Positions 1 to 64,000 of a DNA stretch of 64,000 nucleotides are shown here, piece after piece; positions within the stretch are counted from its first letter, which is position 1, and each line of letters starts with the position of its first letter. The stretch is from an uncultured Nitrososphaerota archaeon. GTDB lineage: Archaea; Thermoproteota; EX4484-205; JAAOZP01. The translations under genes and the position numbers were made by a program. The stretch covers positions 25,217-89,216 of the forward strand of contig CAYQCW010000007.1 of the NCBI GenBank assembly GCA_964416155.1, written 5' to 3'. The notes beneath the pieces were generated by a model. The model saw only the letters and a list, made by a program, of their open reading frames with translations, was not told the origin of the DNA and made no database searches.

Positions 1-76
1 AGGCAGCGGATGCTTAGAAAACTGACTCCTAAGAGAGCCCAGCCCCGTATCGGAGCACACGCTATTATTGAAGGGC

Positions 77-863
77 TTACGATAGTGTTTTCTCCGCTTC
101 CTTCAGCATGCTGACAACAGGGAGGTGGTATGGGCATTTTTTCTCGCATTCGCCGCATTCCGTGCAGCTATTCGCTTTTGTCGGTAGCTTCGGATACTGG
201 TCCCGGGTCCACTTCTTTATACCGTAGAAATTATAGTAAACGCTCCACCTTAGAATCGTAGGTATGTTGATTCCCTCGGTGCAAGGCACGCATAGTCTGC
301 ATTCCCTGCAGAAGGGTTCGGGAGGAAGCATCCCAAACCTGTAGGCTTCTTTCTCGCCGGGAGTGAGGCCGTCGAAGCTATCCGCTACTTGAACAGCCCA
401 GTCTACCTCCTCTTTGGAGCGAAGCCCAGGGATAACCGTGTCAATATCGTGTGCCAGCACGAATCTCAGGCAGCGCTGAGCCCTCTCCAAACCGTCTCTC
501 CCGAAATAAGTGATGAACTCTGAGGTGTCAGGCCAGTCCAGCTCCGGCTTGCCTAGGAACCAGACTCCGCCCTGGGGATACTGCAATGGGCCTCCGCATC
601 CACCTATCGGCTTCATTATCACCACCCCCACGTCAAGCTTTTTCGCAAGCGGTATTAACTCCTCAACAGCCCTTCTCTCAAGAATATTGAGGCACCTGAA
701 CCGTGTCGAACTCGCCTGACATTAATGCCTTTGTCAAAAAATATGGGGCGTGTCCGGTTATCCCTATATGGCTTATCTTGCCCTGCGACCTAGCTTCTTT
801 CAGAGCGTTCAGCGCGCCGTCTGGATCAGTAACCATCGAAAGCTCCCCCTCGCTTTCAACCAT
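77..863 (-). pseudogene. Aldo/keto reductase with C-terminal 4Fe-4S cluster domain (COG1453-like); frameshifted and N-terminally truncated
   Basis: Two adjacent minus-strand ORFs in different frames (678..863 with the AKR core motif ISHIGITGH; 77..631 with the AKR C-terminus plus a CxxCxxC...CP ferredoxin-like motif). Only about 130 bp separate the upstream end from the next gene, too little for the ~120 aa AKR N-terminus. Confidence 0.5.
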
Positions 864-991
864 GTGCAGCTGGACAATATCAAACGGAAAGTTTTGGTTG
901 AGGACGTTTTCTAACGGTGGCTTTGAGCCCCCGGCCTAAGACTAAACTACGTAGGGGGTTGAGAAAAAAGACGGGGGCTGCTTGCTTCCTG

Positions 992-2170
992 TTACTTGTT
1001 TTTTCCTTTAGCCTTCCCCTTGCCGTTGCCCTTCCCCTGGCCGGCGTCGGTTTCCTCCTCAACCGTTTCCGTTACTGGAGCTGTTTTGCCTTTTCCTTTC
1101 CCCTTGGTACCCATGTCGGAGATCGTTGTCTCCATTTTCTCTATGAGCTCCTCGGCTTGAGCTATAAGCTGGTCGGCGGTCTCCTCGTCTATGTGCTTGC
1201 CCTTCTGGGCTTCAACATGGTGGATTAACGCCTTCAGGTTGTTCACGGCTGCGTTAAGCATGTTCGCAGCAGTATGGTTCTTATCCGCCTCAACCCATTT
1301 CATGAACTGCTCTATCTTCTTCGTGACCACGTTCACCTTCTGAGTCAGGCTGACGTTTATTCCAACGACGTCCGCGTTGATCGTAGCATTCAGAGCCCTG
1401 AGCTCCCGGAAGATTGCTTCAGCCCTGGCTGCCATGGTGGCGTTCACCCGGAATTCTGTTAGGGCTAGCAGGACGCCTTTTTCAGGCTCAGTATTGTTGT
1501 AGGCTTTTGCAACGTATGTTCCATCCGGAGCGTCTAAGGGTATTGTCCAGTTTACCTCGTCCACTCCCACGGGTATTGAGCCGTCCTCCGATGAGATGAA
1601 AGGCAGCTCAGCCAGGACCTCCTCCCCGAACATTATCTTTATCACGTAGCTTGTTCCACTCGGCGTGTAGCCATTTCCTGAGAAAACCACTGTCTCCTCA
1701 ACTATGTACTCATCCTTATCAGTGTGCAGGGTTGCAGCGTTCACATTGAACTCTACACTGGCCACTTCCTGCTCGTAGGTTTCAGGGTTTTCAGGGTCAG
1801 TTATATTGTAGACTATTGCCTCGTATAGTCCGCTGGGCACGCCCACCGGTATAGGCCACTCGGCACTGATTAATCCCTCTTCTGTTGGTGTTAACTCATC
1901 TATGGTTCCATAGGTTTCGCCGTCCTTAGTAATGTTCAGCCGGTAGGTTCCGCTGGGTAAATAGCCTTCTCCTGAGAAAACGACTGTTTCCCCTACTACG
2001 TAGCTTTCCCTATCCGTGGAGAGGGTTGGGTCTGTATTCTCCGCGGGCTCCTGGCTCTGCTGTTGGAAGAATAGGCCTGCCGGGTTGGCCTGTGCTAATG
2101 CGAGTATTGTTACTGCAGCCAGGAGGAGGCTTACCGTGATGATCCTCGTTCTCCTCATCGGTGTTCGCAA
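992..2170 (-). CDS. Secreted protein with internal tandem duplication, coiled-coil segment and Lys/Gly-rich C-terminal tail
   Basis: N-terminal signal peptide (LLLAAVTILALAQA). Two repeated blocks (ESYVVGETVVFSGEGYLPSGTY... / DEYIVEETVVFSGNGYTPSGTSY...). C-terminal GKGKGK...KAKGKNK low-complexity tail. Confidence 0.5.
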   Translation of the reverse strand: MRTPMRRTRIITVSLLLAAVTILALAQANPAGLFFQQQSQEPAENTDPTLSTDRESYVVGETVVFSGEGYLPSGTYRLNITKDGETYGTIDELTPTEEGLISAEWPIPVGVPSGLYEAIVYNITDPENPETYEQEVASVEFNVNAATLHTDKDEYIVEETVVFSGNGYTPSGTSYVIKIMFGEEVLAELPFISSEDGSIPVGVDEVNWTIPLDAPDGTYVAKAYNNTEPEKGVLLALTEFRVNATMAARAEAIFRELRALNATINADVVGINVSLTQKVNVVTKKIEQFMKWVEADKNHTAANMLNAAVNNLKALIHHVEAQKGKHIDEETADQLIAQAEELIEKMETTISDMGTKGKGKGKTAPVTETVEEETDAGQGKGNGKGKAKGKNK

Positions 2171-2551
2171 GAAAAGCCTCTAAGGGGCTTCTAATAAGCG
2201 TTTTAACGTTTTTCAGAGAAATTTCTTGAAAAAAGACTTTACTTTGGTTCAGAAAGGTTCATAATGGTTCTTTTCTCTGAAAAAGCTTTTGGAAATACTT
2301 CAATCTGAGAGAGAAGCGTTTATCGGCTCTCCCAGTTAACCCTTCTCCCCCGGGCCCTGTTTAACCATGGGGAGGGCGGGCAGCCATTTTCTCCATCGGT
2401 TATGCAAGATTGTTTCACCGCCTTAAAAAAGAGGCTTTTGAGCATGTTGATGCAGGCTTGAAGCGAGACTCCATGCCCAGGGACTTTCCCCATCCTGTTT
2501 CACACTGGTCTGGGGGGAAGACTTATCTCCAGCCGTGCCTCAACCTGCACG

Positions 2552-3283
2552 ATGAGGCCCATGAGAAGGATTCGTGTAACTGTTTGGAACGAGTTTCTGC
2601 ACGAGAAGCAGGACCCTAGGATTGCTGAGATCTACCCAGACGGGATGCATAGTGTTATAGCGAGTTTCCTCCGCAGCCAGGGTTTCGAAACCAGGACTGC
2701 GACGCTGAGCGAGCCTGAGCACGGTCTAACCGAGGATGTTTCGAATAATACTGATGTTTTAATCTGGTGGGGCCACATGGCTCACAACAGGGTTGACGAC
2801 GGTGTTGTTGAAAGGGTTTACCGGAGGATTGTTAACGAGGGCATGGGGCTCATCGCCCTGCATTCAGCGCATCTCTCCAAGGTTTTTAGGCGTCTAATGG
2901 GTACCCCGTGCAACGTTAAATGGAGGGAGGCTGGGGAGCGGGAGAGGATATGGGTTGTCGGGGGAGGCCACCCTATTGCCGAGGGCCTGGGCGACTATTT
3001 CGAGGTTGAGCATGAGGAGATGTATGGTGAGCCGTTTGAAATTCCTCAGCCGGATGAGCTTGTCTTCATAAGCTGGTTTAAGGGCGGCGAGGTTTTCAGG
3101 AGTGGCTGCTGCTTCCACAGGGGCCTTGGCAAGATATTCTACTTCAGGCCTGGCCACGAGACCTATCCGACTTACTACGATTCTAATGTTCTCAGGGTTA
3201 TTGGGAACGCTGTGAAATGGTGCGCCCCAGTTGAAAGGCCTAGGCCTGTTCACGGCAACGTTAAGCCGCTGGAACCTCTTTAA
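2552..3283 (+). CDS. ThuA-like (trehalose-utilisation family) class-I glutamine amidotransferase-like protein
   Basis: 243 aa. Conserved ThuA-family blocks ([36 protein letters not shown]) read from the translation. Confidence 0.55.
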
Positions 3284-3306
3284 CAGGCTTCCGTATTCCG
3301 CGAGAG

Positions 3307-3639
3307 TTAAGGGTGTTTCTCCAAGTATTGCAGGAGACTAGCCTGCCCCGCGGGGCTACGTGAAAGCTTCGCCGCCAGAGTGTAGAATCTTCTCGCCAGA
3401 GAGATTCTCGTAGCCCTGTGTTGATCCCCGTCTAGGCCAAGCTCTTCCTGTAGGAAGGAGTGTAGAAGCTGCTGGACCGCGACGCCTTCGCTCCTCCTGG
3501 TTTCAACGTATTTCAGGAAGGCTTTGAAAAGCGTTTTCGAGCATTCCCTCATCCTCCTGACGTTCTCCTCCGCCTGGAGCCTGAGCTCCCCGTAGGTTTC
3601 AGCGACGCGTCTAACGTCTTCATGCAGATTCCCACTCAA
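3307..3639 (-). CDS. Hypothetical helical protein
   Basis: 110-aa ORF, no recognisable motif. Confidence 0.3.
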   Translation of the reverse strand: MSGNLHEDVRRVAETYGELRLQAEENVRRMRECSKTLFKAFLKYVETRRSEGVAVQQLLHSFLQEELGLDGDQHRATRISLARRFYTLAAKLSRSPAGQASLLQYLEKHP

Positions 3640-3695
3640 GCCTGTTTAGAATGTTTTTAAAACTGTTTTAAGCCCCAACCGGCGCGCCGGGTTTT

Positions 3696-4322
3696 TCAAC
3701 CCGGGTAGTTTTCCTCAGCCGGCCCAGCCTTATCCAAGATCAGCAGGTCTATCCCGTTTCCGCTGGCCGAGTCCCTCTGCAGCGCTGTCCTTATCGCTTT
3801 CAAAACAAGCTGCTTCGCCTCCTCCCTGCTCAACCCATCCCTGTACTCGGCCTCCAGTATTCCGAGCGCCACCTCGGTCCCGCTTCCGGCTGCGGCATAC
3901 TTGTCCTCTATGACTGAGCCCAGCGCGTCCAACGCGTAGATTCCGTGAGTGTTGAACGTGAAGCCTCCGATAACGGTCTGTGTTATCAACGGGTAGAGCC
4001 TGTTTGCGAAGAGAATGTTGGACAATAGTTTTGAAAGAGCCTTCGCAGTTATCTCTCTCGAAGTATTGTACTGGAACATTCTGGCATGGTAGTTAAGCTC
4101 CCTGACTATCGTCTGAACATCTGATATTAAGCCTGCTGAAGCTAGGCCTATTTTCGGGGTTATCTGGAATATTTTCTTAACGGATTTCCCTATTATGAAC
4201 GTCCCGTAGGCTGCTCTCCTGTCCGCCCCCAGTATGACGCCGTCCCTGTAGGCAAGCCCTACGACGGTTGCGCCAGGCACGTATTCACCCATGTTTACTA
4301 ACCACCTTTCTCCGCTTTTCAA
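3696..4322 (-). CDS. psmB: Proteasome beta subunit (paralog 1)
   Basis: Ntn-hydrolase proteasome beta signature; propeptide then G|ATVVGL (atypical, the usual form is G|TTTVGI), GADRRAAYG, AGSG. Confidence 0.85.
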   Translation of the reverse strand: MKSGERWLVNMGEYVPGATVVGLAYRDGVILGADRRAAYGTFIIGKSVKKIFQITPKIGLASAGLISDVQTIVRELNYHARMFQYNTSREITAKALSKLLSNILFANRLYPLITQTVIGGFTFNTHGIYALDALGSVIEDKYAAAGSGTEVALGILEAEYRDGLSREEAKQLVLKAIRTALQRDSASGNGIDLLILDKAGPAEENYPG

Positions 4323-4384
4323 CCAGCTCGGGTGGAAAATAAGCTTTTATAGAAAAGCCTCCCGCGTAAGCCCAACGCTGAGCG

Positions 4385-5467
4385 ATGGTTGAGACTCTTG
4401 AGATAGACGGCTCAATGGGCGAGGGCGGGGGCCAGGTTTTAAGAACCGCGGTGGCTCTTTCAGCTCTTCTAAGAAGGCCCGTCAGGGTTTTCAACATTAG
4501 GGCCAGGCGGTCCAATCCCGGTTTGAGGCCGCAGCACTTCGCCGCTGTGAAAGCTGTCGCCCGCTTAACCGGGGCGAGAGTTGAGGGTCTAGAGGTCGGC
4601 TCCAGGGAGATAGTTTTCACGCCGGGCGGGGCTGAGGTTGCTGAGGCTACGCTCGACGTTGGAACAGCCGGCAGTGTTCCACTGGTTCTCCAGGCTCTAA
4701 TGCCTGTTTTAGCTTTTTCAAGCCGTGGGGCAAGCCTGATTCTCAAGGGGGGGACTAACAATCCTAGGGCGCCTCAGATAGACTATGTTAAGGAGGTTCT
4801 CGCCAAGGTTCTCGCTGAAATGGGCTACCATGTGGATATTGTTGTTGAGCGGAGGGGTTTCTACCCTAGAGGCGGAGGCGTCGTAAGGTTCAGGTCTAGG
4901 CCGGTTGAAGTCCTCAGGCCTTTCAACCTAACTGAGTTCCCCGGGCTGCGGAGCATCCGGGTCCTGGTTTACAGCGCTAGGCTCCCAAGGCATGTGGCTG
5001 ACAGGATTGCCAGTTCAGCCTCGCTCGAGCTGGCTAGGAGGCTCGGGATCCAGCCGAGCGTTGAGGTGGAGTATATGACTGGCGGGGAGAGCGATGCTCC
5101 TCTCGACCCTGGCTGCGGCATCATGATTCTGGGGACGCTTGAAAACAATGTTGTTTTCGCCTCCAGCAGCCTTGGAGAAAAAGGTAAGCCTTCTGAAAGG
5201 GTTGGGCTTGCGGCGGCTTCAGACTTCATCAAGCAGGTTGAAACCGGGGCTCCGGCTGACAAGAATCTCGCTGACCAGCTTGTGGTTTACGCCGCGCTAG
5301 CCAAGGGGTTTTCGAAGCTTAAGACCAGTGAGATTACGCTCCATACTTTGACGACAATAAGGCTTGTCGAGCTCTTTCTCCCCGTGAGGTTCCAGCTTGA
5401 GGGGGGTGCCAGGGCTCCCGGAGGGTATGCTGTCGAGGGCGTGGGCTTCAAGCGTCCGGCAGCCTAA
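4385..5467 (+). CDS. rtcA: RNA 3'-terminal phosphate cyclase
   Basis: 360 aa. N-terminal IDGSMGEGGGQVLRTAVALSAL and overall RtcA architecture. Confidence 0.9.
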   Translation: MVETLEIDGSMGEGGGQVLRTAVALSALLRRPVRVFNIRARRSNPGLRPQHFAAVKAVARLTGARVEGLEVGSREIVFTPGGAEVAEATLDVGTAGSVPLVLQALMPVLAFSSRGASLILKGGTNNPRAPQIDYVKEVLAKVLAEMGYHVDIVVERRGFYPRGGGVVRFRSRPVEVLRPFNLTEFPGLRSIRVLVYSARLPRHVADRIASSASLELARRLGIQPSVEVEYMTGGESDAPLDPGCGIMILGTLENNVVFASSSLGEKGKPSERVGLAAASDFIKQVETGAPADKNLADQLVVYAALAKGFSKLKTSEITLHTLTTIRLVELFLPVRFQLEGGARAPGGYAVEGVGFKRPAA

Positions 5468-5478
5468 GGTTTATCAAT

Positions 5479-6033
5479 ATGGTTACGCCGGATTGCCGTA
5501 TGATGAGTGAGCCATACCCGCTTTACGTGGGTCGTTTCCAACCTGTGCACAATGGCCATGTCCACGCCATAAGGCATGTCGTCTCAAACAATGGTGGGAT
5601 TATTATCGCGGTGGGCAGCTCTCTGACGAGCCACGATAAGGATAACCCGTTCACATTCGGCGAGAGGCTTCAAATGCTCCACCTGGCTCTGGCTGAGGCG
5701 GGAATAGGGCTTGAGAAAACCGTCATAACCGGGGTTCCCGATATTCCTTACGCGCACTTCCTCTGGGTGCGTCTCGTGGAAGCCATGTGCCCGCCTTTCA
5801 AACTCGTCTACACTAACCAGCCTTTCACTGGGAGGCTTTTCAAGGAGGCTGGCTACGAGGTTAAGCCAATACCCTTTCTAGAGAGGGAGAGGTACTCGGG
5901 CGCGGAGATAAGGAGGAGGATCATTCTGGGTGTTGACTGGAGCCAGCTTGTCCCAGCCAGTGTCTACAAGTATCTGGCGAGCATCGGCGGGGCTGAGAGA
6001 ATAAGGGATCTAGCCTCCTCGGATGAGGTTTAA
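5479..6033 (+). CDS. nadM: Nicotinamide-nucleotide adenylyltransferase (archaeal NMNAT)
   Basis: YVGRFQPVHNGH nucleotidyltransferase (HxGH) motif, ~180 aa. Confidence 0.85.
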   Translation: MVTPDCRMMSEPYPLYVGRFQPVHNGHVHAIRHVVSNNGGIIIAVGSSLTSHDKDNPFTFGERLQMLHLALAEAGIGLEKTVITGVPDIPYAHFLWVRLVEAMCPPFKLVYTNQPFTGRLFKEAGYEVKPIPFLERERYSGAEIRRRIILGVDWSQLVPASVYKYLASIGGAERIRDLASSDEV

Positions 6034-6077
6034 AAACGGGAGTGTTTATAAACATCCTTTTCGAGAGGGTTTGAAGC

Positions 6078-6806
6078 ATGGAGCCCGGTTCACTGGTGCT
6101 CGTCGACTACACTCTCTCCGTGAAGGAGACTGGCAGCGTGATAGAGACCACTATAGAAGAGGAGGCTAAGAAAGCGTCTATACACAGGGAGGGTGAGAAG
6201 TACTCTCCCCGGCTGATATACCTGGGTGGAAAATGGGTTTTGGAAAGCTGGGAGGAGGAGCTTCTCAAGAGCGAGATCGGCGTCGAGAGGACTGTTGAAA
6301 TACCTCCTGAAAAAGCCTATGGCTTCAGGGATCTGAGCAAGGTTAAGACGTATGCCGCCAGAAGGTTCTCCAAGCCCCAGGAGCTTGCCCCCGGGGCTCT
6401 GGTTGAAATGGATAACAGGATCGGCGTTGTGAGAACTGTTAGCGGCGGCAGGGTTCAGGTTGACTTCAACCCGCCTCTTGCGGGCAGAACCCTAGTCTAC
6501 AGGTTTAAAATACTTAGGGTTCTCGAGGATGATGCTGAGAAGATTAAGCATCTCGTGAACAGGCGTCTCCCCGAGGTTACGGTCGACGAGGTTGCTGTGG
6601 AGCTTGACGGAGCCAGAGCTGCGATAAGACTCCCCCAGAGGGTTCTCCTTTCAGAGGGGATTCAATACGTTAAGAAGGCTGTTTCAGAAGACGTTTTAAC
6701 CATTGTTAAGAACTTTAAGACCGTTGAGTTCATAGATGTTTTCACGCAGCCCGAGGCCGCGGCAACCGGGGAGGCTCAGCCTACTCCTCAACAATCTCAG
6801 CCTTAA
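6078..6806 (+). CDS. FKBP-type peptidyl-prolyl cis-trans isomerase (long archaeal type)
   Basis: N-terminal FKBP fold motifs (LVLVDYTLSVKETGSVIETT...) with inserted flap and C-terminal extension. Confidence 0.8.
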   Translation: MEPGSLVLVDYTLSVKETGSVIETTIEEEAKKASIHREGEKYSPRLIYLGGKWVLESWEEELLKSEIGVERTVEIPPEKAYGFRDLSKVKTYAARRFSKPQELAPGALVEMDNRIGVVRTVSGGRVQVDFNPPLAGRTLVYRFKILRVLEDDAEKIKHLVNRRLPEVTVDEVAVELDGARAAIRLPQRVLLSEGIQYVKKAVSEDVLTIVKNFKTVEFIDVFTQPEAAATGEAQPTPQQSQP

Positions 6807-7218
6807 TCAGGATTAGCTTCTTCACAGGGCAGTCGAACGCTCCAAGCTTCTCAAGAATCCTGATTCTCCGGTTTGAAACAAGCATGTTGAAGACCACGGG
6901 GCATTCAAGGACCCTGCTGCACCCGGCGCGGCAGAAGCTGTTTTCAAGAATCGTGACAGCACCCTCCTTCACCCTGTCTTGTGCGAGAAGGGTCAGCGGT
7001 TCCATGCTGATTTCAAACGGCGCGGCCTCGCCGCCTCTCAACGGGCAGTAAACCTTCTCGCCACCCGTCTTCCTAACAATCCTGTACGAGAAGCCTGTGG
7101 TTAGCGAGCCGTGGCACCTCTCCCTGGCGCCGCACGATTCACACTCGCATGCTTCACCCATGTAGGTGAAGACTAGGCCCTTTTTCGCAGAAGGGTCCAG
7201 GTAGCTGTACTTGCCCAA
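6781..7218 (-). CDS. Cys-rich conserved hypothetical protein
   Basis: 145 aa with CECESCGARERCHG and further Cys pairs. Confidence 0.35.
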   Translation of the reverse strand: MGKYSYLDPSAKKGLVFTYMGEACECESCGARERCHGSLTTGFSYRIVRKTGGEKVYCPLRGGEAAPFEISMEPLTLLAQDRVKEGAVTILENSFCRAGCSRVLECPVVFNMLVSNRRIRILEKLGAFDCPVKKLILIKAEIVEE

Positions 7219-7231
7219 GGCTGGACACCGG

Positions 7232-8302
7232 CTATATCACCATCGTGCTTCTGGCAAGCTCCTCCGCAGCCTTCCTCGTCAAACCCTTATCTCCAAGTAT
7301 AGTGTATCTTTCAGGCCTTATGGTGTGGGCGAGGATCAGGGCTTTAACAACCTGTTTCTCAGAAACGTTTATCACCCTAGCTGAAACGGGTGCGCCGACT
7401 TTCGAAAGCGCGCTCCTTATTCTCAACCAGTCGCCGTCGTGAAGCTTGCTCATCATTATTGTCCCTATTCCAACCTGCTCCCCGTGGAGAGCAGGATAGC
7501 CTGCAACATGGTCGAGCGCGTGGCTGAAAAGATGCTCGGAGCCGCTGCACGGCCTGCTGCTTCCAGCTATGCCTATGAGCACCCCGGCGTGTATCAACGC
7601 TTCCACGAGTATGCTGGCCCCCTCAAGCCTGTCCCCCGCGATGGTTTCAGCACACTTAACTATTCTCTCCGCGATTGTTTCAGCTAGGCTCGCTGCATAC
7701 TCGCCGTAGTATTCTCCGCGAAGCGTGTGGGAGAGACGCCAGTCTTTCACAGCCGTATGCTTCGCCACCAGGTCTCCAACCCCGGCGCCGAAATACCTCG
7801 AGGGAGCTGTTGCGAGAATCGAAACATCCCCTATTATTACTGAGGGCGTTATCGTGTTGAACGAGTATCTTCTTCCCCGCCTGGGCGCTGAGGCCAGGGG
7901 GCTTGCAATCCCGTCGTGAGAAGGCACCGTGGGGACGCTTATGAACTCCAGGCTGTTCCTCCAGGCTAGAATCTTGCCCGCGTCAATAACCCTGCCTCCT
8001 CCGAAGCCGACGACAACGCTTTCACCCGGCTTCCTGTCAATCTTGGCGAGATGCTTCTCAAGCTTCAAGGACTCTGTGAAAGCATCCGCCTCGCCTATGA
8101 GGCTGAGCCTGAAGGAGAGCCTGCTCTCCAAGAGGATTCTCCTAATCTTCTCCCCGAAGAGCCTCATAGGCGTCTTGCTGGTTAAAACAACGACCCTTTT
8201 AGCCCCCAGCTCCCTTATGCTTGAGCCCAGCTCCTCAACAGCATCCCTTCCGAGTATTATGTGTCTCGGCAGCCTAACTGTATGCCTACTCTTGTCTTTC
8301 AA
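7232..8302 (-). CDS. egsA: Glycerol-1-phosphate dehydrogenase [NAD(P)+]
   Basis: 356 aa. GFGGGRVIDAGK Rossmann motif and PTVPSHDGIASP metal-binding region typical of archaeal G1PDH. Confidence 0.9.
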   Translation of the reverse strand: MKDKSRHTVRLPRHIILGRDAVEELGSSIRELGAKRVVVLTSKTPMRLFGEKIRRILLESRLSFRLSLIGEADAFTESLKLEKHLAKIDRKPGESVVVGFGGGRVIDAGKILAWRNSLEFISVPTVPSHDGIASPLASAPRRGRRYSFNTITPSVIIGDVSILATAPSRYFGAGVGDLVAKHTAVKDWRLSHTLRGEYYGEYAASLAETIAERIVKCAETIAGDRLEGASILVEALIHAGVLIGIAGSSRPCSGSEHLFSHALDHVAGYPALHGEQVGIGTIMMSKLHDGDWLRIRSALSKVGAPVSARVINVSEKQVVKALILAHTIRPERYTILGDKGLTRKAAEELARSTMVI

Positions 8303-8373
8303 GGTGTTGAGACGAATAGGGGAAAGATTTATCTTTAAGCCTTTCCCTACTTGGGACGGTTCGGGTTCTAGAG

Positions 8374-9045
8374 GTGTTTAGAAGGTTGGCAAGCATTAAT
8401 ATGAGAACAGGCAGAACGGGGATAGTCGACCCTCTCTGGGGCACTACTACGGTTGGAATATCCTGCACGGACGGCGTTGTCCTGGCTTCAGACACTAGGG
8501 TTGTTCAAGGATACTATTTTATCGCTCATAAACGCGGAAAGAAGATTCTGAAGATAGATGACTATATTGCTGCAACTATTTCCGGCGGAGTTGCCGACGC
8601 GCAGGCCCTCATAAGCTCGCTGCAGTGGGAGGCGAGGTCGTACAAGCTTGAGAGAGGGGTCAACATGCCTGTTAAGGCGGCTGCGAACATTGCTTCAATA
8701 ATCCTCTCGTCGACGCGCATTGCACCCCTCTACATTCAGCTGATAATAGGCGGCTACGATAGAGAGGGGACCAGCCTATATGTGCTGGACCCGCTCGGAG
8801 GCTTTTCGAAAGAGGTTTTCGTAGGATCAGGGTCAGGCTCCCCTGTTGCACTAGGATACCTTGAGGCTGAGCTCAAGCCCCCGGTTAGCGTTGAGAACGC
8901 TATACCAATCGCGATTAAATCTATTCTCGCAGCAATGCAGAGGGACACTGCCACCGGCAACGATTTTGAAGTCATGGTTGTCGACTCGAAAGGGTGCAGG
9001 GAGCTATCGCCCGAGGAGAAGACAAGGTTGACCGGTTTAAGATGA
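8374..9045 (+). CDS. psmB: Proteasome beta subunit (paralog 2, canonical)
   Basis: Propeptide then G|TTTVGI catalytic Thr1, SGGVADAQ, GSGS motifs. Confidence 0.85.
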   Translation: MFRRLASINMRTGRTGIVDPLWGTTTVGISCTDGVVLASDTRVVQGYYFIAHKRGKKILKIDDYIAATISGGVADAQALISSLQWEARSYKLERGVNMPVKAAANIASIILSSTRIAPLYIQLIIGGYDREGTSLYVLDPLGGFSKEVFVGSGSGSPVALGYLEAELKPPVSVENAIPIAIKSILAAMQRDTATGNDFEVMVVDSKGCRELSPEEKTRLTGLR

Positions 9046-10943
9046 GCGCAGAGAAAGACATAAGGGAAGTAATCTTCGAGAAAATACCTAGAGAGGCCCA
9101 GATAGTCGGCATAGAGATGGAGGGGCCTGCGATAGCCGTCTACGTTGAGAACCCGGGCTTCCTGGTGAGTGGGCAGCAGGTTCTGGCGGAGGTTGCTAAG
9201 CAGCTTAGGAAAAGGATTGTCGTAAGGACGGCTGTTAAAGCGAGGAAGCCGAAAGACGAGGCTGAGAAAACCATCAAGCAGCTGGTTCCCAAGAAGGCCG
9301 GCGTGGAGGCTGTTGTTTTCAACGATGTTTTCGGCGAGGTTCTGGTTTCAGTCAGACATCCGGATGCCGTCGAGGAGCTCGGGGAGAAGATTCTTAACGA
9401 TATTATGGTTGAAACAGGCTGGAAGCCAAGCATCATAAGAATACCCCCGCTCAGCACAACAGTCATACCGCAGGTCATGTATGTTTTCAACCAGAACGCT
9501 GAGGAGAGGTTCAGGATTCTCAGGGAGATCGGTGAAAGAATATTCAGGAAACCCTTGTTTAAGACTGAAAACATTACTCTAACTTTTCTAGGAGGCGCTG
9601 AGCAGGTTGGGAGGTCCAGCATTCTTGTTTCAACAGATGAGAGTAATGTTCTCATGGATTTCGGGATAAACCCTGCTGCAAGCTCCTATTCTGATTCTTT
9701 CCCAAGGATCGACAGGATACCGATCTCCGTTGAAAACATAGATGCTGTCGTGGTTTCCCACGCTCACCTGGACCACATGGGCGGGCTTCCCCTGCTCTTC
9801 AAATACGGATACCATGGCCCAGTCTACATGACTGAGCCCACAGTATACTTGATGTTCCTACTGCTCAACGACCTTTACGATGTTCTTCAGAAGAATGGCG
9901 TCACACCCTTCTTCGAGCTTAAGGATCTCAGGACTATTCTGCAGCACACGATTCCGGTGAAGTTCGGCGTGGTTGTCGACGTCGCCCCGGATATTAAGCT
10001 GACCTTCAGGAACGCTGGCCACATATTGGGCTCCGCGATAATTCATCTTCACATCGGCGAAGGGCTTCACAACATTGTCTTCACGGGAGACTTGAAGTAC
10101 GACCGCTCCATACTGCTCGAGCATGCTTCAACAATGTTTCCCAGGGTTGAGACGCTGATAACGGAGTGCACCTACGGCGGTGTGAACGACACGATGCCCC
10201 CTAGGGAGGAGGTTGAGAACAGGCTTGTCTCCCTTGTTAACTCTACGCTGGAGAAGAATGGGAATGTTCTCATCCCTACGCTCGCCGTGGGGAGAGCCCA
10301 AGAAATAATGCTTGTCCTAGACAACGCTATAAGGAGCAAGAAGATCCCCGAGGTGCCAATATATGTGGACGGCATGATCTCGGAGGTAACTGCGATACAC
10401 GCCTCATTCCCAAACTATCTATCCAAGGATCTCAGGGAGACGATGAACAACGGTGTCAATCCGTTTAAATCCGAATACGTGATCCCGGTTAAAAACTCGA
10501 TTCCAAGAGAGGAAATAACGGAGGCAAGGCGCAACATAATCCTTTCCCCCTCAGGAATGCTTGAAGGAGGCCCGGTGATAGAGTATTTTAAGCTGATCGC
10601 CCCGCAGGAGAACTCCATGGTGATATTCGTAAACTACCAGATAGAGGGGACTCTTGGAAACAGGGTTTTAAACGGGCTTAAGGAGCTTACGATGCAGAAC
10701 GCTAACGGCAGGGTTGAAGCAATAACCATAAAAAGCGCTGTGGAGAGAGTTGACGGTTTCTCAGGCCACTCCGACAGGAACCAGATACTGAACTACGTTA
10801 GGAGGGTCTACACTAAAAGGGGTCCCCTGTTTCTAGTCCACGGGGAGGCTAAGAAGATCCAGAACATGAAGAAGCTTTTAAACAGGACGTATGGGGAGAA
10901 CGTTTACTCGCCCAGGCTTCTTGAAACCTACAGGGCTCTTTAA
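9043..10943 (+). CDS. Archaeal CPSF1-type beta-CASP ribonuclease (KH domains + metallo-beta-lactamase)
   Basis: VVVSHAHLDHMGGLP His motif, beta-CASP C-terminal blocks, N-terminal KH region. Start taken at MSAEKD because the upstream extension overlaps the proteasome gene. Confidence 0.85.
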
Positions 10944-11040
10944 ACAGTTCTTCGCTAATCATGCTTTCAAGCCTGGGGCCTGTTCCCCACCTTTTGGCTG
11001 GAAAAGTATTTATTTAAGCTTCCCGCGGAATCCTTGAGAA

Positions 11041-11289
11041 TTGTCCGCGGATACTACGATGGAGCTGCTTCAAGCATCCCTGGGTAAGAGCATAATAGTG
11101 AAGCTCAGGGGAGGGGCGAAGATACGTGGAATCCTAGACGGGTATGATCCTCATCTGAACATCGTTCTTTCCAGCGCTGAGGAGCTCAAGGGGAACGAGA
11201 CGACTAGGCTTGGACTGATCGTGATAAGGGGGGACAACGTTATCCTGATCTCCCCCCCGATAGAGTATAAGCCTGAGGGGAAGGAGTAG
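11041..11289 (+). CDS. Sm-like archaeal protein (LSm)
   Basis: Sm1/Sm2 fold (IIVKLRGGAKIRGILDGYDPHLNIVL...RGDNVILI). Confidence 0.8.
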   Translation: MSADTTMELLQASLGKSIIVKLRGGAKIRGILDGYDPHLNIVLSSAEELKGNETTRLGLIVIRGDNVILISPPIEYKPEGKE

Positions 11290-11295
11290 AGGGAA

Positions 11296-11496
11296 ATGGG
11301 CAAGACCTCGGCGGGGACAACGGCCTTCGGAAGACTCCATAAGAAGTCAACTCACAAGATATGCAGGAGATGTGGAAGAAGGTCTTTCAACATTAGGAAG
11401 AAGTATTGCGCGGCATGCGGCTTCGGCAGGAGCCCGAGGATAAGAAGATACTCTTGGCAGAACAAGAAGCTGCAGAGGATCGTGAGAGTTGTCTAG
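11296..11496 (+). CDS. rpl37e: Ribosomal protein L37e
   Basis: C4 zinc ribbon [20 protein letters not shown], 66 aa. Confidence 0.85.
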
Positions 11497-11499
11497 GAT

Positions 11500-12138
11500 T
11501 TGACTGTTGATTTAAATAGTAGGATAAGCCTCCTCATCAAAGAGTCTTACGAGTATTTGAAGAGGCAGGAGGACGTTAAGTACGACCTGCTGAGAAGCAT
11601 AAGCAGCATTGTGAAGAAGTGTAGAAGCTCCGTTAAAGCATCCTACGCGCACGATTTCAAGGCTTCGAGAAGAATACTGGACGGCGTGCAGCAAGACATA
11701 GCGAGGCTCGTTAAGACTGCTTACCGGGAGGGAGTCTGGGAAACATGGCCACCAATAGTGCAGACATACCAGGAGTTTCTCGAGGCGGTTCTAGTATACT
11801 GGTTCACATCCGGCAGGGAGTATAGGCTAAGGGTTAAGCCTCCACCGGCTTCAATACTCTACGCTATCTCAGACTTTATAGGAGAGTTGAAGAGACTCAT
11901 GCTCGAGCATCTTAGGAGGGGTGAGTTGAGGGAGGCTGAGGAAACCTACAGGATTATGGGTCAGCTTTATGAGAACGTTTCAACGATCGCGCTCGGAGAC
12001 TCGGCGCTGCCCGGCTTCAAGAGGAAGATAGATGTTAACAGGTCTTCGGTGGAGTCTGCCTTCTCGATTCTGAACGAGGAGCTCCGTAGAAGAGCATTCC
12101 TGTCGTCAATGGAAGAATACTTTGAGAAGCTCCGCTGA
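11500..12138 (+). CDS. Translin-family all-helical protein (tentative)
   Basis: 212 aa. YQEFLEAVLVYWFTSG and ISDFIGELKRLMLE resemble translin core helices. Assignment from memory, not searched. Confidence 0.4.
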   Translation: MTVDLNSRISLLIKESYEYLKRQEDVKYDLLRSISSIVKKCRSSVKASYAHDFKASRRILDGVQQDIARLVKTAYREGVWETWPPIVQTYQEFLEAVLVYWFTSGREYRLRVKPPPASILYAISDFIGELKRLMLEHLRRGELREAEETYRIMGQLYENVSTIALGDSALPGFKRKIDVNRSSVESAFSILNEELRRRAFLSSMEEYFEKLR

Positions 12139-12784
12139 CACGCTTGAAACATGGGAGGGCCTGAAACTGGATCAGGCTCTTTACGAGAGGCTTTGCGAAA
12201 CCCAGAGACTCATCTCTAAAAGGGTTGTTGTCTCAGAAGAGCATTGTGAAAGGGTTGAAAAGGTTGCTGGCGTCGACGCTTCCTACTGTGGAGACTCAGC
12301 CTTCGTAGGCTTCACGGTTTTCAGCATCCCGGAGAACAGGATAATCCTTGTAAGCGTTTCGACGGCCCGTTCAAGAATGCCTTATTTTTCCTCGCTCCTA
12401 TGCTTCAGAGAGGGGCCGGTTATCCTACCTATTCTTAGAAGGTTTCTTACTGAGTATGACGTGCTTCTGGTTAACGGCCATGGGCTCGCCCACCCGAGGA
12501 AATGCGGCTTAGCCACATACCTTGGAGTACTGCTTAACAAGCCCACCATAGGGGTTGCTAGAAAACCCTTGGGGAGGCTTGACGAGGAGCATAACGTTAA
12601 CCATTTAAGAGAGTTCGGAGACAGGTTTTACTACAGCGTGGGAAACATGATGACTCTTGAAGGAGCGTTCAACGTGCTTAGGAGGATCACCCTGAAGAAC
12701 AGGGGCCTCCCAATACCTCTTGAGACAGCACACTCGTTCTCGAGAAAAACGTTAACGCTGGTGGCTGGTGATGAAAGAGTATAG
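12122..12784 (+). CDS. nfi: Endonuclease V
   Basis: VAGVDASY catalytic-Asp block, GHGLAHPRKCGLATYLGV motif. Confidence 0.85.
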   Translation: MRSSADTLETWEGLKLDQALYERLCETQRLISKRVVVSEEHCERVEKVAGVDASYCGDSAFVGFTVFSIPENRIILVSVSTARSRMPYFSSLLCFREGPVILPILRRFLTEYDVLLVNGHGLAHPRKCGLATYLGVLLNKPTIGVARKPLGRLDEEHNVNHLREFGDRFYYSVGNMMTLEGAFNVLRRITLKNRGLPIPLETAHSFSRKTLTLVAGDERV

Positions 12785-13457
12785 AAAGATGTTCATGCTG
12801 ATCGCCATCGCGAAGCTCGCCGGCGAGGAGAAGACGCCTGTTTCAACAAGAAGGCTCTCCAAGGCTACTGGTGTTTCGCATCAGTCCGCCTCCAGGTATC
12901 TCAGGGAGCTTGAGAAAGAAGGCCTTGTTGAAACCGTGATGACGCCAAGAGGACGGGTGATAAAGCTTTCAAGCAGAGGGTTGAACCAGATTAAGCTTCA
13001 CGCGGGTACAATCCTATCCTTGATAAACATGGTTGACAAGACCTATGTTTTCACAGGGAAGGTTTTCACAGGGCTCGGTGAGGGAGCATACTATGTTTCC
13101 AGGAAGCCTTATCTCGAACAGTTCTACTCTAAGCTCGGCTTCTACCCTTACCTTGGCACGCTTAACCTGAGAATAGAGCAGTACATGGATCAGCTTCTGC
13201 TCATCGAGAAAATGTCTAAGCCGCCGGTCTTCATTCAGGGCTTTACAAACCATGAGAGAACATTTGGAGACGGGTATTGCTACCCGGTTATCGTGGGCAA
13301 TAATTACGAGGGCGCCATAGTTAAGGCTTTGAGAACAGTTTACGACAGTTCAGTGGTTGAAATAATCTCGCCCCACAACCTCAGGAAGGAGCTGAAGCTT
13401 AAGGACGGGGACACTGTAACCTTCACTTTCAAAAACGTGGAAACAGGAGGAAGGTAG
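12768..13457 (+). CDS. ribK: CTP-dependent riboflavin kinase with N-terminal winged-helix domain
   Basis: Archaeal RibK core (VFTGLGEGAYYVSRKPYLEQF...YPYLGTLNLRI) preceded by a wHTH. Confidence 0.8.
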   Translation: MMKEYRKMFMLIAIAKLAGEEKTPVSTRRLSKATGVSHQSASRYLRELEKEGLVETVMTPRGRVIKLSSRGLNQIKLHAGTILSLINMVDKTYVFTGKVFTGLGEGAYYVSRKPYLEQFYSKLGFYPYLGTLNLRIEQYMDQLLLIEKMSKPPVFIQGFTNHERTFGDGYCYPVIVGNNYEGAIVKALRTVYDSSVVEIISPHNLRKELKLKDGDTVTFTFKNVETGGR

Positions 13458-13477
13458 GAAGCGGAGAAAAGCCTAAA

Positions 13478-13930
13478 CTATGTTCCCCTAATCTTCTCAA
13501 TCTTCTCAATAATCTTGCTCGAGCTAGTGTCGAAAAACTTCCTCATTTTAACAGTCTTGATTTCAAGCCCAAGCCTTTTCAAAACCCTTTGAGTCCTTCT
13601 CATAATGTTTGTCTGATCGTAGCCGAAAACAATAACATCCGGCTTAAGCCTCTTCAGAAACCACTCAATATTCTTCTCAATATCACCTCTTCTCCCAATG
13701 TAAACCCCGTCAACAGGCTTAAGCTTGGAAACCATGAAAGCCCGGTCCCTAGCCCTGAACATTGGGCTCCTACCCTTATTGTCCTTAACCACGCTGTCGC
13801 ATGCAACAATAACGAGAAGCCTGCCGTCCTCACCCGCCAGACGCTTAGCCTCCTCCAGAAACCTTATGTGACCCGGGTGAATAATGTCGAAAACACCCGT
13901 GGTAAGCACAACAACGCTCCTCCTTCTCAT
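13478..13930 (-). CDS. ribL: FAD synthase (archaeal RibL, cytidylyltransferase-like)
   Basis: TGVFDIIHPGHIRFLEEAK (H/TxGH) nucleotidyltransferase motif, 150 aa. Convergent with ribK. Confidence 0.8.
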   Translation of the reverse strand: MRRRSVVVLTTGVFDIIHPGHIRFLEEAKRLAGEDGRLLVIVACDSVVKDNKGRSPMFRARDRAFMVSKLKPVDGVYIGRRGDIEKNIEWFLKRLKPDVIVFGYDQTNIMRRTQRVLKRLGLEIKTVKMRKFFDTSSSKIIEKIEKIRGT

Positions 13931-14089
13931 GACGAGGCCTCCGCCCTAAGGGTGGGCAGCATGGTTAAAAATTTTTAAAACCCCTGCTTAAAGAATAGTG
14001 CCTACAGAGCCGGTTTGGCACGCGCTAACAGATGAACAAAGAATGATGCAAAAGTTTCCTCCCGCCCCATACAACGCTTAAATACTTGA

Positions 14090-14106
14090 AGGAAATATTT
14101 TTATAC
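14090..14106 (+). promoter_or_regulatory. TATA-like box upstream of tRNA-Lys(CUU)
   Basis: AAATATTTTTATACC about 25 bp upstream of the tRNA 5' end. Confidence 0.4.
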
Positions 14107-14129
14107 CCTGTTGTAGCGGAAACTCCTGT

Positions 14130-14257
14130 GGGCCCGTAGCTCAGACGAGAAAAGTTTAAATATGTCTTGAAGCGTGTGCCACGCGCGGCTCGGAGCAGCA
14201 TGGTAGAGCAGCAGGCTCTTAACCTGAGGGTCGAGGGTTCAAATCCCTCCGGGCCCG
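14130..14257 (+). tRNA. tRNA-Lys (anticodon CUU) with a ~53-nt non-canonical intron in the D-arm region
   Basis: Hand fold: acceptor GGGCCCG/CGGGCCC, D-arm GCTC..AGCATGGTAGAGC, anticodon loop CTCTTAA, T-arm GAGGGTTCAAATCCCTC. The 128-nt span means ~53 nt of insert after the 5' GCTCAG. 27-43 is a G.A mismatch, so the anticodon-stem register is tentative. Confidence 0.6.
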
Positions 14258-14463
14258 CATTGCAAAATTAAAACGTTAAACAAAGCGCGCATATTTCACA
14301 CGCTCGCTGAAAGCTTAAGCACATGCCGTTGTGATAAATAGTGTAAGGATAAAAATGGAGGGAAAACACGCTTGTCTCTAGCATGCTTGGGTAGAGGGCA
14401 TGCTCATCCTGTGGTTATTTTTTTTCTTCGCAGCCTCAACAAGCTTCTGGATGGTTTCGAGCG

Positions 14464-15096
14464 ATGGTGACTTGTCCTTTAACACTTTTCTCAGGTTTTC
14501 ATGTAATTCTTTCGGGTCTGACTGCGCGAGTTTCTCGAATCATGATGATTTTACGTCTAGCGCACGCTATGGGGTTCGTTTCCTTCGCGATGCCCGCCAG
14601 GGAGCTCTTTGAGGACAATGTTCTGGGCGACCTCTTGCCCAGCACCCTGATGAGTCTGAAATACTTTTCTAAGAAGACTAAAACGGATTTCGAGCTGCTA
14701 ATCTATGGCATTGGCCATAGGCTTAAGTACAGGGGAATAAATAGCTATAGCAATCTCTCATGGTTCCTAGAGGCCAAACACGGATGCTATTTTAAGGATG
14801 GCTGGTCGTACGACCTTAGAGATCCTGAAATCAGGTTTGAAGAATGTGATTGCGAGGTCTGCAAAGGGTTAATGCCCCAGGAAATTATTGACCTGATGTT
14901 CAGCGACAAGGAGCTCGGTCAAGACGCTTATCCTCCACAACCTGCTCGACATGAAGGGGGCTTTATCGAGGAGGAAATAGATGGGTGGAGGTTCGAGGGT
15001 AAAGCAGTACCAGAGAAGGTTCTTCGAGGGGGAGCAGGGAAGGGAAGAAAAGGAGGAAGAAGCCTTCCATGTTGTAAGGACCTTCGGAGAGTATGA
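14464..15096 (+). CDS. Hypothetical protein with CxCxxC-x30-H zinc motif (TGT-like zinc site), in AT-rich island
   Basis: ECDCEVCKGL ... PARH. Low-complexity C-terminus overlaps another frame. Likely decayed. Confidence 0.3.
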   Translation: MVTCPLTLFSGFHVILSGLTARVSRIMMILRLAHAMGFVSFAMPARELFEDNVLGDLLPSTLMSLKYFSKKTKTDFELLIYGIGHRLKYRGINSYSNLSWFLEAKHGCYFKDGWSYDLRDPEIRFEECDCEVCKGLMPQEIIDLMFSDKELGQDAYPPQPARHEGGFIEEEIDGWRFEGKAVPEKVLRGGAGKGRKGGRSLPCCKDLRRV

Positions 15097-15214
15097 GATC
15101 CGCGGGGCGGAGAGTGTGGATATGAGCTTCTTAAAGGAGGCGAAGTTATTGGAATCTTTTCTCAAGCCAAGGTTGAAGAAGACAGAGTTGCCTTCAAGCT
15201 GAGTCACGGGATGA

Positions 15215-15919
15215 ACTTGGAGGTATCTGGAAAAAGGAGTTAGAGAAATACTTACTCCAGCAAAAGCAGAGTTATGCGGCTTAATAGCTGCAGACGGTAC
15301 TATTTGTAAATATCGAGGAGAGAAAGGACAAGGCGGCGGGTACGAGGTCTCTAACAAGTGTAAACCACGAACTCGAGGTTTTCAAGGAATTATTCGGAGA
15401 TACTTATAAGTATGACTTTCCACGAACATATTAAACATCATAAAACGAACGAAGGAAGGAGAAAAGGAGCATTATCATGTAGCAACGTATAATAGGAAAG
15501 TAGCCTATGATCTATGGAGCTTCATTAAGGGACCAGACCCCTATGAATTCCACCCGCCTATACAGTACCTTGACGATGAAGGCAAGAGGGCTTATCTAAT
15601 GGGTTTCTTTTCCGGAGACGGTAATGTCTCTATGACTAAAGAAGGCGGGCATGCCATCCGAATCTATTCGTCTTATAAGGAAGGGCTAAAGGAATTAAAA
15701 GAAATGTTTGAAGATTTAGGATTCCATCCGAGCGAAATTCATGAGCAACATGAGAAGCCCACTCTTGGACGACATAGGAAAGAATATAACTACTATTTCA
15801 GTATTCCAGAAGAAGATCACCTGAGGTTCATGGAGGTAGGATCAGAAAAGTTGGGGCATAAAAGAAAGTTTGAACTAATAAAGCTAATAAATGGAAGAAA
15901 GAAAAAGGAGGAGGATTAG
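15215..15919 (+). pseudogene. Double-motif LAGLIDADG homing endonuclease, single frame interrupted by in-frame stop codons
   Basis: Motif 1 ELCGLIAADGTI (15269-15304) and motif 2 YLMGFFSGDGNV (about 15590-15625) lie in the same frame. TGA at 15200 and 15212, TAA at 15407, TGA at 15413 interrupt it. Region is AT-rich relative to flanks. Confidence 0.65.
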
Positions 15920-15924
15920 TTAGA

Positions 15925-16522
15925 ATGACACCTATGGCCGCTACTCTTTGGGTGTGGGGTGATGATTTTGACCATGTTAGGAAGAATTGTGAAAAGTATG
16001 TGAGCAAAAAGTGGAAAGAGAACATAAAGGAATGCAGTATAGAGATCTCCGCCAGAAGGAGGGACGAGGGTATTTGTTACTATATTGTTGTCTATACAAG
16101 TAACCTCCAAAGCATTGGAGACTTGGCCGAAGGCTTATTCGATTCTTTCGAGTGAAGAAGTATATCGAAAATCTATGGAAGAAGTGGAAAAAGAGCTTAG
16201 GGAACGAGAGGGAGGCATCGTTGAAAAATTTAGCGAAGAGCCGGGGGTGAAGTCTGTGGTGCAAGGGCGAAAGATCGTGTTTATTCCTCAAACCAGTCTT
16301 CTCTGCGAATTGAGCTCGAAAATCGCGAATAAGACAGTGATAGAGGTGGTGCATGAGGATTTCTCACCTATGAAGGATTTATTACATTCTTTAAGCAACA
16401 GGATGATTGAAAGAGGATTAGCGGAACAAATTTTGGGCTATGATTGGTGGAAAGGCGTTAACGACCTTAAGATTGGAGACATGGACATACGGGAAGACAA
16501 GGTTCTAGTATGGCTCATCTAA
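15925..16522 (+). other. Two overlapping-frame hypothetical ORF fragments abutting the tRNA-Leu 3' end (possible element remnant)
   Basis: ORFs 15925..16155 and 16085..16522 sit in different frames with no recognisable domains. The second ends 1 bp before tRNA-Leu. Confidence 0.25.
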
Positions 16523-16523
16523 G

Positions 16524-16621
16524 TGCGGGGGGTGGGATTTGAACCCACGAACCCCTTCGGGAAGAGGTCTCTCCCCGAGGTCTTGAGCCTCCCGCCTTTG
16601 GCCTGGCTTGGCGACCCCCGC
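16524..16621 (-). tRNA. tRNA-Leu (anticodon CAA) with 13-nt canonical intron
   Basis: Acceptor GCGGGGG/CCCCCGC, anticodon loop CTCAAG[13-nt intron]A, long variable arm TCCCGAAGGGGTTC, T-arm GTGGGTTCAAATCCCAC; 98 nt total. Confidence 0.8.
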
Positions 16622-16672
16622 CTTCTTCCCTGTAGTAAGACATATTATTTCGGATTGTTTTTAAGTTTTAGG

Positions 16673-16957
16673 ATGAGGCTGAGTGAAGTTTTCGCCAGCA
16701 GGGTTCAGGCGAGGGTTTTAGAGGAGCTTTTAAACGCTCCTCACACTATTTTCACGCAGGTTGAGCTTGCTAGGAGGGCTGGCTGCTCCTCCTCCAGCGT
16801 TGACAGGGCTCTTAAGAACCTTATGAGGCTCGGCTTAATCAGGATTGAGAGGCTTTCAGCCAATAAGATTGTTGCGTTAAATCTTAATAGCAGGGTTGTG
16901 TCCCTCCTCATTCAGTTTAACAGGGATGTGAAGAAGGCTGATAGAGATACTGCTTAG
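16673..16957 (+). CDS. Winged-helix transcriptional regulator (small)
   Basis: MRLSEVFASRVQARVLEELLN...ELARRAGCSSSSVDRALKNLMRLGLI HTH. The upstream part of the listed ORF is antisense to tRNA-Leu and was discounted. Confidence 0.5.
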   Translation: MRLSEVFASRVQARVLEELLNAPHTIFTQVELARRAGCSSSSVDRALKNLMRLGLIRIERLSANKIVALNLNSRVVSLLIQFNRDVKKADRDTA

Positions 16958-16979
16958 AGAGAGGATAAGCGGCAGGGGG

Positions 16980-17594
16980 TTGACGTTTCTCGGCTTAGAG
17001 GGCTCCAGCGGAATGGGTGTTATTCAGGCGGGGAACCTTGTTAGGCTCTTCAACATGAGGCCGCTTGGAGAGATCGTTTTCTACGGTTTCCCCGACAACC
17101 TGATCGTGGACTCCATGGGTGTTGGAAAGATTCCCACTGTGGACGTTTACCATGCTAAAACTGGGGATTTCAACATAAGTGTTTTCACGACGATGGTTAG
17201 GCAACAGTATATCGACTCTCTCGGCAACAGGGAGCGCAACATGTTTTTCTCATCGCTTCTCTACGCTATGAAACTAGTTGGGTCCAGTTTCCTATTAACC
17301 ATTGACTGTGTGAATGTTTCAAGCAAGAATAGGAAGGTGTATCTAATTGTTAATTCTTCAAAGCTTGCCGAGAGGTTTAAAGACAGGGATGACTGTGTTC
17401 TTGTAAAGGGGAGACGTTTAAGAAGCTCGCTGACGCTTGCAGTCGCTATGGCAAGTTTTCAAAAGATCCCTGCCCTGCAGATAGTGCTTCCAATCAGAGA
17501 GCTTACTGAGAGCAGGGTTCAGCATGGTTTTCAAAGCCTGGTTAGCGTTATTAACGATGTGCTGGTCTTCGTAGCAGAGTCTGGGAGAAGTTAA
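16980..17594 (+). CDS. Hypothetical protein (possibly PAC2-like)
   Basis: 204 aa. IVFYGFPDNLIVDSMGVGKI vaguely resembles PAC2-family GFPGIG. Weak. Confidence 0.25.
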   Translation: MTFLGLEGSSGMGVIQAGNLVRLFNMRPLGEIVFYGFPDNLIVDSMGVGKIPTVDVYHAKTGDFNISVFTTMVRQQYIDSLGNRERNMFFSSLLYAMKLVGSSFLLTIDCVNVSSKNRKVYLIVNSSKLAERFKDRDDCVLVKGRRLRSSLTLAVAMASFQKIPALQIVLPIRELTESRVQHGFQSLVSVINDVLVFVAESGRS

Positions 17595-17601
17595 ACCATT
17601 C

Positions 17602-18933
17602 CTACGGATAGTGCCAAGGACTTATGAAGCCATAGGTTTCTCCCAGCCTGTTCTTCTCAAGACCATATCTTTTCAACGGCTTGGTTAAGTGTCTATGGGA
17701 TCTTTCGGGCGGTAGATACGGGTGGTTCACCGTTAAACCCCGTTCCATTACGATTGTCTGAGGCTCCTCAACAGTCTCGCCGCATTCCTCGCAGGCGAAG
17801 CCCTGCCGTAGACCAAGGCTCTTACATTTTCTCCCGCATTTCGGACATGCCGGCGGTGTTCTCCTGATTTTCCTGCACAGTTTTAAAACCTCCATTTTCT
17901 CAGCGTTAACAACCAGTTTTCCCAAATGCTCTTTAACCCCGCCGTAAACCCTTATTTTGTCACCGGGCTCAAGCATGGATGCTGCTTTCTTCAAGCCTCC
18001 TGTAGGAGAGTAGAATGCGCATGAAATCCTTCCTCCGTCTTCAATAGTCACTATAACGTGCCCGCCTCGAATAATCTTCTTGTCGACTACGCTGCCCTCA
18101 ACCCGTGTTGAATCATATTTCTTAACTTGGCTGATTGCAACAGACTCTTCTAGAAAATGCGCGTCAGTACCCTGGTTGGCTTTGAAAATACACCAGCCTT
18201 CAATCTCCTCCTCAGTCTTAACAAGCCTGAACGCGTTGTAGACTGCTTCAGGCGTCTCCCCCCTTATTCCGAAGAGCACCGGATCCCTGCCGTGAGGAGT
18301 TATCAGGATGCGTTTCGTCTCCGGGTCAATATTGTTAAAAGTGTTTTTCGAAGCAAGCTCATCCATGAGGATAACGCTGTCCCGGTCTATTCTACGGGGC
18401 TTCCCATAGTTCTCACTTACCCTGTATGCGAGAAGCTCGAAAGTATAGTCGTCGAAGACAGCTCCAACCGCCGCAAGCGCTCCTACGACTCCAACCTTAG
18501 AAGTCTTCAGGAACCTGTAGGACGCCCCTGTCTCCTCAGCAATCTTCAACGCCTCAACCGGGGAGACCATGCTTCTCAACACCTTCAGGTAGAACTGGTG
18601 GAGCACATCTCCCTTCTGCGGGAGCCTGTTGCTGAAGACGATCGCGGGCTCTGACCTAGGGCTGTTTAAATCCGAAAGCTTTTCCACGATGCTTATGACG
18701 GATCCCGCAACCTCATCGTAAACCTGCTGGCTCTCAACCCTTATCCTTATGCTTACCGCCCCGTTACCCCTTGTCTTCCAAGGAATATTAGGGTTAAGCC
18801 TTACGAGAAGAGGATAGTCTATAAACTGGATGCTCCTCATGCCGTCTAGCTGGGTCACTATTCTCGCAGCAACATGCGTAGTACAGCCGAACACTTCCGA
18901 GTCCGTGTCGTCTATACCTATGTTAAGCAGCAT
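17602..18933 (-). CDS. tiaS: tRNA(Ile2) 2-agmatinylcytidine synthetase
   Basis: N-terminal MLLNIGIDDTDS...GCTTHVAA kinase-like motif characteristic of TiaS; C-terminal CPKCG...CEECG zinc ribbon; 443 aa. Confidence 0.8.
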   Translation of the reverse strand: MLLNIGIDDTDSEVFGCTTHVAARIVTQLDGMRSIQFIDYPLLVRLNPNIPWKTRGNGAVSIRIRVESQQVYDEVAGSVISIVEKLSDLNSPRSEPAIVFSNRLPQKGDVLHQFYLKVLRSMVSPVEALKIAEETGASYRFLKTSKVGVVGALAAVGAVFDDYTFELLAYRVSENYGKPRRIDRDSVILMDELASKNTFNNIDPETKRILITPHGRDPVLFGIRGETPEAVYNAFRLVKTEEEIEGWCIFKANQGTDAHFLEESVAISQVKKYDSTRVEGSVVDKKIIRGGHVIVTIEDGGRISCAFYSPTGGLKKAASMLEPGDKIRVYGGVKEHLGKLVVNAEKMEVLKLCRKIRRTPPACPKCGRKCKSLGLRQGFACEECGETVEEPQTIVMERGLTVNHPYLPPERSHRHLTKPLKRYGLEKNRLGETYGFISPWHYP

Positions 18934-19043
18934 TTCGGCTCAACGCTGAACAAACCTTAAACAGGAACCCCGGCTTTTAAGCATAGCCTTAAATACTCGA
19001 CTGATAAGCTAAGAGGCTGTTTTTCAGGAACAATCTTCCAGAA

Positions 19044-19137
19044 AGCCTCGGGAGGGATTCGAACCCTCGACATGCAGCATCCGCCCAGCCTTTTCCGCTT
19101 ACGAGGCTGCCACTCTACCAGGCTGAGTTACCGAGGC
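19044..19137 (-). tRNA. tRNA-Thr (anticodon CGU) with 20-nt canonical intron
   Basis: Acceptor GCCTCGG/CCGAGGC, D-arm ACTCAGCCTGGTAGAGT, anticodon loop CTCGTA[intron]A with 3' stem GCTGC, T-arm GAGGGTTCGAATCCCTC. Confidence 0.8.
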
Positions 19138-19193
19138 TCGCCAGCATTCTTCGGAAAAGGGGCTTAAAACGTTTTCGCTTCTTAAAAACCAGG

Positions 19194-20207
19194 ATGAAAA
19201 AGTTAAACCAGCGTGAACAGCTCTTCAGAAGCATGGTGACGCGCAGCGCGTTCAGCGAGTACCCGGCGATAGATTTCATAAAAAAGAGGTTCCCCCAGTC
19301 TGGAAACATTCTTCCCACTTACGATGATGCTTGGGGCTGCGTGCTCAGCAAGAAGCATCTTGTTTTCGCAGGAGACATGCTGGTTGAAACAACCGACGTC
19401 CCCCCTTTCATGACGATTAGGCAAATGGGTTTTAAAAGCTTCACGATAAGCGTGAGCGACATCGCCTCTAAAGGAGTAGCCCCAACCTACTACTATCTAA
19501 TCATCGGGCTTCCACGGGGATTCGGCTGGGGGAAGTTCAGGGAACTGGTAGAGGGGTGGAGGGACGCTGTCAACCTTTACGGGGGGACACTTATGGGTGG
19601 GGATACTAACGAGTCTTCCTGTGTTACCATTAGCGCGGTTGCTTTGTCTCTTTCAAATAAGCTGCCGATCCCTAGAACAGGCGGTAAGCCGGGTGATATT
19701 GTTGCTGTAACCGGGACATTTGGAGAAACATACGTTGGCTTCAAGCTGATGAAAAGCCTTGACGAGCTGTCTGAAAATCTTAGGAGACGCGTATTGAAGA
19801 AAATATGCAGGCCCGTAGCACGGCTTAGGGAAGGCTTGGCGCTTAACGGTGTCGCAGTAGCATGCACTGATTCGAGCGACGGCCTTGCAATATCCCTGTA
19901 CAATCTTATTCGTGGAACTGGCAAAGGGATATTAGTAGAGAGACTACCGGTCAGCAGGGGACTTGAAGAAGCATCTAGAATCCTCGGAGTATCGTTTTCT
20001 CAAATGGTTTTCTACGGGGGCGAGGAGTTTGAGCTTGTGACAGTGATCCCTAGAAAAAAATGGAAAAATGCTGTTAAAAGAGTTGAACATGTTGGAGGAT
20101 GTTTAATACCTATTGGAAGGATCGTGGATCGTAAGGGGGTTTGGCACCGTAGGGAGGACGGTAAGACGGTTAGGGTTTTAAGAAGCGGATGGGAGCATTT
20201 AAAATAA
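19194..20207 (+). CDS. PurM-superfamily kinase, ThiL-like (thiamine-monophosphate kinase candidate)
   Basis: LVFAGDMLVETTDVPP...ISVSDIASKGVAPTYY pattern of ThiL/AIR-synthase-related proteins. HypE/SelD-like alternatives not excluded. Confidence 0.5.
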   Translation: MKKLNQREQLFRSMVTRSAFSEYPAIDFIKKRFPQSGNILPTYDDAWGCVLSKKHLVFAGDMLVETTDVPPFMTIRQMGFKSFTISVSDIASKGVAPTYYYLIIGLPRGFGWGKFRELVEGWRDAVNLYGGTLMGGDTNESSCVTISAVALSLSNKLPIPRTGGKPGDIVAVTGTFGETYVGFKLMKSLDELSENLRRRVLKKICRPVARLREGLALNGVAVACTDSSDGLAISLYNLIRGTGKGILVERLPVSRGLEEASRILGVSFSQMVFYGGEEFELVTVIPRKKWKNAVKRVEHVGGCLIPIGRIVDRKGVWHRREDGKTVRVLRSGWEHLK

Positions 20208-20214
20208 CCTGTCT

Positions 20215-20439
20215 TCAGCTTGCAACCAAGGTCTCCGTCTTCTCAACACCCTCGATCGAGTTTATCTCCGCAGTTAGCAGAGCCAATTCCGAAATATCGT
20301 TCGCCTGAAGAATAGCGACTATGTCGAACCTGCCGAAGCATTCGAAAGCATCAATCACGCCGTCGAGCTTTCTGATTTTTTCGAGAACCTGAGTCATTTT
20401 CCCATCGTCAACGCTAATAAGGACGCAGCTGTAAGTCAT
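20215..20439 (-). CDS. Stand-alone Lrp/AsnC C-terminal (RAM) domain protein
   Basis: 74 aa, ferredoxin-like RAM fold pattern (VLISVDDGK...GRFDIVAIL). Confidence 0.45.
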   Translation of the reverse strand: MTYSCVLISVDDGKMTQVLEKIRKLDGVIDAFECFGRFDIVAILQANDISELALLTAEINSIEGVEKTETLVAS

Positions 20440-20678
20440 CCATGACCCTCCCCTTCAACCTCGATCAGGGTTTCAGTGGCACTGACGTTTTTAAAAGACC
20501 TTATCGTGCGAACCGCCTTTGCTATCTCAGCCAAGCTTCCCGCCTCTATCTTGAAGACAACGTCGTATGCGCCTAGGCTTGAAAAAACCAGCTTAACATT
20601 CTCTAATTCTCTAAGCCTTCTGGCAACATCCTTGTAGGTTCCGGCCCTACACCTTATTAACACTACGGCTTTAACCAT
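20436..20678 (-). CDS. Stand-alone Lrp/AsnC C-terminal (RAM) domain protein, tandem paralog
   Basis: 80 aa, VVLIRCRAG...GAYDVVFKIEA. Tandem with 20215..20439. Confidence 0.45.
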   Translation of the reverse strand: MVKAVVLIRCRAGTYKDVARRLRELENVKLVFSSLGAYDVVFKIEAGSLAEIAKAVRTIRSFKNVSATETLIEVEGEGHG

Positions 20679-22416
20679 CGCTATGGGATTCGTTACCGCT
20701 GTGATTTAACTTTTTCCAGGGAGAAAGCATGTAGATTTCACCGTTCTGAACGTCCTCAAGCCTATCTATTCCCGGACAATTATTCAGGTAATCTACGGCT
20801 TCCTTTGCAAGTGGGCCTGAGGGTTTAGTTATCAGGTTGACTACCCTGCCGCCATACGTTTCCCTCATAGCGTCAGAAGTAACTATTAGAACGCCTTTTT
20901 CAACCGGATATGGTTTTCCCGTGACCGACGCGTTTACAAGCCAAGAGTTTGACGGTAGGAACCATGATGTCAAGTTGCCCGTCCAGAAAGCGTTTCTGCG
21001 GGAAACGAACATTAGAAGGGCACCGAGCCTAGTATCAGTATCGATTTTAGAGTTGAAAAACAGCGAGTAGCTGTAAGCATCCTCAACAAGCTTAAGCTCA
21101 GAGTGGCTGATAGACTCTTTAATGCCGTACGTGAATTCCGGCTTAGGATACGATGTGAATGCAAGTGAAAAAATAAAGTAGGCGACAATCATTCCCGCCA
21201 GATACTCTTTTTCCATACTTCTCAACTCGACGCTGAAGCAGCTCAGCCCGTAACCGGCTAACGGGGTTGCAAAATATATGATGAACGTCGGGATCCTGTG
21301 AATAAGCATACGGTAACCCTCTAATGAAAGCAGGAAGGAAGCCTCAACCATGAAAACCATTAACGGAGCCATGAAGAACAACGCGTCGTGAAGCGAGCTT
21401 TTCTTACAGTACTGTATTAAGCCGTGGATCGTAAAAGGCAGGAAGCCTAGTGAAAGGGGCACGGTGAACCAAAGGATTGTTGGCAAAGCCTCAGGGTTAA
21501 GCACAACTGTTAACACGGTGGGAATTATTACACTGACCAGCAGTATTGATGTAAAAATCTTTATGAATGTGAATCTCCGACATTTTTTCACGAATCGCAC
21601 TGTTTCGGCCGTGATGATAGGAAACAGGAACATCGCGACCGCTATCGGAAGCAGGAGAAAAGGTTTTTCAAGAATCATGTTCAGGATTAGCCTCAGCATG
21701 TTTTCCTCCTCCCCAGCTAGGCTCCAAACAGATGCTGATGAGGCTAGCAGGAGAACTATGGTTGCTAAAATTAAGACGAGTAAACGAAATAGACTACCGG
21801 TTTTCTCAAGCTTCAAACAACAGTACAAGTAGGAGGGGAACAGCGAGGAGAAAAACAGGACGAGTTGAAAAGCGGAAAGATGGTGACTCATGACGGTTAA
21901 AAACCCGGAGAGCATAGCAAGCAGCATCCATTTCCAGCTCCCGGTTAAGGCCCTCATTGAGAAGAGTATAGATAGCCCATAGAAAAGTATCCCAAGCCCC
22001 TCCGGTATTATTACGCCCCCGATCTGATGCACGAGAAGGTTGGTCGCTGCAAGATATAGAAACGTGTAAACAGGCTTGTTGCCTTCAGTTTTAAACTGTT
22101 TTGAAACAAAGTAGGGCGGGAGGATGAAAAAAGTGAAGACTATTGGTTCAACGAAGGTGAGGATTTTCATGAAAATGTCGCGGCCCGCAGCCTTGAGAAT
22201 CACTAGTTGAAGATAATAGAAGAGCGGGCCGTGGGGCAGGGACACGGATCCCCCCTCGTTGAGCACAAACACTCTTGAAACAAACTCGTAAATATCAAAC
22301 CCATATGGCAGACCATATTTCACCGAGGGAATCATCCTTAACAGTAATGCGATTGAAAACACTGCGATCAAACACCAGTCTTGCCGCTTTTTCAACCTAA
22401 CCATGTTTGAACCCAT
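20671..22416 (-). CDS. Polytopic membrane glycosyltransferase-like protein (GT-C fold, ArnT/PMT-like) with C-terminal soluble domain
   Basis: About 13 predicted TM helices followed by a ~150-aa soluble C-terminus. No WWDYG AglB motif seen. Confidence 0.4.
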   Translation of the reverse strand: MGSNMVRLKKRQDWCLIAVFSIALLLRMIPSVKYGLPYGFDIYEFVSRVFVLNEGGSVSLPHGPLFYYLQLVILKAAGRDIFMKILTFVEPIVFTFFILPPYFVSKQFKTEGNKPVYTFLYLAATNLLVHQIGGVIIPEGLGILFYGLSILFSMRALTGSWKWMLLAMLSGFLTVMSHHLSAFQLVLFFSSLFPSYLYCCLKLEKTGSLFRLLVLILATIVLLLASSASVWSLAGEEENMLRLILNMILEKPFLLLPIAVAMFLFPIITAETVRFVKKCRRFTFIKIFTSILLVSVIIPTVLTVVLNPEALPTILWFTVPLSLGFLPFTIHGLIQYCKKSSLHDALFFMAPLMVFMVEASFLLSLEGYRMLIHRIPTFIIYFATPLAGYGLSCFSVELRSMEKEYLAGMIVAYFIFSLAFTSYPKPEFTYGIKESISHSELKLVEDAYSYSLFFNSKIDTDTRLGALLMFVSRRNAFWTGNLTSWFLPSNSWLVNASVTGKPYPVEKGVLIVTSDAMRETYGGRVVNLITKPSGPLAKEAVDYLNNCPGIDRLEDVQNGEIYMLSPWKKLNHSGNESHSDG

Positions 22417-22883
22417 ACGGTGTCATCCCTCCTCAGTAATACTTGGCTGTGACTCCCTGTTTGAACAACACTAGCTGGATCATAACAATAGGCCACAACG
22501 ATTCTCTCAGCCTCAGGATCCGGAGGCAGCTTTACATCAAGCCTTTTACCCTCGCCAGGGTTGAGCGTAACGATGCTGAAGTTTAACGTTTTAAAACCTG
22601 TAAAACAATAGAAGGTATTGTTCTCCGAAACCCTGCTGTACCCATACCCGATTAAGAATATTACACGCCCCTCGTGTTTCTCGCTCGAATTATTTTTTAA
22701 AAAAAGCCCCAGGGAAAAACCGTCGTCTTCCTGCTTGAAATCGATTATCTTAATCGCTAGGAAGCCTTTCGGCGGCGCCTCCAGAAGCACGTAGGCTGTG
22801 AAGAGAATAATTAGAGACAGGCTCATCAGCAACACGACTCTCTGGAAAAAGATGCCGTTCCCACCGCCTCCGTTCCGGCTCAA
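22392..22883 (-). CDS. Membrane-anchored hypothetical protein
   Basis: Single N-terminal TM then ~130-aa domain; sits in the glycosylation cluster. Confidence 0.3.
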   Translation of the reverse strand: MSRNGGGGNGIFFQRVVLLMSLSLIILFTAYVLLEAPPKGFLAIKIIDFKQEDDGFSLGLFLKNNSSEKHEGRVIFLIGYGYSRVSENNTFYCFTGFKTLNFSIVTLNPGEGKRLDVKLPPDPEAERIVVAYCYDPASVVQTGSHSQVLLRRDDTVWVQTWLG

Positions 22884-22977
22884 AGGACATCGGTAGCCAT
22901 GAAAATAGGCTTATTAAACTATTGCCCCCATTCTTGGAAAACTTATTAAACAACGTTAATCCCCGTTTCGGAAGAAT

Positions 22978-23991
22978 ATGCTGGAAAACCCTGTGCTCAT
23001 CGCAGCCGGTTCAGCAGCGATTGGCCTCGCTTCATCCCTTTTAACCTTAAGATACATAACTAGGAGCTTCGTTAGACTCGGCATTTTCGGACTAGATCAT
23101 CATAAGCCTGGGAAGCCACGGATCCCGGAGATGGGTGGCTTAGCATTCATCATAGGTGTTGCGGCAGCCTCGATCCCGGCAGTTCTGCTAAACTTCCACG
23201 TTTCTGAAGTAACGGGGATGATGCTTACGGTGCTCGCAACAGGGCTTGTAGGAGTCATGGATGATTTAAGGAAACTGGGCGCGGTGGAGAAGCCTCTTCT
23301 AACAGCCGCAGCCGGGTTGCCGTTAATCCTTTTACACCCTTACTCCGGCAGCCTGGTTTTAACCTTCGGAATAGTTTTCCAGATCCCCTTAATATACGTG
23401 GTGATTATCCCAAGCTTGCTCGCAGTAGTGTCCAACTCGGTTAACATGTTTGACACTATGAACGGGACTGCGACCGGCTCCTCCCTAATGGTTTTAACAA
23501 CGCTGTTCCTCGTGGCTGCTTTGAAATATTTTACCGGAGGAGGCTTCGACATACTGCTGGCAGTCCTATTGTTCAGCATTGTTTTCCCCCCTATGCTGGC
23601 ATTGTTTTCATACAACAAGTATCCGGCGAGGGTTTTCGTCGGCGATACTGGCACCCTCTCCATAGGGGGTGCTCTTCTAGCTTTTTCAATCATCCGAGGC
23701 TGCGAAATACCTTTGATAATAAGCCTACTGCCTCATTTGACTAACGGTTTCTTCAACCTTTCAAGCGTCGGAAGGCTTTTCGAAAGATCGGAGTTGAAAG
23801 AGAGACCCATAGTGGTTTCGGAGAACGGCACTATATATGCCAACAGGGATTTGAAAGCACCAATAACCCTGACAAGGTTCGTCGCTGCACTAGGCTTCAG
23901 CAATGAGAAGGAGATCATTAAAGCAATCATGACCCTTTGCGCCATATCAAACGGGTTGACTATTTTAACGGTCGCGCTAGGATTATGGTGA
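22978..23991 (+). CDS. Glycosyltransferase family 4 (MraY/WecA/AglH-like) polyprenyl-phosphate sugar-1-phosphate transferase
   Basis: Polytopic membrane protein with VGVMDDLRKLG and NSVNMFDTMNG motifs. Confidence 0.7.
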   Translation: MLENPVLIAAGSAAIGLASSLLTLRYITRSFVRLGIFGLDHHKPGKPRIPEMGGLAFIIGVAAASIPAVLLNFHVSEVTGMMLTVLATGLVGVMDDLRKLGAVEKPLLTAAAGLPLILLHPYSGSLVLTFGIVFQIPLIYVVIIPSLLAVVSNSVNMFDTMNGTATGSSLMVLTTLFLVAALKYFTGGGFDILLAVLLFSIVFPPMLALFSYNKYPARVFVGDTGTLSIGGALLAFSIIRGCEIPLIISLLPHLTNGFFNLSSVGRLFERSELKERPIVVSENGTIYANRDLKAPITLTRFVAALGFSNEKEIIKAIMTLCAISNGLTILTVALGLW

Positions 23992-23995
23992 GAAC

Positions 23996-24256
23996 ATGAG
24001 TAAGCTTCTCAGCCTTAAACCCTTGATTATCCTAATCCTGTTTAACTATGTCGTGATCATATTCGGCTCATACGTCTTTTACACTATTCAAGTAAACATA
24101 GAGAGAACCCTGAGGCCTTTGCCAAGGCTGCTCGTAGGATTTGTTCAAGCAGCCGTCGGATTGCTACTAATATTGCTATGGATATTCTTCTGGCTTAGCA
24201 TGTACAAGCACCTGTTCATAAGAGAGATGCGTAAAGATACTGGGAAGCAGGCTTAA
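23996..24256 (+). CDS. Small two-TM membrane protein
   Basis: 86 aa, hydrophobic. Confidence 0.3.
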   Translation: MSKLLSLKPLIILILFNYVVIIFGSYVFYTIQVNIERTLRPLPRLLVGFVQAAVGLLLILLWIFFWLSMYKHLFIREMRKDTGKQA

Positions 24257-25300
24257 ACAGGTTTCAGAGATCGTTTCAGCGGGGTCCTCCATTTTTCTGA
24301 GCCTCCTTAAAGACGAAAGCCTTCCATGCTCCTCGAATTCCTGCGAAACAGTTTTCCTCAACCAGCTATGCAAATCTTTCTCCCCGGTTGATTTAGCCAG
24401 CAACCCTTTTTTCACGAGAAACTCTTCAACAATCGTGGAGGAGGGATAGATTGATATTGCTGGAACTCCCATGAGCACAGCTTCAGCGCTCATCGTTCCC
24501 CCCGCGCCGATAAAGCCCTTTGAATAGAACAGGATTGAACGAGTATCCTCACCATGTTCAAGTATGTGCACATTCTGTTTTTTAAAAAACCCTCTATATG
24601 TTTCCTCCTCATATCTGGGTACAATAACGATTTTCAACCCCGCTAGATGCTTATCTTTCCGGAAAACTTTTGAAACGGTTTCAAGCGTCAGCCGTCTCAC
24701 GTTTAAATAGGACGCCCTGTACTCTTCAGGCCTGTATACAAGGTATTCTCCTTCAACCAAGCCGTATTTCCTGAGAACGTTTTTCGAAGGATTAAAGTCC
24801 CTCAGCCACGCGACAGGATCTAGTGATCCATAGGTAACTATGTCTCTTACACTTATGCCGTATTTCAGCCAGACTTTTTTCCCAACAACCCTTGGGGTTA
24901 GAAGTCTACGGCTTAGCGGAACAGTCAGTCTTGCAACATGCGTTGAATGCGGGGAATCGTTTACAGAGACATGGGGAATACCCAGTCCAAACGCAACCCT
25001 AGCTGCCTCCGGTGAGCTGAAGCTTAAAACAAGGTCTGGAGCAGTCTTCCTCACGAATTTAAAAAGGCCAATCATCCTGTCGAGCGATGAGGCGAGCTTC
25101 CCGTAGAGGTCTCCGCCCCCATGCCTACCTATGACAACGGGTTTAATACGTGACAATTTGAAAATATTGGTTAACTCAACATACTTGCGTGAAGTAATGA
25201 GCACTCTGCATCCTTTCTCCTCAAGTTTCTCCTTAACCTTGCCGAATAGAAGAGCCTGCTTAGGCGTGAGCACATCTATCATGAACGTTTTCCCAGGCAA
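24176..25300 (-). CDS. DUF354-like predicted glycosyltransferase/epimerase-fold protein
   Basis: 374 aa, Rossmann-like halves. Assignment tentative. Confidence 0.4.
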   Translation of the reverse strand: MPGKTFMIDVLTPKQALLFGKVKEKLEEKGCRVLITSRKYVELTNIFKLSRIKPVVIGRHGGGDLYGKLASSLDRMIGLFKFVRKTAPDLVLSFSSPEAARVAFGLGIPHVSVNDSPHSTHVARLTVPLSRRLLTPRVVGKKVWLKYGISVRDIVTYGSLDPVAWLRDFNPSKNVLRKYGLVEGEYLVYRPEEYRASYLNVRRLTLETVSKVFRKDKHLAGLKIVIVPRYEEETYRGFFKKQNVHILEHGEDTRSILFYSKGFIGAGGTMSAEAVLMGVPAISIYPSSTIVEEFLVKKGLLAKSTGEKDLHSWLRKTVSQEFEEHGRLSSLRRLRKMEDPAETISETCLSLLPSIFTHLSYEQVLVHAKPEEYP

Positions 25301-25392
25301 CTCCCAGGTTCAACACACCTGTGGCCAGCTATTAACTCTTTTAACCTTCCGGCTCAGTTAATCTTAAAAAACGCGTACGTTGAACTATTCGG

Positions 25393-26808
25393 ATGAAGCC
25401 GTTCATAGTATCGCCTGAAGAAGCAGTTGAAAACCTGAGGAAAAGCAGGTATAGGGTTGGAGTATTCGGCTTTGGCCATGTGGGCTTGACCATCGGAGTC
25501 GGATGGGGATTAGCCGGAGCCGGGGTTATAGGGATGACACTCGACAAGCAGGCGATAAGGCTGGTTGAATCAGGCTTATCACCTTTCCCTGAAGAAGCCT
25601 ACTTGTCTGAATACATAAAGAAGTTGAGAAACAGGGGGTTGCTGGAGGTTACGGACGATTACTCTTACGGAGCGCGTGAAACAGACATAAAAATAATCGC
25701 GGTCCCAGTGTATCTTTCAAGCGACAAGAAGCCTGACTTAACTCCAATTATTAGGGTTACGGGGGAAATAGGTAGAAGCCTAGCCAAGGGTGATGTGGTT
25801 ATCGTAGAGACGTCAATACCTCCGGGGACGACGCGTAACGTGGTTAAACCTATTCTGGAGAAGACCAGTGGTTTAAAAGCGGATGAGGATTTCGCCCTAG
25901 CCTACAGCCCTGAAAGAATCTCTGCTGGAACAGTGTTAGCAGACTATTTGGAGAAGTATCCGAAGATAGTTGGCTGCGATTCGCCTAGAAGCCTGGATCT
26001 GGTTGCCAACCTGTATTCAGCAGTCGTTAAAAGAGGCGTGATCAAAATGTCTAGCACTGTTGCAGCCGAGACTGAGAAGTTGTTCGAGGGAGTATATCGC
26101 GATGTCAACATAGCGCTGGCCAACGAGCTCGCTCGCCTCTGCGAGAAGATAGGTGTGCAATACGATGAGGTAAGGGCAGCAGCCAACTCTCAGCCTTTCT
26201 CACACCTGCATACTCCGGGGATTGGCGTAGGAGGCGCCTGCATACCTGTATACCCTTATTTCATAATTGAGACAGGGCTTAAACAAGGGTTGCAGCTTCA
26301 AATCACGCAGCTGGCGAGAAGCATTAATGAAACGGCAACGCAACTATTCATTGAAAAGATCGCCAGGGCAATCCGGTTTCTAAACATGGATCCGTCTGAA
26401 TGCAGCTTCGCGCTGCTCGGCTTATCTTTCAGGGGAGGCACATCAGACACTAGGCTTTCCCCAGCTCTGAGAATACTCGAGTTCATTGAAAAAACCGGGG
26501 CAAGCTTCAGGGCCTGCGACCCGCTTGTCGAAAAAGTTGAAGGAAAGAGTGTTGAGATCCTCAGTGACTGGAGGCAGGCAGTGCAGGGGGCTAATGTAAT
26601 AATAATAGCAAGCGACCATAAGGAGTTCTACCAGATAGAGATAGAGGAAGCATCCAGTTTAGCTGGCGGAGAAACTGCGATACTCGATGGAAAAAATGTC
26701 ATCAGTAATCTAAACGGTAAACCCAAGCACCGTGTTCTTTACGTGGGAGTAGGAAGACCAGCGTTCCTAATAGAACCTGACGGTTTCAGAAAGCGTGCGG
26801 AAATATAG
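25393..26808 (+). CDS. Nucleotide-sugar dehydrogenase (UDP-glucose / UDP-ManNAc dehydrogenase family)
   Basis: N-terminal VGVFGFGHVGLTIG NAD-binding motif, central and C-terminal UDPG-DH domains, 471 aa. Confidence 0.8.
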   Translation: MKPFIVSPEEAVENLRKSRYRVGVFGFGHVGLTIGVGWGLAGAGVIGMTLDKQAIRLVESGLSPFPEEAYLSEYIKKLRNRGLLEVTDDYSYGARETDIKIIAVPVYLSSDKKPDLTPIIRVTGEIGRSLAKGDVVIVETSIPPGTTRNVVKPILEKTSGLKADEDFALAYSPERISAGTVLADYLEKYPKIVGCDSPRSLDLVANLYSAVVKRGVIKMSSTVAAETEKLFEGVYRDVNIALANELARLCEKIGVQYDEVRAAANSQPFSHLHTPGIGVGGACIPVYPYFIIETGLKQGLQLQITQLARSINETATQLFIEKIARAIRFLNMDPSECSFALLGLSFRGGTSDTRLSPALRILEFIEKTGASFRACDPLVEKVEGKSVEILSDWRQAVQGANVIIIASDHKEFYQIEIEEASSLAGGETAILDGKNVISNLNGKPKHRVLYVGVGRPAFLIEPDGFRKRAEI

Positions 26809-27097
26809 GGTTGAAAGAAGGCATATCCTAACGGTTGAGGAGTATTACTGGTTCCAGTTTCACTTTTAGCGTCAAGCAATCCTTAAGCGTATTCGGCTAT
26901 GTGAAAGCCGTTATAATGTGCGTTATTAACTAGGATATAATGATATAATAAGCATGTTTAATGAGGGCGTTAGAAAATCCTCTACCAATAGCCCTTATCT
27001 GGACGTTTAGTAGCAAAATTAGTTATTAATGAGCTATTAGCACGCTATCAAATATCTTATTGATCTGCTATATGGTGAATATTGATGTAAGGCTGTC

Positions 27098-27523
27098 GTG
27101 CAAACCCTGATTTGGTTAGGAGGCTCGGTGAAAAACAGCCGGGCGCAATCTATGACGAGGCTAGGATTCCACGGGTTCTCTGCCAGACCCGCTTGTTTCC
27201 TCAGACGGGTTGAGGAAGATGACGAGGTTGATGAGAAACGCGTTGTCATCGTTGGCCATTCGAGGCTTGGAAAGACAGCCCTGTGGAGGAGGAGAATTCG
27301 TGGAGAATTCTTGGCAACGAAGGCCGCGGACCCGGTTTACAGGCTGCTGGGTACGGATGGGCTGCCGGTGGAGGAGATGCCTCCTTTAAACCATCATGTA
27401 ATGGGGACAATGGGTCATCATGTTCGCTCGGGTGGACACGCTTTAACCCTATACGATTGGGAGAGGTACATGGATTTCGCGGATAAAGCGAAAAACGGAA
27501 CCCCTTCCTGTTTACATCGCTAA
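27098..27523 (+). pseudogene. Fragment of an alpha/beta-hydrolase-like gene in AT-rich region
   Basis: 141-aa ORF with VVIVGHSRLGKTAL and HHVMGTMGHH blocks but no complete fold; surrounded by AT-rich noncoding DNA. Confidence 0.3.
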
Positions 27524-27781
27524 CACGAACGCGCTAACGCGTTATCCGTAGACATAGTCCAACAAGCTCTCGAGATGGGAAAATGCAGGATAGTGGAAAT
27601 GCCGGTCAAATTAGTTTCCATTACTACTAAAATTCTAGTCGTGAAAAACATACCTCTACGAATTACTTATCTTTTATTTAACCTAGTGCACGTAAACCGG
27701 AAACCCTGAGCCCTAGTCGGCAATTCCCTGCAAGTAAAAAGTTATTAAATCCCTGCAAGCAGGTTTTCAACAAGCCCGGGA

Positions 27782-27912
27782 AGCCCGGTGGAGCCAACTA
27801 GGGTGCCGATTGTAATGGCAAAGCATCGCGCTAAGACATGGGGGGCTTTGGTGCAATTTCGCGCTTGCGGAGAAACCCCTTGATGAGAGTTCGAATCTCT
27901 CCCGGGCTACCA
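27782..27912 (+). tRNA. tRNA-Gln (anticodon UUG) with two introns (D-region ~30 nt and canonical ~23 nt); CCA encoded
   Basis: Acceptor AGCCCGG/CCGGGCU with A73-CCA. Anticodon arm GGGGG CTTTGG[intron]A CCCCT. T-arm GAGAGTTCGAATCTCTC. 131 nt total, so ~53 nt are intronic. Exact D-arm intron boundaries not resolved by eye. Confidence 0.7.
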
Positions 27913-28086
27913 TTGTACCCTAGTCAGGTCTACGTTCAAACTCTCGGTTTCTCATGTTCATAATTGTATTACTTGGCGAACTCGCTGATAATTGACCATA
28001 TCTGTGCACATAAGCAATTTGCTCTTTCGTACTCTCCGATAAGTTTTTAAGAGTGTCAGCCTCTGAATGCTTACATAGGAATCCGC

Positions 28087-28539
28087 ATGACTTTAAGCAT
28101 GGGTTATCTCACTTCTAAGCAGAAGCTGATCTGGGATCTGAAACGTAAGGGTTTCTCTGAGGCAAGTATCGCCAGAAAGCTAGATGTGGCACGTCAAACA
28201 ATTCACAAAGCCGTAAGCGTTTGTAAATCTAAAGTCTACATAGCACTTAAAGAGGCGGCCAAGCTCAATAAAATCGATGTTGAGACCATAGATCCGGCAA
28301 AGGGAATTTTGATAGTTACAGTCCAGAGTTCAAAACTAAGGCGCTTGTCACCTTTTCAGCCACCAATGGAATTCAGGTCTGGTATAGGCATGAGGGAGAT
28401 TGCAAAAATTGTGAACAGCTTCAAGTCTGCAGAGAAATGTTGCTGGTTGAGGCAAAAGACCGGAATATTCAACTTCCAGAAAATGCAGATTCGATGTTGC
28501 CATCAAAACTGGCTAAAACTTTGTTCTCAAAGATCGTAG
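28087..28539 (+). CDS. HTH DNA-binding protein (element-associated)
   Basis: LTSKQKLIWDLKRKGFSEASIARKLDVARQTIHKAV helix-turn-helix. Confidence 0.4.
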   Translation: MTLSMGYLTSKQKLIWDLKRKGFSEASIARKLDVARQTIHKAVSVCKSKVYIALKEAAKLNKIDVETIDPAKGILIVTVQSSKLRRLSPFQPPMEFRSGIGMREIAKIVNSFKSAEKCCWLRQKTGIFNFQKMQIRCCHQNWLKLCSQRS

Positions 28540-28543
28540 GTGA

Positions 28544-29158
28544 GTGAAAATGGGCATTCGCAAAAAATTGTTGGATTGGTGTCGAAAACCGAGAGAACGT
28601 GTTTCAGAATCAGCTATACCGCTGTTGTTACCTAACTTTGCTATGAGTTCTCGTTTCTTTTTGTATGTAGGATTTGGATTGATTTTTCTGGCGTTGGTTT
28701 ATTTACCCGTTAAGGTGTGGATTATTGTTCAGCCTGAGACCCCCGAAGTGGAGTTATGGCACTTAGGTCCAATTTATGCACTACTAGTGGGGGTTTGGAG
28801 CCTTCCCTGCTTGCTTTTAGGAATTATAGAATCTTCCATATCTAAGAAAGTTGCTTCGTTGCGTCTTGCTCCAATTCTATGTCTTGCCAATATCTTTTTG
28901 ATATTGACAATAGTGAACCAGATCAGATTCTGGCGTGGCATGGAGCTTCAGATGCTGCTTAACTACAGTCCATTTCTTGCTCCGTGTGCAATCGTTAATA
29001 TGATAGGGCTTCTCTATTTCGCAAATAGTGGAAAACTTGCAAAGGCTTTGAAAAATCCAATAATAAGAGTGCTTTTAATAATTATGTTTGCGGCAATCCC
29101 CTTCAGCATTACATGGGAAATATTATATTCTTGGCATCGCTGGGGTTTTCCTCATTAG
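28544..29158 (+). CDS. Polytopic membrane protein (element-associated)
   Basis: 204 aa, ~6 TM segments. Confidence 0.4.
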   Translation: MKMGIRKKLLDWCRKPRERVSESAIPLLLPNFAMSSRFFLYVGFGLIFLALVYLPVKVWIIVQPETPEVELWHLGPIYALLVGVWSLPCLLLGIIESSISKKVASLRLAPILCLANIFLILTIVNQIRFWRGMELQMLLNYSPFLAPCAIVNMIGLLYFANSGKLAKALKNPIIRVLLIIMFAAIPFSITWEILYSWHRWGFPH

Positions 29159-29572
29159 CGGACTTATACTGGCGCGTGGAGCGTTTTCGTCAGTTTTTCT
29201 AGGTTTGTAATTGACTCCAGAAATGATTTTGGACTGCAGCAGCATGCCACACATACCTACTAGCTTTGTGAGTTTCACAAGTCTGTGTTCTAGACCTTAA
29301 AATCTTCCTTTACGCTCATTCAGAGAGCATTTTCCAGAAAGGACATAGGATTGTGTCGTAACCCCGATAATTTAAACCGATACGTGAACCTATCCCGGGC
29401 TACTAGAATGGTTTAAAGCGTTATTTTCAATGCTGCTCATTGTTAAGCCATATACGTGTGTGTCTGAAGACTCGGTTAGTGGAAACACGTGTTAAGAAAC
29501 CCCGATAAACATTGAAAACGGGCAAATACTCCCCGCGTGTGCTAAATGCTCGATTAGAATTGTAATTAGCGT

Positions 29573-31321
29573 TTATGGAATTAATTTTCCTAAAGCAGAG
29601 TGTACGTCGCCCGCAGCCGTTTCCCTTCTCTTCCTGTTCTCCTTCAAGTATTTTCCAGCAAGGTTTTCGAAAACGCTTCTCGTAATACGTCCTCCTCTAA
29701 ACCTTTCGATAGTGTTGTTAATCATGTTTTTAGAGTCGCCGTTTATTTCCTCGAAGACCCTGTAGCGTCTCTCAACCTCCTCGCCTACCCTGCTGTTTAT
29801 TCGGGAGACCTCCTCGATTGTTTTCAAAATCTTCTTCTCAGCTTTCGATGTTCTCCGCTCGTATTCTCCAACCCTCTCCCTATACTCTTTGGAAGAAATC
29901 CTTCCAACAGCGTTTTTAACCTTAACTTCCTCCAAGAGAGTTTCGCAATCAACTTTTTCCCGGAGAGCCTCAACCAAATCGTTCACAAGCCTCTCAACCT
30001 CTTTCCCTCTCTTGGCTTCAACAGGCTTCGCCGCCTCCTCCCTGAAGATCTCAGCCACCATCAGTACGAGCAGCGTCAATAGGCCTAGGAGCATTGAGAT
30101 GCTTTTACCAGCCTCTAGCTGTGCCGAGGAGAAACTTACTTGAAACTGCTGAGCCAGCATGTCCGGCATAGCGTTGCGCATCGTGAGAGAGAACACTCCA
30201 CCGTTTTCAATGCGTGCAAGGGTTGATTCCGCCTCTATCTTCCAGCTTTTCGCACCCTCCACTTTCACGCTTAAAAAGTATGTTTCAACGATATCCGTAT
30301 AGTTGGGCAAGCCTGTTAGTCGAATAGTGGTTAAACCCCCGCTCGAGCTCACAAGCATGTTTTTAACAGGAACGCTGTATTCAACTATTGCTTCATACTC
30401 CTGGCCTGGTCTCAAGGAGTATCTCGAATAAACCGTTATAACACTCGTATTAGCCGCTGTCGATGCGCTAGTGGAGGTTTGAAGCGCCCCCAGCGCATCC
30501 TTCACCCTAACTGATCGATTAATATTGATAGGCACGTTTATCTTCAGTATTTCGCTCCTGTAGGAGATCCCCACGTATTTCAGCCTCAACACGTCTTTCA
30601 CATTGACCTGGAGCTGCTCCGTCACAGTTATCTCCCTAGCTAGGCTTTTTATCACACACCTGTCGAACGGTTTAGAGAAAACTACTCTACCAGTCACATT
30701 GCCCACAGTCTCCGTCCTGAAATACTGGTTCCATAATCCTATTACAGTGTCGTTCAGGAAAATAGGGTTAAAGTACTGCAGATAGTATCCTTTAATCGCG
30801 CCCGTGGTTAGGAAGGTGAAGTTAACGTATTCAGGCATTATGCTAAAGCCTGTTAAAACCGGTAGCTTAAACCCCACGTAGTCTTCAGCAATATCGCCGC
30901 GTTGAATCAAGCCGAACCTGACTGTAGCGTTCAGCCGTTCAACCTGAAAAGGAGGAAGCTCCGCAACCAAGTAATCATAATCCTCAGCCTCCTCGAGCCT
31001 CAGAGCTATTTTCTCCCCGTTCTCAAGGAATAGTTTAGGCATGTCTGTGGAGAAAACAAGGTTTGGAGCCGCCCATTTCGGAAGCTGTATCTTAAAAGTC
31101 CAGTTGGCCTCGCCTAATGCTCTCATCGTCTTCGGCCCCATCGTCAGGTTCACGTTGAAAACGGCAATCGCCTCCTCATTCATGTTAGCCTTCACATAAA
31201 CATAGAGGTCTGACAGCTCGAAGAACTGGCCTGAAGTCTTTATGCTTAGGAGAAGGCTGGAAACCAGTATTAGAACCAGTATGGGGACGAGCTTACACCC
31301 GGTTTTTCTACGCGGCTGCAT
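29573..31321 (-). CDS. Type-I membrane protein: signal peptide, ~400-aa extracellular domain, one TM, ~170-aa charged coiled-coil cytoplasmic tail
   Basis: Signal peptide LVPILVLILVSSLLLS, TM LLGLLTLLVLMV, tail rich in E/K/R heptads. Confidence 0.5.
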   Translation of the reverse strand: MQPRRKTGCKLVPILVLILVSSLLLSIKTSGQFFELSDLYVYVKANMNEEAIAVFNVNLTMGPKTMRALGEANWTFKIQLPKWAAPNLVFSTDMPKLFLENGEKIALRLEEAEDYDYLVAELPPFQVERLNATVRFGLIQRGDIAEDYVGFKLPVLTGFSIMPEYVNFTFLTTGAIKGYYLQYFNPIFLNDTVIGLWNQYFRTETVGNVTGRVVFSKPFDRCVIKSLAREITVTEQLQVNVKDVLRLKYVGISYRSEILKINVPININRSVRVKDALGALQTSTSASTAANTSVITVYSRYSLRPGQEYEAIVEYSVPVKNMLVSSSGGLTTIRLTGLPNYTDIVETYFLSVKVEGAKSWKIEAESTLARIENGGVFSLTMRNAMPDMLAQQFQVSFSSAQLEAGKSISMLLGLLTLLVLMVAEIFREEAAKPVEAKRGKEVERLVNDLVEALREKVDCETLLEEVKVKNAVGRISSKEYRERVGEYERRTSKAEKKILKTIEEVSRINSRVGEEVERRYRVFEEINGDSKNMINNTIERFRGGRITRSVFENLAGKYLKENRKRRETAAGDVHSALGKLIP

Positions 31322-31383
31322 CGCTAGCCGTATTTACACGCGGGTTAAAAATCTTTATTTTAAAGCCCAGCTGAGCTTAAACG

Positions 31384-32097
31384 ATGCTTCAAAACTACGT
31401 GTCGAAGAAGGCTATTATTCGCAAGACAGTCAGGTTTGAAGGGAACAATCTGGTTCTAGGTGGGAGCGAGATAGGGGAGGGAACCTACATCGGGTTCAAC
31501 ACGATAATAGGGTATCCTTCTAAGAGGAGTTTTTCAAGCCTAAGAGCCATGCCGGAAGACCTCGACGTTCTCGACGAATTGTCAAGCGGCACGAAAATAG
31601 GCTCCACGTGCCTAATAAGGTCGGGAAGCGTGGTCTACGAGAATGTTGTCATTGACAGGAGCCTCGTAACCGGCCACAATATTCTGATCAGGGAGGGGAG
31701 CAGGATCGGGGAGAACTGTTTGATAGGCACAGGCTCCATGCTCGACGGAAGCGTTTCAATAGGCAACAACGTTAGAATACAGTCAGGCGTGTATCTTCCA
31801 CACGGCACCGTTATTGGCGAAAACGTTTTCATAGGGCCCTACGCGTGCGTCACTAATGATCGCTACCCGGTTTCAGGCAGGCTGACCCCTGTTGTGATAG
31901 GCAACGGCTGCGTGATAGGGGCTAACTCAACGCTCATATCCGGGGTACGCGTTGGTGATAATTCTGTGGTTGCAGCGGGCTCCGTAGTCACTAGGGATGT
32001 TCCTCCAAACACGGTTGTCCTAGGCGTACCGGCAAGAATATATATCACTAGGGAAGAATACGAGGCGAGGAGGAAGAAGCATGAGCAAGGAGTCTGA
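31384..32097 (+). CDS. Left-handed beta-helix (hexapeptide-repeat) acyltransferase
   Basis: Repeated [LIV]G-x-x-x-x hexapeptides throughout (IGENCLIGTGSMLDGSVSIGNNVRI...). Confidence 0.7.
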   Translation: MLQNYVSKKAIIRKTVRFEGNNLVLGGSEIGEGTYIGFNTIIGYPSKRSFSSLRAMPEDLDVLDELSSGTKIGSTCLIRSGSVVYENVVIDRSLVTGHNILIREGSRIGENCLIGTGSMLDGSVSIGNNVRIQSGVYLPHGTVIGENVFIGPYACVTNDRYPVSGRLTPVVIGNGCVIGANSTLISGVRVGDNSVVAAGSVVTRDVPPNTVVLGVPARIYITREEYEARRKKHEQGV

Positions 32098-32374
32098 CGT
32101 GCTTTCAGAGGTTAAGAAGGCGGTTTCCAATGTTGTCGACCCCGAGATAGGGCTAACCCTTGGAGAACTAAACCTTATCAAAGACGTTAGAAGGGAGGAC
32201 GGCAACATAATCGTGGAATTCGTCGCAACAACACCCTTCTGCCCCTTGGCAGAGATCCTGGCCCTGATGGTTAAAGACGCAGCGAACACGGTGGTTAAAG
32301 ACGAGAAGATCCTAGTTTACATTAGGAAACACGTTAACGAGGAAGGCATTAACGAGCGGATAAACAGGGATTAA
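32081..32374 (+). CDS. MIP18/DUF59-family Fe-S assembly protein
   Basis: VVDPEIGLTLGELNLIKDV...TTPFCP conserved Cys motif. Confidence 0.65.
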   Translation: MSKESDVLSEVKKAVSNVVDPEIGLTLGELNLIKDVRREDGNIIVEFVATTPFCPLAEILALMVKDAANTVVKDEKILVYIRKHVNEEGINERINRD

Positions 32375-32429
32375 TCGGGTTTAAAAGATATCCCGCTGAA
32401 CCCTTTCTGTTTCTATGTTTGAACAGATT

Positions 32430-32621
32430 CTAATGTTTACTATCCTTTCCGTACTTTTTAATCAGCCTGTAAACCGCTGCCGCGTAAAACGGCAGTGTCA
32501 GCATCGTTAAAACCATTGATTCAACCGCTTGGGAAAGCAACCCAAACCGAGTAGCCCTAGAATACACTGCGCTAAAAAATAGTGCAAACGATAATGAGAG
32601 TGTGAATAGAGCTAGGAACAT
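32430..32621 (-). CDS. Small membrane protein
   Basis: 63 aa, two TM segments. Confidence 0.25.
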   Translation of the reverse strand: MFLALFTLSLSFALFFSAVYSRATRFGLLSQAVESMVLTMLTLPFYAAAVYRLIKKYGKDSKH

Positions 32622-33005
32622 TACGCTTCTCCTCTTCGCCTTGAACTGTTTAATAATTACTCCGATAAGATAATGGATTAGAAGAACAGCCAGCTGCCAG
32701 AAATATTACGCCGCTTTCATTAAGATTCCAGAGGCAGGACGGCAGATAGAACAAGGAAGAAAATATGAGCCACCCTATAAGCAAGGGTGACAGCTCCTGT
32801 GGTTCCTCAAGCATGCTACTGGGCTTCCCCCTATACAGGTTCCTAGATCCTCTTATGATCCGTTTTTCAAACCCGGCGTAGCGAACAGTAGAAACCTACT
32901 TCATCACCCATCCCCGCAAAGCCGAGTATGCTGATAAAAGCGCGCTGCACGACTTAACCTTTCCACTGTGTTTAACTAGTTAAAACCACGAATATCATCG
33001 CTAAC

Positions 33006-34055
33006 TTAATAGAGCCTGTATCTTAAAATTCCCACTATGCCGCCGATCCTCCTAAGTTTCTCCGCCGACTCGTGTCTGCCGCTGACTATTGTTACTTCAC
33101 CACCATACTGTTCGACAAGTCTTATCATCTCCATCACTCTCTCCCTCAGGAAGCCCGACTGGGAGGCTAGCTTAACGTGTATTATCAGCTGGCTTACCGC
33201 CCCTTTTTCAACAGCCTTCCATGTTTCCTCCAGACCGTAGACAGCCTTCTCCTCAACCAGGCTCTCAAAAAAGCTTTCTATAGCCTTTATCTCGTCGACA
33301 ACCTTCAACTCCCTCGCCACAACCTTCATCTCATTGCTCCTCAGAAACTCGTTTACCGCCGATATTGTTCCCCCGGAAGAGTGGAAGCATCCAGCTACAG
33401 AGGCTTGAAGATCCCTATACTTGCTCTCCATGAGTTTCAAAAGGGCTTCGCGCGTGACGCTGGGGCCTACCAGAATTATCTTCGGCCCACCCTCCTTAAT
33501 CCAGACGCCTCTAAGAGTCTTCAACACTTCCTGGAAAAATCTTACGGCCAAGGCCTCACGCTCCTCAGGAAAGTTTTTCCCAGGAATACTCTGCTCAACC
33601 TCGAGGCTTTCAACAATCCCGTAGTCCTTCACAACAGCCAGCGTAGCGGTTCCAAGCTCAACCGCCACGACAATATACTTCTTCGTGTTCACATCCCGGC
33701 TTAGAATCCTCCTGTGAACAGGAGAGAGCTCCTGCTTCTCAACCACAACTCTGTCCCCCACGCCTATAGTGAGAGTATGATAATGGCCTAGAACACCCTC
33801 CATGTCATCCGGGCATTCTAAAACCCTGCCCCTGAGCTGAATGGTTTCCGACGAAACTTCGAACTCAATCTTCTCAACCATTATTTTCAAAAGAGCCTTG
33901 CGCCTGCTCTTTTCGCCCTTATCAATCTTCAATATTCGCACGGTTTCCGCTGAAGCCAAGTCGCCCTCTTCAATAAGGTGATACACATTCCACAACTCCT
34001 CCCCGGAGAACGGCCTTATCTCTAAGATACCTTTATCATAATCCACTTTAATCAT
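33006..34055 (-). CDS. pelA: Pelota (Dom34 homolog), mRNA surveillance factor
   Basis: 349 aa. N-terminal EELWNVYHLIEEGDL, central and eRF1-like domains, C-terminal GIVGILRYRLY as in Pelota proteins. Confidence 0.9.
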   Translation of the reverse strand: MIKVDYDKGILEIRPFSGEELWNVYHLIEEGDLASAETVRILKIDKGEKSRRKALLKIMVEKIEFEVSSETIQLRGRVLECPDDMEGVLGHYHTLTIGVGDRVVVEKQELSPVHRRILSRDVNTKKYIVVAVELGTATLAVVKDYGIVESLEVEQSIPGKNFPEEREALAVRFFQEVLKTLRGVWIKEGGPKIILVGPSVTREALLKLMESKYRDLQASVAGCFHSSGGTISAVNEFLRSNEMKVVARELKVVDEIKAIESFFESLVEEKAVYGLEETWKAVEKGAVSQLIIHVKLASQSGFLRERVMEMIRLVEQYGGEVTIVSGRHESAEKLRRIGGIVGILRYRLY

Positions 34056-34361
34056 CTAAAACCCTTCTCCCCCGTCTTAACAGTAAAGCCATCCGCCAAT
34101 CCAGCTGCTAAGCATGAGGCGAAAATATAAGTATTATTAACAAAACGCATGATTGCTACCATAAGAATTATAACTCTTTGTGAAGATTACGGCTGTATAA
34201 ACAGAATTTATTGTAACTGAATATCAGTCAGCCTTGTAACGAGAACGTTTATAATGCTCAATAGGAAGACTCTTTTTTAGAAAATGTGTCGAAGGGGCTT
34301 ATCAATGGTTTATTTATGCAAAAATAATGTTTTTATACTTTTAGACCATTTCAAATAAAGA

Positions 34362-37079
34362 ATGGTGAGGAGAAGAATATTGATAATGCTCTTCGTCTTC
34401 ACACTGATTACACAACCATTTTACCAATTATATGAAACGGCCTCTCAAGCATCTCCGGAAGCTTTTGAAGGCACCGGTCCAGTTTTACAGTCTAGAATTA
34501 TTACACAGAGTTCCATAGCTACCTTCATTAAGAAAAAGGTTATACTTCCCAGTTATCAGTATGCTTCAGATAAAATAGAGTATCCTATTCCTGAGAATTC
34601 AGTTACCTTTGGAACATTCGGCCCCGCAACATGGAGCAACCTTTACTGGACGACGAGAGATTATCAAAGCCCTATTAAAGATGGTTTCACTCTTTTCTCG
34701 AACGAGGTCTTCCAGATACGTTACACTCCCTTCGTCGAAGGCGACTACTTCAGGATTAACAGCACCTATCCATGGATTCTCCAGAACTTCACTGTTCCAT
34801 CCTCCTATGATAATTTTGAAGTTAAATATGTTTGGCTGGTTGTAAGGGTTTACTCTGGAAGCGTGAGGCTTCACGCAGAAATATGGAACTATGGAATGAT
34901 TAGTTTCGGGACCTCCACGGAGTCGGTGACTGTAACAGGTCCCTACGATTGGTGGATCGCCATGAAGATGATTAACCCAAGAGCCTTATATGCAGGCAAT
35001 GTCTACAGGCTTGAAGTAGTTTGGGAAACAGGTTCCGGAGCTGATTTGAAACTACTAAGTAGTCCTAAGGATGTTGACGATAACGCGCAGGGCAATGCCA
35101 GATTTTTCAACACGACTTCCGGCAATGTGGAGAACATAGTTGGGAAGATGCTTGAAGGAGCCCTTACTCATCCAGTCAGCAGCACCTACTCGACCAGTTT
35201 CAGCTCATGGGCTAGAGCCCTCTCTCTGCAAAGCTATCGGATCTATCTTCACGGCCGCAACATACCTAGGAGCAGCATAATGATGAAGGTCAGATCAGCG
35301 GCCTTTGGCACTGGAGAGACCCCTGAGATACGTTTAACATACCCGTTGGATGAGCTGGCGTTTTGGACAGTGGTTCAGGGCTCGACAAGCTTCTCAGGAG
35401 GAACTGTTGAAGTATCTTCCAACTTAATGTCGGTAGAGCAGAGCAGAACCTCATATGATGGAAATCATCCGCCGCCCTTCTACAGACCTTTCGCCTCCCT
35501 ATCAATATTCACGGATAATGCTGGTAAGCCTTGGGGAGAATGGGAGATAAGCGGAGGAACATGGGAAGCATATGTTGGAGACGCTTATAGTAGCCTCTAT
35601 GCTCTGCCGACTTACAGAGTTGAACAGAAGGAGTTTGGTTTAAAAGCCACCTACCCGCTCTTCTTCTATTCTCCGGCTTCACCCTCCTACGGCTTCCTGA
35701 ACTTTACAGCGAGGTTCAATTATACTATTGAGGTCTCCTCCCCAGGGCCAGAATTCTACTCCAGCTACTCCGTTTCACCCCGAAGCAACGCGTCCTGGAA
35801 TATTTCTAATATGCTCCTCTCTTTCTCAGCCTCACCCCACTCTTCCGTAACCATCAAAATAGGGCCGGTTCCGAGAGACTGGGTTGTTCAAAGAGCATTC
35901 GTCACCCCGGGTGCAGGCGGTGGAACACCTTCCGTATCTATTGTGAACGATGACATAACGATAAATGGAATAGTAATGGGGGCATCTAACACGTATTTCG
36001 GTAGGGCGGAAATCCGTGTGAAAGCAGACAACTATTTGGAGACTCAATCAGCCTACGTAAGGTTCAGGTGGATGAATACCTACTCCTCAGTCTTCCTGTT
36101 GAACGACACCATAAGGATAGAGGCGAGAGCAGCCTCAGCCAACCCGAGTTTCCCCCCGGGAGTGATCTTGATCAAGGCGGTTGGACCAGCGGGAGTTTTA
36201 TTCAACCAGTCTTTAAACCAGCTTGATCAAAACGGAGTGGTCACCGGAAGCCTCCGTCTAAGCCAGGCAGGACAATACTTGGTTAGCGTGACATATGTTT
36301 CGTCAGACGGTCTTAGAGTAGGAGCAGCAGAAGCCTCTTTCAATACTTTAAGAATCTCCGTGTTCATCGATAAGGATATCGTCCTATTAAGCTCCCCCAC
36401 TCTCACTGTTGAACTAAACTCTTCAGACGTTTCGCCGATAAGCTCAGCTAGGTTTGTCTTAACATCTCCCAACGGCTCAACCAGGATACTTATGTTCGAC
36501 CAAGCGGGTGGCAGATTCATCAGAGAACTATCTTTCTCGCAGACAGACCCTTCTGCCATAGGCAACTGGAGTATTTTCCCCTTAGTATCCTTTGAAAACG
36601 GGGTTGGTAGAGAATTACTCGCGGTCAGCTTCTTATTAGTGGACGATATCCCGCCAACCATATCTAACATAACACGCCTACCAGTGGAAGTGACGTTCAT
36701 AGAGGAGGTTAACATCACGTGCACAGTTGCCGACAAGGGTACAGGAGTCAGGACAGTCCTAGTCTCCTACAGCTTTGGAGGCGTGACTGGTAACGTGACT
36801 GCTAAACAAGTAGGACCCAGCAAGTATTCCGCCGTAATCCCGAGGCATCCTCCCCTCACCATGGTTTCATACAGGGTCTACGCAATCGACAACAGTGGGA
36901 ATATAAGCATCTCTGAGAACCTTGCCTACAGCGTTGGGATACCCCTATGGCTTCTAATTCTAGTGGTGCTGGCTTTATCCTCAGCCGTACTAATAACATG
37001 GCTGTACTTGAAAAAACGCACGCCGCCTCCATCACCGCCGCCCCCTCCTCCTACCCCTGAGATAAGTAGCCCCATATAG
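34362..37079 (+). CDS. Large (905 aa) extracellular/surface protein with C-terminal TM anchor and Pro-rich tail
   Basis: N-terminal signal sequence, many N-x-S/T sequons, C-terminal TM (IPLWLLILVVLALSSAVLITWLYL) followed by PPPSPPPPPPTPE. Confidence 0.5.
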   Translation: MVRRRILIMLFVFTLITQPFYQLYETASQASPEAFEGTGPVLQSRIITQSSIATFIKKKVILPSYQYASDKIEYPIPENSVTFGTFGPATWSNLYWTTRDYQSPIKDGFTLFSNEVFQIRYTPFVEGDYFRINSTYPWILQNFTVPSSYDNFEVKYVWLVVRVYSGSVRLHAEIWNYGMISFGTSTESVTVTGPYDWWIAMKMINPRALYAGNVYRLEVVWETGSGADLKLLSSPKDVDDNAQGNARFFNTTSGNVENIVGKMLEGALTHPVSSTYSTSFSSWARALSLQSYRIYLHGRNIPRSSIMMKVRSAAFGTGETPEIRLTYPLDELAFWTVVQGSTSFSGGTVEVSSNLMSVEQSRTSYDGNHPPPFYRPFASLSIFTDNAGKPWGEWEISGGTWEAYVGDAYSSLYALPTYRVEQKEFGLKATYPLFFYSPASPSYGFLNFTARFNYTIEVSSPGPEFYSSYSVSPRSNASWNISNMLLSFSASPHSSVTIKIGPVPRDWVVQRAFVTPGAGGGTPSVSIVNDDITINGIVMGASNTYFGRAEIRVKADNYLETQSAYVRFRWMNTYSSVFLLNDTIRIEARAASANPSFPPGVILIKAVGPAGVLFNQSLNQLDQNGVVTGSLRLSQAGQYLVSVTYVSSDGLRVGAAEASFNTLRISVFIDKDIVLLSSPTLTVELNSSDVSPISSARFVLTSPNGSTRILMFDQAGGRFIRELSFSQTDPSAIGNWSIFPLVSFENGVGRELLAVSFLLVDDIPPTISNITRLPVEVTFIEEVNITCTVADKGTGVRTVLVSYSFGGVTGNVTAKQVGPSKYSAVIPRHPPLTMVSYRVYAIDNSGNISISENLAYSVGIPLWLLILVVLALSSAVLITWLYLKKRTPPPSPPPPPPTPEISSPI

Positions 37080-37206
37080 AAAATAATAAGCTTCTCAGAT
37101 AAGATGTATTCTTTCTTATTTCGACTCTTGGTAAAATGGATACTTATTCATTCGACTTAAAGATCGAGAAGAGTAACTGCCACGCATGTCAGAATTTGAA
37201 CATAAG

Positions 37207-37309
37207 CGCCGGCGGGAAGACTCGAACTTCCGACCAACGGGTTAACAGCCTCAGCCTCTTTCCGAGCCCGCTGCTGTGGGCCTTAAACTACCTGCTGAGC
37301 TACGCCGGC
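37207..37309 (-). tRNA. tRNA-Pro (anticodon CGG, tentative) with two introns (12-nt at 22/23 and 18-nt canonical)
   Basis: Acceptor GCCGGCG/CGCCGGC. D-arm GCTCAGCAGGTAG[TTTAAGGCCCAC]AGC. Anticodon arm GCGGG CTCGGA[18 nt]A CCCGT. T-arm GGAAGTTCGAGTCTTCC. 103 nt. A37 rather than G37 makes the identity less certain. Confidence 0.55.
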
Positions 37310-37347
37310 GCAGCTTAACGTTAAACGTCTGGGCTTAAAATATTTTT

Positions 37348-37605
37348 CTATTCTCTAACTCTAAGCCTGAAAATAAGTCCGATTACGCCTAGAAGCGTTA
37401 CCACTATGCTGGCGAACAGGAAAAACGGGTATGTGATTCCTAATGCTTCCCCCGTGTTCACAGTGTAGAATAGCAGTACGGCTCCGCAGCAGGTTAAGAG
37501 GGCTGCGAACAGTTTCGCCGCAACGATGCTTGGTTTCAAATCGCCTTTACGCTTTAAATCCTTAAGATAAATCTTTCCCCGAAGCCTCCCCCCACATTTG
37601 AACAT
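37348..37605 (-). CDS. Small membrane protein
   Basis: 85 aa, two TM helices. Confidence 0.3.
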   Translation of the reverse strand: MFKCGGRLRGKIYLKDLKRKGDLKPSIVAAKLFAALLTCCGAVLLFYTVNTGEALGITYPFFLFASIVVTLLGVIGLIFRLRVRE

Positions 37606-37617
37606 TAGTCCACTATT

Positions 37618-38670
37618 TTACGCCAGTCTTTTCTTAAGGTATACGTCGACCATGAACGATAAGCCGTACTTGCTGAAAGCCTCCTGTTCAGCCTTCCTCT
37701 TTATCTGGAAGAACATGTCTATCTCCCTCTTCCATGGGTCCTTAGCATACCTCTTATCCTTCTTAAGCTCGTTCAGCCTTTTGATATCCACGTCTAGAAG
37801 CTTAGTGCTTGGAAGCTTATAATCCTCTATGTCTGAAGCGTAGACGCCCATCCACCTAGCCTTCGGCGTAGCCAGCTCAGGCACGTGCGCAGCGTTGGCT
37901 GAGCCTGAGATTATGACTTGCGCGATATGCAGCCCCCATGGATCCGCGTCGGTGAAAATATACACAGGCAGGTCTAGCTCCACGTTAAGCCTCCTTATCA
38001 GGCGTCGCGTGGCGCGCGGCGCCTGCCCAGCAGTATGGATCAGAATAGCGTTGTACTTTTTCCAGGCCTTCTCCTCAACGAACCTTGTGAACATGGCACC
38101 TTTCTCGATGCAGAGAACCTTGTCAGTGGAGGTTTTCACGAACCTGGCGGTGGCTAGCGCCGGGCCTATCATCAACCCGTCGGGGTGTGAAGTCAGATTA
38201 ATCTTCTTTCCCTCGTAGCCTTTCACAGTGTACTCGATGGTTAGGTCTGCGAATATGGCACTCCTCTCCTCAGGATAAATGTTGAAATCCTCCCTGGGCG
38301 AGCCTGCTACGGATTCAAGCTCGGTTATTATCCTGTCCGACTCGCTCTGATCCTCGAAGCCAAGGTCTACGCCCTCAGCCATGTAGAAAACATCTCTCAG
38401 CGTACTGGTCTTATCCTCGTCGATAAGCTTCCTCGCTAGGCTTGCAACCCATACGAGCTGGGTTAAAGGCTTCAAGTGCTTCACGTTGCGCGAGGTGCGA
38501 ACCGCCTTCTTAGGCCCTAGGACATAATGGCCCTTCTTCTCGTCGAAGATAATGTTGTCAACAGTCCTCAGAGGGAGCTCCAGCGAAGGAGGCTGCCTAT
38601 TCTCCACCTGCTTAAGTATTTCAAGAGCTAGACCCACTATGTTCTTCCTAGCCTTAGACTCCTTTTTCAT
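37618..38670 (-). CDS. top6A: DNA topoisomerase VI subunit A (Spo11 homolog)
   Basis: Toprim YIFTDADPWGLHI (DxDxxG), winged-helix region with catalytic Tyr context, 350 aa. Confidence 0.85.
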   Translation of the reverse strand: MKKESKARKNIVGLALEILKQVENRQPPSLELPLRTVDNIIFDEKKGHYVLGPKKAVRTSRNVKHLKPLTQLVWVASLARKLIDEDKTSTLRDVFYMAEGVDLGFEDQSESDRIITELESVAGSPREDFNIYPEERSAIFADLTIEYTVKGYEGKKINLTSHPDGLMIGPALATARFVKTSTDKVLCIEKGAMFTRFVEEKAWKKYNAILIHTAGQAPRATRRLIRRLNVELDLPVYIFTDADPWGLHIAQVIISGSANAAHVPELATPKARWMGVYASDIEDYKLPSTKLLDVDIKRLNELKKDKRYAKDPWKREIDMFFQIKRKAEQEAFSKYGLSFMVDVYLKKRLA

Positions 38671-38737
38671 TGTTTCTGAGGCCAGAGTGAAAAGGGGCTT
38701 ATTAAAGTATCCATCTAAATCCTGAGCTTCATGAGTC

Positions 38738-39108
38738 GGGGGCTAGGCCCGATGGAAACGTATTTATGATGCCTCTCACAATCTTTTCCTGGGCGGCAGG
38801 TAGGCTCGGGGAGCTCGCCATTCCCTGAACCCGAAACTGGCGACACGCGGGGAGCCGATAACCGTGGGGACAGGGCTGCCTCAACGCAACCGGCTGCAAC
38901 AGGTCTGTGAAAGCCATCCTTACTGGGCAGGAGTAGCAGGCTCGCCTGCCGTAGGGTGGGCGCGTCTGCCTAATTACCGAATCCGCTAGGCCCGGGAGGG
39001 AGCAACGGTCTGGTAAGCTACCTGCGTTGGTAAGGGATGGCTGGAGGGTAAACCTGTTGCGTGTGGGTTGTGATGGAGGGGCTCGACCCTCATGGGGCTG
39101 CCGCCTCT
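38738..39108 (+). ncRNA. Signal recognition particle RNA (7S/SRP RNA)
   Basis: GC-rich ~370-nt noncoding stretch with the helix-8 (domain IV) signature AGGCCCGGGAGGGAGCAACGG, comparable to conserved AGGUCCGGAAGGAAGCAGCC, and Alu-domain-like GGCGGCAGGTAGGCTCGGGG. A T-rich tract follows. End coordinates approximate. Confidence 0.65.
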
Positions 39109-39203
39109 AAAAAATCATTTTTTAACCATTGGAAACGACGTTTAAAGAGGAAGCGTGGATTTTTGACTAAACATCCTTCTGAGAAAAGATAAGTATTTCT
39201 CAT

Positions 39204-41264
39204 ATGATAAAAGTTCTATCAAAGGAACGGTTTCTGAGATGCGACGAGAAAGGGCGGCCGGTGGTTCCAGGCTTTGTGACATACGTCTCAAGGAACAAAC
39301 AGATTCTTCTTCACCGTTTCGGGAGAGAGGATTACTCAGATACTTATGATGATTATATGGACATGTTCAGCTATGATAATGACAGAACATGGACGCAGCC
39401 GGTTCTGCACCTGAAAAGTGTGGATGTCAAGGGGGCAAAATCCGTTACGGCGAGCAAGCAGCTCTTTTCGACTCAGAAACAGAGAAAATTATAGTGGTTA
39501 TTAACAAGTCTTTCTACCCTAACGATACGCTTGACACGGACCTTCCCTACTCCCTAGTCCAAGAAATGTACGACCCGGCAGCAAACACATGGTCCGACTT
39601 AACCCGTTTGGATTTAGATTTTCCTGGCGAAATTGCTGTGAGCTTCTGCAATCCAATAAAAAATATCGAGGGGGCGATTAGTATTCCCCGCGCAGGGCAC
39701 ATACCTTGATGAAAAAGGGCAGCCTGTCCACTATAAGGGTTGCTGGTCGCCAGCAGGCATCATCGTTCATCTCTTAGGAGACTATGGGAAAGACGAGACG
39801 ATTAGGTGGAAACTGAGTAAACCGGTTATCCCTGATTTAGAGAAGACTTCTCGCGGTTTCTACGAACCGGCTGTCGCGGAACTAAAGGACGGGCGTTTCG
39901 CTATGGTTTTGCAGGAGGACAACAGCATGTTTCCCGAGCGCCCAAGGTATAAGTGGATAAGTTTTTCGGATGACCATTGCGAGACCTAGACCGAGCCGGT
40001 GCCCTTACCCTGCGATGGGAACAAGCCCATTGAATCCAGTTCCACTGGCTCTATGCTTTTTCGCTCCATTAAAAACGGCCGGCTCTATTGGATTGGAAAC
40101 TTGTGTATTGAAGGTGCATGGATCTTTGGCGTGTATTGCGAGAAGACTCTGCGTCCTTACGGCAATTTTCCGAGGACACCTCTGGTCATAGCAGAGGTTC
40201 AAGAAAATCCTTTTTCCTTGAAACGCAACACCATAACCGTGATTGACAGGCAGCAGCCTTATGAGCCTCCACAGGTGCAGCTCTCCAACTTTAGGTTTTA
40301 CCAAGACCGTGAGAACAGTGATATCGTCCTTTTCCTAACCCGTTGCAGTGAACGCGCCGCCGAAGCCTGGAAGCTGGCGGATTATTACCGGTATCGGATT
40401 GCCATTTGAAATGGAGGAGACATGTAAATGACACGAAATTGTATCTAAGTAGGCTCCCGCAAACAGGTTTTCCTAGACGAGCGCTTCATAGTGTAGTCGA
40501 AGGGGATAAGGGCGAAAGTTAACCCGCCCTTGGAGCGGCATGAAGTATTGCGGGGAGACCGTCCCTAGGACAGGGGCTGGATCGGCTGGTTGACCGTGTT
40601 AGAGGACGGAGGAGTCTACAAGATGTGGTATATAGCTGCTCCCGAGAGCACTGGAGAAGAAATAGATGGCGGAAAGGCCCTTAGACTCTGCTACGCGGTC
40701 TCCGAGGATGGAGTTAATTGGAGGAAGCCTGAACTCGGGCTCGTGGAGTATGAAGGAAGCAGGAGAAACAACATAGTGCGCATAGAAGGATTCCCAGGCG
40801 GAAGCCCGGAGGGCTCAGTGTTCCTAGACCCGAAGGCTCCTCCTGAACAAAGGTATAAGATGCTTGGTACGCTTTCCCCAGTGTCTACCGCCACTTTCCC
40901 GAGCCTCCGCTGGGCCCTTGTGTGAACGATGGCCTGCTGGAGATTCAGTTGGCCGTGAGCCGTGACGGTGTCCGGTTTCAGCGGCCCGACCGCACCCCCT
41001 ATATTCCGCTTGACGTGAAAGGTACGTGGCACGCCGGCCAGATGTACATGGGGGGTAGGCATGATCAGGAGGGGAAACAGACTTTTCCAATATTATAATG
41101 CTTCAGACATCAGCCATAGTGGATACCGGTGCCCCAAGCCCTTGCCCATTGTGGACATAAGCCGCGTCTTTGTGGCGGTGCAGCTTCTCGACCGTTTCGC
41201 AGGTATCCAGGCCCCGGATGAGGGTTGGCTGCTCACCCCGCCTCTGCGCTTTTCAGGGAACTAG
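39204..41264 (+). pseudogene. BNR/Asp-box beta-propeller glycosidase-like gene, decayed by frameshifts and in-frame stops
   Basis: Asp-box motifs SYDNDRTWTQP and SEDGVNWRKP. Coding signal hops between frames (39204..39494 frame 0, 39389..39709 frame 2, then frame 0 with stops near 39986, 40407, 40923). Confidence 0.6.
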
Positions 41265-41824
41265 TTAGAGTTAAACATAGACTGTGGCGCCACAGGTGAA
41301 GCACTGGTTGAAATAGATGATGAGAATGGGGTTCCGATTCAGGGCTTTAGTCTAGACGAGAGCGACCGGGTGTGGGGAAATCACCTGAGGAAGAAGGCGT
41401 CGTGGAGAAATGGGAAGACAGAGCAGATTTCCCAGATTTCCCCCTTCTGTCAAGACGGGTGCGAACCTGAAGAGATAGTTCAAGGAGCCGATCTTTATAT
41501 CTAAAATATACGTGTTTTTGGATTGTGTAAGATTAAATATCTAACCTTACCCTTACCTTGTGTAATTCTTTAGCGCGCGCTACTCGCTTTCCTAAGCCTA
41601 GAGGATTGGCTTAAGCCTGAGGAGGTTGGGAGGCTAGCTGGGAAGCTGGGCGTTGATCCTAAGATCCTGTTCCTGAGTTTTTCAGACGCTTTGGCCGACG
41701 AGATCGCAAGGAGGTTTTGAGATGAGCGATAAGCCTATTTGGAGCGCGCACGCGCTTCCTGCTCTTCGTCGAGAGAGTTAACCGGCTTAATGATGGAGGA
41801 ACATTAATTTATTAGAACGCCCTG

Positions 41825-41912
41825 GCCGGGATATTCGGTTTTTAACTTTCGAACCCGGGTCGGGAGGGTGACAGCCTCCAATGCTAACCTTTACACCACC
41901 AGGGCTCGGGTG
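41825..41912 (-). tRNA. tRNA-Asp (anticodon GUC) with a 16-nt non-canonical intron in the T-loop
   Basis: Acceptor GCCCTGG/CCAGGGC. Anticodon arm GGAGG CTGTCAC CCTCC. T-arm CCGGG TTCGAAA[GTTAAAAACCGAATAT]CCCGG. 88 nt. Not flagged by any ORF. Confidence 0.6.
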
Positions 41913-42106
41913 TAGGAGTTTTTGAGGGCAAATAAATCTTTTGCTACAGTTACGCTTGAGCCTTATTTGTCAGATAGTAGTGATGAACCCTGAGCCAGGG
42001 AAGTACATAAGTAGAGTTTCTTACCCATACTGGAACAAGTGCAGGGTCTTAATTTCGAGGAGAAGAGCATTTCATAGATTTCTACTGTGAACGCAAAATT
42101 CTGATA

Positions 42107-42265
42107 ATGGAGCTGGCAGTTGAGAAAATAAACGAATTGATTAAAAACACTGGATACCAATATTACAAAATAGACTTATTTCTCATTGCTTCGAGTATGC
42201 AATATTATATCGTGTTCATACCCACTGAAGTTGAGAAGCTTGAAAAGGAAAGAAGTTGGAAGCTT
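42107..42265 (+). CDS. Small ORF 'Y' (52 aa), paralog of 52269..52454
   Basis: MELAVEKINELIKNTGYQYYKI... versus ...VNRINELIKDAGYQYYRL at the second locus. Confidence 0.3.
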
Positions 42266-42384
42266 TAATTGATGATCTAGTTGACAAAATAAGGTGCTAT
42301 TCCTCACCTTACCTGTAATTTGAATTAGGCTCTATTTCTTTATAGAGCTTAATCCCAGTGCAGGTATAACCGGATTCTGTTTGC

Positions 42385-42570
42385 TCAATCCGAATTTGTA
42401 CCACTACTACGATACCATACTTCACATTCCAGCCTATTAAAATAATCTTCCACTTGCCTTATCTCATTACCTATACGACCAGTAATATCTCGAAACACCG
42501 TTCCCTTTATTTCAACTATCGCCATCAATTTATCTTCAGAGTAAACTTGGATGGCTGGTCCTTGTTTCAT
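42385..42570 (-). CDS. Small ORF 'X' C-terminal module with hhAIhEIKxT motif, paralog of 52451..52783
   Basis: YSEDKLMAIVEIKGT...VEDYF versus YHKSELVAIIEIKTT...LKDYF. Upstream minus-strand coding remnants are also homologous between the loci. Confidence 0.35.
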   Translation of the reverse strand: MKQGPAIQVYSEDKLMAIVEIKGTVFRDITGRIGNEIRQVEDYFNRLECEVWYRSSGTNSD

Positions 42571-42952
42571 GCATCCGCTGGTTTTTAAGCCCCTCCTTCG
42601 GAAGCCCAGTCAGCCTGGATATTTCTTCCTTAATATTATCAATATTTAAGAATACTTATTCTTCATCAACCTTCTCAATTAACTCTTTAATTTCTTCCTC
42701 CTCCTTTAACATTTCCATGTTAAGCTTATCCACAATCTCCTGAGCCAGCCTTTTAACGATAGTCCCTGAATCCTCGAGGTATATTCTATGGGCAAGAGGC
42801 CCTTATTTTTATCGTGCGCTACATATTTGCTTAACGCTTTCCACATCCCCTTTAAAGGTTAGAGTAAACACTTAGGAGAAAGTTGTGAAAGTGATTATTG
42901 GGCACAATAACGAAGGGCCCCGATTTTTCGCGTTCCTCCTATTCAACTCCTT

Positions 42953-43390
42953 TCAGGGCTTGATTCTAACTAGGCTATAAATCACGCAGGGGATGAAGTA
43001 AAACTGCCATCCGAGGGTTAGGAGCTGGACTACGTAGGGTGGTTCAAGCGTTAAGGCAAACCATAACGTGAACAGGAGCATGGATATGAGGCTGGAAGCT
43101 ATGGCTAGCAGCCAAGGGATCCTACTCCTCGGTTTAAGCCGCTCAACCAGGCTTCCAAGGATGTAGGCCAACGAGAGGAGTAACCAGCTGACAAGGCTTA
43201 TTAGATGTTCAGCAGTTTGGTACTGAGGATTGGAAACGTAAGCTGAGAAGAGTAGTGCAAACAGCACGAAGAAGATAATGAAAGCGGATAGTGTAAAATG
43301 GATCTTCAATAATACCCGGTCAATCATCCTCCGAATCACAACTCTATACGACAACTTGTTTTCCCCCTCAACTATGGACATCCCATACAT
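42953..43390 (-). CDS. Four-TM membrane protein
   Basis: 145 aa, hydrophobic. Confidence 0.35.
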   Translation of the reverse strand: MYGMSIVEGENKLSYRVVIRRMIDRVLLKIHFTLSAFIIFFVLFALLFSAYVSNPQYQTAEHLISLVSWLLLSLAYILGSLVERLKPRSRIPWLLAIASSLISMLLFTLWFALTLEPPYVVQLLTLGWQFYFIPCVIYSLVRIKP

Positions 43391-44022
43391 TCCGGCAAGT
43401 AGCTCGTATCAGGAGTGCAATTGCGGCAATAGGACCTCCAACTGACGCAGTTTATGTAAAAGCAAGAGGGGCAAAAAAGTCCGACGTACATTATAAAAAC
43501 AACAAGGTCTGGAAGATAACGCGCACAAATAGCGCAACACAGAACAACCCCAGGTATGTCATAAGCAAGGCATTCTTGAAAACAGAATTGGCAGGTACCG
43601 CATGGTGGTGAACAGGGCGGTGGCGGTACGCCGGTTAGGAGGAACTCATGATTAAGTACCTGATTACTCTGAATTGTGGGTGTAAGCTTGCCTCCAGTTA
43701 CCTGGCCTTTTTCAGCCCTGACCAAAACCTCTAGGACGCGATAATCTTCATCTACTCTATACGCCGTTGCTTCCTGATACGGTTTCACGAATACTACAAC
43801 AAAAACTAACCTTGATTTAGGATCTCCGGCAAATCTTATCCCAACTACTACGTACTCGGTTGGTTTATAATCTATAATCTTTTCAGCCCTCATAGCAAGG
43901 GAGTCCTTCAAAGAAAGTTGGTACCCTATCTCAGATAAGATTGAAGCGACTAGCTGGAATTCCTTTGCGCTTAATGCTTTTTCTACTGCTTCCTCCTCTT
44001 TAATTAGGATACTATTGTTCAC
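43372..44022 (-). CDS. Hypothetical protein with alpha/beta N-domain and unusual Cys-rich C-terminus
   Basis: N-terminal 150 aa ordinary; C-terminal 60 aa carries about 17 Cys (PPPPCSPPCGTCQFCFQEC...CCAICARY...CPSCFYINC...CRNCTP...CMGCP). Confidence 0.35.
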   Translation of the reverse strand: MNNSILIKEEEAVEKALSAKEFQLVASILSEIGYQLSLKDSLAMRAEKIIDYKPTEYVVVGIRFAGDPKSRLVFVVVFVKPYQEATAYRVDEDYRVLEVLVRAEKGQVTGGKLTPTIQSNQVLNHEFLLTGVPPPPCSPPCGTCQFCFQECLAYDIPGVVLCCAICARYLPDLVVFIMYVGLFCPSCFYINCVSWRSYCRNCTPDTSYLPECMGCP

Positions 44023-44240
44023 CTTCTCCTATTACTCCCTGAAGAGAAAAAGGCGGAGGCGATATTTATATTATTTTTAATTACGATATAATATAACACG
44101 TGCTTAGTATTGGTATTTTAATTTCTCGCTGTTAATCTTGTTGTCTTATGTTGTGTATATACATATCTTATTATAGTTTTAAAAAAATATAAATGGGAGG
44201 TTATTCTAACTATAAAACATGAAAAAGGGAGGGTGGGTGT

Positions 44241-44933
44241 TTGGGAAGGATTGATATCAATCAACACGGACGGATAATTGAGCGGGCGATTATAGTGACA
44301 TTGTTGATAGCGATTCCAGTGTTAATAAGCGTCACGCAAACCACTGCCCAAGGCGTTAGGTACTATGCAGGATACTATTTTTACGGTTATGAGGGTGCTT
44401 CACCTCCTTATGGAGTATCCGGCAGAATATATACCGTTAATAAGAACGTGCCCACGGGTCATTTCTACGCGCAGTGGCCTACTGTCATACTCAGTTATGT
44501 CTACGGGTTTCGGGTTCAGGTAGGCTATACTAAAGGTTGGGATACCAACTATCAGTTGACATGGTACGCGGAGAAGAATGACTGGAACGGTTGGGAAATT
44601 CGCTGGACTGGCACCCCGAGCGCTGGGGCCACGTACAATTATTGGATAGAGAGATATGAGAATAGCGGCGTCTGGGTCGGCGGGGTCTCTGGCTATTGGA
44701 TGTGGGACTTCGGGACACTTAACCCCAACGTGGCGGTGGATTACCAAGCATTCAGCGAAACCACAACCACTGGAATAAATATCGATGGAACGCACTTCAG
44801 TAACCTATGCATCCTTAGCTACAATGGGATCGACTGGATCCCTTGGTACAGGCATGTTCCCAAGGAGGCTCGTCCTTATTACTGGCTTACACAAGTCTCC
44901 GATTGTGAGTTTTACGCTTGGGGTGGTGGCTGA
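44241..44933 (+). CDS. Secreted Trp/Tyr/Gly-rich protein (TTG start)
   Basis: N-terminal TM/signal (IVTLLIAIPVLISV), then an aromatic-rich probable beta-sandwich. Very AT-rich upstream region. Confidence 0.45.
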   Translation: MGRIDINQHGRIIERAIIVTLLIAIPVLISVTQTTAQGVRYYAGYYFYGYEGASPPYGVSGRIYTVNKNVPTGHFYAQWPTVILSYVYGFRVQVGYTKGWDTNYQLTWYAEKNDWNGWEIRWTGTPSAGATYNYWIERYENSGVWVGGVSGYWMWDFGTLNPNVAVDYQAFSETTTTGINIDGTHFSNLCILSYNGIDWIPWYRHVPKEARPYYWLTQVSDCEFYAWGGG

Positions 44934-45553
44934 TGGCTCGGGTTGGAAGTATGCTCCTTATAGTGCTTTTGGCAGTCATGGCTATGGGTGTAATCGTAGG
45001 GAACTACATTGTGCCCAAGCAATACGCGAACATGACCCCAGATTCTACTGCGTATGAAGCTTCCCCAAGAGGCCCCGCACCCTTCCCTGGTGAGATTGTT
45101 CCCCTGGATACTGTGGTCAGCCAGCTGGCCAATAAGGGGTTTACGCTCCACCTGCCCACGAAGATGATGAGGGGAATGAAGCTCACAGCCGTGTGGGCTA
45201 AGGTTCTCGATGGGCAGGTTAGCTTCCCCATAATAGTAGTCTACAGCAACACTGGGGACAAAGCCATCGAGACGGCGGAAATCGGAATAGAAATAGCACC
45301 CATGCCTGAAATTCCCTTCCATGTGACCAATAGCTCAACCGACAGATTCGATAGGGTGGGCGAGTGGATGGCATTCGTCTCCAGCAGAGCACCAATGGGT
45401 TATAGAGAATATTATCTGAAGTATGGCACGGAGTACGCATATCTTGTAGATATAAAGATCGGCTCCTTGAACTATCTCTTCAGGTTCGCACCCGTCTTGA
45501 CAGAGGAGGAGATCATGGAAATCTGTCAAAGCATGAGGCCCATGGTGCCATAG
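44918..45553 (+). CDS. N-terminally membrane-anchored protein, co-operonic with 44241..44933
   Basis: Start overlaps the upstream gene's end; TM SMLLIVLLAVMAMGVIVG. Confidence 0.45.
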   Translation: MGWWLMARVGSMLLIVLLAVMAMGVIVGNYIVPKQYANMTPDSTAYEASPRGPAPFPGEIVPLDTVVSQLANKGFTLHLPTKMMRGMKLTAVWAKVLDGQVSFPIIVVYSNTGDKAIETAEIGIEIAPMPEIPFHVTNSSTDRFDRVGEWMAFVSSRAPMGYREYYLKYGTEYAYLVDIKIGSLNYLFRFAPVLTEEEIMEICQSMRPMVP

Positions 45554-45601
45554 AAAATAACTGGAACACGCTTGATTAGAAAGGCTCATCTTCGCAAGCT
45601 G

Positions 45602-46852
45602 CTATTTCAGTATGCCGACTATTCCTCCGAAGCCCTTGTAGAGCATCATTCCCTCCTCGGTGGCTGTCGATATTAGCTCGAGCTGAACGTTTTTCTGAGA
45701 GGCTGTTTCAATGAAACGGTCTAGGAGGCTCTCTTTCTCAGCAACATAAAGGCTTGTTGCACCGCATTTTGGGCATGGTGTCGAGGATGTTTTTGCTGGA
45801 AGAGTTATCAGTTCTTGAAACGGGTGTTGCTCAACAGTCTCGTAGTCGCATCTGCCGCATCTAATCTTAACCATGAATATGTCTAGGGCCTCTGAGAAAA
45901 GCATGAGCCTAACCTTTCCGCTTTGAACCGCGTTCTCAACCTCTTTAAGCCCGTAGACAACCCTGTCCGGCTCCGTGCCCACAAGCTTAAGGAAGCTGCC
46001 CACCAGGTTCCTCTCCTTTATCAAGTCGAGCTCCTGAAGCTTTTCAGACGCTTTCCCAAGTATCTCCTTTATGCCCTGGTGACCCGTGTAGGAGGTGTCC
46101 ACCACGGCCAGTATTTTTCTCCTAAGCTCGTAGTGGATGAAATCTTTTTCGAGAAACATATCCTTCGTTGGCCCCGGCCCTCCTACTATCAACCCTTTAA
46201 CATCAGTGTTCTGAAGGTAAACCTCGTTCAGACGTTCAGCAACACGCCTGTAGAAATCGTTGAGCTCCATCTCCCTCAATCTTTCAAACCTTCTGGCCGA
46301 CTGGCCCCCCTTGCTCGTCTTACCTGGGACGCCGGAGGTCAACTCGTCTTTCACGTCGATATTCCTGCCCGTTGCGAGCGCTATGGTCGCCTCAGAATTA
46401 TCGATGGACAGGATTAGATACTTATCCTTCTTCTCAAGCATTTCTTTAAGAGGCTCGACGTAAAACTTGTCGTCGCAACCATAGTATGAGAGGGTTATTT
46501 TCTCAGGGGGCTCTATCACGTGTATCTCAATATTCTCCGAACCAGGGGTCTCCCCGGGGATTGCCCCGCAGAATATGACGAGCCCGTTTTCAGGAGCCTC
46601 GTCGTAAAGCTTAAGCCTCTGCTGCACCTTAACTATAGCGTCCTGAACATTCTTCCTCGTTGTTCTAGACTTAATGTTAGACGCCTTCCCATACTCCTCC
46701 CTCAGGTTCGTCACCACCTCGCTTATTCTTCTCCCCGGAGGTATGTAGAGGCTGATCAACTCTGTCCCCCGACCCTTTTTTTCAGAGAGTTCTCTAAGAG
46801 TTCTTCTCGAAACATACTCCTTCACCGATGTTGCAAGCGTTTTTTCACTCAA
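45602..46852 (-). CDS. prf1: Peptide chain release factor aRF1
   Basis: GGQ motif (KGGQSARRF), NIKS motif (ASNIKSRTTRKN), C-terminal zinc ribbon. Start set at TTG (..SEKTLATS..) because the listed 503-aa ORF overruns divergent pyrH. Confidence 0.8.
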   Translation of the reverse strand: MSEKTLATSVKEYVSRRTLRELSEKKGRGTELISLYIPPGRRISEVVTNLREEYGKASNIKSRTTRKNVQDAIVKVQQRLKLYDEAPENGLVIFCGAIPGETPGSENIEIHVIEPPEKITLSYYGCDDKFYVEPLKEMLEKKDKYLILSIDNSEATIALATGRNIDVKDELTSGVPGKTSKGGQSARRFERLREMELNDFYRRVAERLNEVYLQNTDVKGLIVGGPGPTKDMFLEKDFIHYELRRKILAVVDTSYTGHQGIKEILGKASEKLQELDLIKERNLVGSFLKLVGTEPDRVVYGLKEVENAVQSGKVRLMLFSEALDIFMVKIRCGRCDYETVEQHPFQELITLPAKTSSTPCPKCGATSLYVAEKESLLDRFIETASQKNVQLELISTATEEGMMLYKGFGGIVGILK

Positions 46853-46924
46853 AACACGGTTCTCCGGGGAGTCCTCGCTGACCCCATATATTAATATTTC
46901 ACTCCCTAGGGAGATAAGGGAGAA

Positions 46925-47614
46925 ATGAGGATAGTGCTGAAAATAGGGCATGCTCTCTTCAAGGGCCACTCGATAGACTTGGAGAAGATACGTGGGACGG
47001 CGGACGCGATACTGAGGCTGCGCAACGCTGGTCATAGGGTTGTTGTCGTGGTCGGCGGGGGTGAGCCCAGCAGGACCTTCATAAAGGCGGCTAGAAGCCT
47101 CGGGGCGGACCATGCTACTTGCGACGAGGTCGGCATAATGGTCACCTGGATTAACGCTCTCCTACTGTCCATAGCGTTCGGAGAGGCCTCGAGCAGAAAC
47201 ATCATAAGCAGTTTTGAAGAGCTCGAGAGGCAGTTGGACACGGCTGGGGGTAAAATACTCGTCGGAGGAGGCTTCACGCCGGCCCAGTCGACAGACGCTG
47301 TCGCAGCACTAATAGCTGAGAGGCTGAAAGCCGATCTTCTGATAAAGACTACTGATGTCGACGGCGTTTATAACGTTGATCCTAAGAAAAACCCGGATGC
47401 GAAGCTGCTTAAAGAGGTGAGCGTGAGAAGGCTCAGGAAAATACTGGGGCAGGAGTCGACACCGGGCGGATACAAGCTTCTAGACCAGGTTTCCCTCTCA
47501 ATACTTGAAAGGTCAAGAATACCGGTTGTAATCGTAAACGGTTCCGATCCTGAAAACATTATTAGAGCAGCCTCTGGGGAGAAAGTAGGCACGAGAATAA
47601 ACTATTCCGAATAA
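46925..47614 (+). CDS. pyrH: Uridylate (UMP) kinase
   Basis: Amino-acid-kinase fold motifs VVVVVGGGEPSRTF, ILVGGGFTPAQSTD. Confidence 0.85.
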   Translation: MRIVLKIGHALFKGHSIDLEKIRGTADAILRLRNAGHRVVVVVGGGEPSRTFIKAARSLGADHATCDEVGIMVTWINALLLSIAFGEASSRNIISSFEELERQLDTAGGKILVGGGFTPAQSTDAVAALIAERLKADLLIKTTDVDGVYNVDPKKNPDAKLLKEVSVRRLRKILGQESTPGGYKLLDQVSLSILERSRIPVVIVNGSDPENIIRAASGEKVGTRINYSE

Positions 47615-47940
47615 CACACTGCCTATGGAGAAGCGTGAATAATTGGGTGGAAGTATAATCTGGCGGGAGAGGGGGAGGATGATGATTTCTAACCCCGTTT
47701 AACCCGTATCAAGATGAAACAATCCACGAGCACTGGGTTTGCAACCCATACTGGGGTGCTCCACATATTTTTCAGGTAAGGGTCACGGGAAGAATTAGGC
47801 GGGGCTAAAAGTAAGCTGTTTGTTAAATACTTTTCTTAAGAGGCGTCTTTCAACCTGCATTCGTCTTACTGGAAGAAGGCGTATAATTTAGGTAGAAGCG
47901 GGTCGTGTGGTTTAAACCTAGGGAGAAAAATATTAGGGGA

Positions 47941-48072
47941 TGGGGCCAGGGCGATTTGAACGCCCATTCACGGGTTTCCTCCCAGCTCCAACCTTTCCTC
48001 ATCTCCCTCGCCGGGATCCTTGGCTTGCATGCGGCTGGAGCCCGCCGTCCTGCCTGGTTAGACTATGGCCCC
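47941..48072 (-). tRNA. tRNA-Trp (anticodon CCA) with 59-nt canonical intron
   Basis: Acceptor GGGGCCA/TGGCCCC. Anticodon arm GCGGG CTCCAG[59 nt]A CCCGT. T-arm GGGCGTTCAAATCGCCC. 132 nt. Confidence 0.8.
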
Positions 48073-48290
48073 GGTTTCCCCGTGTGTTTTCCTTACGGCG
48101 GATTTTTAAGGTTTTTCATGTTGCTGGTTTTTTAGGGTTATTTTACCGGGTGTATGAGGGATAAGGTTGTGGTTTTCTTAGGCTGTTTACCGCCGTTTTT
48201 CATGATTGTTTAAATCTGGTTAGGCTTAAGCGGGGCTGGGGGTGGGGAAGGTTTTATTAAGGAGTTACGCTGTTTAATCTTCGATGAGAA

Positions 48291-48533
48291 ATGGCTCACG
48301 CGTATGTTTTGATGAATGTTGAGATAGGGACTGAGAACGATGTTCTCAACAGGCTTAAGGATACTCCTGGGGTTGTGGAGTCCTGGATTGTTTTCGGCGT
48401 TTACGATATTATTACTAAGGTTGAGGCTGAGAACAGTGAGAAGCTTAAGGAGGTCGTAAGCAAGTATATTAGGAAGATTGAGGGCGTTAGGAATACTCTC
48501 ACGCTGATGCCTATTGAAGGCTTCGCCAAGTAA
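48291..48533 (+). CDS. Small ferredoxin-fold (RAM/ACT-like) protein
   Basis: 80 aa, VLMNVEIGTE...VFGVYDIITKVEA pattern similar to stand-alone RAM domains. Confidence 0.4.
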   Translation: MAHAYVLMNVEIGTENDVLNRLKDTPGVVESWIVFGVYDIITKVEAENSEKLKEVVSKYIRKIEGVRNTLTLMPIEGFAK

Positions 48534-48576
48534 AGTTTAAGCCTGGCTCGACGAAGAGTATCGTGAACTGTTAGCG

Positions 48577-48930
48577 ATGGGGTTGAGATTCGGGTCTAAG
48601 AGGGAGCAGGAGCGTCTGCTTAAGAGGCTTGGGATAAGGCTTGAGGAGGTGCAGGGCGTTAGAAGCGTAGTTATTGAGACTGACAGCGAGAGGATTGTTT
48701 TCGACTCCCCGGCTGTGACTAAGATGGTTAGCGGTGGTCAGGAGATATACCAGGTTATCGGGGAGCCCATGGTTGAGAAGAAGGAGAAGGAGGAGTATGT
48801 TCCCCTGGAGGAGGATGTTCTGCTTGTGGCGAAGCAGACCGGTAGGAGTGTTGAGGACGCAAGGAAAGCCTTGATAACGACTGAGGGCGATATCGCTCAA
48901 GCGATTGTTCTGCTTCAATCAGGCCGGTAG
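48577..48930 (+). CDS. nac: Nascent polypeptide-associated complex protein (NAC alpha homolog with UBA domain)
   Basis: NAC domain plus C-terminal UBA (VEDARKALITTEGDIAQAIVLL). Confidence 0.85.
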   Translation: MGLRFGSKREQERLLKRLGIRLEEVQGVRSVVIETDSERIVFDSPAVTKMVSGGQEIYQVIGEPMVEKKEKEEYVPLEEDVLLVAKQTGRSVEDARKALITTEGDIAQAIVLLQSGR

Positions 48931-48977
48931 GGAAAGGCATATTTGCTTCCCCCATGTTTTCTTAAGGGTCTTTAAAA

Positions 48978-49505
48978 ATGGTATGCGAGATATGCGGGGC
49001 TAGGGCGCCGAAACTTAGGAGAACAATCATAGAGGGCAGCGTTATGAATGTTTGCCCAGACTGTTTCAACACTCTTACTAAGAAGACTCCTGTTGAAAAC
49101 GTGTTTGCCAAGCCAGGTGGAACCCTGGTGAAGAAGCCGGTTGCCGCTAAGCCGGTTACGGTTAAAAAGATTGAAAAGAAGACTCCTGTTGAAAACGTCT
49201 CTCTAGCAGAATCCGTGGAGCTTGCGAGCAATTACAGGGAGCTTATTAAGAGTAGGAGGAGGAAGCTCGGCTGGAGCGAGGAGGACCTTGGGGAGAAAAC
49301 AGGTTTGAAAACGTCTCTGATAAAGAAGATTGAGACCGGCAAGATAACTCCCTCCGTGGTTGACGTTAGGAAGATTGAGGACGCTTTGAAAATAAAGCTG
49401 CTTACGAGTATTAAGCAGGAAGCGGCTCCCGTTAAGCATCTTGCTAAGAGCTCTTCTTCAGCCTTAACCCTGGGGGATATTTTGCGCGACGAGGCTGCTG
49501 AATAG
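48978..49505 (+). CDS. Multiprotein-bridging factor 1 (zinc ribbon + XRE-type HTH)
   Basis: N-terminal CEICG...CPDC zinc ribbon, C-terminal HTH (LIKSRRRKLGWSEEDLGEKTGL...). Confidence 0.8.
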   Translation: MVCEICGARAPKLRRTIIEGSVMNVCPDCFNTLTKKTPVENVFAKPGGTLVKKPVAAKPVTVKKIEKKTPVENVSLAESVELASNYRELIKSRRRKLGWSEEDLGEKTGLKTSLIKKIETGKITPSVVDVRKIEDALKIKLLTSIKQEAAPVKHLAKSSSSALTLGDILRDEAAE

Positions 49506-49525
49506 CCGGGGAGGAGACGCCCAGC

Positions 49526-50101
49526 ATGGTTCAAACCGGCTGCGAAATAGGGGTTCTCCGCCTCGGCCACAGGATATTCAGGGATAAGAGGGTGACTATG
49601 CATGCTTTCCTTGTTTCAAGAGCCTTCGGGGCAACCTCGTTCATCATTCACGGAGATAGGGATTCTAAGCTTGAGGAGAAAGCCAGAAGGGTTGTTAGAG
49701 ACTGGGGTGGGAGAATAAGCATCGGCTACAGTGGAGACTGGTTGAAAACAGTTGAGGACTGGAGGAGCAGGGGGAGCCTGATCCTTCACCTAACGATGTA
49801 CGGCATGCCCGTTGAAAACGTTATCGAGAGCATCAGGGTGGAGAGCAGGCTCCTAGTGATAATCGGCGGCCGGAAGGTTCCCCGAGAAGCCTACGAGGTT
49901 TCGGATTACAATGTCGCAGTAACAAATCAGCCTCACTCAGAGATAGCCGCGCTCGCAATGTTTCTAGACAGGTTTTTCAAGGGCCAAGAGCTCTACATGC
50001 AACATGAGAAGGCAAGGGTCTTCGCGGTTCCCTCACCCAGAGGAAAAGTAATATGTAGGAACCCGTTTTACAAGGAGGAGGAGAAAGTTGAGCGAGGATA
50101 G
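49526..50101 (+). CDS. tRNA (cytidine56-2'-O)-methyltransferase aTrm56 (SPOUT)
   Basis: VLRLGHRIFRDKRVTMHAFLVSRAFGA and later SPOUT knot motifs. Confidence 0.75.
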   Translation: MVQTGCEIGVLRLGHRIFRDKRVTMHAFLVSRAFGATSFIIHGDRDSKLEEKARRVVRDWGGRISIGYSGDWLKTVEDWRSRGSLILHLTMYGMPVENVIESIRVESRLLVIIGGRKVPREAYEVSDYNVAVTNQPHSEIAALAMFLDRFFKGQELYMQHEKARVFAVPSPRGKVICRNPFYKEEEKVERG

Positions 50102-50615
50102 GCTTGACGCCGTAAGCCATCTTTACACGCAGATCGTAGGCCTCATAGGGGGAGACGAGGCTATAGAGGTTGCTGAGGCATTAATACAGCTTAAGAAGGC
50201 GAGCGAGGAGCAGATATCCTCTAAAACCGAGTTGAGAGTAGGAGACGTGAGGAAAATACTTTTCAAGCTTTACGAGAAGGCGTTAATAACCTACGAGGAG
50301 CTGAAGAAGGAGGAGGGAGATAAGATAAAAAGCATATTCTTATGGATGCCGCTCATAGACCAGGTTGAGGGAATAGCTGCAAACTACAGGCGTATGATTC
50401 TACAGAAGCTCAGGGAGAAGCTCGCATTCGCAGAGGGCAACGAGCTCTACCACTGTGGAAAAGAAGGCCATAAAATACTTGTTTTCGACGAGGCTGTTGA
50501 AAACCTTTTCAGATGCCCCATGTGCAGCGAACCCCTCTTCAGAATGAATAAGGAGGAGTACGTTAGGAAACTGAACACACTGATAAAAACAATTGAAAAT
50601 GAGGAGAAAGAGTAG
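50088..50615 (+). CDS. tfe: Transcription factor E (TFIIE-alpha homolog)
   Basis: Winged helix plus C-terminal zinc ribbon CGKEGHKILVFDEAVENLFRCPMC. Confidence 0.75.
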   Translation: MSEDRLDAVSHLYTQIVGLIGGDEAIEVAEALIQLKKASEEQISSKTELRVGDVRKILFKLYEKALITYEELKKEEGDKIKSIFLWMPLIDQVEGIAANYRRMILQKLREKLAFAEGNELYHCGKEGHKILVFDEAVENLFRCPMCSEPLFRMNKEEYVRKLNTLIKTIENEEKE

Positions 50616-51162
50616 AATACCAAATGAAGAGAAATGCGTCAAGATTCTTTTAGAAGAAGGGGTTAACAGCAGTGTTCTTAGACACGCCTTGAAAGTCAGC
50701 GAGGTCGCTAAAGACTTAGCAGACAGAGTAGAGTCAAAAGGATACCGTGTGAATAAGAAGCTGGTTACGGCGGGAGCACTTCTCCACGACATTGGAAGAG
50801 CAGTCACCCACGATGTTTCACACGGAGTAATAGGCGGCCAAATAGTTAGAAGAAGGAAACTAGATGAACAGCTTGCGAGAATAGTTGAGAGACACGTGGG
50901 AGCAGGAATATCCGAGGAAGAGGCTGCGAAGCTGAAACTAGGCACAATAAGCCTAATCCCGGAGACCGTTGAGGAGAAAATAGTCTGCTACGCCGACAAG
51001 CTTGTAGACAGCGATAAGAAGATAGAGTACACGGAAACCCTGAAATACTTCAAGGAGAAACTGGGCGTAGACCACCCTGCAATAAGAAGGCTCGAAGAAC
51101 TAGACGAGTTTTTCCAAGAAATCCTCCGAAAGGACGATAGGAACGAAAAACACAATTGTTGA
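50593..51162 (+). CDS. HD-domain phosphohydrolase
   Basis: H...HD motif (LLHDIGRAV), 189 aa. Confidence 0.7.
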   Translation: MKMRRKSRIPNEEKCVKILLEEGVNSSVLRHALKVSEVAKDLADRVESKGYRVNKKLVTAGALLHDIGRAVTHDVSHGVIGGQIVRRRKLDEQLARIVERHVGAGISEEEAAKLKLGTISLIPETVEEKIVCYADKLVDSDKKIEYTETLKYFKEKLGVDHPAIRRLEELDEFFQEILRKDDRNEKHNC

Positions 51163-51299
51163 AACCCTTCAAGAAAACTAAATAGTTAAACAAGGATGTA
51201 AAGGAAAGCAGGTGTTAGTTTTCAGCTAGCAAACCTTTCACGTGCTAAGCGGAATCATAACCTCGATAGGTTTACCTCGCAATGTTTAATACAGCTAAG

Positions 51300-51313
51300 A
51301 AAGGTTTTTATCC
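51300..51313 (+). promoter_or_regulatory. TATA-like box upstream of tRNA-Lys(UUU)
   Basis: AAAGGTTTTTATCC about 25 bp upstream of the tRNA 5' end. A similar AAAAATTTAATAGC lies about 27 bp upstream of tRNA-Ile (51497-51510). Confidence 0.4.
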
Positions 51314-51335
51314 ACCCTAGAACACTGAGCAAACA

Positions 51336-51480
51336 GGACCCGTAGCTCAAATTTAAGTACTAGATTCGCGTGATGGCGTGAGTCTAGTACTTGAAGAGCA
51401 GCCTGGTTAGAGCGCTGGGCTTTTAACCCAGAGCCGCGCGCGGCGGGTAAATGTTGCGGGTTCAATTCCCGCCGGGTCCG
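51336..51480 (+). tRNA. tRNA-Lys (anticodon UUU) with two non-canonical introns (D-loop ~50 nt; variable-loop ~19 nt)
   Basis: Acceptor GGACCCG/CGGGTCC. D-arm GCTC[...intron...]AGCCTGGTTAGAGC. Anticodon arm CTGGG CTTTTAA CCCAG. GC-rich insert CCGCGCGCGGCGGGTAAAT before T-arm GCGGGTTCAATTCCCGC. Confidence 0.75.
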
Positions 51481-51534
51481 TTACTTATAACGTTCAGAAA
51501 AATTTAATAGCTGGCTTAAAGATGAAGGAGACAA

Positions 51535-51634
51535 GGGCCAGTGGCCCAGCCTGGTTAAGGCGCCCGGCTGATAATAGATGAATATAAATCTATTTGAAAC
51601 CGGGAGATCGCCGGTTCGAATCCGGCCTGGCCCA
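51535..51634 (+). tRNA. tRNA-Ile (anticodon GAU) with 25-nt canonical intron
   Basis: Acceptor GGGCCAG/CTGGCCC. Anticodon arm CCCGG CTGATA[25 nt]A CCGGG. T-arm GCCGGTTCGAATCCGGC. Confidence 0.8.
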
Positions 51635-52268
51635 CTTTTAGTGAATGTGTAAACGCGTATCTCATTCTTTTCCGCGCCATGGTGTTCGCAATCTTCAATA
51701 ATGAGATTAGAAGGCGATTATGCTTAAAGCTGTGCTTCACGAGTATTAGTAGGATGGTGAACCCTAAGCTTAGGAAGAGGCTTGTGGATTCGATAGAGTA
51801 TCTTCGTAAAATGGGTTTCTTCCAAAACTACTCCGACTTGTCCTCCGAGGAGATTCTTAAGAAGATTTGAACGGCGAGATAGAATATTCTATGCTGTCGG
51901 TTGATGAGAAGGATGAGAGGAGTTTTTAAAAAAGGCGGAGGAGGAGAGAGAAAGGGGAAACTTGGGGCCAGCGTCTAAAAAAGTGGATTGAAAAGGATGA
52001 GGATCAGTGGATGAAGAAGAGCGATTTCGGAGTAGATTTAGAGCTGAGCTTTTTCGATAGGAGGAGGATTTTCGCTGAAGATGTAGAGACTATGATTTAT
52101 GAAGGCATGGTGGTCGTGTTGTTGAAGAAACTAGCTAGGATTTCAAGAGGCGTTTTCCAGCCGACGAATATGAGGGAGAAGAAGTGGGTCCAATGGCATG
52201 GGAAGGCTCCTCAAGACGATGGAATACATTTCAAAATTCCTTAACTATGATTATAGGACTAGGATCGG

Positions 52269-52454
52269 GTGTGCTTCGAGTTCAGGAGAGAGGAGCATGT
52301 CGTCGATTTTTACTGTAGAGGTGATTTTCTGAATATAGAACTCGTGGTAAATAGGATAAACGAGCTTATTAAGGATGCTGGATATCAATACTACCGGCTT
52401 CAGGAGACTACTTCTGTTTCGCTGTTCTCACTCGGGATGAAGCTGAGAAGCTAA
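52269..52454 (+). CDS. Small ORF 'Y' paralog (61 aa)
   Basis: ...VNRINELIKDAGYQYYRL... Convergent with the X remnant and overlapping it by 4 nt. Confidence 0.3.
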   Translation: MCFEFRREEHVVDFYCRGDFLNIELVVNRINELIKDAGYQYYRLQETTSVSLFSLGMKLRS

Positions 52455-53733
52455 TGAAGGAAAGGGGCTGGAGATTTATAAAGGTGTATTAGTTTGCAGG
52501 TTCTGTTATGGTTTAGGTTTAACACTGCATCACCGGGAATAGGTTCAATACCTTCCAAGAATTCCGACGTTATGATTTTGTCCAAATCCCTAAGTGCAAT
52601 GACTAATGGAAGCCCGTACTTGGCCTTTATGAAGTAATCTTTCAACTGCTTTACTGCCCCATCCATCTGCCTCGCTACATTTATTCTTGTGGTTTTAATC
52701 TCGATTATCGCAACCAGTTCACTTTTATGATACATGTGAAAACCAGGCCCTAGCTTAAATGGTCCCATTATTTTCGAGCTCATTCTCCAGAATATCTAGG
52801 AACTCGGACACCTTCCTTTTAATTTCATCTTTCAAGTAAAGTTTAACGTATCACTGACCAATGTCCCCCTCAAAGTTAGGGTCTTCGCGTTCTTCGCCAA
52901 AGATCTTTTTCAAATCCTCAACCATTTTCGTTAAAATTGTCTTCGGGTTTTCCAGGAATATCTAATGGTCGGATGTGGTTTCGCCCTCTCCTCTGTAATA
53001 CTCTACCGTGAGTTTGCTTTTCTCCTCATCGTATTTCACGCTTTTAATCCGTCTAAATTGGCTGACCATCAATTTGCATAAATATTCCTTGGATTCCTTG
53101 TGCACCAGCTTGATTAAGTGCTCTTTACCTCGTAATCCTTTATCGAGAAGATGACTGTGGACCCATAATCCCCCGTCTTATCGTAACGTGGGTCCTCCTT
53201 CAAGAGGATTTCGCAAATATCATTTCCACCTACAATCAGCATGTATTTCCCTAAGCTGAACGTGGTGTCGAACGGTGCGTTCGCCTCCCTGAGGACTGTT
53301 TTGACAAACTCGTAGGTGGCGATCCTAGTTACAGTTACCTTAACTTCCTCACCATCCTCGCCTATATCGTTTGGAATGTCGAATTCAAACGTTGATCCAT
53401 AACCTTTGAAAAGGTCCTTTCCTTCACCTTAATTTTTACCCAACATGGTTCATCTCCCAAGTATGATTTGAGCAGTTCCCTAGATATCCGAATCCTTAAA
53501 TTATGCTTAATATGCTGCTTCAAAACGCTTTTCACCATTAAGCCGTCAGGATGGTTGATTATCCTGCTAAGCGCACGTACAACCGGTGCGACGAAGATTC
53601 CAAGCGGGCTGTAGGTTAATGCTTCGGTAACGCTACCCGTTTGAGCGTAGACTATGAGGGCGCTTGCTGTGCCAACCGCTAAGCCTGCTATAGTGATGTG
53701 TGAGACCGTGAAGGATAGGCCTGCTATCGCCAC
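52451..53733 (-). pseudogene. Decayed member of a multi-copy gene family (hydrophobic N-terminus, central domain, C-terminal hhAIhEIKxT module), fragmented across three frames
   Basis: Manual three-frame read of the minus strand gives consecutive pieces MAIAGLSF...KIKVKE / GYGSTFEFDIPNDIGEDGEEVKVTV...KDYEVKST / LIKLVHKESKEY... / IFLENPKTILTKMVEDLKKIF... / YVKLYLKDEIKRKVSEFLDILENE then MSSKIMGPF...ELVAIIEIKTT... separated by frameshifts or stops. Confidence 0.4.
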
Positions 53734-54658
53734 GGGTATCGGGGTTCCGGTCGTCCCCGCAAACGTAGACCGCTGCCGAGAGGCCCTCTAGTATCGTTAC
53801 CGTTGCAATGGTTGTTTTAGTGTCGCTATAAGTCCCTTGGCCGGCTCGCGTCGATACGGAGGTAGCCTGTTCCACCGTACCATGTTCTCTTGTCGACGAT
53901 GTAGGTTATCGCTACAGTGTTCCTATTCAGGTTGTTCCAAGAATAGGATGAGGGGGCTGCGGAAGCGTGGGTTCTGTTGAACGAAGTGGCTAAATCAGGC
54001 AGGAGGAGAAGCGTAAAGGAGGCTGAGAAGAACAGTGTTAAAAACAGGCGTCTCCAGGCACGCCCGCCCATGAATGGGAAACGCGGGGGCTTAAGATAGA
54101 GCTTTCCAGCTTGCCCTGCCCACGATGCTGAGGCTGTCCTCACAGCACGCGCTAGACCAGCCCTGTTGAAGCGTTCAAAGTATAGGGTAGCGCACGATCC
54201 TAAAACCGCTCTACACCGTTTATCCCTCACTGTCGTATGGATCAAAGTGGTTTTCTTGAGCCATTAGGCCTCATGAGGAGGGCTAACTCCCCATAGTTAA
54301 CTTGAAGGCCTGCTCCTTAATCACGGTTTTGCCCCGAGCTCTACGACGAGGCCTTTCAAATAAAGCATTTATATTACCAGCTTATTTTCCGCCTGAAGAC
54401 GGTTTAAAAAGGTTTAAGCCTCAGATTAACTCTGACAAGTCATGTTTTCCTACAAATACCTTATCCTCATAGGCTGAAGAGTAAGCCTTCCGCCAGAAGA
54501 AAAACTTTATCTTGAGACGCTTGACGCTTTAAAAACAATTGATTAGGGCGGTGGAGGCGTTCAGAACCCTAGGAGGAGTTTACGATAAACGTGAGAAAAC
54601 CCTAGTGCAACCCAGGGTTCTCCATACTGTTTAGAGCTCGGAAGGAGGCTGGTTTAAA

Positions 54659-55228
54659 ATGAGTTTTGCAAAAGGTAAAAGAGTTTTCGAAGAATACGGC
54701 TACGTTATAGACTTCTTGGAGGAGGGAAGGGTTTTAAGCAGGGTCGGCAGGCCTGTGCACACGCCTTACGCGCAGCTTCTCGGCGAAAACTATTTCACCC
54801 TGCTGGAGGTTTCTCTATTCCCCCATGTCAGGCTAGGTTTTAAGGAAAGAGTTTTCATAGGTAAGGGGGACAGGCCTCAGGTTAAGAACGTGCTTGGACG
54901 AATAAGATACGGTGAGCTGACTCCTCAAGCCAGGTACATGCTTCCCGAGGTCGCTGAATTTATAATCGTTAAAAACGAATCCCGGTTTATAGATCTCTTA
55001 AACAATCTACAATCCCTCTCGCCGAAAATGCACTCGATTGAGCTTCTACCAAGCATTGGCAAGATGAATTCTAAAAAGATTCTTGAGGAGAGAGCTAGAA
55101 AACCTTTCACGTCTTACGAAGATTTTTCAAGCAGGACTGGCGTACAGGGGATTGCGAGGCTCATGGCGCAGAGGGTTGTGGAGGAGCTTTCCACCGAGGT
55201 TAAATACCGCATATTCACAAGGGATTAG
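54659..55228 (+). CDS. DUF655-like nucleic-acid-binding protein (OB/S1-like N-domain + HhH C-domain), tentative
   Basis: 189 aa. C-terminal SYEDFSSRTGVQGIARLMAQRV resembles helix-hairpin-helix. Confidence 0.45.
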   Translation: MSFAKGKRVFEEYGYVIDFLEEGRVLSRVGRPVHTPYAQLLGENYFTLLEVSLFPHVRLGFKERVFIGKGDRPQVKNVLGRIRYGELTPQARYMLPEVAEFIIVKNESRFIDLLNNLQSLSPKMHSIELLPSIGKMNSKKILEERARKPFTSYEDFSSRTGVQGIARLMAQRVVEELSTEVKYRIFTRD

Positions 55229-55772
55229 GAGGCTTCCTAGATATTTTGAGCAGGATGATTTTTTCGAAAAAGAAACTCCTGCAGGAGGCTTCTTCAACAA
55301 GAAAGCCTTTCTCCTTCAGAGTCCTCTTCAAGCCTTCTACGTCTGAAAGGCTTGACTGCACGAGGAACAATACGCTAGCATCAGACATTAGGGGAAGCAC
55401 GTTTCCTAAAAGCCTTCTCGAGAAAGCCGCGTCTTTCCCAGCAGCCCATGACGGATCCTCTTTGGGAGACTGCTCAACCGGAAGATAGGGAGGATTGCTC
55501 ACTATCATGTCGAACCCAACGCCATCCCTGAACGCTGTTGCAAGATCCCCGTTTACAACATGCACAACCCCCCGAAGCCTGTTTCTCTTGAAATTGATTA
55601 AAGTGTTTCTACACGCCTCCATATAGACATCCACCGCAACCACCTCAATGTTTCTGCGTGCAAAAGCCAGTGAAACTACGCCACTTCCGCAGCCTATTTC
55701 CAGAATCCTTTTGGCTTCAACCTCTTCTACAATATCGAGAACCATGTAGGAATCCTCTGAAGGAGGATACAC
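55215..55772 (-). CDS. HemK/Mtq2-type protein N5-glutamine methyltransferase
   Basis: SAM motif ILEIGCGSGVVS and catalytic NPPY (VSNPPYLP). Confidence 0.7.
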   Translation of the reverse strand: MYPPSEDSYMVLDIVEEVEAKRILEIGCGSGVVSLAFARRNIEVVAVDVYMEACRNTLINFKRNRLRGVVHVVNGDLATAFRDGVGFDMIVSNPPYLPVEQSPKEDPSWAAGKDAAFSRRLLGNVLPLMSDASVLFLVQSSLSDVEGLKRTLKEKGFLVEEASCRSFFFEKIILLKISRKPPNPL

Positions 55773-55807
55773 GCCAGGGTAAACTGTAATTCTTAAGCCG
55801 TTGACAA

Positions 55808-56917
55808 CTATCTTGTCCGTAGCTCAATCACATCCCTGTCTAAAAGCTTGAAGGAAGGGCCTACTCTCAACGGCTTAGACGTGAAACCGCCCCTCCATAA
55901 TCTGGCGTACTTAAGGTTTTCAGAAAGATCTCTGTGGATTCTGGAGGCAAGCTCCTGGACGGTAGTTTCCTCATCCACGAGCAGCGGCCTACTGGAGGGT
56001 GAAACAGCGGAGGGAGGTTTCAAATACACTCGGATAAGCCCTGAGGCGTTGAAAACCGTTTTTAAAACATCATTCTTCAAGAGCCTCTCCAAGCTGACTA
56101 TAGAATCCTCCGGAATGCCTAATTGATCGGCAGGTAATCTGTCCTCATGGTTTTTCACTATTGTTAGAAAGTTTTTCCTCTGCAAACCCTTTATCGAGCT
56201 TTCAAGCGTGTAGAGAGACGTAAACTCAGAGAGGTGTATGATCCCGCTTTCCACGCCTCTTTCCTTCATAAAACTCTTAACCTCCTCTTCAGACAAGAAC
56301 CGTGACTTGTTCACCACCGTTATCCCGCCCGTCCCCAAACTTTTGAAAACCGCTACGGATTTTCTGGAAGCAACATAGATGCCGAACCTACTGAGCATTT
56401 CTTTAACCAGGTTGAACTCTTCGGAAAGACTCTCGACACTTAAGAGTATCATTATTAAATCCGATTTTAAGAGTATTGTTTGAATAAGCGAGTATTTCTG
56501 GCTGCCCACCATAGACGGGGACATGGGTACGAAGCTCAGGACAATATCCTCGAAACCCGTGCTCAAAGGCTTAAGCTCGTTCAGAGACTCCAAGATAAGG
56601 TTTCCATCGAAAAATTTTACGCATGCTAGAAACTCATGGAGCAGCTTTTTATCCTCAGCCAGTATCGTCATCAATATGGTTGTTTCGCCTTTTTCGAATG
56701 TTGCCGGCCTACTGCTGCGCCTCTTTCTTTCAGAAGTAATCTCGTCTTGAAGCCGTGATATTTGGCGTTTAACCTGAGCCCTAAGCTTCTCAGTCCCCTT
56801 GTGCTCAGGTATCAGTGACAGGAATATCTTTAGGTTCTCAAGCTTTTCCTCCTTGCTCTTGGAGGCAACAACCTTCTTATACTGCGCCTCAGCCTGCGGA
56901 GGGAGGTTGGTCACCAT
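55808..56917 (-). CDS. DRG-family protein with C-terminal TGS domain but degenerate GTPase motifs
   Basis: N-terminal helical region like DRG (AEAQYKKVVASKSKEEKLENLK...). C-terminal TGS (YARLWRGGFTSKPLRVGPSFKLLDRDVIEL). No GxxxxGK[ST] or DxxG in the central domain. Confidence 0.5.
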   Translation of the reverse strand: MVTNLPPQAEAQYKKVVASKSKEEKLENLKIFLSLIPEHKGTEKLRAQVKRQISRLQDEITSERKRRSSRPATFEKGETTILMTILAEDKKLLHEFLACVKFFDGNLILESLNELKPLSTGFEDIVLSFVPMSPSMVGSQKYSLIQTILLKSDLIMILLSVESLSEEFNLVKEMLSRFGIYVASRKSVAVFKSLGTGGITVVNKSRFLSEEEVKSFMKERGVESGIIHLSEFTSLYTLESSIKGLQRKNFLTIVKNHEDRLPADQLGIPEDSIVSLERLLKNDVLKTVFNASGLIRVYLKPPSAVSPSSRPLLVDEETTVQELASRIHRDLSENLKYARLWRGGFTSKPLRVGPSFKLLDRDVIELRTR

Positions 56918-56962
56918 TCTCTTCTAAACAGCATGATAATGTTGCGGCAACTTTTTAAAAAG

Positions 56963-57727
56963 CTATCCTTCCTCAGAATTGTTTTTCAATGCCTCTATTC
57001 CCAGCCTTATTTTTCTGAGAAGCCAAAGGATGCTGCCAGCCTCCTTCACCGAGGGGGCGGAACGCCCGATAACGTTCTTCAGAGACCTGAGCACAACGTT
57101 CTTCTTAACCTCCGGCAGGTTTAAGGCGGAGAAAATATTCTGGGTTTCAACATAAATCCTGTTTACTATCTCCCTGCTGGCCGGCCTCCTTAAAGACTTT
57201 ACTCTTGCCGCCGAGCCCATGTACACCTCGTACATGAGTATTGAGGCTGAGATGGCGAGGTTCATAACGCTGTACTCGCTTGAAGCAGGTATGTGAACAA
57301 CATAGTCTAGCTGCGATAACTCCTCGTTCTTAAGCCCAATGTCTTCCCTGCCGAACACTAGTAATATTCTCCCCTCTAATGGTCTGCAGAGTTCAACCAT
57401 CTCCCTGGGTGAAACATACTGGCGTAGAACGCTTTTAGAGGCTTTCCGGCCGGAGGTGCCGATGCTTACGGAAGGCTTCAACTCCCGTAGGGTCTGCGAG
57501 AGATCCTCGTAAACCAGCTGGTTTTCAATGATTGGTGCACCGTGGACAGCGTAAAGCTTTGAAGAGTCTAAAACCTCTTTTTTAGGAGAGACTAAAACCA
57601 GTCTCCGGAGGGAGAAGTTCATCATCGTCCTTGCGATGAGGCCCACGTTTACAGGATATTTCGGCTCAACCAGTACGATGTAGTATTTCTCGCCTATTTC
57701 CAAGATTAGTGTATTTTCCCCCTCCAC
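56963..57727 (-). CDS. SpoU/TrmH-family (SPOUT) RNA 2'-O-methyltransferase
   Basis: N-terminal VNVGLIARTM and C-terminal SLNLAISASILMYEV motifs. Confidence 0.7.
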   Translation of the reverse strand: MEGENTLILEIGEKYYIVLVEPKYPVNVGLIARTMMNFSLRRLVLVSPKKEVLDSSKLYAVHGAPIIENQLVYEDLSQTLRELKPSVSIGTSGRKASKSVLRQYVSPREMVELCRPLEGRILLVFGREDIGLKNEELSQLDYVVHIPASSEYSVMNLAISASILMYEVYMGSAARVKSLRRPASREIVNRIYVETQNIFSALNLPEVKKNVVLRSLKNVIGRSAPSVKEAGSILWLLRKIRLGIEALKNNSEEG

Positions 57728-57805
57728 CGCCTTTTATCTTCTACTGGAGGGGGAAGCTTTTTAAACCGGCCTGTCTGGAAGACAAGCGGAAGGTCAGGAT
57801 AAAAG

Positions 57806-58309
57806 TTGAAGCAGATGCCTTACACTAGGAAGGAATACATATCTAGAATACCTCAGGTTAGGGTGAGTAAGTTTAAACTGGGTAAGGCTGAGGATTCTGA
57901 AGCTGTCTTCCGGCTCAGGGTTAAGAAGCCGGCCTTGATAAAACAGGAGGCTCTTGAAGCAGCCCGTGTCGCAGCCAACAAGATTCTTGAGACAGAGCTG
58001 GGTGAGGCTGGTTATGTTCTAAGGCTGATCCCGTATCCCCATGTTGTTTTAAGAGAGCACAAGATGCTGACTATGGCTGGTGCAGATAGGCTTAGCAAGG
58101 GTATGAAGAAGGCTTATGGGAAGCCTACTACGCTTGCCGCGAAGATAGAGGCGGGTGAACCCATTATAGAGGTTTTCTCAAGCCTTCAGTATGAAAACAC
58201 CGTTAAGAAAAGCCTTAAGACAGCCTCCTCTAAAATTCCTGTTGAAACCTTTATAGAGAAAGAAGTTGTGAAGGAAGGGAGTGGGGTTGATGAAGGAGAG
58301 CCTAAGTAA
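57806..58309 (+). CDS. rpl10e: Ribosomal protein L10e (uL16)
   Basis: Conserved L10e N-terminus (YTRKEYISRIPQVRVSKFKLG) and overall length. Confidence 0.85.
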   Translation: MKQMPYTRKEYISRIPQVRVSKFKLGKAEDSEAVFRLRVKKPALIKQEALEAARVAANKILETELGEAGYVLRLIPYPHVVLREHKMLTMAGADRLSKGMKKAYGKPTTLAAKIEAGEPIIEVFSSLQYENTVKKSLKTASSKIPVETFIEKEVVKEGSGVDEGEPK

Positions 58310-58880
58310 GCTCGTCCTCGTCGGAGAGCCTCTTGCAACCTTGGAGGAGTTTTTCCCGGGAGACGGAACCTTTGAGAAAGATGGAGTAATATATTCGAGC
58401 AGGATTGGAAGAGTCAGTGTTGACAAAGACAGGCGGGCGCTCGAGGTTGTTGAGCTTAAGCCTCTTCTCGTGCCTAAACCCGGTTTCAAGATCATCGGGA
58501 GCGTGACGGGTTTTTCAAGTCATTATGCTAACGTTAGAATATTCTACGTGAATGGGAATAGGCTGGACTATGAGTATACTGGGCTCATAAGCAGGGAGAG
58601 CTTTAGAAGAAGCTACCCTCGCTTCAGAACTGGAAACCTGAGAACCTATGTTAGGGAGAACGATCTTATTTACGGTGAAATAATGTCAACCGTTAACGTG
58701 AATCTGATAGATCTTTCGGCCAAGGAGTATGGTGTGGTTAAGGCTTACTGCGGCGATTGTGGAGGCCCCTTGGTGCTTTTCAAGAAATACTTGACCTGTC
58801 CCTCCTGCAGGACGAGGGAGAACAGGAAGCTTAGCGTTTTCTACGATGAGCCGATTGAAAGGCTGGTGGCCAGAGTATGA
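58281..58880 (+). CDS. csl4: Exosome subunit Csl4 (S1 domain + zinc ribbon)
   Basis: S1 fold plus C-terminal CGDCGGPL...CPSCRT zinc ribbon. Confidence 0.75.
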   Translation: MGLMKESLSKLVLVGEPLATLEEFFPGDGTFEKDGVIYSSRIGRVSVDKDRRALEVVELKPLLVPKPGFKIIGSVTGFSSHYANVRIFYVNGNRLDYEYTGLISRESFRRSYPRFRTGNLRTYVRENDLIYGEIMSTVNVNLIDLSAKEYGVVKAYCGDCGGPLVLFKKYLTCPSCRTRENRKLSVFYDEPIERLVARV

Positions 58881-59164
58881 GAATAGTTTATAGAAAGAGT
58901 GGGAGGGACAGCATAGAGCTGGAGGTATACGAGGAGACCCATACTGTGCTGAACCTTTTGACGAGCTATTTAAACACGAAGCTGGTTGAAGGATACTCTG
59001 CTTACAGGGTGGAACACCCCCTTAAACAGGATGCTACGCTTTACGTAAACGTCGGAGGGGGAGATGCTAGGGAGCTTCTTTTAGAGGCTGTCAGGAGTTT
59101 GATTGAAGAATTGGAGTCTCTGAGGAGAAAGCTCGACACAGCTGCTGGAAAAGCCTTATCCTAA
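58877..59164 (+). CDS. rpoL: DNA-directed RNA polymerase subunit L (Rpb11 homolog)
   Basis: 95 aa, HTVLNLLTSYL Rpb11/RpoL signature. Confidence 0.7.
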   Translation: MRIVYRKSGRDSIELEVYEETHTVLNLLTSYLNTKLVEGYSAYRVEHPLKQDATLYVNVGGGDARELLLEAVRSLIEELESLRRKLDTAAGKALS

Positions 59165-59186
59165 GCGCGTCAGTAACATTTATAAT

Positions 59187-59543
59187 ATGGCGGTTCACCC
59201 AATTAGAACCCTTATGCAGATAAGGTTCTGCCCAAAATGTGGCACTAAGCTCCAGATAAAAAGAGGCAAGGATAGCCTGCTGTACTCTTGCCCTAAATGC
59301 GGCTACGAGGAGCGTGCACATGTTGTTGAGAGAAGCGTGGAGACCGCTAGGAGAAACGGTGCTATAAAAGTTGTGAGGAAGACTACGGATCTCAACCCGC
59401 TGCCTATTACCATCGCTGTCTGCCCGAAGTGTAGGAATAAAGAGGCATACTGGTGGATAACTCAGACTAGGGGTGCAGACGAGAGTGCAACCCAGTTTTT
59501 CAAGTGTACTAAATGCGGCTATACTTGGAGAGAGTATTCTTAG
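59187..59543 (+). CDS. tfs: Transcription factor S / RNA polymerase subunit M (TFIIS-type zinc ribbons)
   Basis: Two C4 ribbons (CPKCG...CPKCG; CPKCRN...CTKCG) with acidic RGADE loop context. Confidence 0.85.
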   Translation: MAVHPIRTLMQIRFCPKCGTKLQIKRGKDSLLYSCPKCGYEERAHVVERSVETARRNGAIKVVRKTTDLNPLPITIAVCPKCRNKEAYWWITQTRGADESATQFFKCTKCGYTWREYS

Positions 59544-59548
59544 TAGGA

Positions 59549-60319
59549 TCAGGCTTTCTCCATTCTAGGCGCTATGAAGAAGGTTACCGTGCTGTTTTGT
59601 GCTTCCTCGATACTCTGGGTTATCTTCATAGGAAGATCAGTGTCAAACTCAAGCTTCATGTTTTCTCCGAAGAGCAGGGAGGAAACTATGCTGCCAAGCC
59701 TTTTAAGATCGTAAGAGGCTTTTGAACCCTGTTTTAAAACAGGGTTTACGAGATTCCCTTCCTCAGTCTTAAGAATAACCTGATACTCTGAGATTTCCCC
59801 TCTTGCGGAGAGCACGACAGCATTGTTCTCCACGCTTATTGAAACGTAGTCTGAAATATGTTTACCGCTGTCGAGCAGATGTTTTATCGTTGACACTTTT
59901 GTCTCGAAAGAGTTTCCGAGAGAAACCTTTGGAAGAGGAAGATCCTTATCCTCAGAGAAGAAGACAGGGATTGTGAAGATCCTCGTAAAATCGTTGCTAA
60001 CTTTAAAGCTTACTCTGTCCTCCGTGAAAGACATCTCCAGCCTTTCAGACTTAGACTCGAACTTAAGAAGGTTCAGCACGTCGCTTAAACGTATGTTCGC
60101 CTTAAGCAGTTTTTTAAACTCGAATGTTTCGAAGGCCTCTTTCGAAAGCACCAGGTCGATCATCGATACTTCCGCCAGGTCGAGAGCCCTTATGGAGAGG
60201 CCCTCGTCGCTTATCTTAACAGGCGCCTCATCTATCAGAGAAGCTGTTGCTTTAAGAGCCTTGCGAATAATCCTGGCGTCGTTTATCACGAGCCTTGCAA
60301 GGATGTTTGGAGACGACAT
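59549..60319 (-). CDS. pcn: DNA polymerase sliding clamp PCNA
   Basis: 256 aa, two-domain PCNA fold pattern, conserved LAPK/IAP-like C-terminus (FIAPRME). Confidence 0.85.
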   Translation of the reverse strand: MSSPNILARLVINDARIIRKALKATASLIDEAPVKISDEGLSIRALDLAEVSMIDLVLSKEAFETFEFKKLLKANIRLSDVLNLLKFESKSERLEMSFTEDRVSFKVSNDFTRIFTIPVFFSEDKDLPLPKVSLGNSFETKVSTIKHLLDSGKHISDYVSISVENNAVVLSARGEISEYQVILKTEEGNLVNPVLKQGSKASYDLKRLGSIVSSLLFGENMKLEFDTDLPMKITQSIEEAQNSTVTFFIAPRMEKA

Positions 60320-60432
60320 GACTGGTTACTAATAGCTTAGAGGACTCCTTATATAGCTTGCTTCGAAGACGCTTCAACCCTTAATGTTAATAAAGTTTCA
60401 CGAGCAGACAGTATTAGAGAAGGCTTTGAAAA

Positions 60433-61461
60433 ATGATGGGTGAGAACGTCCTTAGGGCTGCGAGATACCCGTTTCTACCGGAGGCCAGGGAATTCATATC
60501 TAGAAACATCGACCTGTCGCTGGAAAGTCTGGAGAAAACAGGCTCTGAAACAGCCTTGAAAAGGGCTGTCGAAAGAGTTAAAAACGCGCTCATTTTCAAG
60601 GAGGTTAAGGTAACCGCGTTAGACGAGTTGAACTATGTGAGGGAAATGCTGTCCTTTCCGATAGCGGTCATACTTGTTTCAATGATTATGAACGAGTATG
60701 TGAGGAGGATGTATGCTCTCGGAGAGAGCAGAGGCGCCTACGGGAGGATGTTGAATGAGAGTGATGAGACACTGCTCTACATCGGAGAAAAAATGGGGGT
60801 AGGAGGTGTTCTGGATGATGAGAACACCATAAGAGTGAAGATACCCACGTATTTGAGGCTAGCATACTCTTTTCACGCACCTCGTTGGAAGCTTGTAAAC
60901 AGAGCTGTGAATAATGGGTACGTCTCGATGGGGAAAACAGAGTACGCAAGGCTCATCCAAGTCGAGGTGAACAATTATGTTTATGAAAAGACTCTCGAGC
61001 CTGTTCCGGCTGGAGCCGTGCCCGATAGCTTTAGGAGGGCGGTTGATGAAATAGTTGAACTATGGAATAGGCTTGAGACAGGTAAAGCTAGCCGCATTCC
61101 CTTAAGGGAGAGGGAGGATACACCCCCATGCATCGGCAGGATAATTAGAAGGATGGAGAACGGTGAGAACGCTTCACACTTTGAGAGGCTGGTTGTAGCG
61201 ACCTTCATGATCTCTAGAAACAGGAGTATTGACGAGATAATCGAATTCTTCTCGAAACAGCCTGACTACAAGTATAGTGTTACTAAATACCAAGTTGAGC
61301 ATTTGGCTGGCATCCGGGGAGGAGGTAAAAAGTATTCTGTACCCAGCTGCAGAACAATACTCACCAACGGGCTCTGCTATCCCGACGAGTATTGCAAAGG
61401 GATTAAACATCCTTTAAGATATGGTGAGAAGAATGTTGCAGGCGAGCCTCGAATTCCTTAA
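60433..61461 (+). CDS. priL: DNA primase large (regulatory) subunit PriL
   Basis: Helical N-domain plus C-terminal 4-Cys Fe-S cluster region (CIGRI...C...C..C). Confidence 0.75.
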   Translation: MMGENVLRAARYPFLPEAREFISRNIDLSLESLEKTGSETALKRAVERVKNALIFKEVKVTALDELNYVREMLSFPIAVILVSMIMNEYVRRMYALGESRGAYGRMLNESDETLLYIGEKMGVGGVLDDENTIRVKIPTYLRLAYSFHAPRWKLVNRAVNNGYVSMGKTEYARLIQVEVNNYVYEKTLEPVPAGAVPDSFRRAVDEIVELWNRLETGKASRIPLREREDTPPCIGRIIRRMENGENASHFERLVVATFMISRNRSIDEIIEFFSKQPDYKYSVTKYQVEHLAGIRGGGKKYSVPSCRTILTNGLCYPDEYCKGIKHPLRYGEKNVAGEPRIP

Positions 61462-62551
61462 AAGAGAATTCTTCAAGTACTACTATGAGAACATCAGTAG
61501 ACTGGTACCGCCGGAGCCGATAAGAGGCAGGGAATTCGGCTTCTTCCTGGAAAAAGGAAGGGGGATGTTTAGACATAAGTGTTTCAACAGCCTAAGGGAT
61601 TTTCACGAGTTCATTCTGAATGAAATACCTCTCGACATCTATGTTTCCGCCGCAAACTATGAGGACCCGGGTAACAGGGATATGTCTGAGAAAAAACTTG
61701 TTAACTCGGAGCTTTTCTTCGACATAGATGCGGAGTCGGTTACCGCTGTTAGCGAAGAGGAGTCAGCCTGGATCTGTCAGAAATGCGGCCAGTACGATAT
61801 AGGGTTGATAGACAGATGCTCCTCATGCGGCTCTCCAACAGAGCTGGTTAGACTGGTTAGTGAAAAACAGTTGAAGGAGGCTCTTAGGGAAACTGAAAAG
61901 CTGATCCATGTTTTGACGGAAGATTTTGGAATAGCCCCAGGGAACATACATGTCTTCTACAGTGGAAACAGAGGATACCATGTGCATGTAAATCAAGAAG
62001 ACTTTCTAAACATAACGGGAGAGGGCAGGAGGGAGATTGTAGACTACCTTTTGATCCAAGGATTAGACGAGAAAGAGCTGTTTAATTTTTTAAAGAAGGG
62101 AGGGAGTATTGGGGGCACGGGCCTAAAGGGGGTTAAGAGAAGAGTGTGCATGAGGGTTCTTGAAAAAGCCGTATTCATGGATAAACTTAAAGCGAGCAGA
62201 AGGGAAACAGTTTTAAAAATGCTTGTGAACGTTGTCGAAGAGCTAAAGGTGAGGATCGATCCTGTTGTAACCATCGACATGCACAGGTTGATGAGGATGC
62301 CTGAAAGCATTAACAGTAGCGGCAGCATGGTGAAGAGGAGAATTCGGCTTGAGGATTTGCCATCGTTCAAACCTTTAGAGGAGGCTATTGCTTTCGGCGA
62401 AGAGGAAGCCTGTTTAAAAGTGAAGATAGTGCCCAGGTTCAGCCTAGGGGGGAAAACCTTCGGGCCTTTTAAGAATGAAGCGGTTGAGCTGCCTGCTTAC
62501 GCTGCCATATATATCATTTGCAAAGGGTTGGGGGAATATGCCGGAAGATAG
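61421..62551 (+). CDS. priS: DNA primase small (catalytic) subunit PriS
   Basis: Catalytic motifs DIDAE and YSGNRGYHVHV; inserted zinc knuckle CQKCG...CSSCG. Confidence 0.85.
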   Translation: MVRRMLQASLEFLKREFFKYYYENISRLVPPEPIRGREFGFFLEKGRGMFRHKCFNSLRDFHEFILNEIPLDIYVSAANYEDPGNRDMSEKKLVNSELFFDIDAESVTAVSEEESAWICQKCGQYDIGLIDRCSSCGSPTELVRLVSEKQLKEALRETEKLIHVLTEDFGIAPGNIHVFYSGNRGYHVHVNQEDFLNITGEGRREIVDYLLIQGLDEKELFNFLKKGGSIGGTGLKGVKRRVCMRVLEKAVFMDKLKASRRETVLKMLVNVVEELKVRIDPVVTIDMHRLMRMPESINSSGSMVKRRIRLEDLPSFKPLEEAIAFGEEEACLKVKIVPRFSLGGKTFGPFKNEAVELPAYAAIYIICKGLGEYAGR

Positions 62552-63065
62552 CATCCTTTTGAAGAAACTAGTAGAATCCTGGAGGATAAACAGGGAGAAG
62601 CAGGATTATCCTAGTCCCGACATAGATTCTTTAACGGAACTGCTATCGCTAATAAGAAGCGAGCTTCAACTGGTGGATAAGACTTCCATCAAGAGAGGAG
62701 TGTTGGAATGGTATTATGGTGCTGTTAAAAGTATTCTTGAAGACACTGTTAAAACACGCTTGATAAAAAGCCTGTTGTTAAACGTTAAAAGCTTGGAGAA
62801 AATGGCGAGACAGGATTTGAACAGCCTCTCAAAGTTTTTAACCGCAGCCCCCGAGGAATTCGACCTGAGACGTTTCGTTTCCCAGCCCTTTAAAAATAGG
62901 GACAAGAAGGTCATAGCAATAGTTTTAAAGGATATTGATAGGTTCGTGGGGGAAGACGGGAGGGAATATGGGCCCTACCCAGTCGGATGCCTAGTTAACA
63001 TGCCTTACTATGCAGCCAGGCTTCTGGAGGAGAAGGGCATAATAGAAGAAATCTTTATAACTTAA
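62538..63065 (+). CDS. Helical protein downstream of priS, possibly GINS Gins15/51 subunit
   Basis: Called mainly by gene-order analogy with Sulfolobus gins15-priS. Start placed at internal Met overlapping the priS end. Confidence 0.35.
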   Translation: MPEDSILLKKLVESWRINREKQDYPSPDIDSLTELLSLIRSELQLVDKTSIKRGVLEWYYGAVKSILEDTVKTRLIKSLLLNVKSLEKMARQDLNSLSKFLTAAPEEFDLRRFVSQPFKNRDKKVIAIVLKDIDRFVGEDGREYGPYPVGCLVNMPYYAARLLEEKGIIEEIFIT

Positions 63066-63085
63066 GGCTCCCAGCACGCAGATGC

Positions 63086-63364
63086 ATGAAGATTCCCAAT
63101 AAGATAAACACGTACTGTCCTAAGTGCCGCCAGTATACTGAGCACTCTGTCAGCCTGCTGAAAACAGGCAGAAGGAGGAAGACGGCTGCTGGGGAAAGGC
63201 ATCATGAACGGGTTGATAGACATGGCTACGGTGGGCAGAAGGCGCCTCTGGCGAAACCCGTTAAGACGACTAAAAAACAGACTTTAAAGCTGAAATGCTC
63301 GAAGTGCGGCTATGTTGTTCAGAAGAGAGGGATAAGAATTAAGAAGCTGGAGGTGGTTAGGTAA
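63086..63364 (+). CDS. rpl44e: Ribosomal protein L44e
   Basis: C4 zinc ribbon YCPKCRQYTEH...CSKCG, 92 aa. Confidence 0.85.
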   Translation: MKIPNKINTYCPKCRQYTEHSVSLLKTGRRRKTAAGERHHERVDRHGYGGQKAPLAKPVKTTKKQTLKLKCSKCGYVVQKRGIRIKKLEVVR

Positions 63365-63365
63365 A

Positions 63366-63554
63366 ATGGAGAGTCTGCTGTTTAAGCCGAGGTCTCGTTT
63401 TCTGAAGGTTAAGTGCAGCCAGTGTGACAACAAGCAAATAGTTTTCGAAAAGCCTGCGTCAAACGTTAAGTGCAGGGTGTGCGGTAAAACAATAGTTAAA
63501 AGCACGGGTGGGAAAGGCAATGTTTTCGGCGAGATAATAGAGGTTTACAGTTAG
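63366..63554 (+). CDS. rps27e: Ribosomal protein S27e
   Basis: C4 zinc ribbon VKCSQCDN...CRVCG, 62 aa. Confidence 0.85.
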   Translation: MESLLFKPRSRFLKVKCSQCDNKQIVFEKPASNVKCRVCGKTIVKSTGGKGNVFGEIIEVYS

Positions 63555-63555
63555 A

Positions 63556-64000
63556 ATGCCGGGGGAAACGGTTTCAGCGGGGGATCTGCTCGTCTGCAGG
63601 GTTAAGGAAATAACTGATTTCGGGCTGCTTCTTGAAAATGAGGATATTAAAGACAGAGAGGTTTTCCTCCATGTTTCAGAGATCCCTAAGGAGAGAAGCG
63701 TGCAGGATTTTAAGATCGGTCAAATGATTACGGTGAAAGCAATAAAGATAAGCAGGACTGGTGAAAGAGTCTTCGTATCGCTGAAGCAGCTTAACAAGGC
63801 GGAAGCACGTTCAGCCATGAGGAAATGGAGGGCGGAGAAGAAGGCTTCAGAGATTTTTAACGAGGTTGCGACAAGGTTTTCAATACCCAGCGATGTTTTA
63901 GAGGACACTAAGGATAAGCTTGTTGAGAAATACGGCAGCCTGACTGAGGCGCTTAGAATAGCAATCATGGAAGGGGAGAACACTTTAGCCAGAACGAAAA
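63556..64000 (+). CDS. eif2a: Translation initiation factor 2 alpha subunit (aIF2-alpha), 3'-truncated by window edge
   Basis: N-terminal S1 domain (GDLLVCRVKEITDFGLLLENEDIKDREVFLHVSEI) followed by a helical domain; ORF runs off the window. Confidence 0.8.
   Translation, partial: MPGETVSAGDLLVCRVKEITDFGLLLENEDIKDREVFLHVSEIPKERSVQDFKIGQMITVKAIKISRTGERVFVSLKQLNKAEARSAMRKWRAEKKASEIFNEVATRFSIPSDVLEDTKDKLVEKYGSLTEALRIAIMEGENTLARTK

Follow-up and report, generated by a model that had tools for sequence, protein, structure and literature searches.

Nine tRNA genes lie in the window (the whole 64,000-nt stretch of DNA analysed here), and every one of them is interrupted. An acceptor/T-arm scan located the genes other than tRNA-Asp; all nine are 88-145 nt long, and in silico removal of 13 introns produced nine tRNAs of normal length (72-75 nt, with tRNA-Leu at 85 nt), to which ARAGORN assigned the identities Lys-CUU, Leu-CAA, Thr-CGU, Gln-UUG, Asn-GUU, Asp-GUC, Trp-CCA, Lys-UUU and Ile-GAU. 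Sequence comparisons and junction geometry make it very probable that all nine are working archaeal tRNA genes whose introns are spliced out by proteins, in a host related to Candidatus Brockarchaeota.

tRNA genes and introns in the window

The gene locations and the ARAGORN calls on the spliced forms agree with the original prediction, made from the sequence alone, that nine tRNAs of 88-145 nt all carry introns, and an independent count gave the same total of 13. Its statement that four genes carry two introns was wrong, since Gln has three and only Asn and Lys-UUU have two; the other six genes have one each. Eight of the 13 introns occupy unusual positions, and the non-canonical placements predicted for the two Lys genes (15/16, and also 43/44 in Lys-UUU), for the gene at 37.2 kb (22/23) and for Asp (59/60) proved right. 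The predicted list of canonical 37/38 introns held for Leu, Thr, Gln, Trp and Ile but not for the supposed Pro gene, which is Asn with an intron at 30/31. No split or permuted tRNA gene was seen, all nine being colinear, and a TATA-like box is present at about -28 to -40 in each.

ARAGORN in default mode reported three of the nine genes, cutting one short and failing to recognise the intron in the other two, and Rfam at the gathering threshold reported five, two of them as truncated pseudo-complete matches, as expected from the earlier claim that default finders would miss or mis-call most of these genes. The ARAGORN intron option (-i), which had been proposed as a check, recovered five genes and still missed four.

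Intron boundaries and BHB geometry

The bulge-helix-bulge (BHB) motif consists of a 4-bp central helix between two 3-nt bulges. We scored BHB potential at the positions set independently by the cloverleaf, relative to same-length placements elsewhere in the nine precursors, with the cut placed after the second nucleotide of each bulge, a rule drawn from general knowledge and not from tool output. All 13 corrected junctions can form a BHB (4 strict hBHBh') or a relaxed BHB (9), and all 13 scores fall within the top 0-9% of same-length placements. Several intron boundaries can slide by 1-5 nt with the product unchanged.

For the comparison we assembled 40 orthologous tRNA genes in 16 related loci, and intron-less orthologues establish where 8 of the 13 introns begin and end. 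The exact predicted junction is found in intron-less alleles for Gln 21/22, Gln 37/38, Asn 30/31, Asp 59/60, Lys-UUU 15/16, Lys-UUU 43/44 and Ile 37/38. The sampled relatives contain no intron-less allele for the other five introns, Lys-CUU 15/16, Leu 37/38, Gln 10/11, Asn 22/23 and Trp 37/38.

Lysine, glutamine and aspartate genes

The tRNA-Lys(CUU) gene (14130..14257, plus strand, 128 nt, mature length 74 nt) was located by the acceptor/T-arm scan and is called tRNA-Lys(ctt) by ARAGORN when spliced; Rfam detected the 14186-14257 portion alone. Its one intron (14145..14198, plus strand, 54 nt) lies in the D-loop at 15/16, where exon GCTC pairs with intron GAGC in a 4/4 central helix accompanied by a 4-bp inner helix, and the junction is of the HBh' type because the outer helix is absent. 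The orthologue in L009, identical at 74 of 74 exon positions, has a 31-nt intron at the same position; the longer intron of the window gene contains 23 nt inserted internally.

The tRNA-Lys(UUU) gene (51336..51480, plus strand, 145 nt, mature length 75 nt) was likewise located by the scan and is tRNA-Lys(ttt) by ARAGORN once spliced; on the unspliced sequence ARAGORN and Rfam reported 51387-51480 only and missed the true 5' exon. Its first intron (51351..51401, plus strand, 51 nt) is also at D-loop position 15/16, with a 4/4 central helix (GCTC with GAGC) and a 20-bp inner helix. This intron is missing from L008 and L018 (GCTCAACCTGGTTAGAGC), and the same site is occupied in L005 (19 nt) and L016 (21 nt); the A15 that splicing would leave appears to match U48. 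The second intron (51432..51450, plus strand, 19 nt), at the junction of the anticodon stem and variable loop (43/44), forms a strict hBHBh' of 4/2/4 whose score is unmatched by any same-length placement elsewhere in the nine precursors, and it is missing from all four orthologues (CCCAGATGTTGCGGG).

The tRNA-Gln(UUG) gene (27782..27909, plus strand, 128 nt, mature length 72 nt, CCA encoded) was found by the acceptor/T-arm scan; default ARAGORN did not report it, nor did Rfam at a threshold as lenient as E<=10. Its spliced form is tRNA-Gln(ttg) by ARAGORN. Where two introns had been predicted we find three, at 10/11, 21/22 and 37/38. The first (27792..27810, plus strand, 19 nt), after position 10, has a 4/4 central helix, a 3-bp inner helix and 1 bp of outer helix; it is present in five of five orthologues at 18-20 nt, with an intron strand that varies (GCCG, GCTG, ACCG) and always keeps its pairing with exon CGGT, and a metagenome search for its spliced junction gave a chance match only. 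The second (27822..27835, plus strand, 14 nt), at the D-loop/D-stem junction, has a 4/4 central helix and a 2-bp inner helix; it is found in L003 and L013 and is missing from L008, L010 and L012, whose sequence equals the spliced product of the window gene (GGCAAACATGGGGGG). The third (27852..27874, plus strand, 23 nt), at the canonical site, forms a strict hBHBh' (central helix 4/4, outer 7 bp, inner 4 bp) and is missing from L003, L012 and L013 (loop CTTTGGA).

The tRNA-Asp(GUC) gene (41818..41905, minus strand, 88 nt, mature length 72 nt), called tRNA-Asp(gtc) by ARAGORN when spliced, gave only a weak truncated Rfam match (41852-41905, 21.3 bits). Its one intron (41832..41847, minus strand, 16 nt) lies in the T-loop at 59/60 and forms a strict hBHBh' of 4/5/3, again with a score that no same-length placement elsewhere in the nine precursors matches; it is missing from L015 and L018 (intact TTCAAAT / TTCGAAT) and is 15 nt long in L016 and L017.

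Reassignment of the 37.2-kb gene to tRNA-Asn

The original prediction took the gene at 37.2 kb for tRNA-Pro(CGG), with a D-stem intron and a canonical 37/38 intron. Orthologues, BHB geometry and ARAGORN identify it instead as tRNA-Asn(GUU) (37207..37309, minus strand, 103 nt, mature length 73 nt; tRNA-Asn(gtt) by ARAGORN when spliced) with two introns. The first (37276..37287, minus strand, 12 nt) lies in the D-stem at 22/23 and is of the BHB/BHL type with a 2-bp outer helix; its GCCC pairs with exon AGGT at 3/4 in the window, and by hand-pairing the GCCT of all eight orthologues, whose introns are 13-21 nt long, pairs at 4/4. The second (37250..37267, minus strand, 18 nt) lies in the anticodon stem at 30/31 and forms a strict hBHBh' of 4/4/3. 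Splicing at 37/38 would also give a cloverleaf that is formally sound and that ARAGORN names tRNA-Pro(cgg), but that placement makes a poor BHB of 2/7/0 (central helix 2/4, no inner helix) in comparison with the 30/31 junction. Moreover, CTGTTAA occurs in all eight orthologues and is read directly, without the intervening segment, in seven (GCGGG/GCGGA-CTGTTAA), while the eighth, L003, keeps a 19-nt 30/31 intron (BHB 4/4/4) in which the would-be anticodon is CCA and not CGG. Relaxed ARAGORN on the unspliced locus names it tRNA-Asn(gtt) directly, and its discriminator base G and acceptor stem GCCGGCG are typical of Asn and not of Pro. The Pro assignment is therefore very improbable and effectively already refuted.

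Leucine, threonine, tryptophan and isoleucine genes

The class II tRNA-Leu(CAA) gene (16524..16621, minus strand, 98 nt, mature length 85 nt) has one intron at 37/38 (16569..16581, minus strand, 13 nt), with a 3/4 central helix. ARAGORN and Rfam (42.7 bits) accepted the 98-nt sequence uninterrupted and took the insert as an over-long variable arm, a reading that we consider very unlikely. It leaves G27 mismatched with G43 and stretches the variable region to about 27 nt, whereas the 37/38 placement comes with a 6-bp outer helix and the full pair of 3-nt bulges. An insert of 13-19 nt is present in five of five full-length orthologues, and a sixth copy (L011), which ends at a contig end, shows it too; in L012 it is an unrelated 19-nt sequence that cannot make the 3' strand of the anticodon stem which an uninterrupted tRNA would need, and the downstream ACCTCTTCCCGAAGGGG is conserved. 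Under the uninterrupted reading, the segment ACCTCGGGGAGAG would be retained in the mature tRNA.

An intron of 20 nt (19080..19099, minus strand) at 37/38, or equivalently 36/37, interrupts the tRNA-Thr(CGU) gene (19044..19137, minus strand, 94 nt, mature length 74 nt). Its BHB is the weakest of the set, with a central helix of 2-3/4 in strict register and 4 bp possible only with a 5-nt 3' bulge; for the 16-nt intron of L009 at the same site, hand-pairing gives a full 4/4 central helix between two 3-nt bulges, with 2 bp of inner helix. The site is intron-less in L012, L013 and L014 (loop CTCGTAA or CTTGTAA), which fixes the intron site, although base 38 differs from that of the product predicted for the window (CTCGTAT, T38, compared with CTCGTAA, A38, in relatives).

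The tRNA-Trp(CCA) gene (47941..48072, minus strand, 132 nt, mature length 73 nt) was overlooked by default ARAGORN and by Rfam, and was found with ARAGORN -i (59-nt intron) and the acceptor/T-arm scan. Its canonical 37/38 intron (47976..48034, minus strand, 59 nt) has a 3/4 central helix and a 5-bp outer helix and is present in four of four orthologues at 63-69 nt; the four intron bases that face the anticodon loop vary between orthologues, with 3-4/4 pairs kept by hand-pairing. Central-helix pairing thus survives substitutions here as it does at Gln 10/11. The tRNA-Ile(GAU) gene (51535..51634, plus strand, 100 nt, mature length 75 nt; Rfam 55.3 bits, ARAGORN -i with a 25-nt intron) has a canonical 37/38 intron (51574..51598, plus strand, 25 nt) with a 3/4 central helix and outer and inner helices of 5 bp each. 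It is missing from L008 (CTGATAACCGGG), which instead has a 59/60 intron, and is 17 nt long in L005 and 12-13 nt in L018.

Intron turnover among relatives

Introns interrupt 38 of the 40 orthologous genes, 62 introns in total. The orthologues' exons are 82-100% identical to those of the window, and the inserts vary in length and sequence and may be lacking altogether. What the sequences show directly is how the window genes are built, where their introns lie, the capacity of the junctions to form BHBs, and the polymorphism of introns across the lineage; the comparison indicates that tRNA introns are near-universal in it, with quick gain, loss and relocation between close relatives. All of the relatives come from metagenomes, as MAGs or contigs, and no protein on record matches the window exactly, as might be expected if the interruptions were assembly or binning artefacts; this we regard as barely credible, since separate assemblies (NCBI, ENA, JGI), made by different projects on different springs, share the intron positions and diverge in sequence as orthologues typically do.

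Alternatively, some of the interrupted loci might be pseudogenes in decay, or genes that insertions have broken, and not spliced genes. The weak BHB at the Thr junction and the 23-nt insertion in the Lys-CUU intron are compatible with decay. Yet the exons are conserved to the degree given above across genomes whose proteins are just 70-90% identical, while the inserts diverge freely; a BHB can form at the site of every insert, every gene retains its promoter box, and none of the nine tRNAs has a second, uninterrupted copy in the window. Decay is accordingly very improbable.

Host and predicted splicing

The only matches to proteins of the window are in MAGs that come from hot springs in Tengchong and Tibet and bear the label Candidatus Brockarchaeota or Thermoproteota archaeon, and the window GC of ~47-48% is in line with the Brockarchaeota MAGs GD2_1 and DRTY-6.80 (PMC8065059). 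The intron density had been called a hallmark of Thermoproteales; proteins and GC point to a Brockarchaeota-like host, and such density is documented elsewhere. These matches indicate a hot-spring archaeon related to Candidatus Brockarchaeota, not a member of Thermoproteales.

In the splicing model, each tRNA gene would be driven by its own A/T-rich promoter box ~30 nt upstream, and each precursor, broken by one to three short protein-spliced introns, would fold to a BHB at every exon-intron junction. A broad-specificity EndA, heterotetrameric or of a similarly permissive type, would cut both bulges, and an RNA ligase would join the exons into standard tRNAs. We infer these enzymes, and expression of the nine genes, from the gene structures; no EndA or ligase gene was found in the window (20 unannotated ORFs searched against Pfam; homologues of the other ORFs in related loci are Pfam-annotated). 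PMC4033280 and PMC5829648 describe relaxed-BHB non-canonical introns cut by EndA of the (alpha-beta)2 and epsilon2 types.

Comparison with known systems

The Trp intron resembles the archaeal pre-tRNA-Trp intron that carries a box C/D guide. It contains an invariant 10-nt element, AGGTTGGAGC, complementary to exon GCTCCAG|CC in the anticodon loop region, and GAGAUGA, matching 6 of 7 C-box positions, lies 4 nt upstream. The duplex of this element with the anticodon loop region excludes the BHB, and in Haloferax pre-tRNA-Trp the guide-type duplex is reportedly also mutually exclusive with the BHB. The guide-bearing intron is covered in PMC7668247, citing Clouet d'Orval 2001; unlike it, the window intron has one antisense element, within 59-69 nt including orthologues, with no conserved D or D' box (CUGA) in the window and orthologues and no Rfam match.

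Polymorphism for tRNA intron presence among close genomes is also described for Caldiarchaeum subterraneum, where it was used to infer ongoing gene disruption (PMC3293823). That account concerns one population and includes split genes, whereas here the relatives are of species level and the genes colinear.

Multi-intron tRNA genes of Thermoproteales were reportedly described by Sugahara in 2007/2008 and Fujishima in 2010. According to PMC4033280 and PMC4090602, those of Pyrobaculum, Caldivirga and Thermofilum likewise have short introns bounded by BHB motifs, at the canonical site and at many non-canonical ones, up to three per gene, with relaxed BHB forms and fast change between close relatives, and the published positions 22/23, 30/31 and 59/60 recur in the window. 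Positions 10/11 and 43/44 are absent from the Thermoproteales list in PMC4090602, as far as that one list goes. Intron frequency here, 9/9 in the window and 38/40 in relatives, exceeds the ~70% quoted for Thermoproteales, in a small sample that is not genome-wide, and the present host groups instead with Candidatus Brockarchaeota and unclassified Thermoproteota MAGs. Atabeyarchaeia and Freyarchaeia have introns in 92-95% of their tRNA genes, with several in over half and many at non-canonical positions (PMC11291895); therefore the trait is not confined to Thermoproteales. Those lineages belong to another archaeal kingdom (Asgard) and to mesophilic wetland soil, and the likeness drawn here is one of gene features. 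The gene structure itself is thus of an already known kind, and its setting is a Brockarchaeota-like host.

tRNA gene content and automated detection

Nine tRNA genes were recovered from the window by scanning for T-arms that are intact and precede a 7-nt strand complementary at every position to an upstream segment; the T-loop-interrupted Asp locus was added separately. These are Lys-CUU (14130-14257, + strand, 128 nt), Leu-CAA (16524-16621, -, 98 nt), Thr-CGU (19044-19137, -, 94 nt), Gln-UUG (27782-27909, +, 128 nt), Asn-GUU (37207-37309, -, 103 nt), Asp-GUC (41818-41905, -, 88 nt), Trp-CCA (47941-48072, -, 132 nt), Lys-UUU (51336-51480, +, 145 nt) and Ile-GAU (51535-51634, +, 100 nt). The outer coordinates and the size range of 88-145 nt agree with the original prediction, which was made from the sequence alone. 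A TATA-like A/T-rich box lies approximately 28-40 nt upstream of each of the nine genes. None of the nine is split or permuted, the exons being colinear within 88-145 nt. No convincing tenth tRNA was found in the window using a T-arm-only scan, the GC-rich intergenic islands and relaxed ARAGORN, scans that could miss a gene whose T-arm and acceptor stem are both interrupted. The extra matches from relaxed ARAGORN sit within ORFs and look spurious, and the output of a split-T-arm and acceptor scan was too noisy to use. No tandem repeats were found in the window.

The expectation that default tRNA finders would fail on these genes was borne out. With default settings on the 64-kb window, ARAGORN reported three tRNAs, Leu (16523-16621), Thr (19043-19138) and Lys-UUU (51387-51480), the last starting inside the true gene; with the intron option it detected five of the nine genes. 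Rfam at the gathering threshold gave five tRNA matches, two of them truncated (14186-14257 and 51387-51480), and at E<=10 it added weak partial matches at 37214-37291 and 41852-41905, with two genes still undetected. Annotation of this lineage with default finders would under-count and mis-assign its tRNAs (here four to six of the nine genes were missed or truncated), and such mis-annotation distorts MAG completeness estimates and codon-usage inferences. Careful reading by hand likewise mistook the Asn gene for a Pro gene.

Intron positions and bulge-helix-bulge motifs

Thirteen introns interrupt the nine genes, the same number as first proposed, but they are not distributed as four genes with two introns each: there are three in Gln, two each in Asn and Lys-UUU, and one in each of the other six genes. 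Leu (16569-16581, 13 nt), Thr (19080-19099, 20 nt), Trp (47976-48034, 59 nt) and Ile (51574-51598, 25 nt) are interrupted at the canonical position, between mature positions 37 and 38 (37/38), Lys-CUU at 15/16 (14145-14198, 54 nt) and Asp at 59/60 (41832-41847, 16 nt). The Asn introns lie at 22/23 (37276-37287, 12 nt) and 30/31 (37250-37267, 18 nt), those of Lys-UUU at 15/16 (51351-51401, 51 nt) and 43/44 (51432-51450, 19 nt), and those of Gln at 10/11 (27792-27810, 19 nt), 21/22 (27822-27835, 14 nt) and 37/38 (27852-27874, 23 nt). In silico excision produced nine sequences of 72-75 nt (85 nt for the class II Leu), all of which ARAGORN called as ordinary tRNAs with sensible anticodons. The predicted spliced junctions are CGG|GCTGTTAA for Asn, GGTGG|TGTAATGGCAA|ACATG for Gln and TTCGAA|TCCCGG for Asp, and the predicted spliced Thr loop is CTCGTAT. 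A Gln gene with two introns was rejected because a single excision in the D region builds no D-arm, and because orthologues (L008, L010 and L012 of the related loci L001-L018 from other genomes) show that the second insert of the D region can be absent on its own.

The 5' leader of the Gln gene (27773-27781, +) repeats the acceptor sequence (AGCCCGGGA, then AGCCCGGTGG...), and the CCCGGGAAGCCCGG arrangement upstream of tRNA-Gln is kept in L003, L008, L010, L012 and L013. The repeat could provide a second possible 5' end, and its pairing with the 3' strand of the acceptor stem is possible.

The archaeal bulge-helix-bulge (BHB) motif has a 4-bp central helix and a 3-nt bulge on each strand, and is cut after the second bulge nucleotide. 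This standard geometry is reportedly due to Marck and Grosjean in 2003 and to structural work on the splicing endonuclease EndA. We scored BHB potential from 0 to 10 as the central-helix pairs plus the inner and outer helices, each flank capped at 3 bp. Since the intron positions had been fixed by the cloverleaf, this scoring is an independent test of them. All 13 proposed junctions can adopt a BHB or one of its recognized relaxed forms (HBh', hBH or BHL), and control placements of the same length elsewhere in the nine precursors reached the observed score in 0-9% of cases for every intron, and in <2.5% for nine of them. Four junctions form the strict hBHBh' motif (central/outer/inner helix): Gln 37/38 (4/7/4), Asn 30/31 (4/4/3), Asp 59/60 (4/5/3) and Lys-UUU 43/44 (4/2/4). 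The other nine are relaxed. Both Lys 15/16 junctions, Gln 10/11 and Gln 21/22 have a full central helix with one flanking helix, while Leu, Trp, Ile and Asn 22/23 have three of four central pairs with good flanks. Thr is the weakest, its 4-bp central helix needing a 5-nt 3' bulge.

Rfam aligns 14186-14257 and 51387-51480, which begin inside the two Lys D-loop introns, as 'complete' tRNAs. Both of these introns contain a TTTAAATA/TTTAAGTA box, and their 3' part pairs at six of seven positions with the 3' strand of the acceptor stem. The idea that each carries a promoter and a pseudo-5'-exon was rejected, as the Lys-CUU intron of L009 lacks the 23 nt that form the pseudo-acceptor; the pseudo-exon segments are simply the inner helix and the central-helix strand (GAGC) of the BHB. 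The 23 nt in question are a GC-rich insertion (TGAAGCGTGTGCCACGCGCGGCT) at 14168-14190 (+) in the Lys-CUU intron, and the L009 intron (31 nt) is otherwise similar. Together, the TGAAGCGTGTGCCACGCGCGGCT insertion and the intronic GAGC make a pseudo-5' half, so that Rfam reports 14186-14257 as a complete tRNA.

A tRNA-Asn gene at 37.2 kb

The gene at 37207-37309 (-) had been read as Pro-CGG with a canonical 37/38 intron, an assignment that fails on BHB geometry, on orthologues and on relaxed ARAGORN, which calls the locus Asn(gtt). With the intron placed as in the Pro reading, whose anticodon arm is GCGGG-CTCGGA...A-CCCGT, the junction forms two of four central-helix pairs and no inner helix. 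Excision of GCTCGGAAAGAGGCTGAG after G30 yields a strict BHB and the loop CTGTTAA, and this same loop is read directly in L005, the closest relative, and in six other orthologues, where there is no insert at 30/31. The L003 gene has a 19-nt insert at that position with a 4/4/4 BHB, giving CCA as the would-be anticodon. The discriminator base, a G, and an acceptor stem of GCCGGCG also fit Asn.

Intron-less alleles in related genomes

The loci compared consisted of eight from a genome scan with a 905-amino acid (aa) window protein and ten around homologues of TiaS and aRF1; 16 of them contained tRNA orthologues. Forty orthologues of the nine genes were each aligned to the spliced sequence from the window. 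Exon identity to the window was 82-100%, mostly >92%, and the inserts varied in presence, length and sequence. Intron-less alleles match the predicted junction for eight of the 13 introns, with a difference at position 38 in Thr. The Gln 37/38 intron is missing from L003, L012 and L013, Gln 21/22 from L008, L010 and L012, Asn 30/31 from seven of eight orthologues, Asp 59/60 from L015 and L018, Lys-UUU 15/16 from L008 and L018, Lys-UUU 43/44 from all four orthologues, and Ile 37/38 from L008. The Thr intron is missing from L012, L013 and L014, where position 38 is A rather than the T of the window's predicted product.

Among the sampled relatives no intron-less allele was found for Leu 37/38, Gln 10/11, Asn 22/23, Lys-CUU 15/16 or Trp 37/38, and the one metagenome match to the Gln junction as spliced at 10/11 is not a tRNA. 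The last four of these introns are supported by the cloverleaf, the BHB and pairing kept through sequence change. The intron strand of the Gln 10/11 central helix is GCCG, GCTG or ACCG, opposite CGGT in the exon, and that of Asn 22/23 is GCCT in all eight relatives (paired by hand). The Leu insert is kept in five of five full-length orthologues. ARAGORN and Rfam read it as an intron-free gene with a long variable arm, a reading that is excluded because the L012 insert is an unrelated 19 nt and the sequence cannot pair there without an intron.

Intron turnover

At least one intron was present in 38 of the 40 orthologues, for a total of 62, and the only uninterrupted genes are Thr of L013 and L014. 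Across the lineage introns were seen at 15/16, 22/23, 30/31, 37/38, 38-41, 43/44, 50-53 and 59/60. Asn has the 22/23 intron in every genome, and its other introns differ between genomes: 30/31 in the window and L003, 38-41 in L002, L006 and L008, the T-stem (50-53) in L002, and 59/60 in L001, L004, L006, L008 and L018. Lys-UUU is interrupted at 15/16 and 43/44 in the window, at 15/16 and 58/59 in L005, at 15/16 only in L016, and at approximately 38/39 only in L008 and L018. The Ile intron alternates between 37/38 and 59/60, and Trp has further introns in L005, L016 and L018, in the D-arm and the T-loop.

The hexamer AAATAT, often within the TATA-box-like TAAATATAT, occurs in nine of 48 distinct introns, the nine being spread over five tRNA/position classes, with approximately 0.5 expected from window 6-mer frequencies. 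It was found in the window introns at 14145-14198 and 51574-51598 and, among relatives, in Asn 59/60 (L001, L004, L006), Gln 37/38 (L010), Trp 37/38 (L005, L018), Lys-UUU 15/16 (L016) and Lys-CUU 15/16 (L009). This sharing could reflect common ancestry of transposed introns, or just A/T-rich loops.

Two further genes were noted among the relatives. The syntenic intron-less Thr gene of L013 (9828-9901; Brockarchaeota MAG JAFNIT01) has the anticodon TGT, compared with CGT in the window and the other relatives, so that orthologous loci here differ by an anticodon switch. A tRNA-Leu(UAA) gene in L015 (780-960, -), the closest aRF1 relative, apparently carries two or more non-canonical introns: one interrupts the D-stem on its 3' strand, and another, which is long and contains TTTAAATATATG, lies in the variable arm.

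An antisense element in the tRNA-Trp intron

The Trp intron was compared with those of L005 (20458-20649), L008 (20391-20530), L016 (5865-6019) and L018 (~8970-9200). It is mostly variable among the five orthologues, with a 10-nt element, AGGTTGGAGC, invariant. This element is complementary to GCTCCAG|CC across the exon/intron boundary, a stretch covering the anticodon loop and two bases at the start of the intron. The resulting 9-10 bp duplex excludes the BHB, and in all five orthologues it is the fold of lowest free energy for the anticodon arm and intron together. Four nt upstream of AGGTTGGAGC, after a small GAUCCC...GGGA hairpin, lies GAGAUGA, which has six of seven C-box positions; this C-like box scores 6/7 in three of the five orthologues and is weaker in the other two. 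The candidate guide element is AGGUUGGAGC and the accompanying hairpin GAUCCC...GGGAGAUGA. Box C/D guides were judged by a C box (RUGAUGA), a D box (CUGA), a kink-turn, and an antisense ending beside D/D' with the fifth paired nucleotide as target. No conserved D box is present in the five Trp introns, the position that would target C34 being GGGA, GUGA, GGGA, UUAA and GUAA, and the intron has no Rfam match. An intron-borne box C/D guide for Cm34 exists in other archaeal pre-tRNA-Trp (cited in PMC7668247), which the present intron resembles, differing in the conserved D box and the Rfam match. By this resemblance the element may be a candidate intron-borne guide for Cm34, an idea that we leave as a lead only since no conserved D box and no Rfam match was found.

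Host lineage and gene neighborhood

The host had been placed in the Thermoproteales, with the tRNA introns as a hallmark of that order, a placement that the comparisons contradict. The closest homologues of three window proteins come from hot-spring MAGs labeled Candidatus Brockarchaeota, Thermoproteota archaeon or Nitrososphaerota, with no named Thermoproteales genome among them. TiaS (17602-18933) and aRF1 (45602-47113) belong to a tight clade of 67-96% identity, followed by a gap to approximately 45-59% (Bathyarchaeia and others). The 905-aa protein adjoining the Asn gene (34362-37079, +), which ends in a proline-rich tail and lacks any Pfam domain, has just 22 homologues. All of these come from uncultured genomes, and all but one, labeled Candidatus Brockarchaeota, are labeled Thermoproteota archaeon. 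A scan of species-representative genomes with this protein gave eight loci, and its matches include Brockarchaeota GD2_1 and DRTY-6.bins.80 (71% identity), with JZ-2_201709_bins_51 the closest (87%). Since its homologues are confined to this Brockarchaeota-like clade, the protein could serve as a lineage marker. The window GC content is approximately 47-48%, and that of GD2_1 and DRTY-6.80, from springs of 60-62 degrees C, is 47.1-47.5% (PMC8065059). NCBI taxonomy treats Brockarchaeota as a separate phylum. The protein relatives, GC content and NCBI phylum together indicate that the window is not from the Thermoproteales.

Genes related to tRNA and translation are abundant in the window. An archaeal signal recognition particle RNA (38793-39104, +; Rfam RF01857, 133 bits) lies between the Asn and Asp genes, and is likewise present in L005, L006 and L008. 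TiaS, the tRNA-Ile2 agmatidine synthase (- strand), sits between Leu and Thr, and 49526-50101 (+), near Trp and Lys-UUU, is a homologue of an L016 gene annotated as Trm56. There are two eRF1-family proteins, aRF1 (- strand) and a 349-aa Pelota-like paralogue (33006-34055, -). From its first possible start the aRF1 ORF is 503 aa, compared with 416-428 aa in homologues, and thus the true start probably lies downstream.

Splicing and comparison with other archaea

The sequences show the anatomy of the genes, the BHB potential of their junctions and the dispensability of the inserts. In the proposed mechanism a permissive splicing endonuclease would cut both bulges, and an RNA ligase, probably of the RtcB type that joins exons, would seal the products. 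Neither EndA nor a ligase is encoded in the window, based on the ORFs scanned there and on Pfam annotations of syntenic relatives.

The observation of pervasive tRNA introns is real and well supported, with three corrections: the gene at 37.2 kb is Asn and not Pro, Gln has three introns, and the host lineage is a different one. We found no paper linking Brockarchaeota and tRNA introns in the searchable literature, and the paper describing the phylum nowhere mentions tRNA. We regard as evenly balanced the full proposal that this hot-spring, Brockarchaeota-related lineage is a so far undescribed group in which almost all tRNA genes are interrupted and introns move on the timescale of species divergence, and that the Trp antisense element would, as a minimal guide, direct C34 ribose methylation in the precursor that carries it. 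The close relatives, which differ in intron presence or position with exons otherwise identical, provide material for studies of BHB gain, loss and movement.

The finding is one more archaeal lineage in which BHB introns are nearly universal and occupy many sites, and the mechanism is not new; as phenomenon and mechanism are both well established, no new question is opened. It extends near-saturating tRNA intron loads in archaea to a lineage outside the Thermoproteales and Asgard. In Thermoproteales approximately 70% of tRNA genes have introns, with up to three per gene and evidence of intron transposition (PMC4033280, PMC4090602), and in two Asgard classes introns occur in 92-95% of tRNA genes (PMC11291895). 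The pattern seen here, of different introns in the same gene among relatives, is the same as that described for Thermoproteales (PMC4033280, PMC4090602), and it has likewise been described for the two Asgard classes (PMC11291895).

Follow-up and report, generated by a model that had tools for sequence, protein, structure and literature searches.

tDNA islands and archaeal integrative elements with tyrosine integrases have been described as Islander-type elements and as elements with pNOB8- or SSV-type integrases (PMC8371274, PMC4383910). In fungal mitochondria, the mobile mORFs are free-standing LAGLIDADG or GIY-YIG genes that supply their target gene with a replacement 3' end, the native one being left downstream of them; the targets are atp6, atp9, cox2 and nad3 in Allomyces and Glomus, and biochemical work has established that the endonuclease drives mobility (PMC3630166). 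The locus analysed here has features in common with both systems. It lies in a window of 64,000 nucleotides from an uncultured Nitrososphaerota archaeon (assembly GCA_964416155.1) and comprises the remains of three genes, termed A, B and C, next to a tRNA gene. The overall explanation favoured here, with a probability of roughly 0.8, is a dead, 5'-truncated A-B-C element at tRNA-Leu(CAA), belonging to a family whose spread would be led by its endonuclease. The features of the region are as follows.

14130–14257, plus strand: tRNA-Lys(CUU) with a D-arm intron of ~56 nt, the left neighbour, outside the element.
14259–14568, no strand: filler of 310 nt between tRNA-Lys and the truncated element, GC 0.429.
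14569–14980, plus strand: 3' remnant of gene A (TGT-fold zinc protein), from blastn, tblastn to A and the indel map.
14981–15921, plus strand: pseudogene of gene B (I-DmoI-like, double-motif LAGLIDADG), from Pfam, homologues, the indel map and a PDB profile match.
15925–16522, plus strand: pseudogene of gene C (219-aa orphan alpha/beta protein), from tblastn to C and the deletion map.
16523–16621, minus strand: tRNA-Leu(CAA), the integration target, found by ARAGORN and by Rfam (42.7 bits).
19043–19138, minus strand: tRNA-Thr(CGT), an unoccupied target site whose orthologous site is occupied in two related genomes.

As judged from alignments with its relatives, the segment 14569–16522 is a dead, 5'-truncated copy of a mobile element of ~2.8 kb, with all three genes disrupted. 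Blastn similarity to all relatives begins abruptly at 14569, and the left (far) end of the element, ~1.1 kb including two thirds of A, is gone. The A remnant keeps the last ~135 of ~338–365 codons together with the CxCxxC...HN zinc motif, while the first ~200 codons are missing, and alignment with intact relatives places a 2-nt deletion at ~14918. Because the left end is lost, the family assignment draws on homology and the right-hand junction alone. At this junction, the 3' end of tRNA-Leu(CAA) directly adjoins the right end of the element, and the stop codon of gene C abuts the tRNA, the last ORF stopping 1 nt short of it, as originally noticed. Gene C is broken by a 62-nt deletion at ~16140, leaving two ORFs (15925–16155 and 16085–16522).

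Gene B can be read through in one frame from 14981 to 15921, with both LAGLIDADG motifs and stops at 15200, 15212, 15407 and 15413. The original prediction had described this same double-motif frame with the same four stops, and a profile search of the read-through translation returns Pfam LAGLIDADG_3 (PF14528) in two stretches (E=4.1e-13). It had also claimed that the frame contains nonsense codons only, with no frameshift, and had read the gene as a free-standing endonuclease with intact framing that was either very recently inactivated or subject to stop suppression or recoding. The five-way DNA alignment against intact relatives, by which the lesions were mapped, contradicts this. Gene B is not an intact ORF: it carries five frameshifting indels, namely -1 (~15115), +1 (~15225), -2 (~15347), +1 (~15408) and +4 (~15444), the last being a tandem duplication of AACG, and three further 3-nt deletions at 15374, 15523 and 15831. 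The indels together come to zero modulo 3, and all four stops are confined to the out-of-frame stretches 15115–15225 and 15347–15444, so the appearance of in-frame stops only is an illusion. Between the indels, the open frame gives nonsense, and it is other frames that encode the conserved protein. When stitched in its true frames, B yields a 310-aa protein with zero internal stops and 80% identity to the intact homologue P0001, from which it follows that the decay is not ancient. This last point agrees with a recent inactivation, as does the single readable frame with just four stops, but the five compensating frameshifts leave no hint of suppression, recoding or an enrichment of TGA, the neighbouring genes A (truncated) and C (deletion) are likewise damaged, and inactivation by nonsense codons only is scarcely credible.

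It is also very unlikely that the lesions are sequencing or assembly errors in an element that is intact in the organism. The window DNA is probably metagenome-assembled, multicopy elements misassemble easily, and several of the indels measure 1–2 nt, all of which would suit such errors. The damage nevertheless extends to the 4-nt tandem duplication, the three 3-nt deletions, the 62-nt deletion and the loss of ~1.1 kb at the left end, whereas the host genes flanking the element (RFK, FAD synthetase and TiaS) are intact. Moreover, about one third of the cassette copies, those in other assemblies included, are similarly disrupted.

In its intact form, the element consists of three co-oriented, tightly packed genes within ~2.8 kb. 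The order A-B-C is present in loci L001–L005 and in ~40 of 46 genome loci, with B in the middle, so the endonuclease is not the stand-alone gene first proposed. At identities of 40–95%, the genes remain conserved and share many invariant residues. The cassette is detected only in Brockarchaeota-type MAGs of hot-spring archaea, with a maximum of ~10 copies per genome (~10 in MAG GD2_1, 8 in CALIBN, 6 in CAZWPT and 5 in JAFNIX). In the literature searched, no paper deals with LAGLIDADG together with either Brockarchaeota or tRNA-guanine transglycosylase, and the three-gene element is apparently undescribed so far. An insertion element at tRNA-Thr in Caldiarchaeum encodes a recombinase and is unlike the element described here. 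A virus-borne origin was rejected: IMG/VR gave no relative of A and one weak partial match for B (30% identity over 88 residues), a PHROG search of A and C returned no match, and C has no viral fold match.

The B homologues are 304–317 aa long and consist of a conserved extra N-terminal domain of ~94 aa, without a Pfam match, followed by a LAGLIDADG core. When the family profile is compared with the PDB, the best match is to the I-DmoI chains (E=2e-6, residues 95–291). In an alignment of 36 sequences, the catalytic position of motif 1 is Asp in ~94% and Glu in the remainder, and that of motif 2, D214, is invariant. These acidic residues align with D21 and E117 of I-DmoI, and both are kept in the window copy. 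On this conservation, B is probably active as an endonuclease in the intact copies. It thus resembles I-DmoI and the archaeal rRNA-intron enzymes in its monomeric double-motif core and both catalytic residues, but differs from them in its N-terminal domain of 94 aa, in its constant partnership with A and C, and in lying outside any intron or intein. The gene stands outside a contiguous tRNA-Leu and converges on it, which does not agree with a location inside a bulge-helix-bulge intron, and a Pfam search found no Hint or intein domains. A LAGLIDADG gene in such a position is unusual for archaea, as had been pointed out.

The AlphaFold model of protein A (pLDDT 87) predicts the TIM barrel and zinc subdomain of tRNA-guanine transglycosylase (TGT), and the top Foldseek matches are the archaeal enzyme ArcTGT (1iq8, E=5e-12, TM 0.68) and bacterial TGT. 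The TGT-like character first noticed in the upstream ORF is borne out by both profile and fold comparison. The zinc ligands of the CxCxxC...H motif (C294, C296, C299 and H325) do not vary, and A retains the base-binding Asp, its D147 corresponding to D130 of ArcTGT. In canonical TGTs, the catalytic Asp pair is D95 and D249 in ArcTGT, and D102 and D280 in the Z. mobilis enzyme. In a profile alignment of moderate confidence to 1iq8, the conserved residues S115 and S262 of A fall at D95 and D249, and other invariant Asp residues (D120, D124, D141 and D153) lie near the catalytic positions. Compared with the TGT superfamily, which includes the DNA-acting DpdA, protein A shares the barrel and zinc fold, the ligands and the base-binding Asp, but has Ser aligned at the catalytic Asp positions, lacks the PUA and C-terminal tRNA-binding domains and has an additional Cys-rich N-terminus. 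Its Pfam TGT score, 12.8–23.4 bits against a cutoff of 26.3, is below threshold in every member tested, and NCBIfam tgt_general gives 12 bits against a threshold of 47.6. Protein C is an orphan of 219 aa, and its family and structural model suggest an alpha/beta protein.

Each element lineage has its own target tRNA gene, at whose 3' end it sits, and the sequence clusters of B track the type of the target tRNA. In at least 33 of 49 loci, a tRNA lies at an end of the element. The target tRNA remains intact owing to the tRNA 3' segment carried by the element end, and in many copies the far end is marked by a partial, displaced copy of the tRNA 3' end. Direct repeats 24–61 nt long, made up of this 3'-end sequence, flank L001, L003–L005, L007–L009, L015, L025, L030–L032 and L043. 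Among close relatives, the length of the duplication varies from 33 to >60 nt. Remnants of older C-gene ends outside the distal repeat point to tandem accretion. In relatives of the window copy, the distal att copy consists of part of the 3' end of tRNA-Leu; the window itself contains no att repeat, in agreement with the first inspection, the left end of the element being deleted.

Comparison of orthologous sites reveals occupied and empty states. At tRNA-Leu(CAA) and its flank, the element is present in the window and, intact and with the distal att copy, in L008, while the site is empty in L024. The tRNA-Thr site is empty in the window and occupied by an A-B-C element of a different lineage in L033 and L036. 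In L033, positions 4195–1906 correspond to 16742–19031 of the window with 90% identity, and the element abuts this segment; in L036, positions 5698–5834 correspond to 19178–19040 with 89% identity, and the element begins at the tRNA 3' end. This presence/absence polymorphism argues against a host operon acting on tRNAs, for example in modification or repair, that would have been domesticated and passed on vertically, with a regulatory reason for its proximity to tRNA genes and with the window copy as a pseudogenised paralogue. The fold of A, which is that of a tRNA-modifying enzyme, and the conservation of the genes would fit such an operon, but the target-site duplications and older tandem remnants beside the copies, the 5–10 divergent copies per genome, the frequent decay and a GC content below that of the flanks (0.434 against 0.475) make it highly improbable. 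The wider interval between the two tRNAs, initially called markedly AT-richer, does have a lower GC than the entire window (0.437 against 0.481, with the lowest values, 0.39–0.40, at 15.4–16.2 kb), though the difference is moderate. Taken together, the comparisons bear out the view of an inactivated LAGLIDADG homing-endonuclease gene within a mobile element linked to the 3' end of a tRNA.

The insertion at the tRNA 3' end, the regenerated tRNA, the distal partial tRNA repeat and the tandem accretion are common to A-B-C elements and integrase-borne tDNA islands. The elements differ from these islands in a size of only ~2.8 kb, a varying duplication length and the presence of a LAGLIDADG nuclease in place of an integrase. 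Searches with Pfam, NCBIfam and PADLOC found no recombinase in the element, whose genes are only A, B and C. In the 6-kb flanks of 47 loci, no integrase-like gene recurs and no flank family occurs in more than 7 of the 47; clustering of the flank ORFs shows that the shared families are host genes of orthologous loci only.

These results also bear on a reading of the cassette as cargo, in which a small module, for example a TGT-like base exchanger with a LAGLIDADG nuclease similar to a restriction-modification system, lies between att sites and is moved in trans. The integrase would then come from another element sharing the tRNA sites, and the cassette would be a cis-mobilisable or satellite element. 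Direct repeats of tRNA 3' ends combined with tandem accretion are the classic signature of integrase action at tDNA, and a TGT-fold protein beside a nuclease loosely recalls the 7-deazaguanine (Dpd) systems, to which the weak PADLOC TGT match of A (E=0.039) may be added. The absence of a recurrent integrase-like gene from the flanks speaks against it, as do repeat lengths that are unusual for a fixed att core. The correspondence between B clusters and target tRNAs is instead what is expected of an element that encodes its own specificity. Further, neither canonical TGT catalytic Asp appears conserved in A, and DpdB- and DpdC-like partners are absent. Transport as cargo is accordingly unlikely.

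For the dead element and its relatives, the preferred explanation is spread without an integrase, in which B would cut unoccupied tRNA genes. The break would be repaired from an occupied copy or a circular form through short tRNA homology, and this repair would copy in the element together with the replacement tRNA 3' end. A and C may be accessory factors, perhaps recognising or protecting the tRNA gene or the tRNA. As a joint mechanism of cutting by B, repair through tRNA homology and accessory roles for A and C, this proposal stands at about even odds. A further-reaching version, in which A-B-C is an autonomous, integrase-free class of archaeal mobile element with B breaking a specific tRNA gene, A recognising this gene or the tRNA or protecting the regenerated site, and C completing a new machinery for insertion, is put forward tentatively. 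In that case, A could be a catalytically re-purposed TGT fold, possibly binding or base-exchanging in the tRNA gene, and may even use the tRNA itself to locate its gene.

Several observations count against the proposal. Occupied and empty sites do not differ in their tRNA-Leu 3' sequence, which leaves the escape of the occupied site from re-cutting unaccounted for. The lineage targeting tRNA-Thr has no obvious tRNA duplication, and there are lineages whose flanking repeats are not tRNA sequence or in which a tRNA could not be detected. The contig L052 (2851 nt) carries the same 25-nt tRNA segment at both ends and fits a circle or flanking repeats equally.

The arrangement of replacement and displaced 3' segments typical of mORFs occurs in L001, L003, L007–L009 and L043. 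In both systems, an essential gene has the endonuclease gene inserted at its 3' end and stays functional through the replacement segment borne by the element, and the native 3' segment, now displaced, persists on the far side of the element as a duplicate in decay. This likeness, drawn by analogy, is one of architecture and not of homology of the whole element. In contrast to mORFs, A-B-C targets an archaeal chromosomal tRNA gene, comprises three genes, among them those for a TGT-fold protein and an orphan protein, and converges on the tRNA in place of an in-frame fusion, with a replacement segment that often equals the native one. It also forms many lineages, each with its own tRNA, and reaches 5–10 copies per genome.

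The dead copy in the window thereby exposes tiny multicopy elements of Brockarchaeota that are aimed at specific tRNA genes. In them, the hallmark of integrase islands, a regenerated tRNA beside a displaced 3' copy, occurs together with a homing endonuclease and, in every case, a TGT-fold protein, and an integrase is absent. If the proposed mechanism is true, the replacement-3'-end strategy of homing endonucleases in fungal mitochondria would also operate on archaeal chromosomes and at tRNA genes, the B proteins would provide a natural set of LAGLIDADG enzymes that differ in their specificity for conserved tRNA genes, and A would put the tRNA-guanine transglycosylase fold to a new, non-canonical use. 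The elements mark synteny breakpoints and may for this reason drive rearrangements at tRNA genes, as at the junction in the window.

At this junction, the left neighbour is tRNA-Lys. In six relatives, synteny with the window stops at the 3' end of tRNA-Lys, and the sequence that follows holds unrelated genes of the host but not the element. tRNA-Lys marks a break in synteny and is not an att partner; as a second att site it is ruled out by these six relatives and by the lack of a repeat. The island bounded by two tRNAs, as first drawn, is thus retained as a mobile element at a tRNA 3' end, but with tRNA-Leu(CAA) as its only target. The filler at 14259–14568 shows no similarity to any of ~60 related loci in sensitive blastn and tblastx searches, and its origin as the leftover of a Lys-targeting element was discarded for want of a supporting match to any of them. 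Both tRNA genes are confirmed by Rfam and ARAGORN on the strands first assigned, plus for tRNA-Lys and minus for tRNA-Leu. For tRNA-Lys, Rfam matches 14186–14257 with 41.5 bits, and ARAGORN, which misses the gene on the raw sequence, calls tRNA-Lys(ctt) once a D-arm intron of ~50–58 nt is excised and the exons are joined.

The window carries a 5'-truncated copy (14569-16522, plus strand) of an element with three genes: A, encoding a TGT-fold zinc protein, B, encoding an I-DmoI-like LAGLIDADG endonuclease, and C, encoding an orphan protein. The tRNA genes bordering the interval, tRNA-Lys(CUU) on the plus strand and tRNA-Leu(CAA) on the minus strand, are both present as originally described (ARAGORN, Rfam).

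tRNA genes of the window
14130-14257, plus strand, tRNA-Lys(CUU); Rfam 14186-14257, 41.5 bits
16523-16621, minus strand, tRNA-Leu(CAA); ARAGORN, Rfam 42.7 bits
19043-19138, tRNA-Thr(CGT); unoccupied site

The true 5' end of tRNA-Lys(CUU) is the GGGCCCG at 14130, after which an intron of about 56 nt interrupts the D-arm. ARAGORN misses the gene because this intron splits the 5' end from the remainder, and reports tRNA-Lys(ctt) once the exons are joined. A TATA-like TTTAAATA lies within the intron, and the intron's 3' part is able to pair with the D-stem exon. Between the two tRNAs the GC content is 0.437, falling to 0.39-0.40 at 15.4-16.2 kb, whereas the window as a whole has 0.481; the AT-rich island is thus real, but the difference is moderate rather than marked.

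Read in one frame, gene B (14981-15921) has the two LAGLIDADG motifs and four stops in all, as the original prediction stated, and its translation matches Pfam LAGLIDADG_3 (E=4.1e-13). The accompanying claim of nonsense codons only, with no frameshift, does not hold. DNA alignment with five intact relatives maps the following indels.

Indels of gene B in the window
~15115, -1 nt
~15225, +1 nt
~15347, -2 nt (CT lost from a CT run)
~15374, -3 nt
~15408, +1 nt
~15444, +4 nt (AACG duplication)
~15523, -3 nt
~15831, -3 nt

The five frameshifting indels total +3, so the frame is restored; the chance of net-zero frame after five indels is about one in three. All four stops lie in the out-of-frame stretches, 15115-15225 and 15347-15444. 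Translated stretch by stretch in the true frame, gene B yields 310 aa uninterrupted by stops, sharing 80% identity with P0001, an intact homologue (B homologues measure 304-317 aa). Gene B was therefore killed by indels, not nonsense mutations, and on this alignment its look of in-frame stops only is an illusion. Stop recoding or TGA enrichment consequently has no basis here.

The neighbouring ORFs are parts of the same unit, also broken. Homology to A has a sharp start at 14569, near codon 200, and a 2-nt deletion at 14918 separates HNL from the CxCxxC motif that it partners. In alignment with intact relatives, C lacks 62 nt at 16140. By itself, the window feature is an ordinary decayed pseudogene cluster.

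On long contigs with B homologues, B is always the middle gene of a tight A-B-C cassette (A 338-365 aa, B ~312 aa, C 219 aa), with stop and start codons abutting or overlapping. Genomes scanned at one per species hold 46 cassette loci, all in MAGs labelled Brockarchaeota, Thermoproteota, Nitrososphaerota or Thaumarchaeota. Copies per genome reach about ten in MAG GD2_1, whose DNA is ~90% identical to the window genome, and eight, six and five in MAGs CALIBN, CAZWPT and JAFNIX; genes are split or truncated in about one third of copies. As the comparison sequences are mostly MAG contigs, these copy numbers and this intactness are approximate. Mean GC is 0.434 in the elements versus 0.475 in their flanks. 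The gene order is kept in ~40 loci. In a variant lineage (L013, L014, L016, L020, L028; ~5090-8010), C lies upstream of A-B in inverted orientation, tRNA-Gly(TCC) has its 5' end 45-70 nt downstream of B, and 16-18 nt from the B 3' end recur beyond C.

A tRNA gene stands at an element end in at least 33 of 49 loci. Usually a converging tRNA 3' end (Leu, Met or Ala isoacceptors) lies 1-60 nt from the C stop codon; in other lineages, the 3' end of a Glu, Thr or Lys-like tRNA abuts the upstream side of A. Sequence clusters of B track the target tRNA type. At thirteen loci the element is flanked by direct repeats (24-61 nt) made of the tRNA 3' end; after the distal repeat copy, upstream of A, stands a conserved GAAGCTTTTAAATTCGAA that looks like a promoter. 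Insertion takes place at tRNA 3' ends; the tRNA is regenerated and a displaced copy left behind. At several loci a remnant of an older C-gene end precedes the distal tRNA copy, which indicates that new copies insert beside the tRNA and older ones are pushed outward. In L001 (4700-4840) a degenerate C remnant lies outside the distal repeat, in L015 (2340-2440) one adjoins the orthologous tRNA-Leu(CAA), and L026 holds two elements 7.5 kb apart (5979-8624; 13525-14928); it therefore seems common for one tRNA site to be invaded more than once.

Related genomes supply the empty-site comparison that the original prediction called for. In L008, the window tRNA-Leu(CAA) and right flank recur at 85% identity with an intact element, and a partial tRNA-Leu copy at the distal end borders a host methyltransferase gene. 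The site is empty in L024 (73% identity), where the tRNA-Leu 3' end leads directly into host sequence. In six metagenome relatives the left flank is syntenic from position 5.5 kb as far as the 3' end of tRNA-Lys, where synteny breaks off exactly; A, B and C are absent there in all six, and the closest continues with host genes. The island is therefore not bounded by two att-bearing tRNAs, contrary to the first reading; only tRNA-Leu is a target. The tRNA-Lys junction arose by deletion or rearrangement, with the right breakpoint within gene A. The 310-nt segment that separates the truncated element from tRNA-Lys (14259-14568) resembles no related locus retrieved and may be debris of the rearrangement joining the two blocks. 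The tRNA-Thr(CGT) unoccupied in the window has orthologues occupied at the 3' end by an A-B-C element of another lineage in L033 (GD2_1; 1780-2000) and L036 (5680-6000 and 8500-8600), apparently with no tRNA duplication. The L036 orthologue has anticodon TGT, not CGT.

Judging mechanism from comparative data throughout, we assign nuclease-driven, homology-directed insertion by B a probability of about one half. B would cut unoccupied tRNA genes; the break would be repaired from an occupied copy or a circular form via short tRNA homology, and repair would copy in the element plus a replacement tRNA 3' end. Fungal mitochondrial mobile ORFs, whose endonuclease is shown to drive mobility, have the same architecture (PMC3630166), which supports such a mechanism. 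Two observations are difficult for it: the tRNA-Leu sequence does not differ between occupied and empty sites, so that immunity to re-cutting needs an explanation, and the Thr-targeting lineage lacks a clear duplication. The main rival, which we hold rather unlikely, is that an unseen integrase mobilises A-B-C in trans as cargo; no recombinase lies within the element, and no gene family recurs in its flanks.

The core of B (residues 95-291) has I-DmoI as its nearest solved structure (E=2e-6) and keeps both catalytic acidic positions; its conserved 94-aa N-terminal domain matches no Pfam family. The AlphaFold model of A is confident (pLDDT 87), with the archaeosine TGT (ArcTGT, 1iq8, E=5e-12) and bacterial TGTs as best structural matches. 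At the sequence level, too, the A family profile picks up 1iq8 (E=1.5e-6), bearing out the TGT-like character proposed for the upstream ORF, and all members tested score below the Pfam TGT threshold. A keeps the zinc ligands and the base-binding Asp (D147, ArcTGT D130); the profile alignment, with moderate confidence, puts a conserved Ser at both TGT catalytic Asp positions. Long forms of A carry a conserved Cys-rich N-terminal extension with a GTG or TTG start, often missed by gene callers (WCGxxxCxxCxYFxxxLCxGC...; spacing C-x3-C-x2-C or C-x4-C-x2-C) and seen at L003 4905-4985, L008 1414-1620 and A alignment columns 1-60. That A helps recognise or protect the tRNA gene is only a suggestion. 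C is modelled with very high confidence (pLDDT 93) as two alpha/beta domains; searching 1.84 billion proteins exhaustively with its profile returns only 71 clusters, all its own family. IMG/VR viral contigs contain no relatives of A and a single weak partial match to B (30% identity over 88 residues).

The family looks like a union of two known themes, homing-endonuclease mobile ORFs and tRNA-gene-targeting islands. Full-text literature searches returned nothing linking LAGLIDADG enzymes with Brockarchaeota or TGT-like partners, and the tRNA-disrupting element of Caldiarchaeum is distinct, since it encodes a recombinase.

In some lineages (L034, L037, L049, L041), the flanking direct repeats are not tRNA-like, and these lineages may target sites outside tRNA genes. 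Among the repeats is a 33-37-nt ATTATTATGATTAnAAAnAGTTATG motif; examples of such repeats lie in L034 (301-337/2964-3000) and L037 (5944-5976/8597-8629), and L041 has an exact 135-nt direct repeat (5774-5908/8577-8711). L052 (Logan contig, SRR8369793, 2851 nt) is a single element with the same 25-nt tRNA T-arm sequence at start and end, which fits either a circular molecule or collapse of the assembly at the flanking repeats.

Elsewhere in the window, four stretches have no stop-to-stop ORF of at least 150 codons (26809-28050, 38743-42952, 47615-48965, 51163-54634). They contain no tandem repeats, and Rfam finds nothing besides the SRP RNA and the tRNAs. 38743-42952 comes after the SRP RNA gene, and 51163-54634 contains two tRNA genes.

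What the first reader, a model, noticed from the sequence alone, without database searches (positions are those of the whole stretch)
27893..29403. ~1.5-kb integrated-element remnant at tRNA-Gln with 16/18-bp att-like direct repeat
The last 18 nt of tRNA-Gln (gaatctcTCCCGGGCTAC, 27893-27910) recur 1.5 kb downstream (gaacctaTCCCGGGCTAC, 29386-29403). The bracketed interval is AT-rich, lacks housekeeping genes, and encodes only an HTH protein and a six-TM membrane protein, followed by ~400 bp of noncoding DNA. This is the signature of tyrosine-recombinase-mediated integration into a tRNA 3' end, followed by deletion of most of the element including the integrase. The surviving HTH + membrane-protein pair might be a retained selfish or exclusion module.
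Basis: seen in the sequence. Interest (0 to 1): 0.55.

Follow-up and report, generated by a model that had tools for sequence, protein, structure and literature searches.

The report
Integrase-less islet at archaeal tRNA-Gln
A 1.5-kb stretch next to a glutamine tRNA gene of a Bathyarchaeia archaeon is most likely the scar of an old site-specific integration that now holds only a broken regulator gene and its membrane partner; this is a known kind of genomic leftover, but the same gene pair sits inside tRNA-flanked islets in several other genomes.

Summary
The last 20 nt of a real tRNA-Gln(UUG) gene (27782-27912, three introns, missed by ARAGORN and Rfam) recur at 29386-29405 (17/20; 16/18 as reported). 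No dinucleotide shuffle of the next 2 or 5 kb reaches this, and it is the only such site in 64 kb.

The interval is the most AT-poor-in-GC 1.5 kb of the window and contains no integrase. It carries:
- a Tfx/EnfR-like zinc-motif HTH regulator gene, inactivated by a 1-nt deletion that is identical in four independent assemblies;
- its cognate membrane partner, a 'WCxxP' tail fused to a 5-TM domain.

This gene pair is a conserved cellular Bathyarchaeia module (more than 130 homologues). I found it in no virus or plasmid collection, so the 'exclusion module' idea is unsupported.

For an integration scar:
- In five other loci, at three further tRNA genes, the same pair is bracketed by 15-35-nt copies of a tRNA 3' end.
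- Orthologous tRNA-Gln loci hold different cargo or none.
- An IMG/VR tailed virus with a tyrosine integrase carries this same tRNA-Gln 3' end as a 31-nt partial copy.

Against a simple story:
- The 40-nt tRNA trailer is conserved whatever the cargo.
- The att-like copy is orthologous in a sister lineage that carries different cargo.

Verdict: a decayed, integrase-less (CIME-like) tRNA-linked islet.

The parts
27782..27912 (+). tRNA-Gln(UUG) gene with three introns and an encoded CCA
   Evidence: Not called by ARAGORN or Rfam. The alignment with orthologues L050, L051 and L054 and with the intron-less tRNA-Gln of L028 defines the exons. The spliced 76-nt sequence is called tRNA-Gln(ttg) by ARAGORN.
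27792..27810 (+). Intron 1 (19 nt, in the D-arm after position 10), shared by all four orthologues
27827..27839 (+). Intron 2 (13 nt, near position 25/26; boundaries ambiguous by about 3 nt). Absent in L050 and L051, longer in L054.
27852..27874 (+). Intron 3 (23 nt, canonical 37/38 position). Absent in L051 and L054, different in L050.
27893..27912 (+). attL-like core: the last 20 nt of the tRNA (T-loop 3' half, T-stem, acceptor strand, discriminator, CCA)
27913..27950 (+). 3' trailer, about 35-40 nt, conserved in window, L050, L051-53 and L054 whatever lies downstream. The variable segment starts after it.
   Evidence: It shows no similarity to the flank of the att-like copy.
28087..28547 (+). 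Tfx/EnfR-like HTH regulator pseudogene with an HxxxCxxC...C motif. A 1-nt deletion between 28314 and 28315 shifts the frame.
   Evidence: The three-frame translations give a composite that matches more than 130 proteins of 153-155 aa at 56-80% identity and full length. The deletion is identical in 4 independent assemblies and absent in sister contig L062. Fold evidence. Weak family hits.
28550..29158 (+). Membrane partner: N-terminal cytoplasmic 'WCRKP' tail (33 aa) fused to a 5-TM domain. The ORF can also start at GTG 28544.
   Evidence: P0121 is 100% identical. Family members of the 5-TM domain start at Met34. Every HTH homologue is followed by a gene with the [WY]C[PRK]xP tail. The same fusion is intact in L062. 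In L059 the partner and the 5-TM protein are separate genes.
29304..29498 (.). Noncoding block conserved (71%) with L051-53, where it lies just upstream of a Yip1-family gene. It contains the att-like copy.
29386..29405 (+). attR-like degenerate copy of the tRNA 3' end (17/20). The orthologous copy in L051-53 is 13/20 to the tRNA and 16/20 to this one.

Best explanation
The interval is a decayed, integrase-less islet linked to tRNA-Gln. In bacterial terms it resembles a CIME, an element that keeps attL and attR but has lost its recombination genes.

Proposed history:
1. A tyrosine-recombinase element recombined its attP with the 3' end of tRNA-Gln(UUG). This rebuilt the tRNA (attL, 27893-27912) and left a second copy of the tRNA end downstream (attR, now 17/20, 29386-29405).
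2. This happened before the window lineage and the L051-53 lineage split.
3. The recombinase and any backbone genes are gone.
4. The slot between the att copies has since turned over. In this lineage it holds a two-gene cellular signalling cassette: a Tfx/EnfR-type HTH regulator with a zinc-type HxxxCxxC...C motif, and a membrane protein whose conserved cytoplasmic WCxxP tail is its likely docking piece.
5. The cassette is itself decaying. The regulator is a fixed frameshift pseudogene, so the module is probably non-functional here.

Shown:
- The repeat and its significance.
- The tRNA.
- The pseudogene.
- The absence of an integrase in the cassette, in four ORFs tested nearby (27098-32097) and in ten more within about 11 kb upstream and 9 kb downstream.
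- Variable occupancy of the locus in relatives.
- Recurrence of the same cassette inside tRNA-end-bracketed islets elsewhere.
- The existence of an integrase-bearing virus that carries this tRNA end.

Inferred:
- That recombination made the repeat.
- The order of events.
- That cargo changed by accretion and deletion at the att sites.
- The regulator-partner interaction.
For: 1. The repeat anchored on the tRNA end is significant, and the tRNA is genuine.

2. The same HTH plus WC-partner pair is bracketed by copies of a tRNA 3' end in five more loci:
- L028: tRNA-Gln CUG, 15 nt exact including CCA, 1.69 kb.
- L011: tRNA-Arg, 18 nt exact, 1.45 kb.
- L030, L042 and L045: another multi-intron tRNA, 27/28 to about 30/35 nt covering T-arm to CCA, 4.6-5.5 kb, with an added ABC transporter.

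3. Control: 6 of 9 tRNAs that have the cassette within 2 kb of their 3' end carry a copy of at least 15/18 beyond it. None of about 12 other genuine tRNAs in the same sequences does.

4. In L028, homology with the 85%-identical cassette of L033 starts at the nucleotide next to the att copy.

5. The sister cassette L062 (84% nt identity, HTH intact) abuts a different tRNA-like 3' end.

6. The orthologous tRNA-Gln to 582-aa-gene interval differs between relatives: about 200 nt in L050; a 173-aa gene, the block, Yip1 and a PNP pseudogene in L051-53; an MGMT-like gene and a Yip1 pseudogene in L054.

7. The interval GC of 0.414 is in the lowest 1.1% of 1.5-kb windows.

8. IMG/VR UViG_3300032070_000415 is a tailed virus. 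It has a PF00589 integrase directly after a full tRNA-Gln(UUG) with the identical T-arm and acceptor, plus a 31-nt partial copy 280 nt upstream.

9. Decay is visible: the 1-nt deletion is identical in 4 assemblies.

10. The CIME definition is taken from PMC5704250.
Against: - No integrase was found in any of the six islets or among the ORFs tested beside them. The recombination step is therefore never directly evidenced.
- The 35-40-nt trailer after the CCA is conserved in all four lineages, including cargo-less L050, and is unrelated to the attR flank. A simple attB x attP event predicts the opposite for an empty site.
- By flank identity, and by the presence of Yip1 in L051 and in the outgroup L054, L050 is probably a secondary deletion and not a true empty site.
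- Cassette homology with L062 stops at ~29230, about 155 nt before the att-like copy.
- The att copy is only 17/20.
- Most homologous cassettes (about 45 of 58 loci examined) show no tRNA or flanking repeat and sit among housekeeping genes.
- The window and L028 have the cassette in opposite orientation relative to the same kind of tRNA.
Confidence: 0.55

Rival explanations
1. The scar is real but unrelated to the present cargo. An old provirus or plasmid integrated at tRNA-Gln and was lost. The HTH/partner cassette is an ordinary chromosomal regulatory module that later landed in this recombination-prone slot, or was always near it, by illegitimate or homologous recombination rather than through the att sites.
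For: - The cassette family is cellular, widespread and mostly in housekeeping contexts and absent from virus and plasmid collections.
- The trailer is conserved irrespective of cargo, and the cargo boundaries lie inside the att copies.
- The att-like copy is orthologous in L051-53, which carry different cargo.
Against: - It does not explain why the same cassette is bracketed by tRNA-end copies at three other tRNAs.
- It does not explain the 6 of 9 versus 0 of about 12 contrast.
- It does not explain the nucleotide-exact coincidence of the cassette edge with the att copy in L028.
Confidence: 0.27
2. The HTH/partner cassettes are themselves small non-autonomous mobile cassettes. Each carries an attP-like tRNA-end sequence in its single intergenic region and is inserted and excised at tRNA 3' ends by integrases supplied in trans. 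The window copy is a recently disabled member.
For: - Three independent 1.45-1.7-kb two-gene islets have tight gaps of about 150-230 nt (414 nt on one side of L028) to both att copies.
- Cassettes of 80-89% nt identity have unrelated flanks in different genomes.
- Close relatives of the window cassette lie at different tRNA-like ends.
- The family is multi-copy in several genomes.
Against: - No circular form, no empty site with a junction at the core, and no integrase partner has been identified.
- Most copies lack detectable att flanks.
- A given attP cannot serve several different tRNAs without being exchanged.
- The window's att copy is shared with a lineage that carries other cargo.
Confidence: 0.12
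3. The repeat is a chance match, or a functional tRNA-like 3' motif (terminator or processing signal) of an ordinary variable intergenic region. No integration was ever involved.
For: - The match has only an 11-nt exact core.
- Many unanchored repeats of similar size occur in 4 kb.
- The core contains the palindrome CCCGGG.
- No integrase is present.
Against: - The anchored shuffle tests give 0 of 2000, and there are 2 sites in 64 kb against 0.02 expected.
- The recurrence at other tRNAs with much longer repeats argues against chance.
- The copy lies in either orientation relative to the operon: sense after the last gene in L030, L042 and L045, antisense upstream of the HTH gene in L011 and L028. 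This argues against a cis-acting RNA role.
Confidence: 0.06

Closest known systems
CIMEs (cis-mobilizable elements) of Streptococcus and other decayed tRNA-linked genomic islands (definition in PMC5704250)
   Same: The islet is flanked by attL and attR derived from the 3' end of a tRNA gene. It has no integrase or transfer genes. The locus shows cargo turnover between close relatives, as expected from accretion and deletion at att sites.
   Different: The host is archaeal (Bathyarchaeia). The att copy is degenerate (17/20). The islet is only about 1.5 kb. No accretion partner or mobilisation has been observed. The conserved trailer does not fit a simple attL.
Archaeal integrative elements at tRNA genes (SSV-type and pNOB8-type integrases of Sulfolobales; my own knowledge) and Bathyarchaeia proviruses with tyrosine integrases (PMC10848311; IMG/VR UViG_3300032070_000415)
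   Same: The target is the 3' part of a tRNA gene, and a direct repeat of the tRNA end results. The IMG/VR virus carries the identical tRNA-Gln T-arm, acceptor and CCA as a 31-nt partial copy next to a PF00589 integrase.
   Different: There is no integrase and no split int fragments, no viral or plasmid genes, and the cargo family is absent from virus and plasmid collections. The integrase of the IMG/VR virus has no homologue in the window or in any fetched locus.
Tfx family / EnfR (TON_1525, PDB 8HNO) 'eighth note' fold regulators (PMC10570040)
   Same: Both have an N-terminal sigma-70-region-4/LuxR-like HTH, a long third helix, then a C-terminal alpha+beta domain, at about 150 aa. The best Foldseek hits are 8HNO and 8HNP over 139-143 columns. 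There are weak hits to TIGR00721 Tfx and to PDB 1NR3 and 8HNO. The EnfR authors suggest that a separate partner (anti-repressor) may control it.
   Different: Sequence scores fall far below family cut-offs (20 vs 60.25 bits), TM-scores are only 0.37-0.40, and identity is 14%. This family has invariant C102, C105 and C111 plus H98, which the fetched passages on EnfR do not mention ('zinc' occurs 0 times in that paper's text). It is always paired with a WCxxP-tailed membrane protein.
Zinc-binding anti-sigma (ZAS) / ECF sigma pairs and other membrane-tethered regulator pairs (my own knowledge; a functional analogy only)
   Same: Both are two-gene units: a small sigma4-like DNA-binding protein plus a membrane protein with a short conserved cytoplasmic tail, one or more TM segments and a variable outer domain. 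Both show an HxxxCxxC motif.
   Different: Here the Cys/His motif is on the DNA-binding protein and not on the membrane partner. Archaea have no sigma factors. No interaction was tested.

Membership tests
tRNA-targeted integrated element (tyrosine-recombinase type) | Direct repeat of the 3' part of the tRNA gene flanking the inserted DNA | tested here: met
   17/20 (16/18). 0 of 2000 shuffles reach it, and there are 2 sites in 64 kb against 0.02 expected.
tRNA-targeted integrated element (tyrosine-recombinase type) | Integrase gene (whole or split) inside or adjacent to the element | tested here: not met
   Pfam and NCBIfam on both cassette ORFs, on four ORFs between 27098 and 32097 and on ten further ORFs out to about 11 kb upstream and 9 kb downstream gave none. 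tblastn with the IMG/VR integrase gave no hit. Gaps of 174 nt and 227 nt leave no room for int fragments.
tRNA-targeted integrated element (tyrosine-recombinase type) | Empty site in relatives, with the junction at the att core | tested here: inconclusive
   L050 lacks the segment (about 200 nt between the tRNA and the 582-aa gene). However, it keeps the attL-side trailer and has also lost the ancestral Yip1 gene, so it looks like a deletion.
tRNA-targeted integrated element (tyrosine-recombinase type) | Variable occupancy and atypical composition | tested here: met
   Four different contents at the orthologous locus. GC 0.414 against 0.481, lowest 1.1%.
CIME-like decayed element | Retains attL and attR but lacks recombination and transfer genes | tested here: met
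   As in the rows above. attR is degenerate.
CIME-like decayed element | Mobilisable in cis by accretion with an incoming element that uses the same att site | not testable with these tools
   Indirect evidence only: different cargo between the same att-like sites in the window and L051-53, and a virus with an integrase that carries this tRNA end.
Archaeal virus or plasmid gene module (SSV, pNOB8, tailed viruses) | Homologues of the cargo genes on virus or plasmid genomes | tested here: not met
   No relative in IMG/VR, PLSDB or INPHARED. L005 has portal- and terminase-like genes nearby, but this was not followed further.
Tfx / EnfR transcription factor family | Sequence match at the family threshold | tested here: not met
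   TIGR00721: E 4.8e-4, 20 bits against a cut-off of 60.25, N-terminal 34 residues only. PDB 8HNO E 0.03 and 1NR3 E 0.42.
Tfx / EnfR transcription factor family | 'Eighth note' architecture: two short helices, long stem helix, C-terminal alpha+beta head | tested here: inconclusive
   AF2 model of the homologue P0002: pLDDT 89, H6-16, H21-28, H32-56, four strands, two helices. Top Foldseek hits 8HNO/8HNP have probability 0.97-0.99, but E is 0.03 and TM 0.35-0.40.
Regulator/membrane-partner signalling pair (ZAS-like analogy) | Obligate adjacency of regulator and partner, with a conserved cytoplasmic tail | tested here: met
   In 41 loci the next gene overlaps or abuts the HTH gene and begins with a basic stretch and [WY]C[PRK]xP before the first TM.
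Regulator/membrane-partner signalling pair (ZAS-like analogy) | Physical, zinc-dependent interaction between the two proteins | not tested
   Inferred only, from three invariant Cys plus His on the regulator and one invariant Cys on the tail.

The most novel reading that the evidence does not exclude
The Tfx-like regulator plus WCxxP membrane-partner pairs of Bathyarchaeia are a family of miniature (1.2-5.5 kb) non-autonomous integrative cassettes. They move between the 3' ends of different tRNA genes using tyrosine integrases supplied in trans by co-resident viruses or elements. This would be an archaeal counterpart of CIMEs or cassette systems, carrying transmembrane signalling modules as cargo. 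The window copy would be one such cassette caught after inactivation.
Probability: 0.2. Interest if true: 0.6.

Novelty: new member of a known kind. Interest (0 to 1): 0.38.

Why it matters
On its own this is an ordinary feature. Degenerate, integrase-less islets next to tRNA genes are common in archaeal and bacterial genomes, and this one carries a dead regulator gene.

Three things make it somewhat useful:
- It documents tRNA-targeted integration scars and a gene-turnover hotspot in Bathyarchaeia, an uncultured and abundant sediment lineage whose mobile elements are barely known.
- It exposes an uncharacterised and very consistent two-gene module: a Tfx/EnfR-like HTH with an HxxxCxxC...C motif plus a membrane protein with an invariant WCxxP tail. 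The module looks like an archaeal membrane-tethered regulator system. It would fit the EnfR authors' suggestion that Tfx-type regulators, which lack an effector domain, may be controlled by a separate partner protein.
- The repeated bracketing of this module by tRNA-end copies, without any integrase, hints at trans-mobilised cassettes in archaea. Existing metagenome reads could test this.

It is also a practical reminder that multi-intron tRNAs are missed by standard tRNA finders, which hides att sites.

Tried and rejected
- ARAGORN and Rfam on the tRNA failed because of three introns. Alignment and manual splicing resolved it.
- Pfam and NCBIfam on the two ORFs gave only weak HTH hits. A profile search of PDB sequences was also weak.
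- Searches for the HTH family in IMG/VR, plasmids and phages found nothing.
- The integrase hunt found none. It covered Pfam on 16 window ORFs, the island proteins and 10 ORFs flanking other islets, and tblastn with the IMG/VR integrase against all loci.
- I first read L050 as an 'empty site'. I downgraded this after seeing the conserved trailer and the phylogenetic distribution of Yip1.
- I tested whether the att duplication extends into the trailer, which would indicate a long att or a segmental duplication. It is not significant.
- I considered that the 204-aa protein is a deletion fusion and so a sign of decay. I rejected this as evidence because the same in-frame fusion is conserved in L062.
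- The inverted repeat between intron 1 and the trailer (I13) is not conserved in L050 or L051 and was dropped.
- A tRNA-like terminator or processing role for the copy was rejected because its orientation relative to the operon is inconsistent.
- The viral contigs that carry the other tRNA end (L066, L067) show RtcB or unknown genes and no integrase, so they are uninformative.
The homologue P0002 was used as first row instead.
Full report
**1. The observation**

The window is from a Bathyarchaeia archaeon. All protein homologues carry that label, and an identical membrane protein (P0121) occurs in an NCBI MAG and in two Logan assemblies.

The reported repeat is real. 27893-27910 and 29386-29403 match at 16/18. 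The match extends to 17/20 through the encoded CCA.

Taken without context it would not stand out, because one search lists many similar repeats in 4 kb. Anchored on the tRNA 3' end it is significant:
- No dinucleotide-preserving shuffle of the next 2 or 5 kb (2000 each) reaches 16/18 or 17/20, and 1 of 1000 does for 10 kb.
- The two sites are the only matches within 3 mismatches in 64 kb, against 0.02 expected.

**2. The tRNA**

ARAGORN and Rfam do not call a tRNA here; Rfam gives 16 bits at relaxed threshold. I aligned the region with the orthologous loci L050, L051 and L054 and with the intron-less tRNA-Gln(CUG) of L028. This shows a tRNA-Gln(UUG) at 27782-27912 interrupted by three introns:
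- 27792-27810;
- about 27827-27839;
- about 27852-27874.

Intron 1 is shared by all four orthologues. Introns 2 and 3 come and go between them. The spliced 76-nt sequence is a canonical tRNA-Gln(ttg) for ARAGORN.

**3. The two genes**

*The HTH gene.* The annotated 150-aa HTH ORF changes frame. The N-terminal 76 residues continue in the -1 frame to a stop at 28547. The corrected 149-aa protein matches more than 130 clusters of 153-155-aa Bathyarchaeia proteins at 56-80% identity over their full length. A profile search finds 293 representative clusters.

The frameshift is a 1-nt deletion between 28314 and 28315. It is identical in the window, two Logan assemblies from different projects and an NCBI metagenome assembly. 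It is absent from the closest relative, L062 (84% nt). So it is a real pseudogene fixed in this population.

The family has:
- a sigma-70-region-4/LuxR-like HTH;
- an AF2 model (pLDDT 89, built on the homologue P0002) with two short helices, a long helix, a four-stranded sheet and two helices;
- as best structural neighbours the Tfx-family regulator EnfR (8HNO/8HNP, probability 0.97-0.99, but E 0.03, TM 0.35-0.40; PMC10570040).

Invariant C102, C105 and C111 and near-invariant H98 form an HxxxCxxC...C motif.

*The membrane partner.* In every locus examined, the next gene overlaps or abuts the HTH gene and encodes a membrane protein. Its first ~20 residues are basic and contain [WY]C[PRK]xP, followed by a TM segment and a highly variable remainder of 165-870 aa.

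In the window this partner is the WC tail fused to a 5-TM domain. That domain also exists as a free-standing protein family (P0122-P0134 start at Met34). In L059 the 461-aa partner and the 5-TM protein are separate genes. The fusion is conserved in frame in L062, so it is an architecture and not damage.

I infer a membrane-tethered regulator pair, possibly bridged by zinc. This is not tested.

**4. Is the pair mobile-element-like?**

Not by content. There are no relatives in IMG/VR, PLSDB or INPHARED. Many copies sit among metabolic genes with stable synteny across samples.

Other features are unusual for a housekeeping gene:
- The family is multi-copy in several genomes.
- Cassettes of 80-89% nt identity have unrelated flanks in different genomes.

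**5. Recurrence of tRNA-end bracketing**

In five further loci the cassette lies between a tRNA gene and a downstream copy of that tRNA's 3' end:

| Locus | tRNA | Copy | Islet |
|---|---|---|---|
| L028 | tRNA-Gln CUG, same T-arm and acceptor as the window | 15 nt exact including CCA | 1.69 kb |
| L011 | tRNA-Arg | 18 nt exact | 1.45 kb |
| L030, L042, L045 | another multi-intron tRNA | 27/28 to ~30/35 nt, whole T-arm to CCA | 4.6-5.5 kb, cassette plus ABC ATPase, ABC-2 permease and a large membrane-anchored protein |

As a control, I scanned all T-arm/acceptor-defined tRNAs in the window and loci. Six of nine that have the cassette within 2 kb of their 3' end carry a copy of at least 15/18 beyond it. 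None of about twelve other genuine tRNAs exceeds 14/18.

Further points:
- In L028, homology to the 85%-identical cassette of L033 begins at the nucleotide next to the att copy.
- L062, the sister of the window cassette, ends 167 nt after the 5-TM gene in the 3' part of a different tRNA on the opposite strand.
- L075 abuts a tRNA-Leu-like 3' part.
- None of the islets, and none of the ORFs tested beside them, encodes an integrase. Nor do the cassette ORFs, four neighbouring ORFs (27098-32097) or ten further ORFs out to about 11 kb upstream and 9 kb downstream of the window locus.

**6. The orthologous locus in relatives**

A metagenome scan with the flanking 582-aa protein gave five loci. The content between tRNA-Gln and that gene is:

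| Locus | Flank nt identity to window | Content |
|---|---|---|
| window | - | cassette, plus a 170-nt block containing the att-like copy |
| L051-53 | 87% | 173-aa gene of unknown family, the same block (71% identity; the copy reads GAACTTGCCCCCGGCTACTA), a Yip1-family gene and a PNP pseudogene |
| L050 | 83.5% | about 200 nt, no gene |
| L054 | 73% | MGMT-like gene and a Yip1 pseudogene |

So the slot is a turnover hotspot.

Two details complicate the simple story:
- The 35-40 nt after the CCA are conserved in all four lineages and do not resemble the flank of the att-like copy. L050 therefore does not look like attB.
- Since Yip1 is present in L051 and in the outgroup L054, L050 is better read as a deletion.

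The att-like copy predates the split of the window and L051 lineages and now flanks different cargo in each. Cassette homology with L062 stops at ~29230, before the block.

A model that accommodates all this is an old integration followed by cargo replacement through accretion and deletion at the att sites, as described for CIMEs (PMC5704250). That is inference.

**7. Do integrases use this site?**

An exact search of IMG/VR for the tRNA-Gln 3' end found contig UViG_3300032070_000415. It encodes terminase, Mu gp36-like and beta-helix tail proteins. It also has a PF00589 tyrosine integrase directly downstream of a complete tRNA-Gln(UUG) with the identical T-arm, acceptor and CCA, and a 31-nt partial copy of that end lies 280 nt upstream.

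Integrase-encoding Bathyarchaeia viruses are also described in PMC10848311. So this sequence is a plausible att core, although the contig's own arrangement is not fully understood.

**8. Verdict**

The finding is a genuine att-like duplication at a genuine, triple-intron tRNA-Gln. The best reading is a decayed, integrase-less islet.

It is a new member of a known kind. The interesting residue is the recurrent, integrase-free bracketing of this particular signalling cassette by tRNA ends in Bathyarchaeia. That could mean trans-mobilised mini-cassettes (probability about 0.2) and can be tested with existing read data.

Noticed in passing
window 27885-27887 (starts of L001 and L002): Two independent Logan assemblies (SRR7473445, ERR1612259) that are identical to the window both end their contigs at the first bases of the tRNA-Gln T-arm. 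This suggests a graph branch (strain or intron variation, or an alternative junction) exactly there.
   Followed up: partly
window 37130-37260 (- strand; T-arm at 37231): A T-arm plus acceptor signature (GGAAGTTCGAGTCTTCC CGCCGGC G) with a matching 5' acceptor strand about 100 nt upstream. It is not reported by ARAGORN or by Rfam at gathering threshold, so it may be another multi-intron tRNA. ARAGORN with introns allowed also calls a tRNA-Trp at 47941-48072 and a tRNA-Ile at 51535-51635.
   Followed up: no
L063 7238-7268 and L065 ~50-124 (contiguous halves of IMGVR_UViG_3300032070_000415): This tailed-virus contig carries a complete tRNA-Gln(UUG) immediately upstream of its tyrosine integrase, plus a 31-nt partial copy of the tRNA end only 280 nt upstream of the full gene. 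That geometry is unusual for attP or for a provirus border.
   Followed up: partly
L013 1667, 3491, 4389, 5878, 8122, 10210 (and a 45-nt repeat at 1686 / 10229): A palindromic motif, AGTCAAGAAAGTTTGACT, recurs at least six times around an HTH/partner locus that also holds several beta-helix-type partner paralogues. It could be an operator of the regulator.
   Followed up: no
L005 1809-2978, 9178-10164, and repeats 3258-3330 / 7896-7970: In one 1.9-Mb contig the cassette lies between Portal_Mu- and Terminase_6C-like genes and a PIN/MazE pair, and is flanked by a degenerate direct repeat of about 70 nt spaced 4.6 kb apart. This could be a provirus-like context for the cassette.
   Followed up: no
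L059 2190-2310: This HTH homologue has ACG where the family's ATG start codon is expected, and the gene caller truncated it to 120 aa. It may be another decaying copy or may use a non-canonical start.
   Followed up: no
window 29573-31321 (-) and L011 2566-4311: The 582-aa membrane-anchored protein flanking the islet has a weak Ribophorin_I match. A 581-aa Ribophorin_I-like protein also lies about 1.5 kb from the att copy of the L011 islet. This may be coincidence.
   Followed up: no
window 29360-29370 and 29498-29508: An exact 11-nt direct repeat, AACCCCGATAA, brackets the att-like copy at a spacing of 138 nt (D20). Its significance is unknown.
   Followed up: no
window 38793-39104: Archaeal SRP RNA (Rfam RF01857, 133 bits). 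The window's other tRNAs mostly carry introns. The neighbours are housekeeping genes: TiaS, Top6A, Pelota and glycosyltransferases.
   Followed up: no
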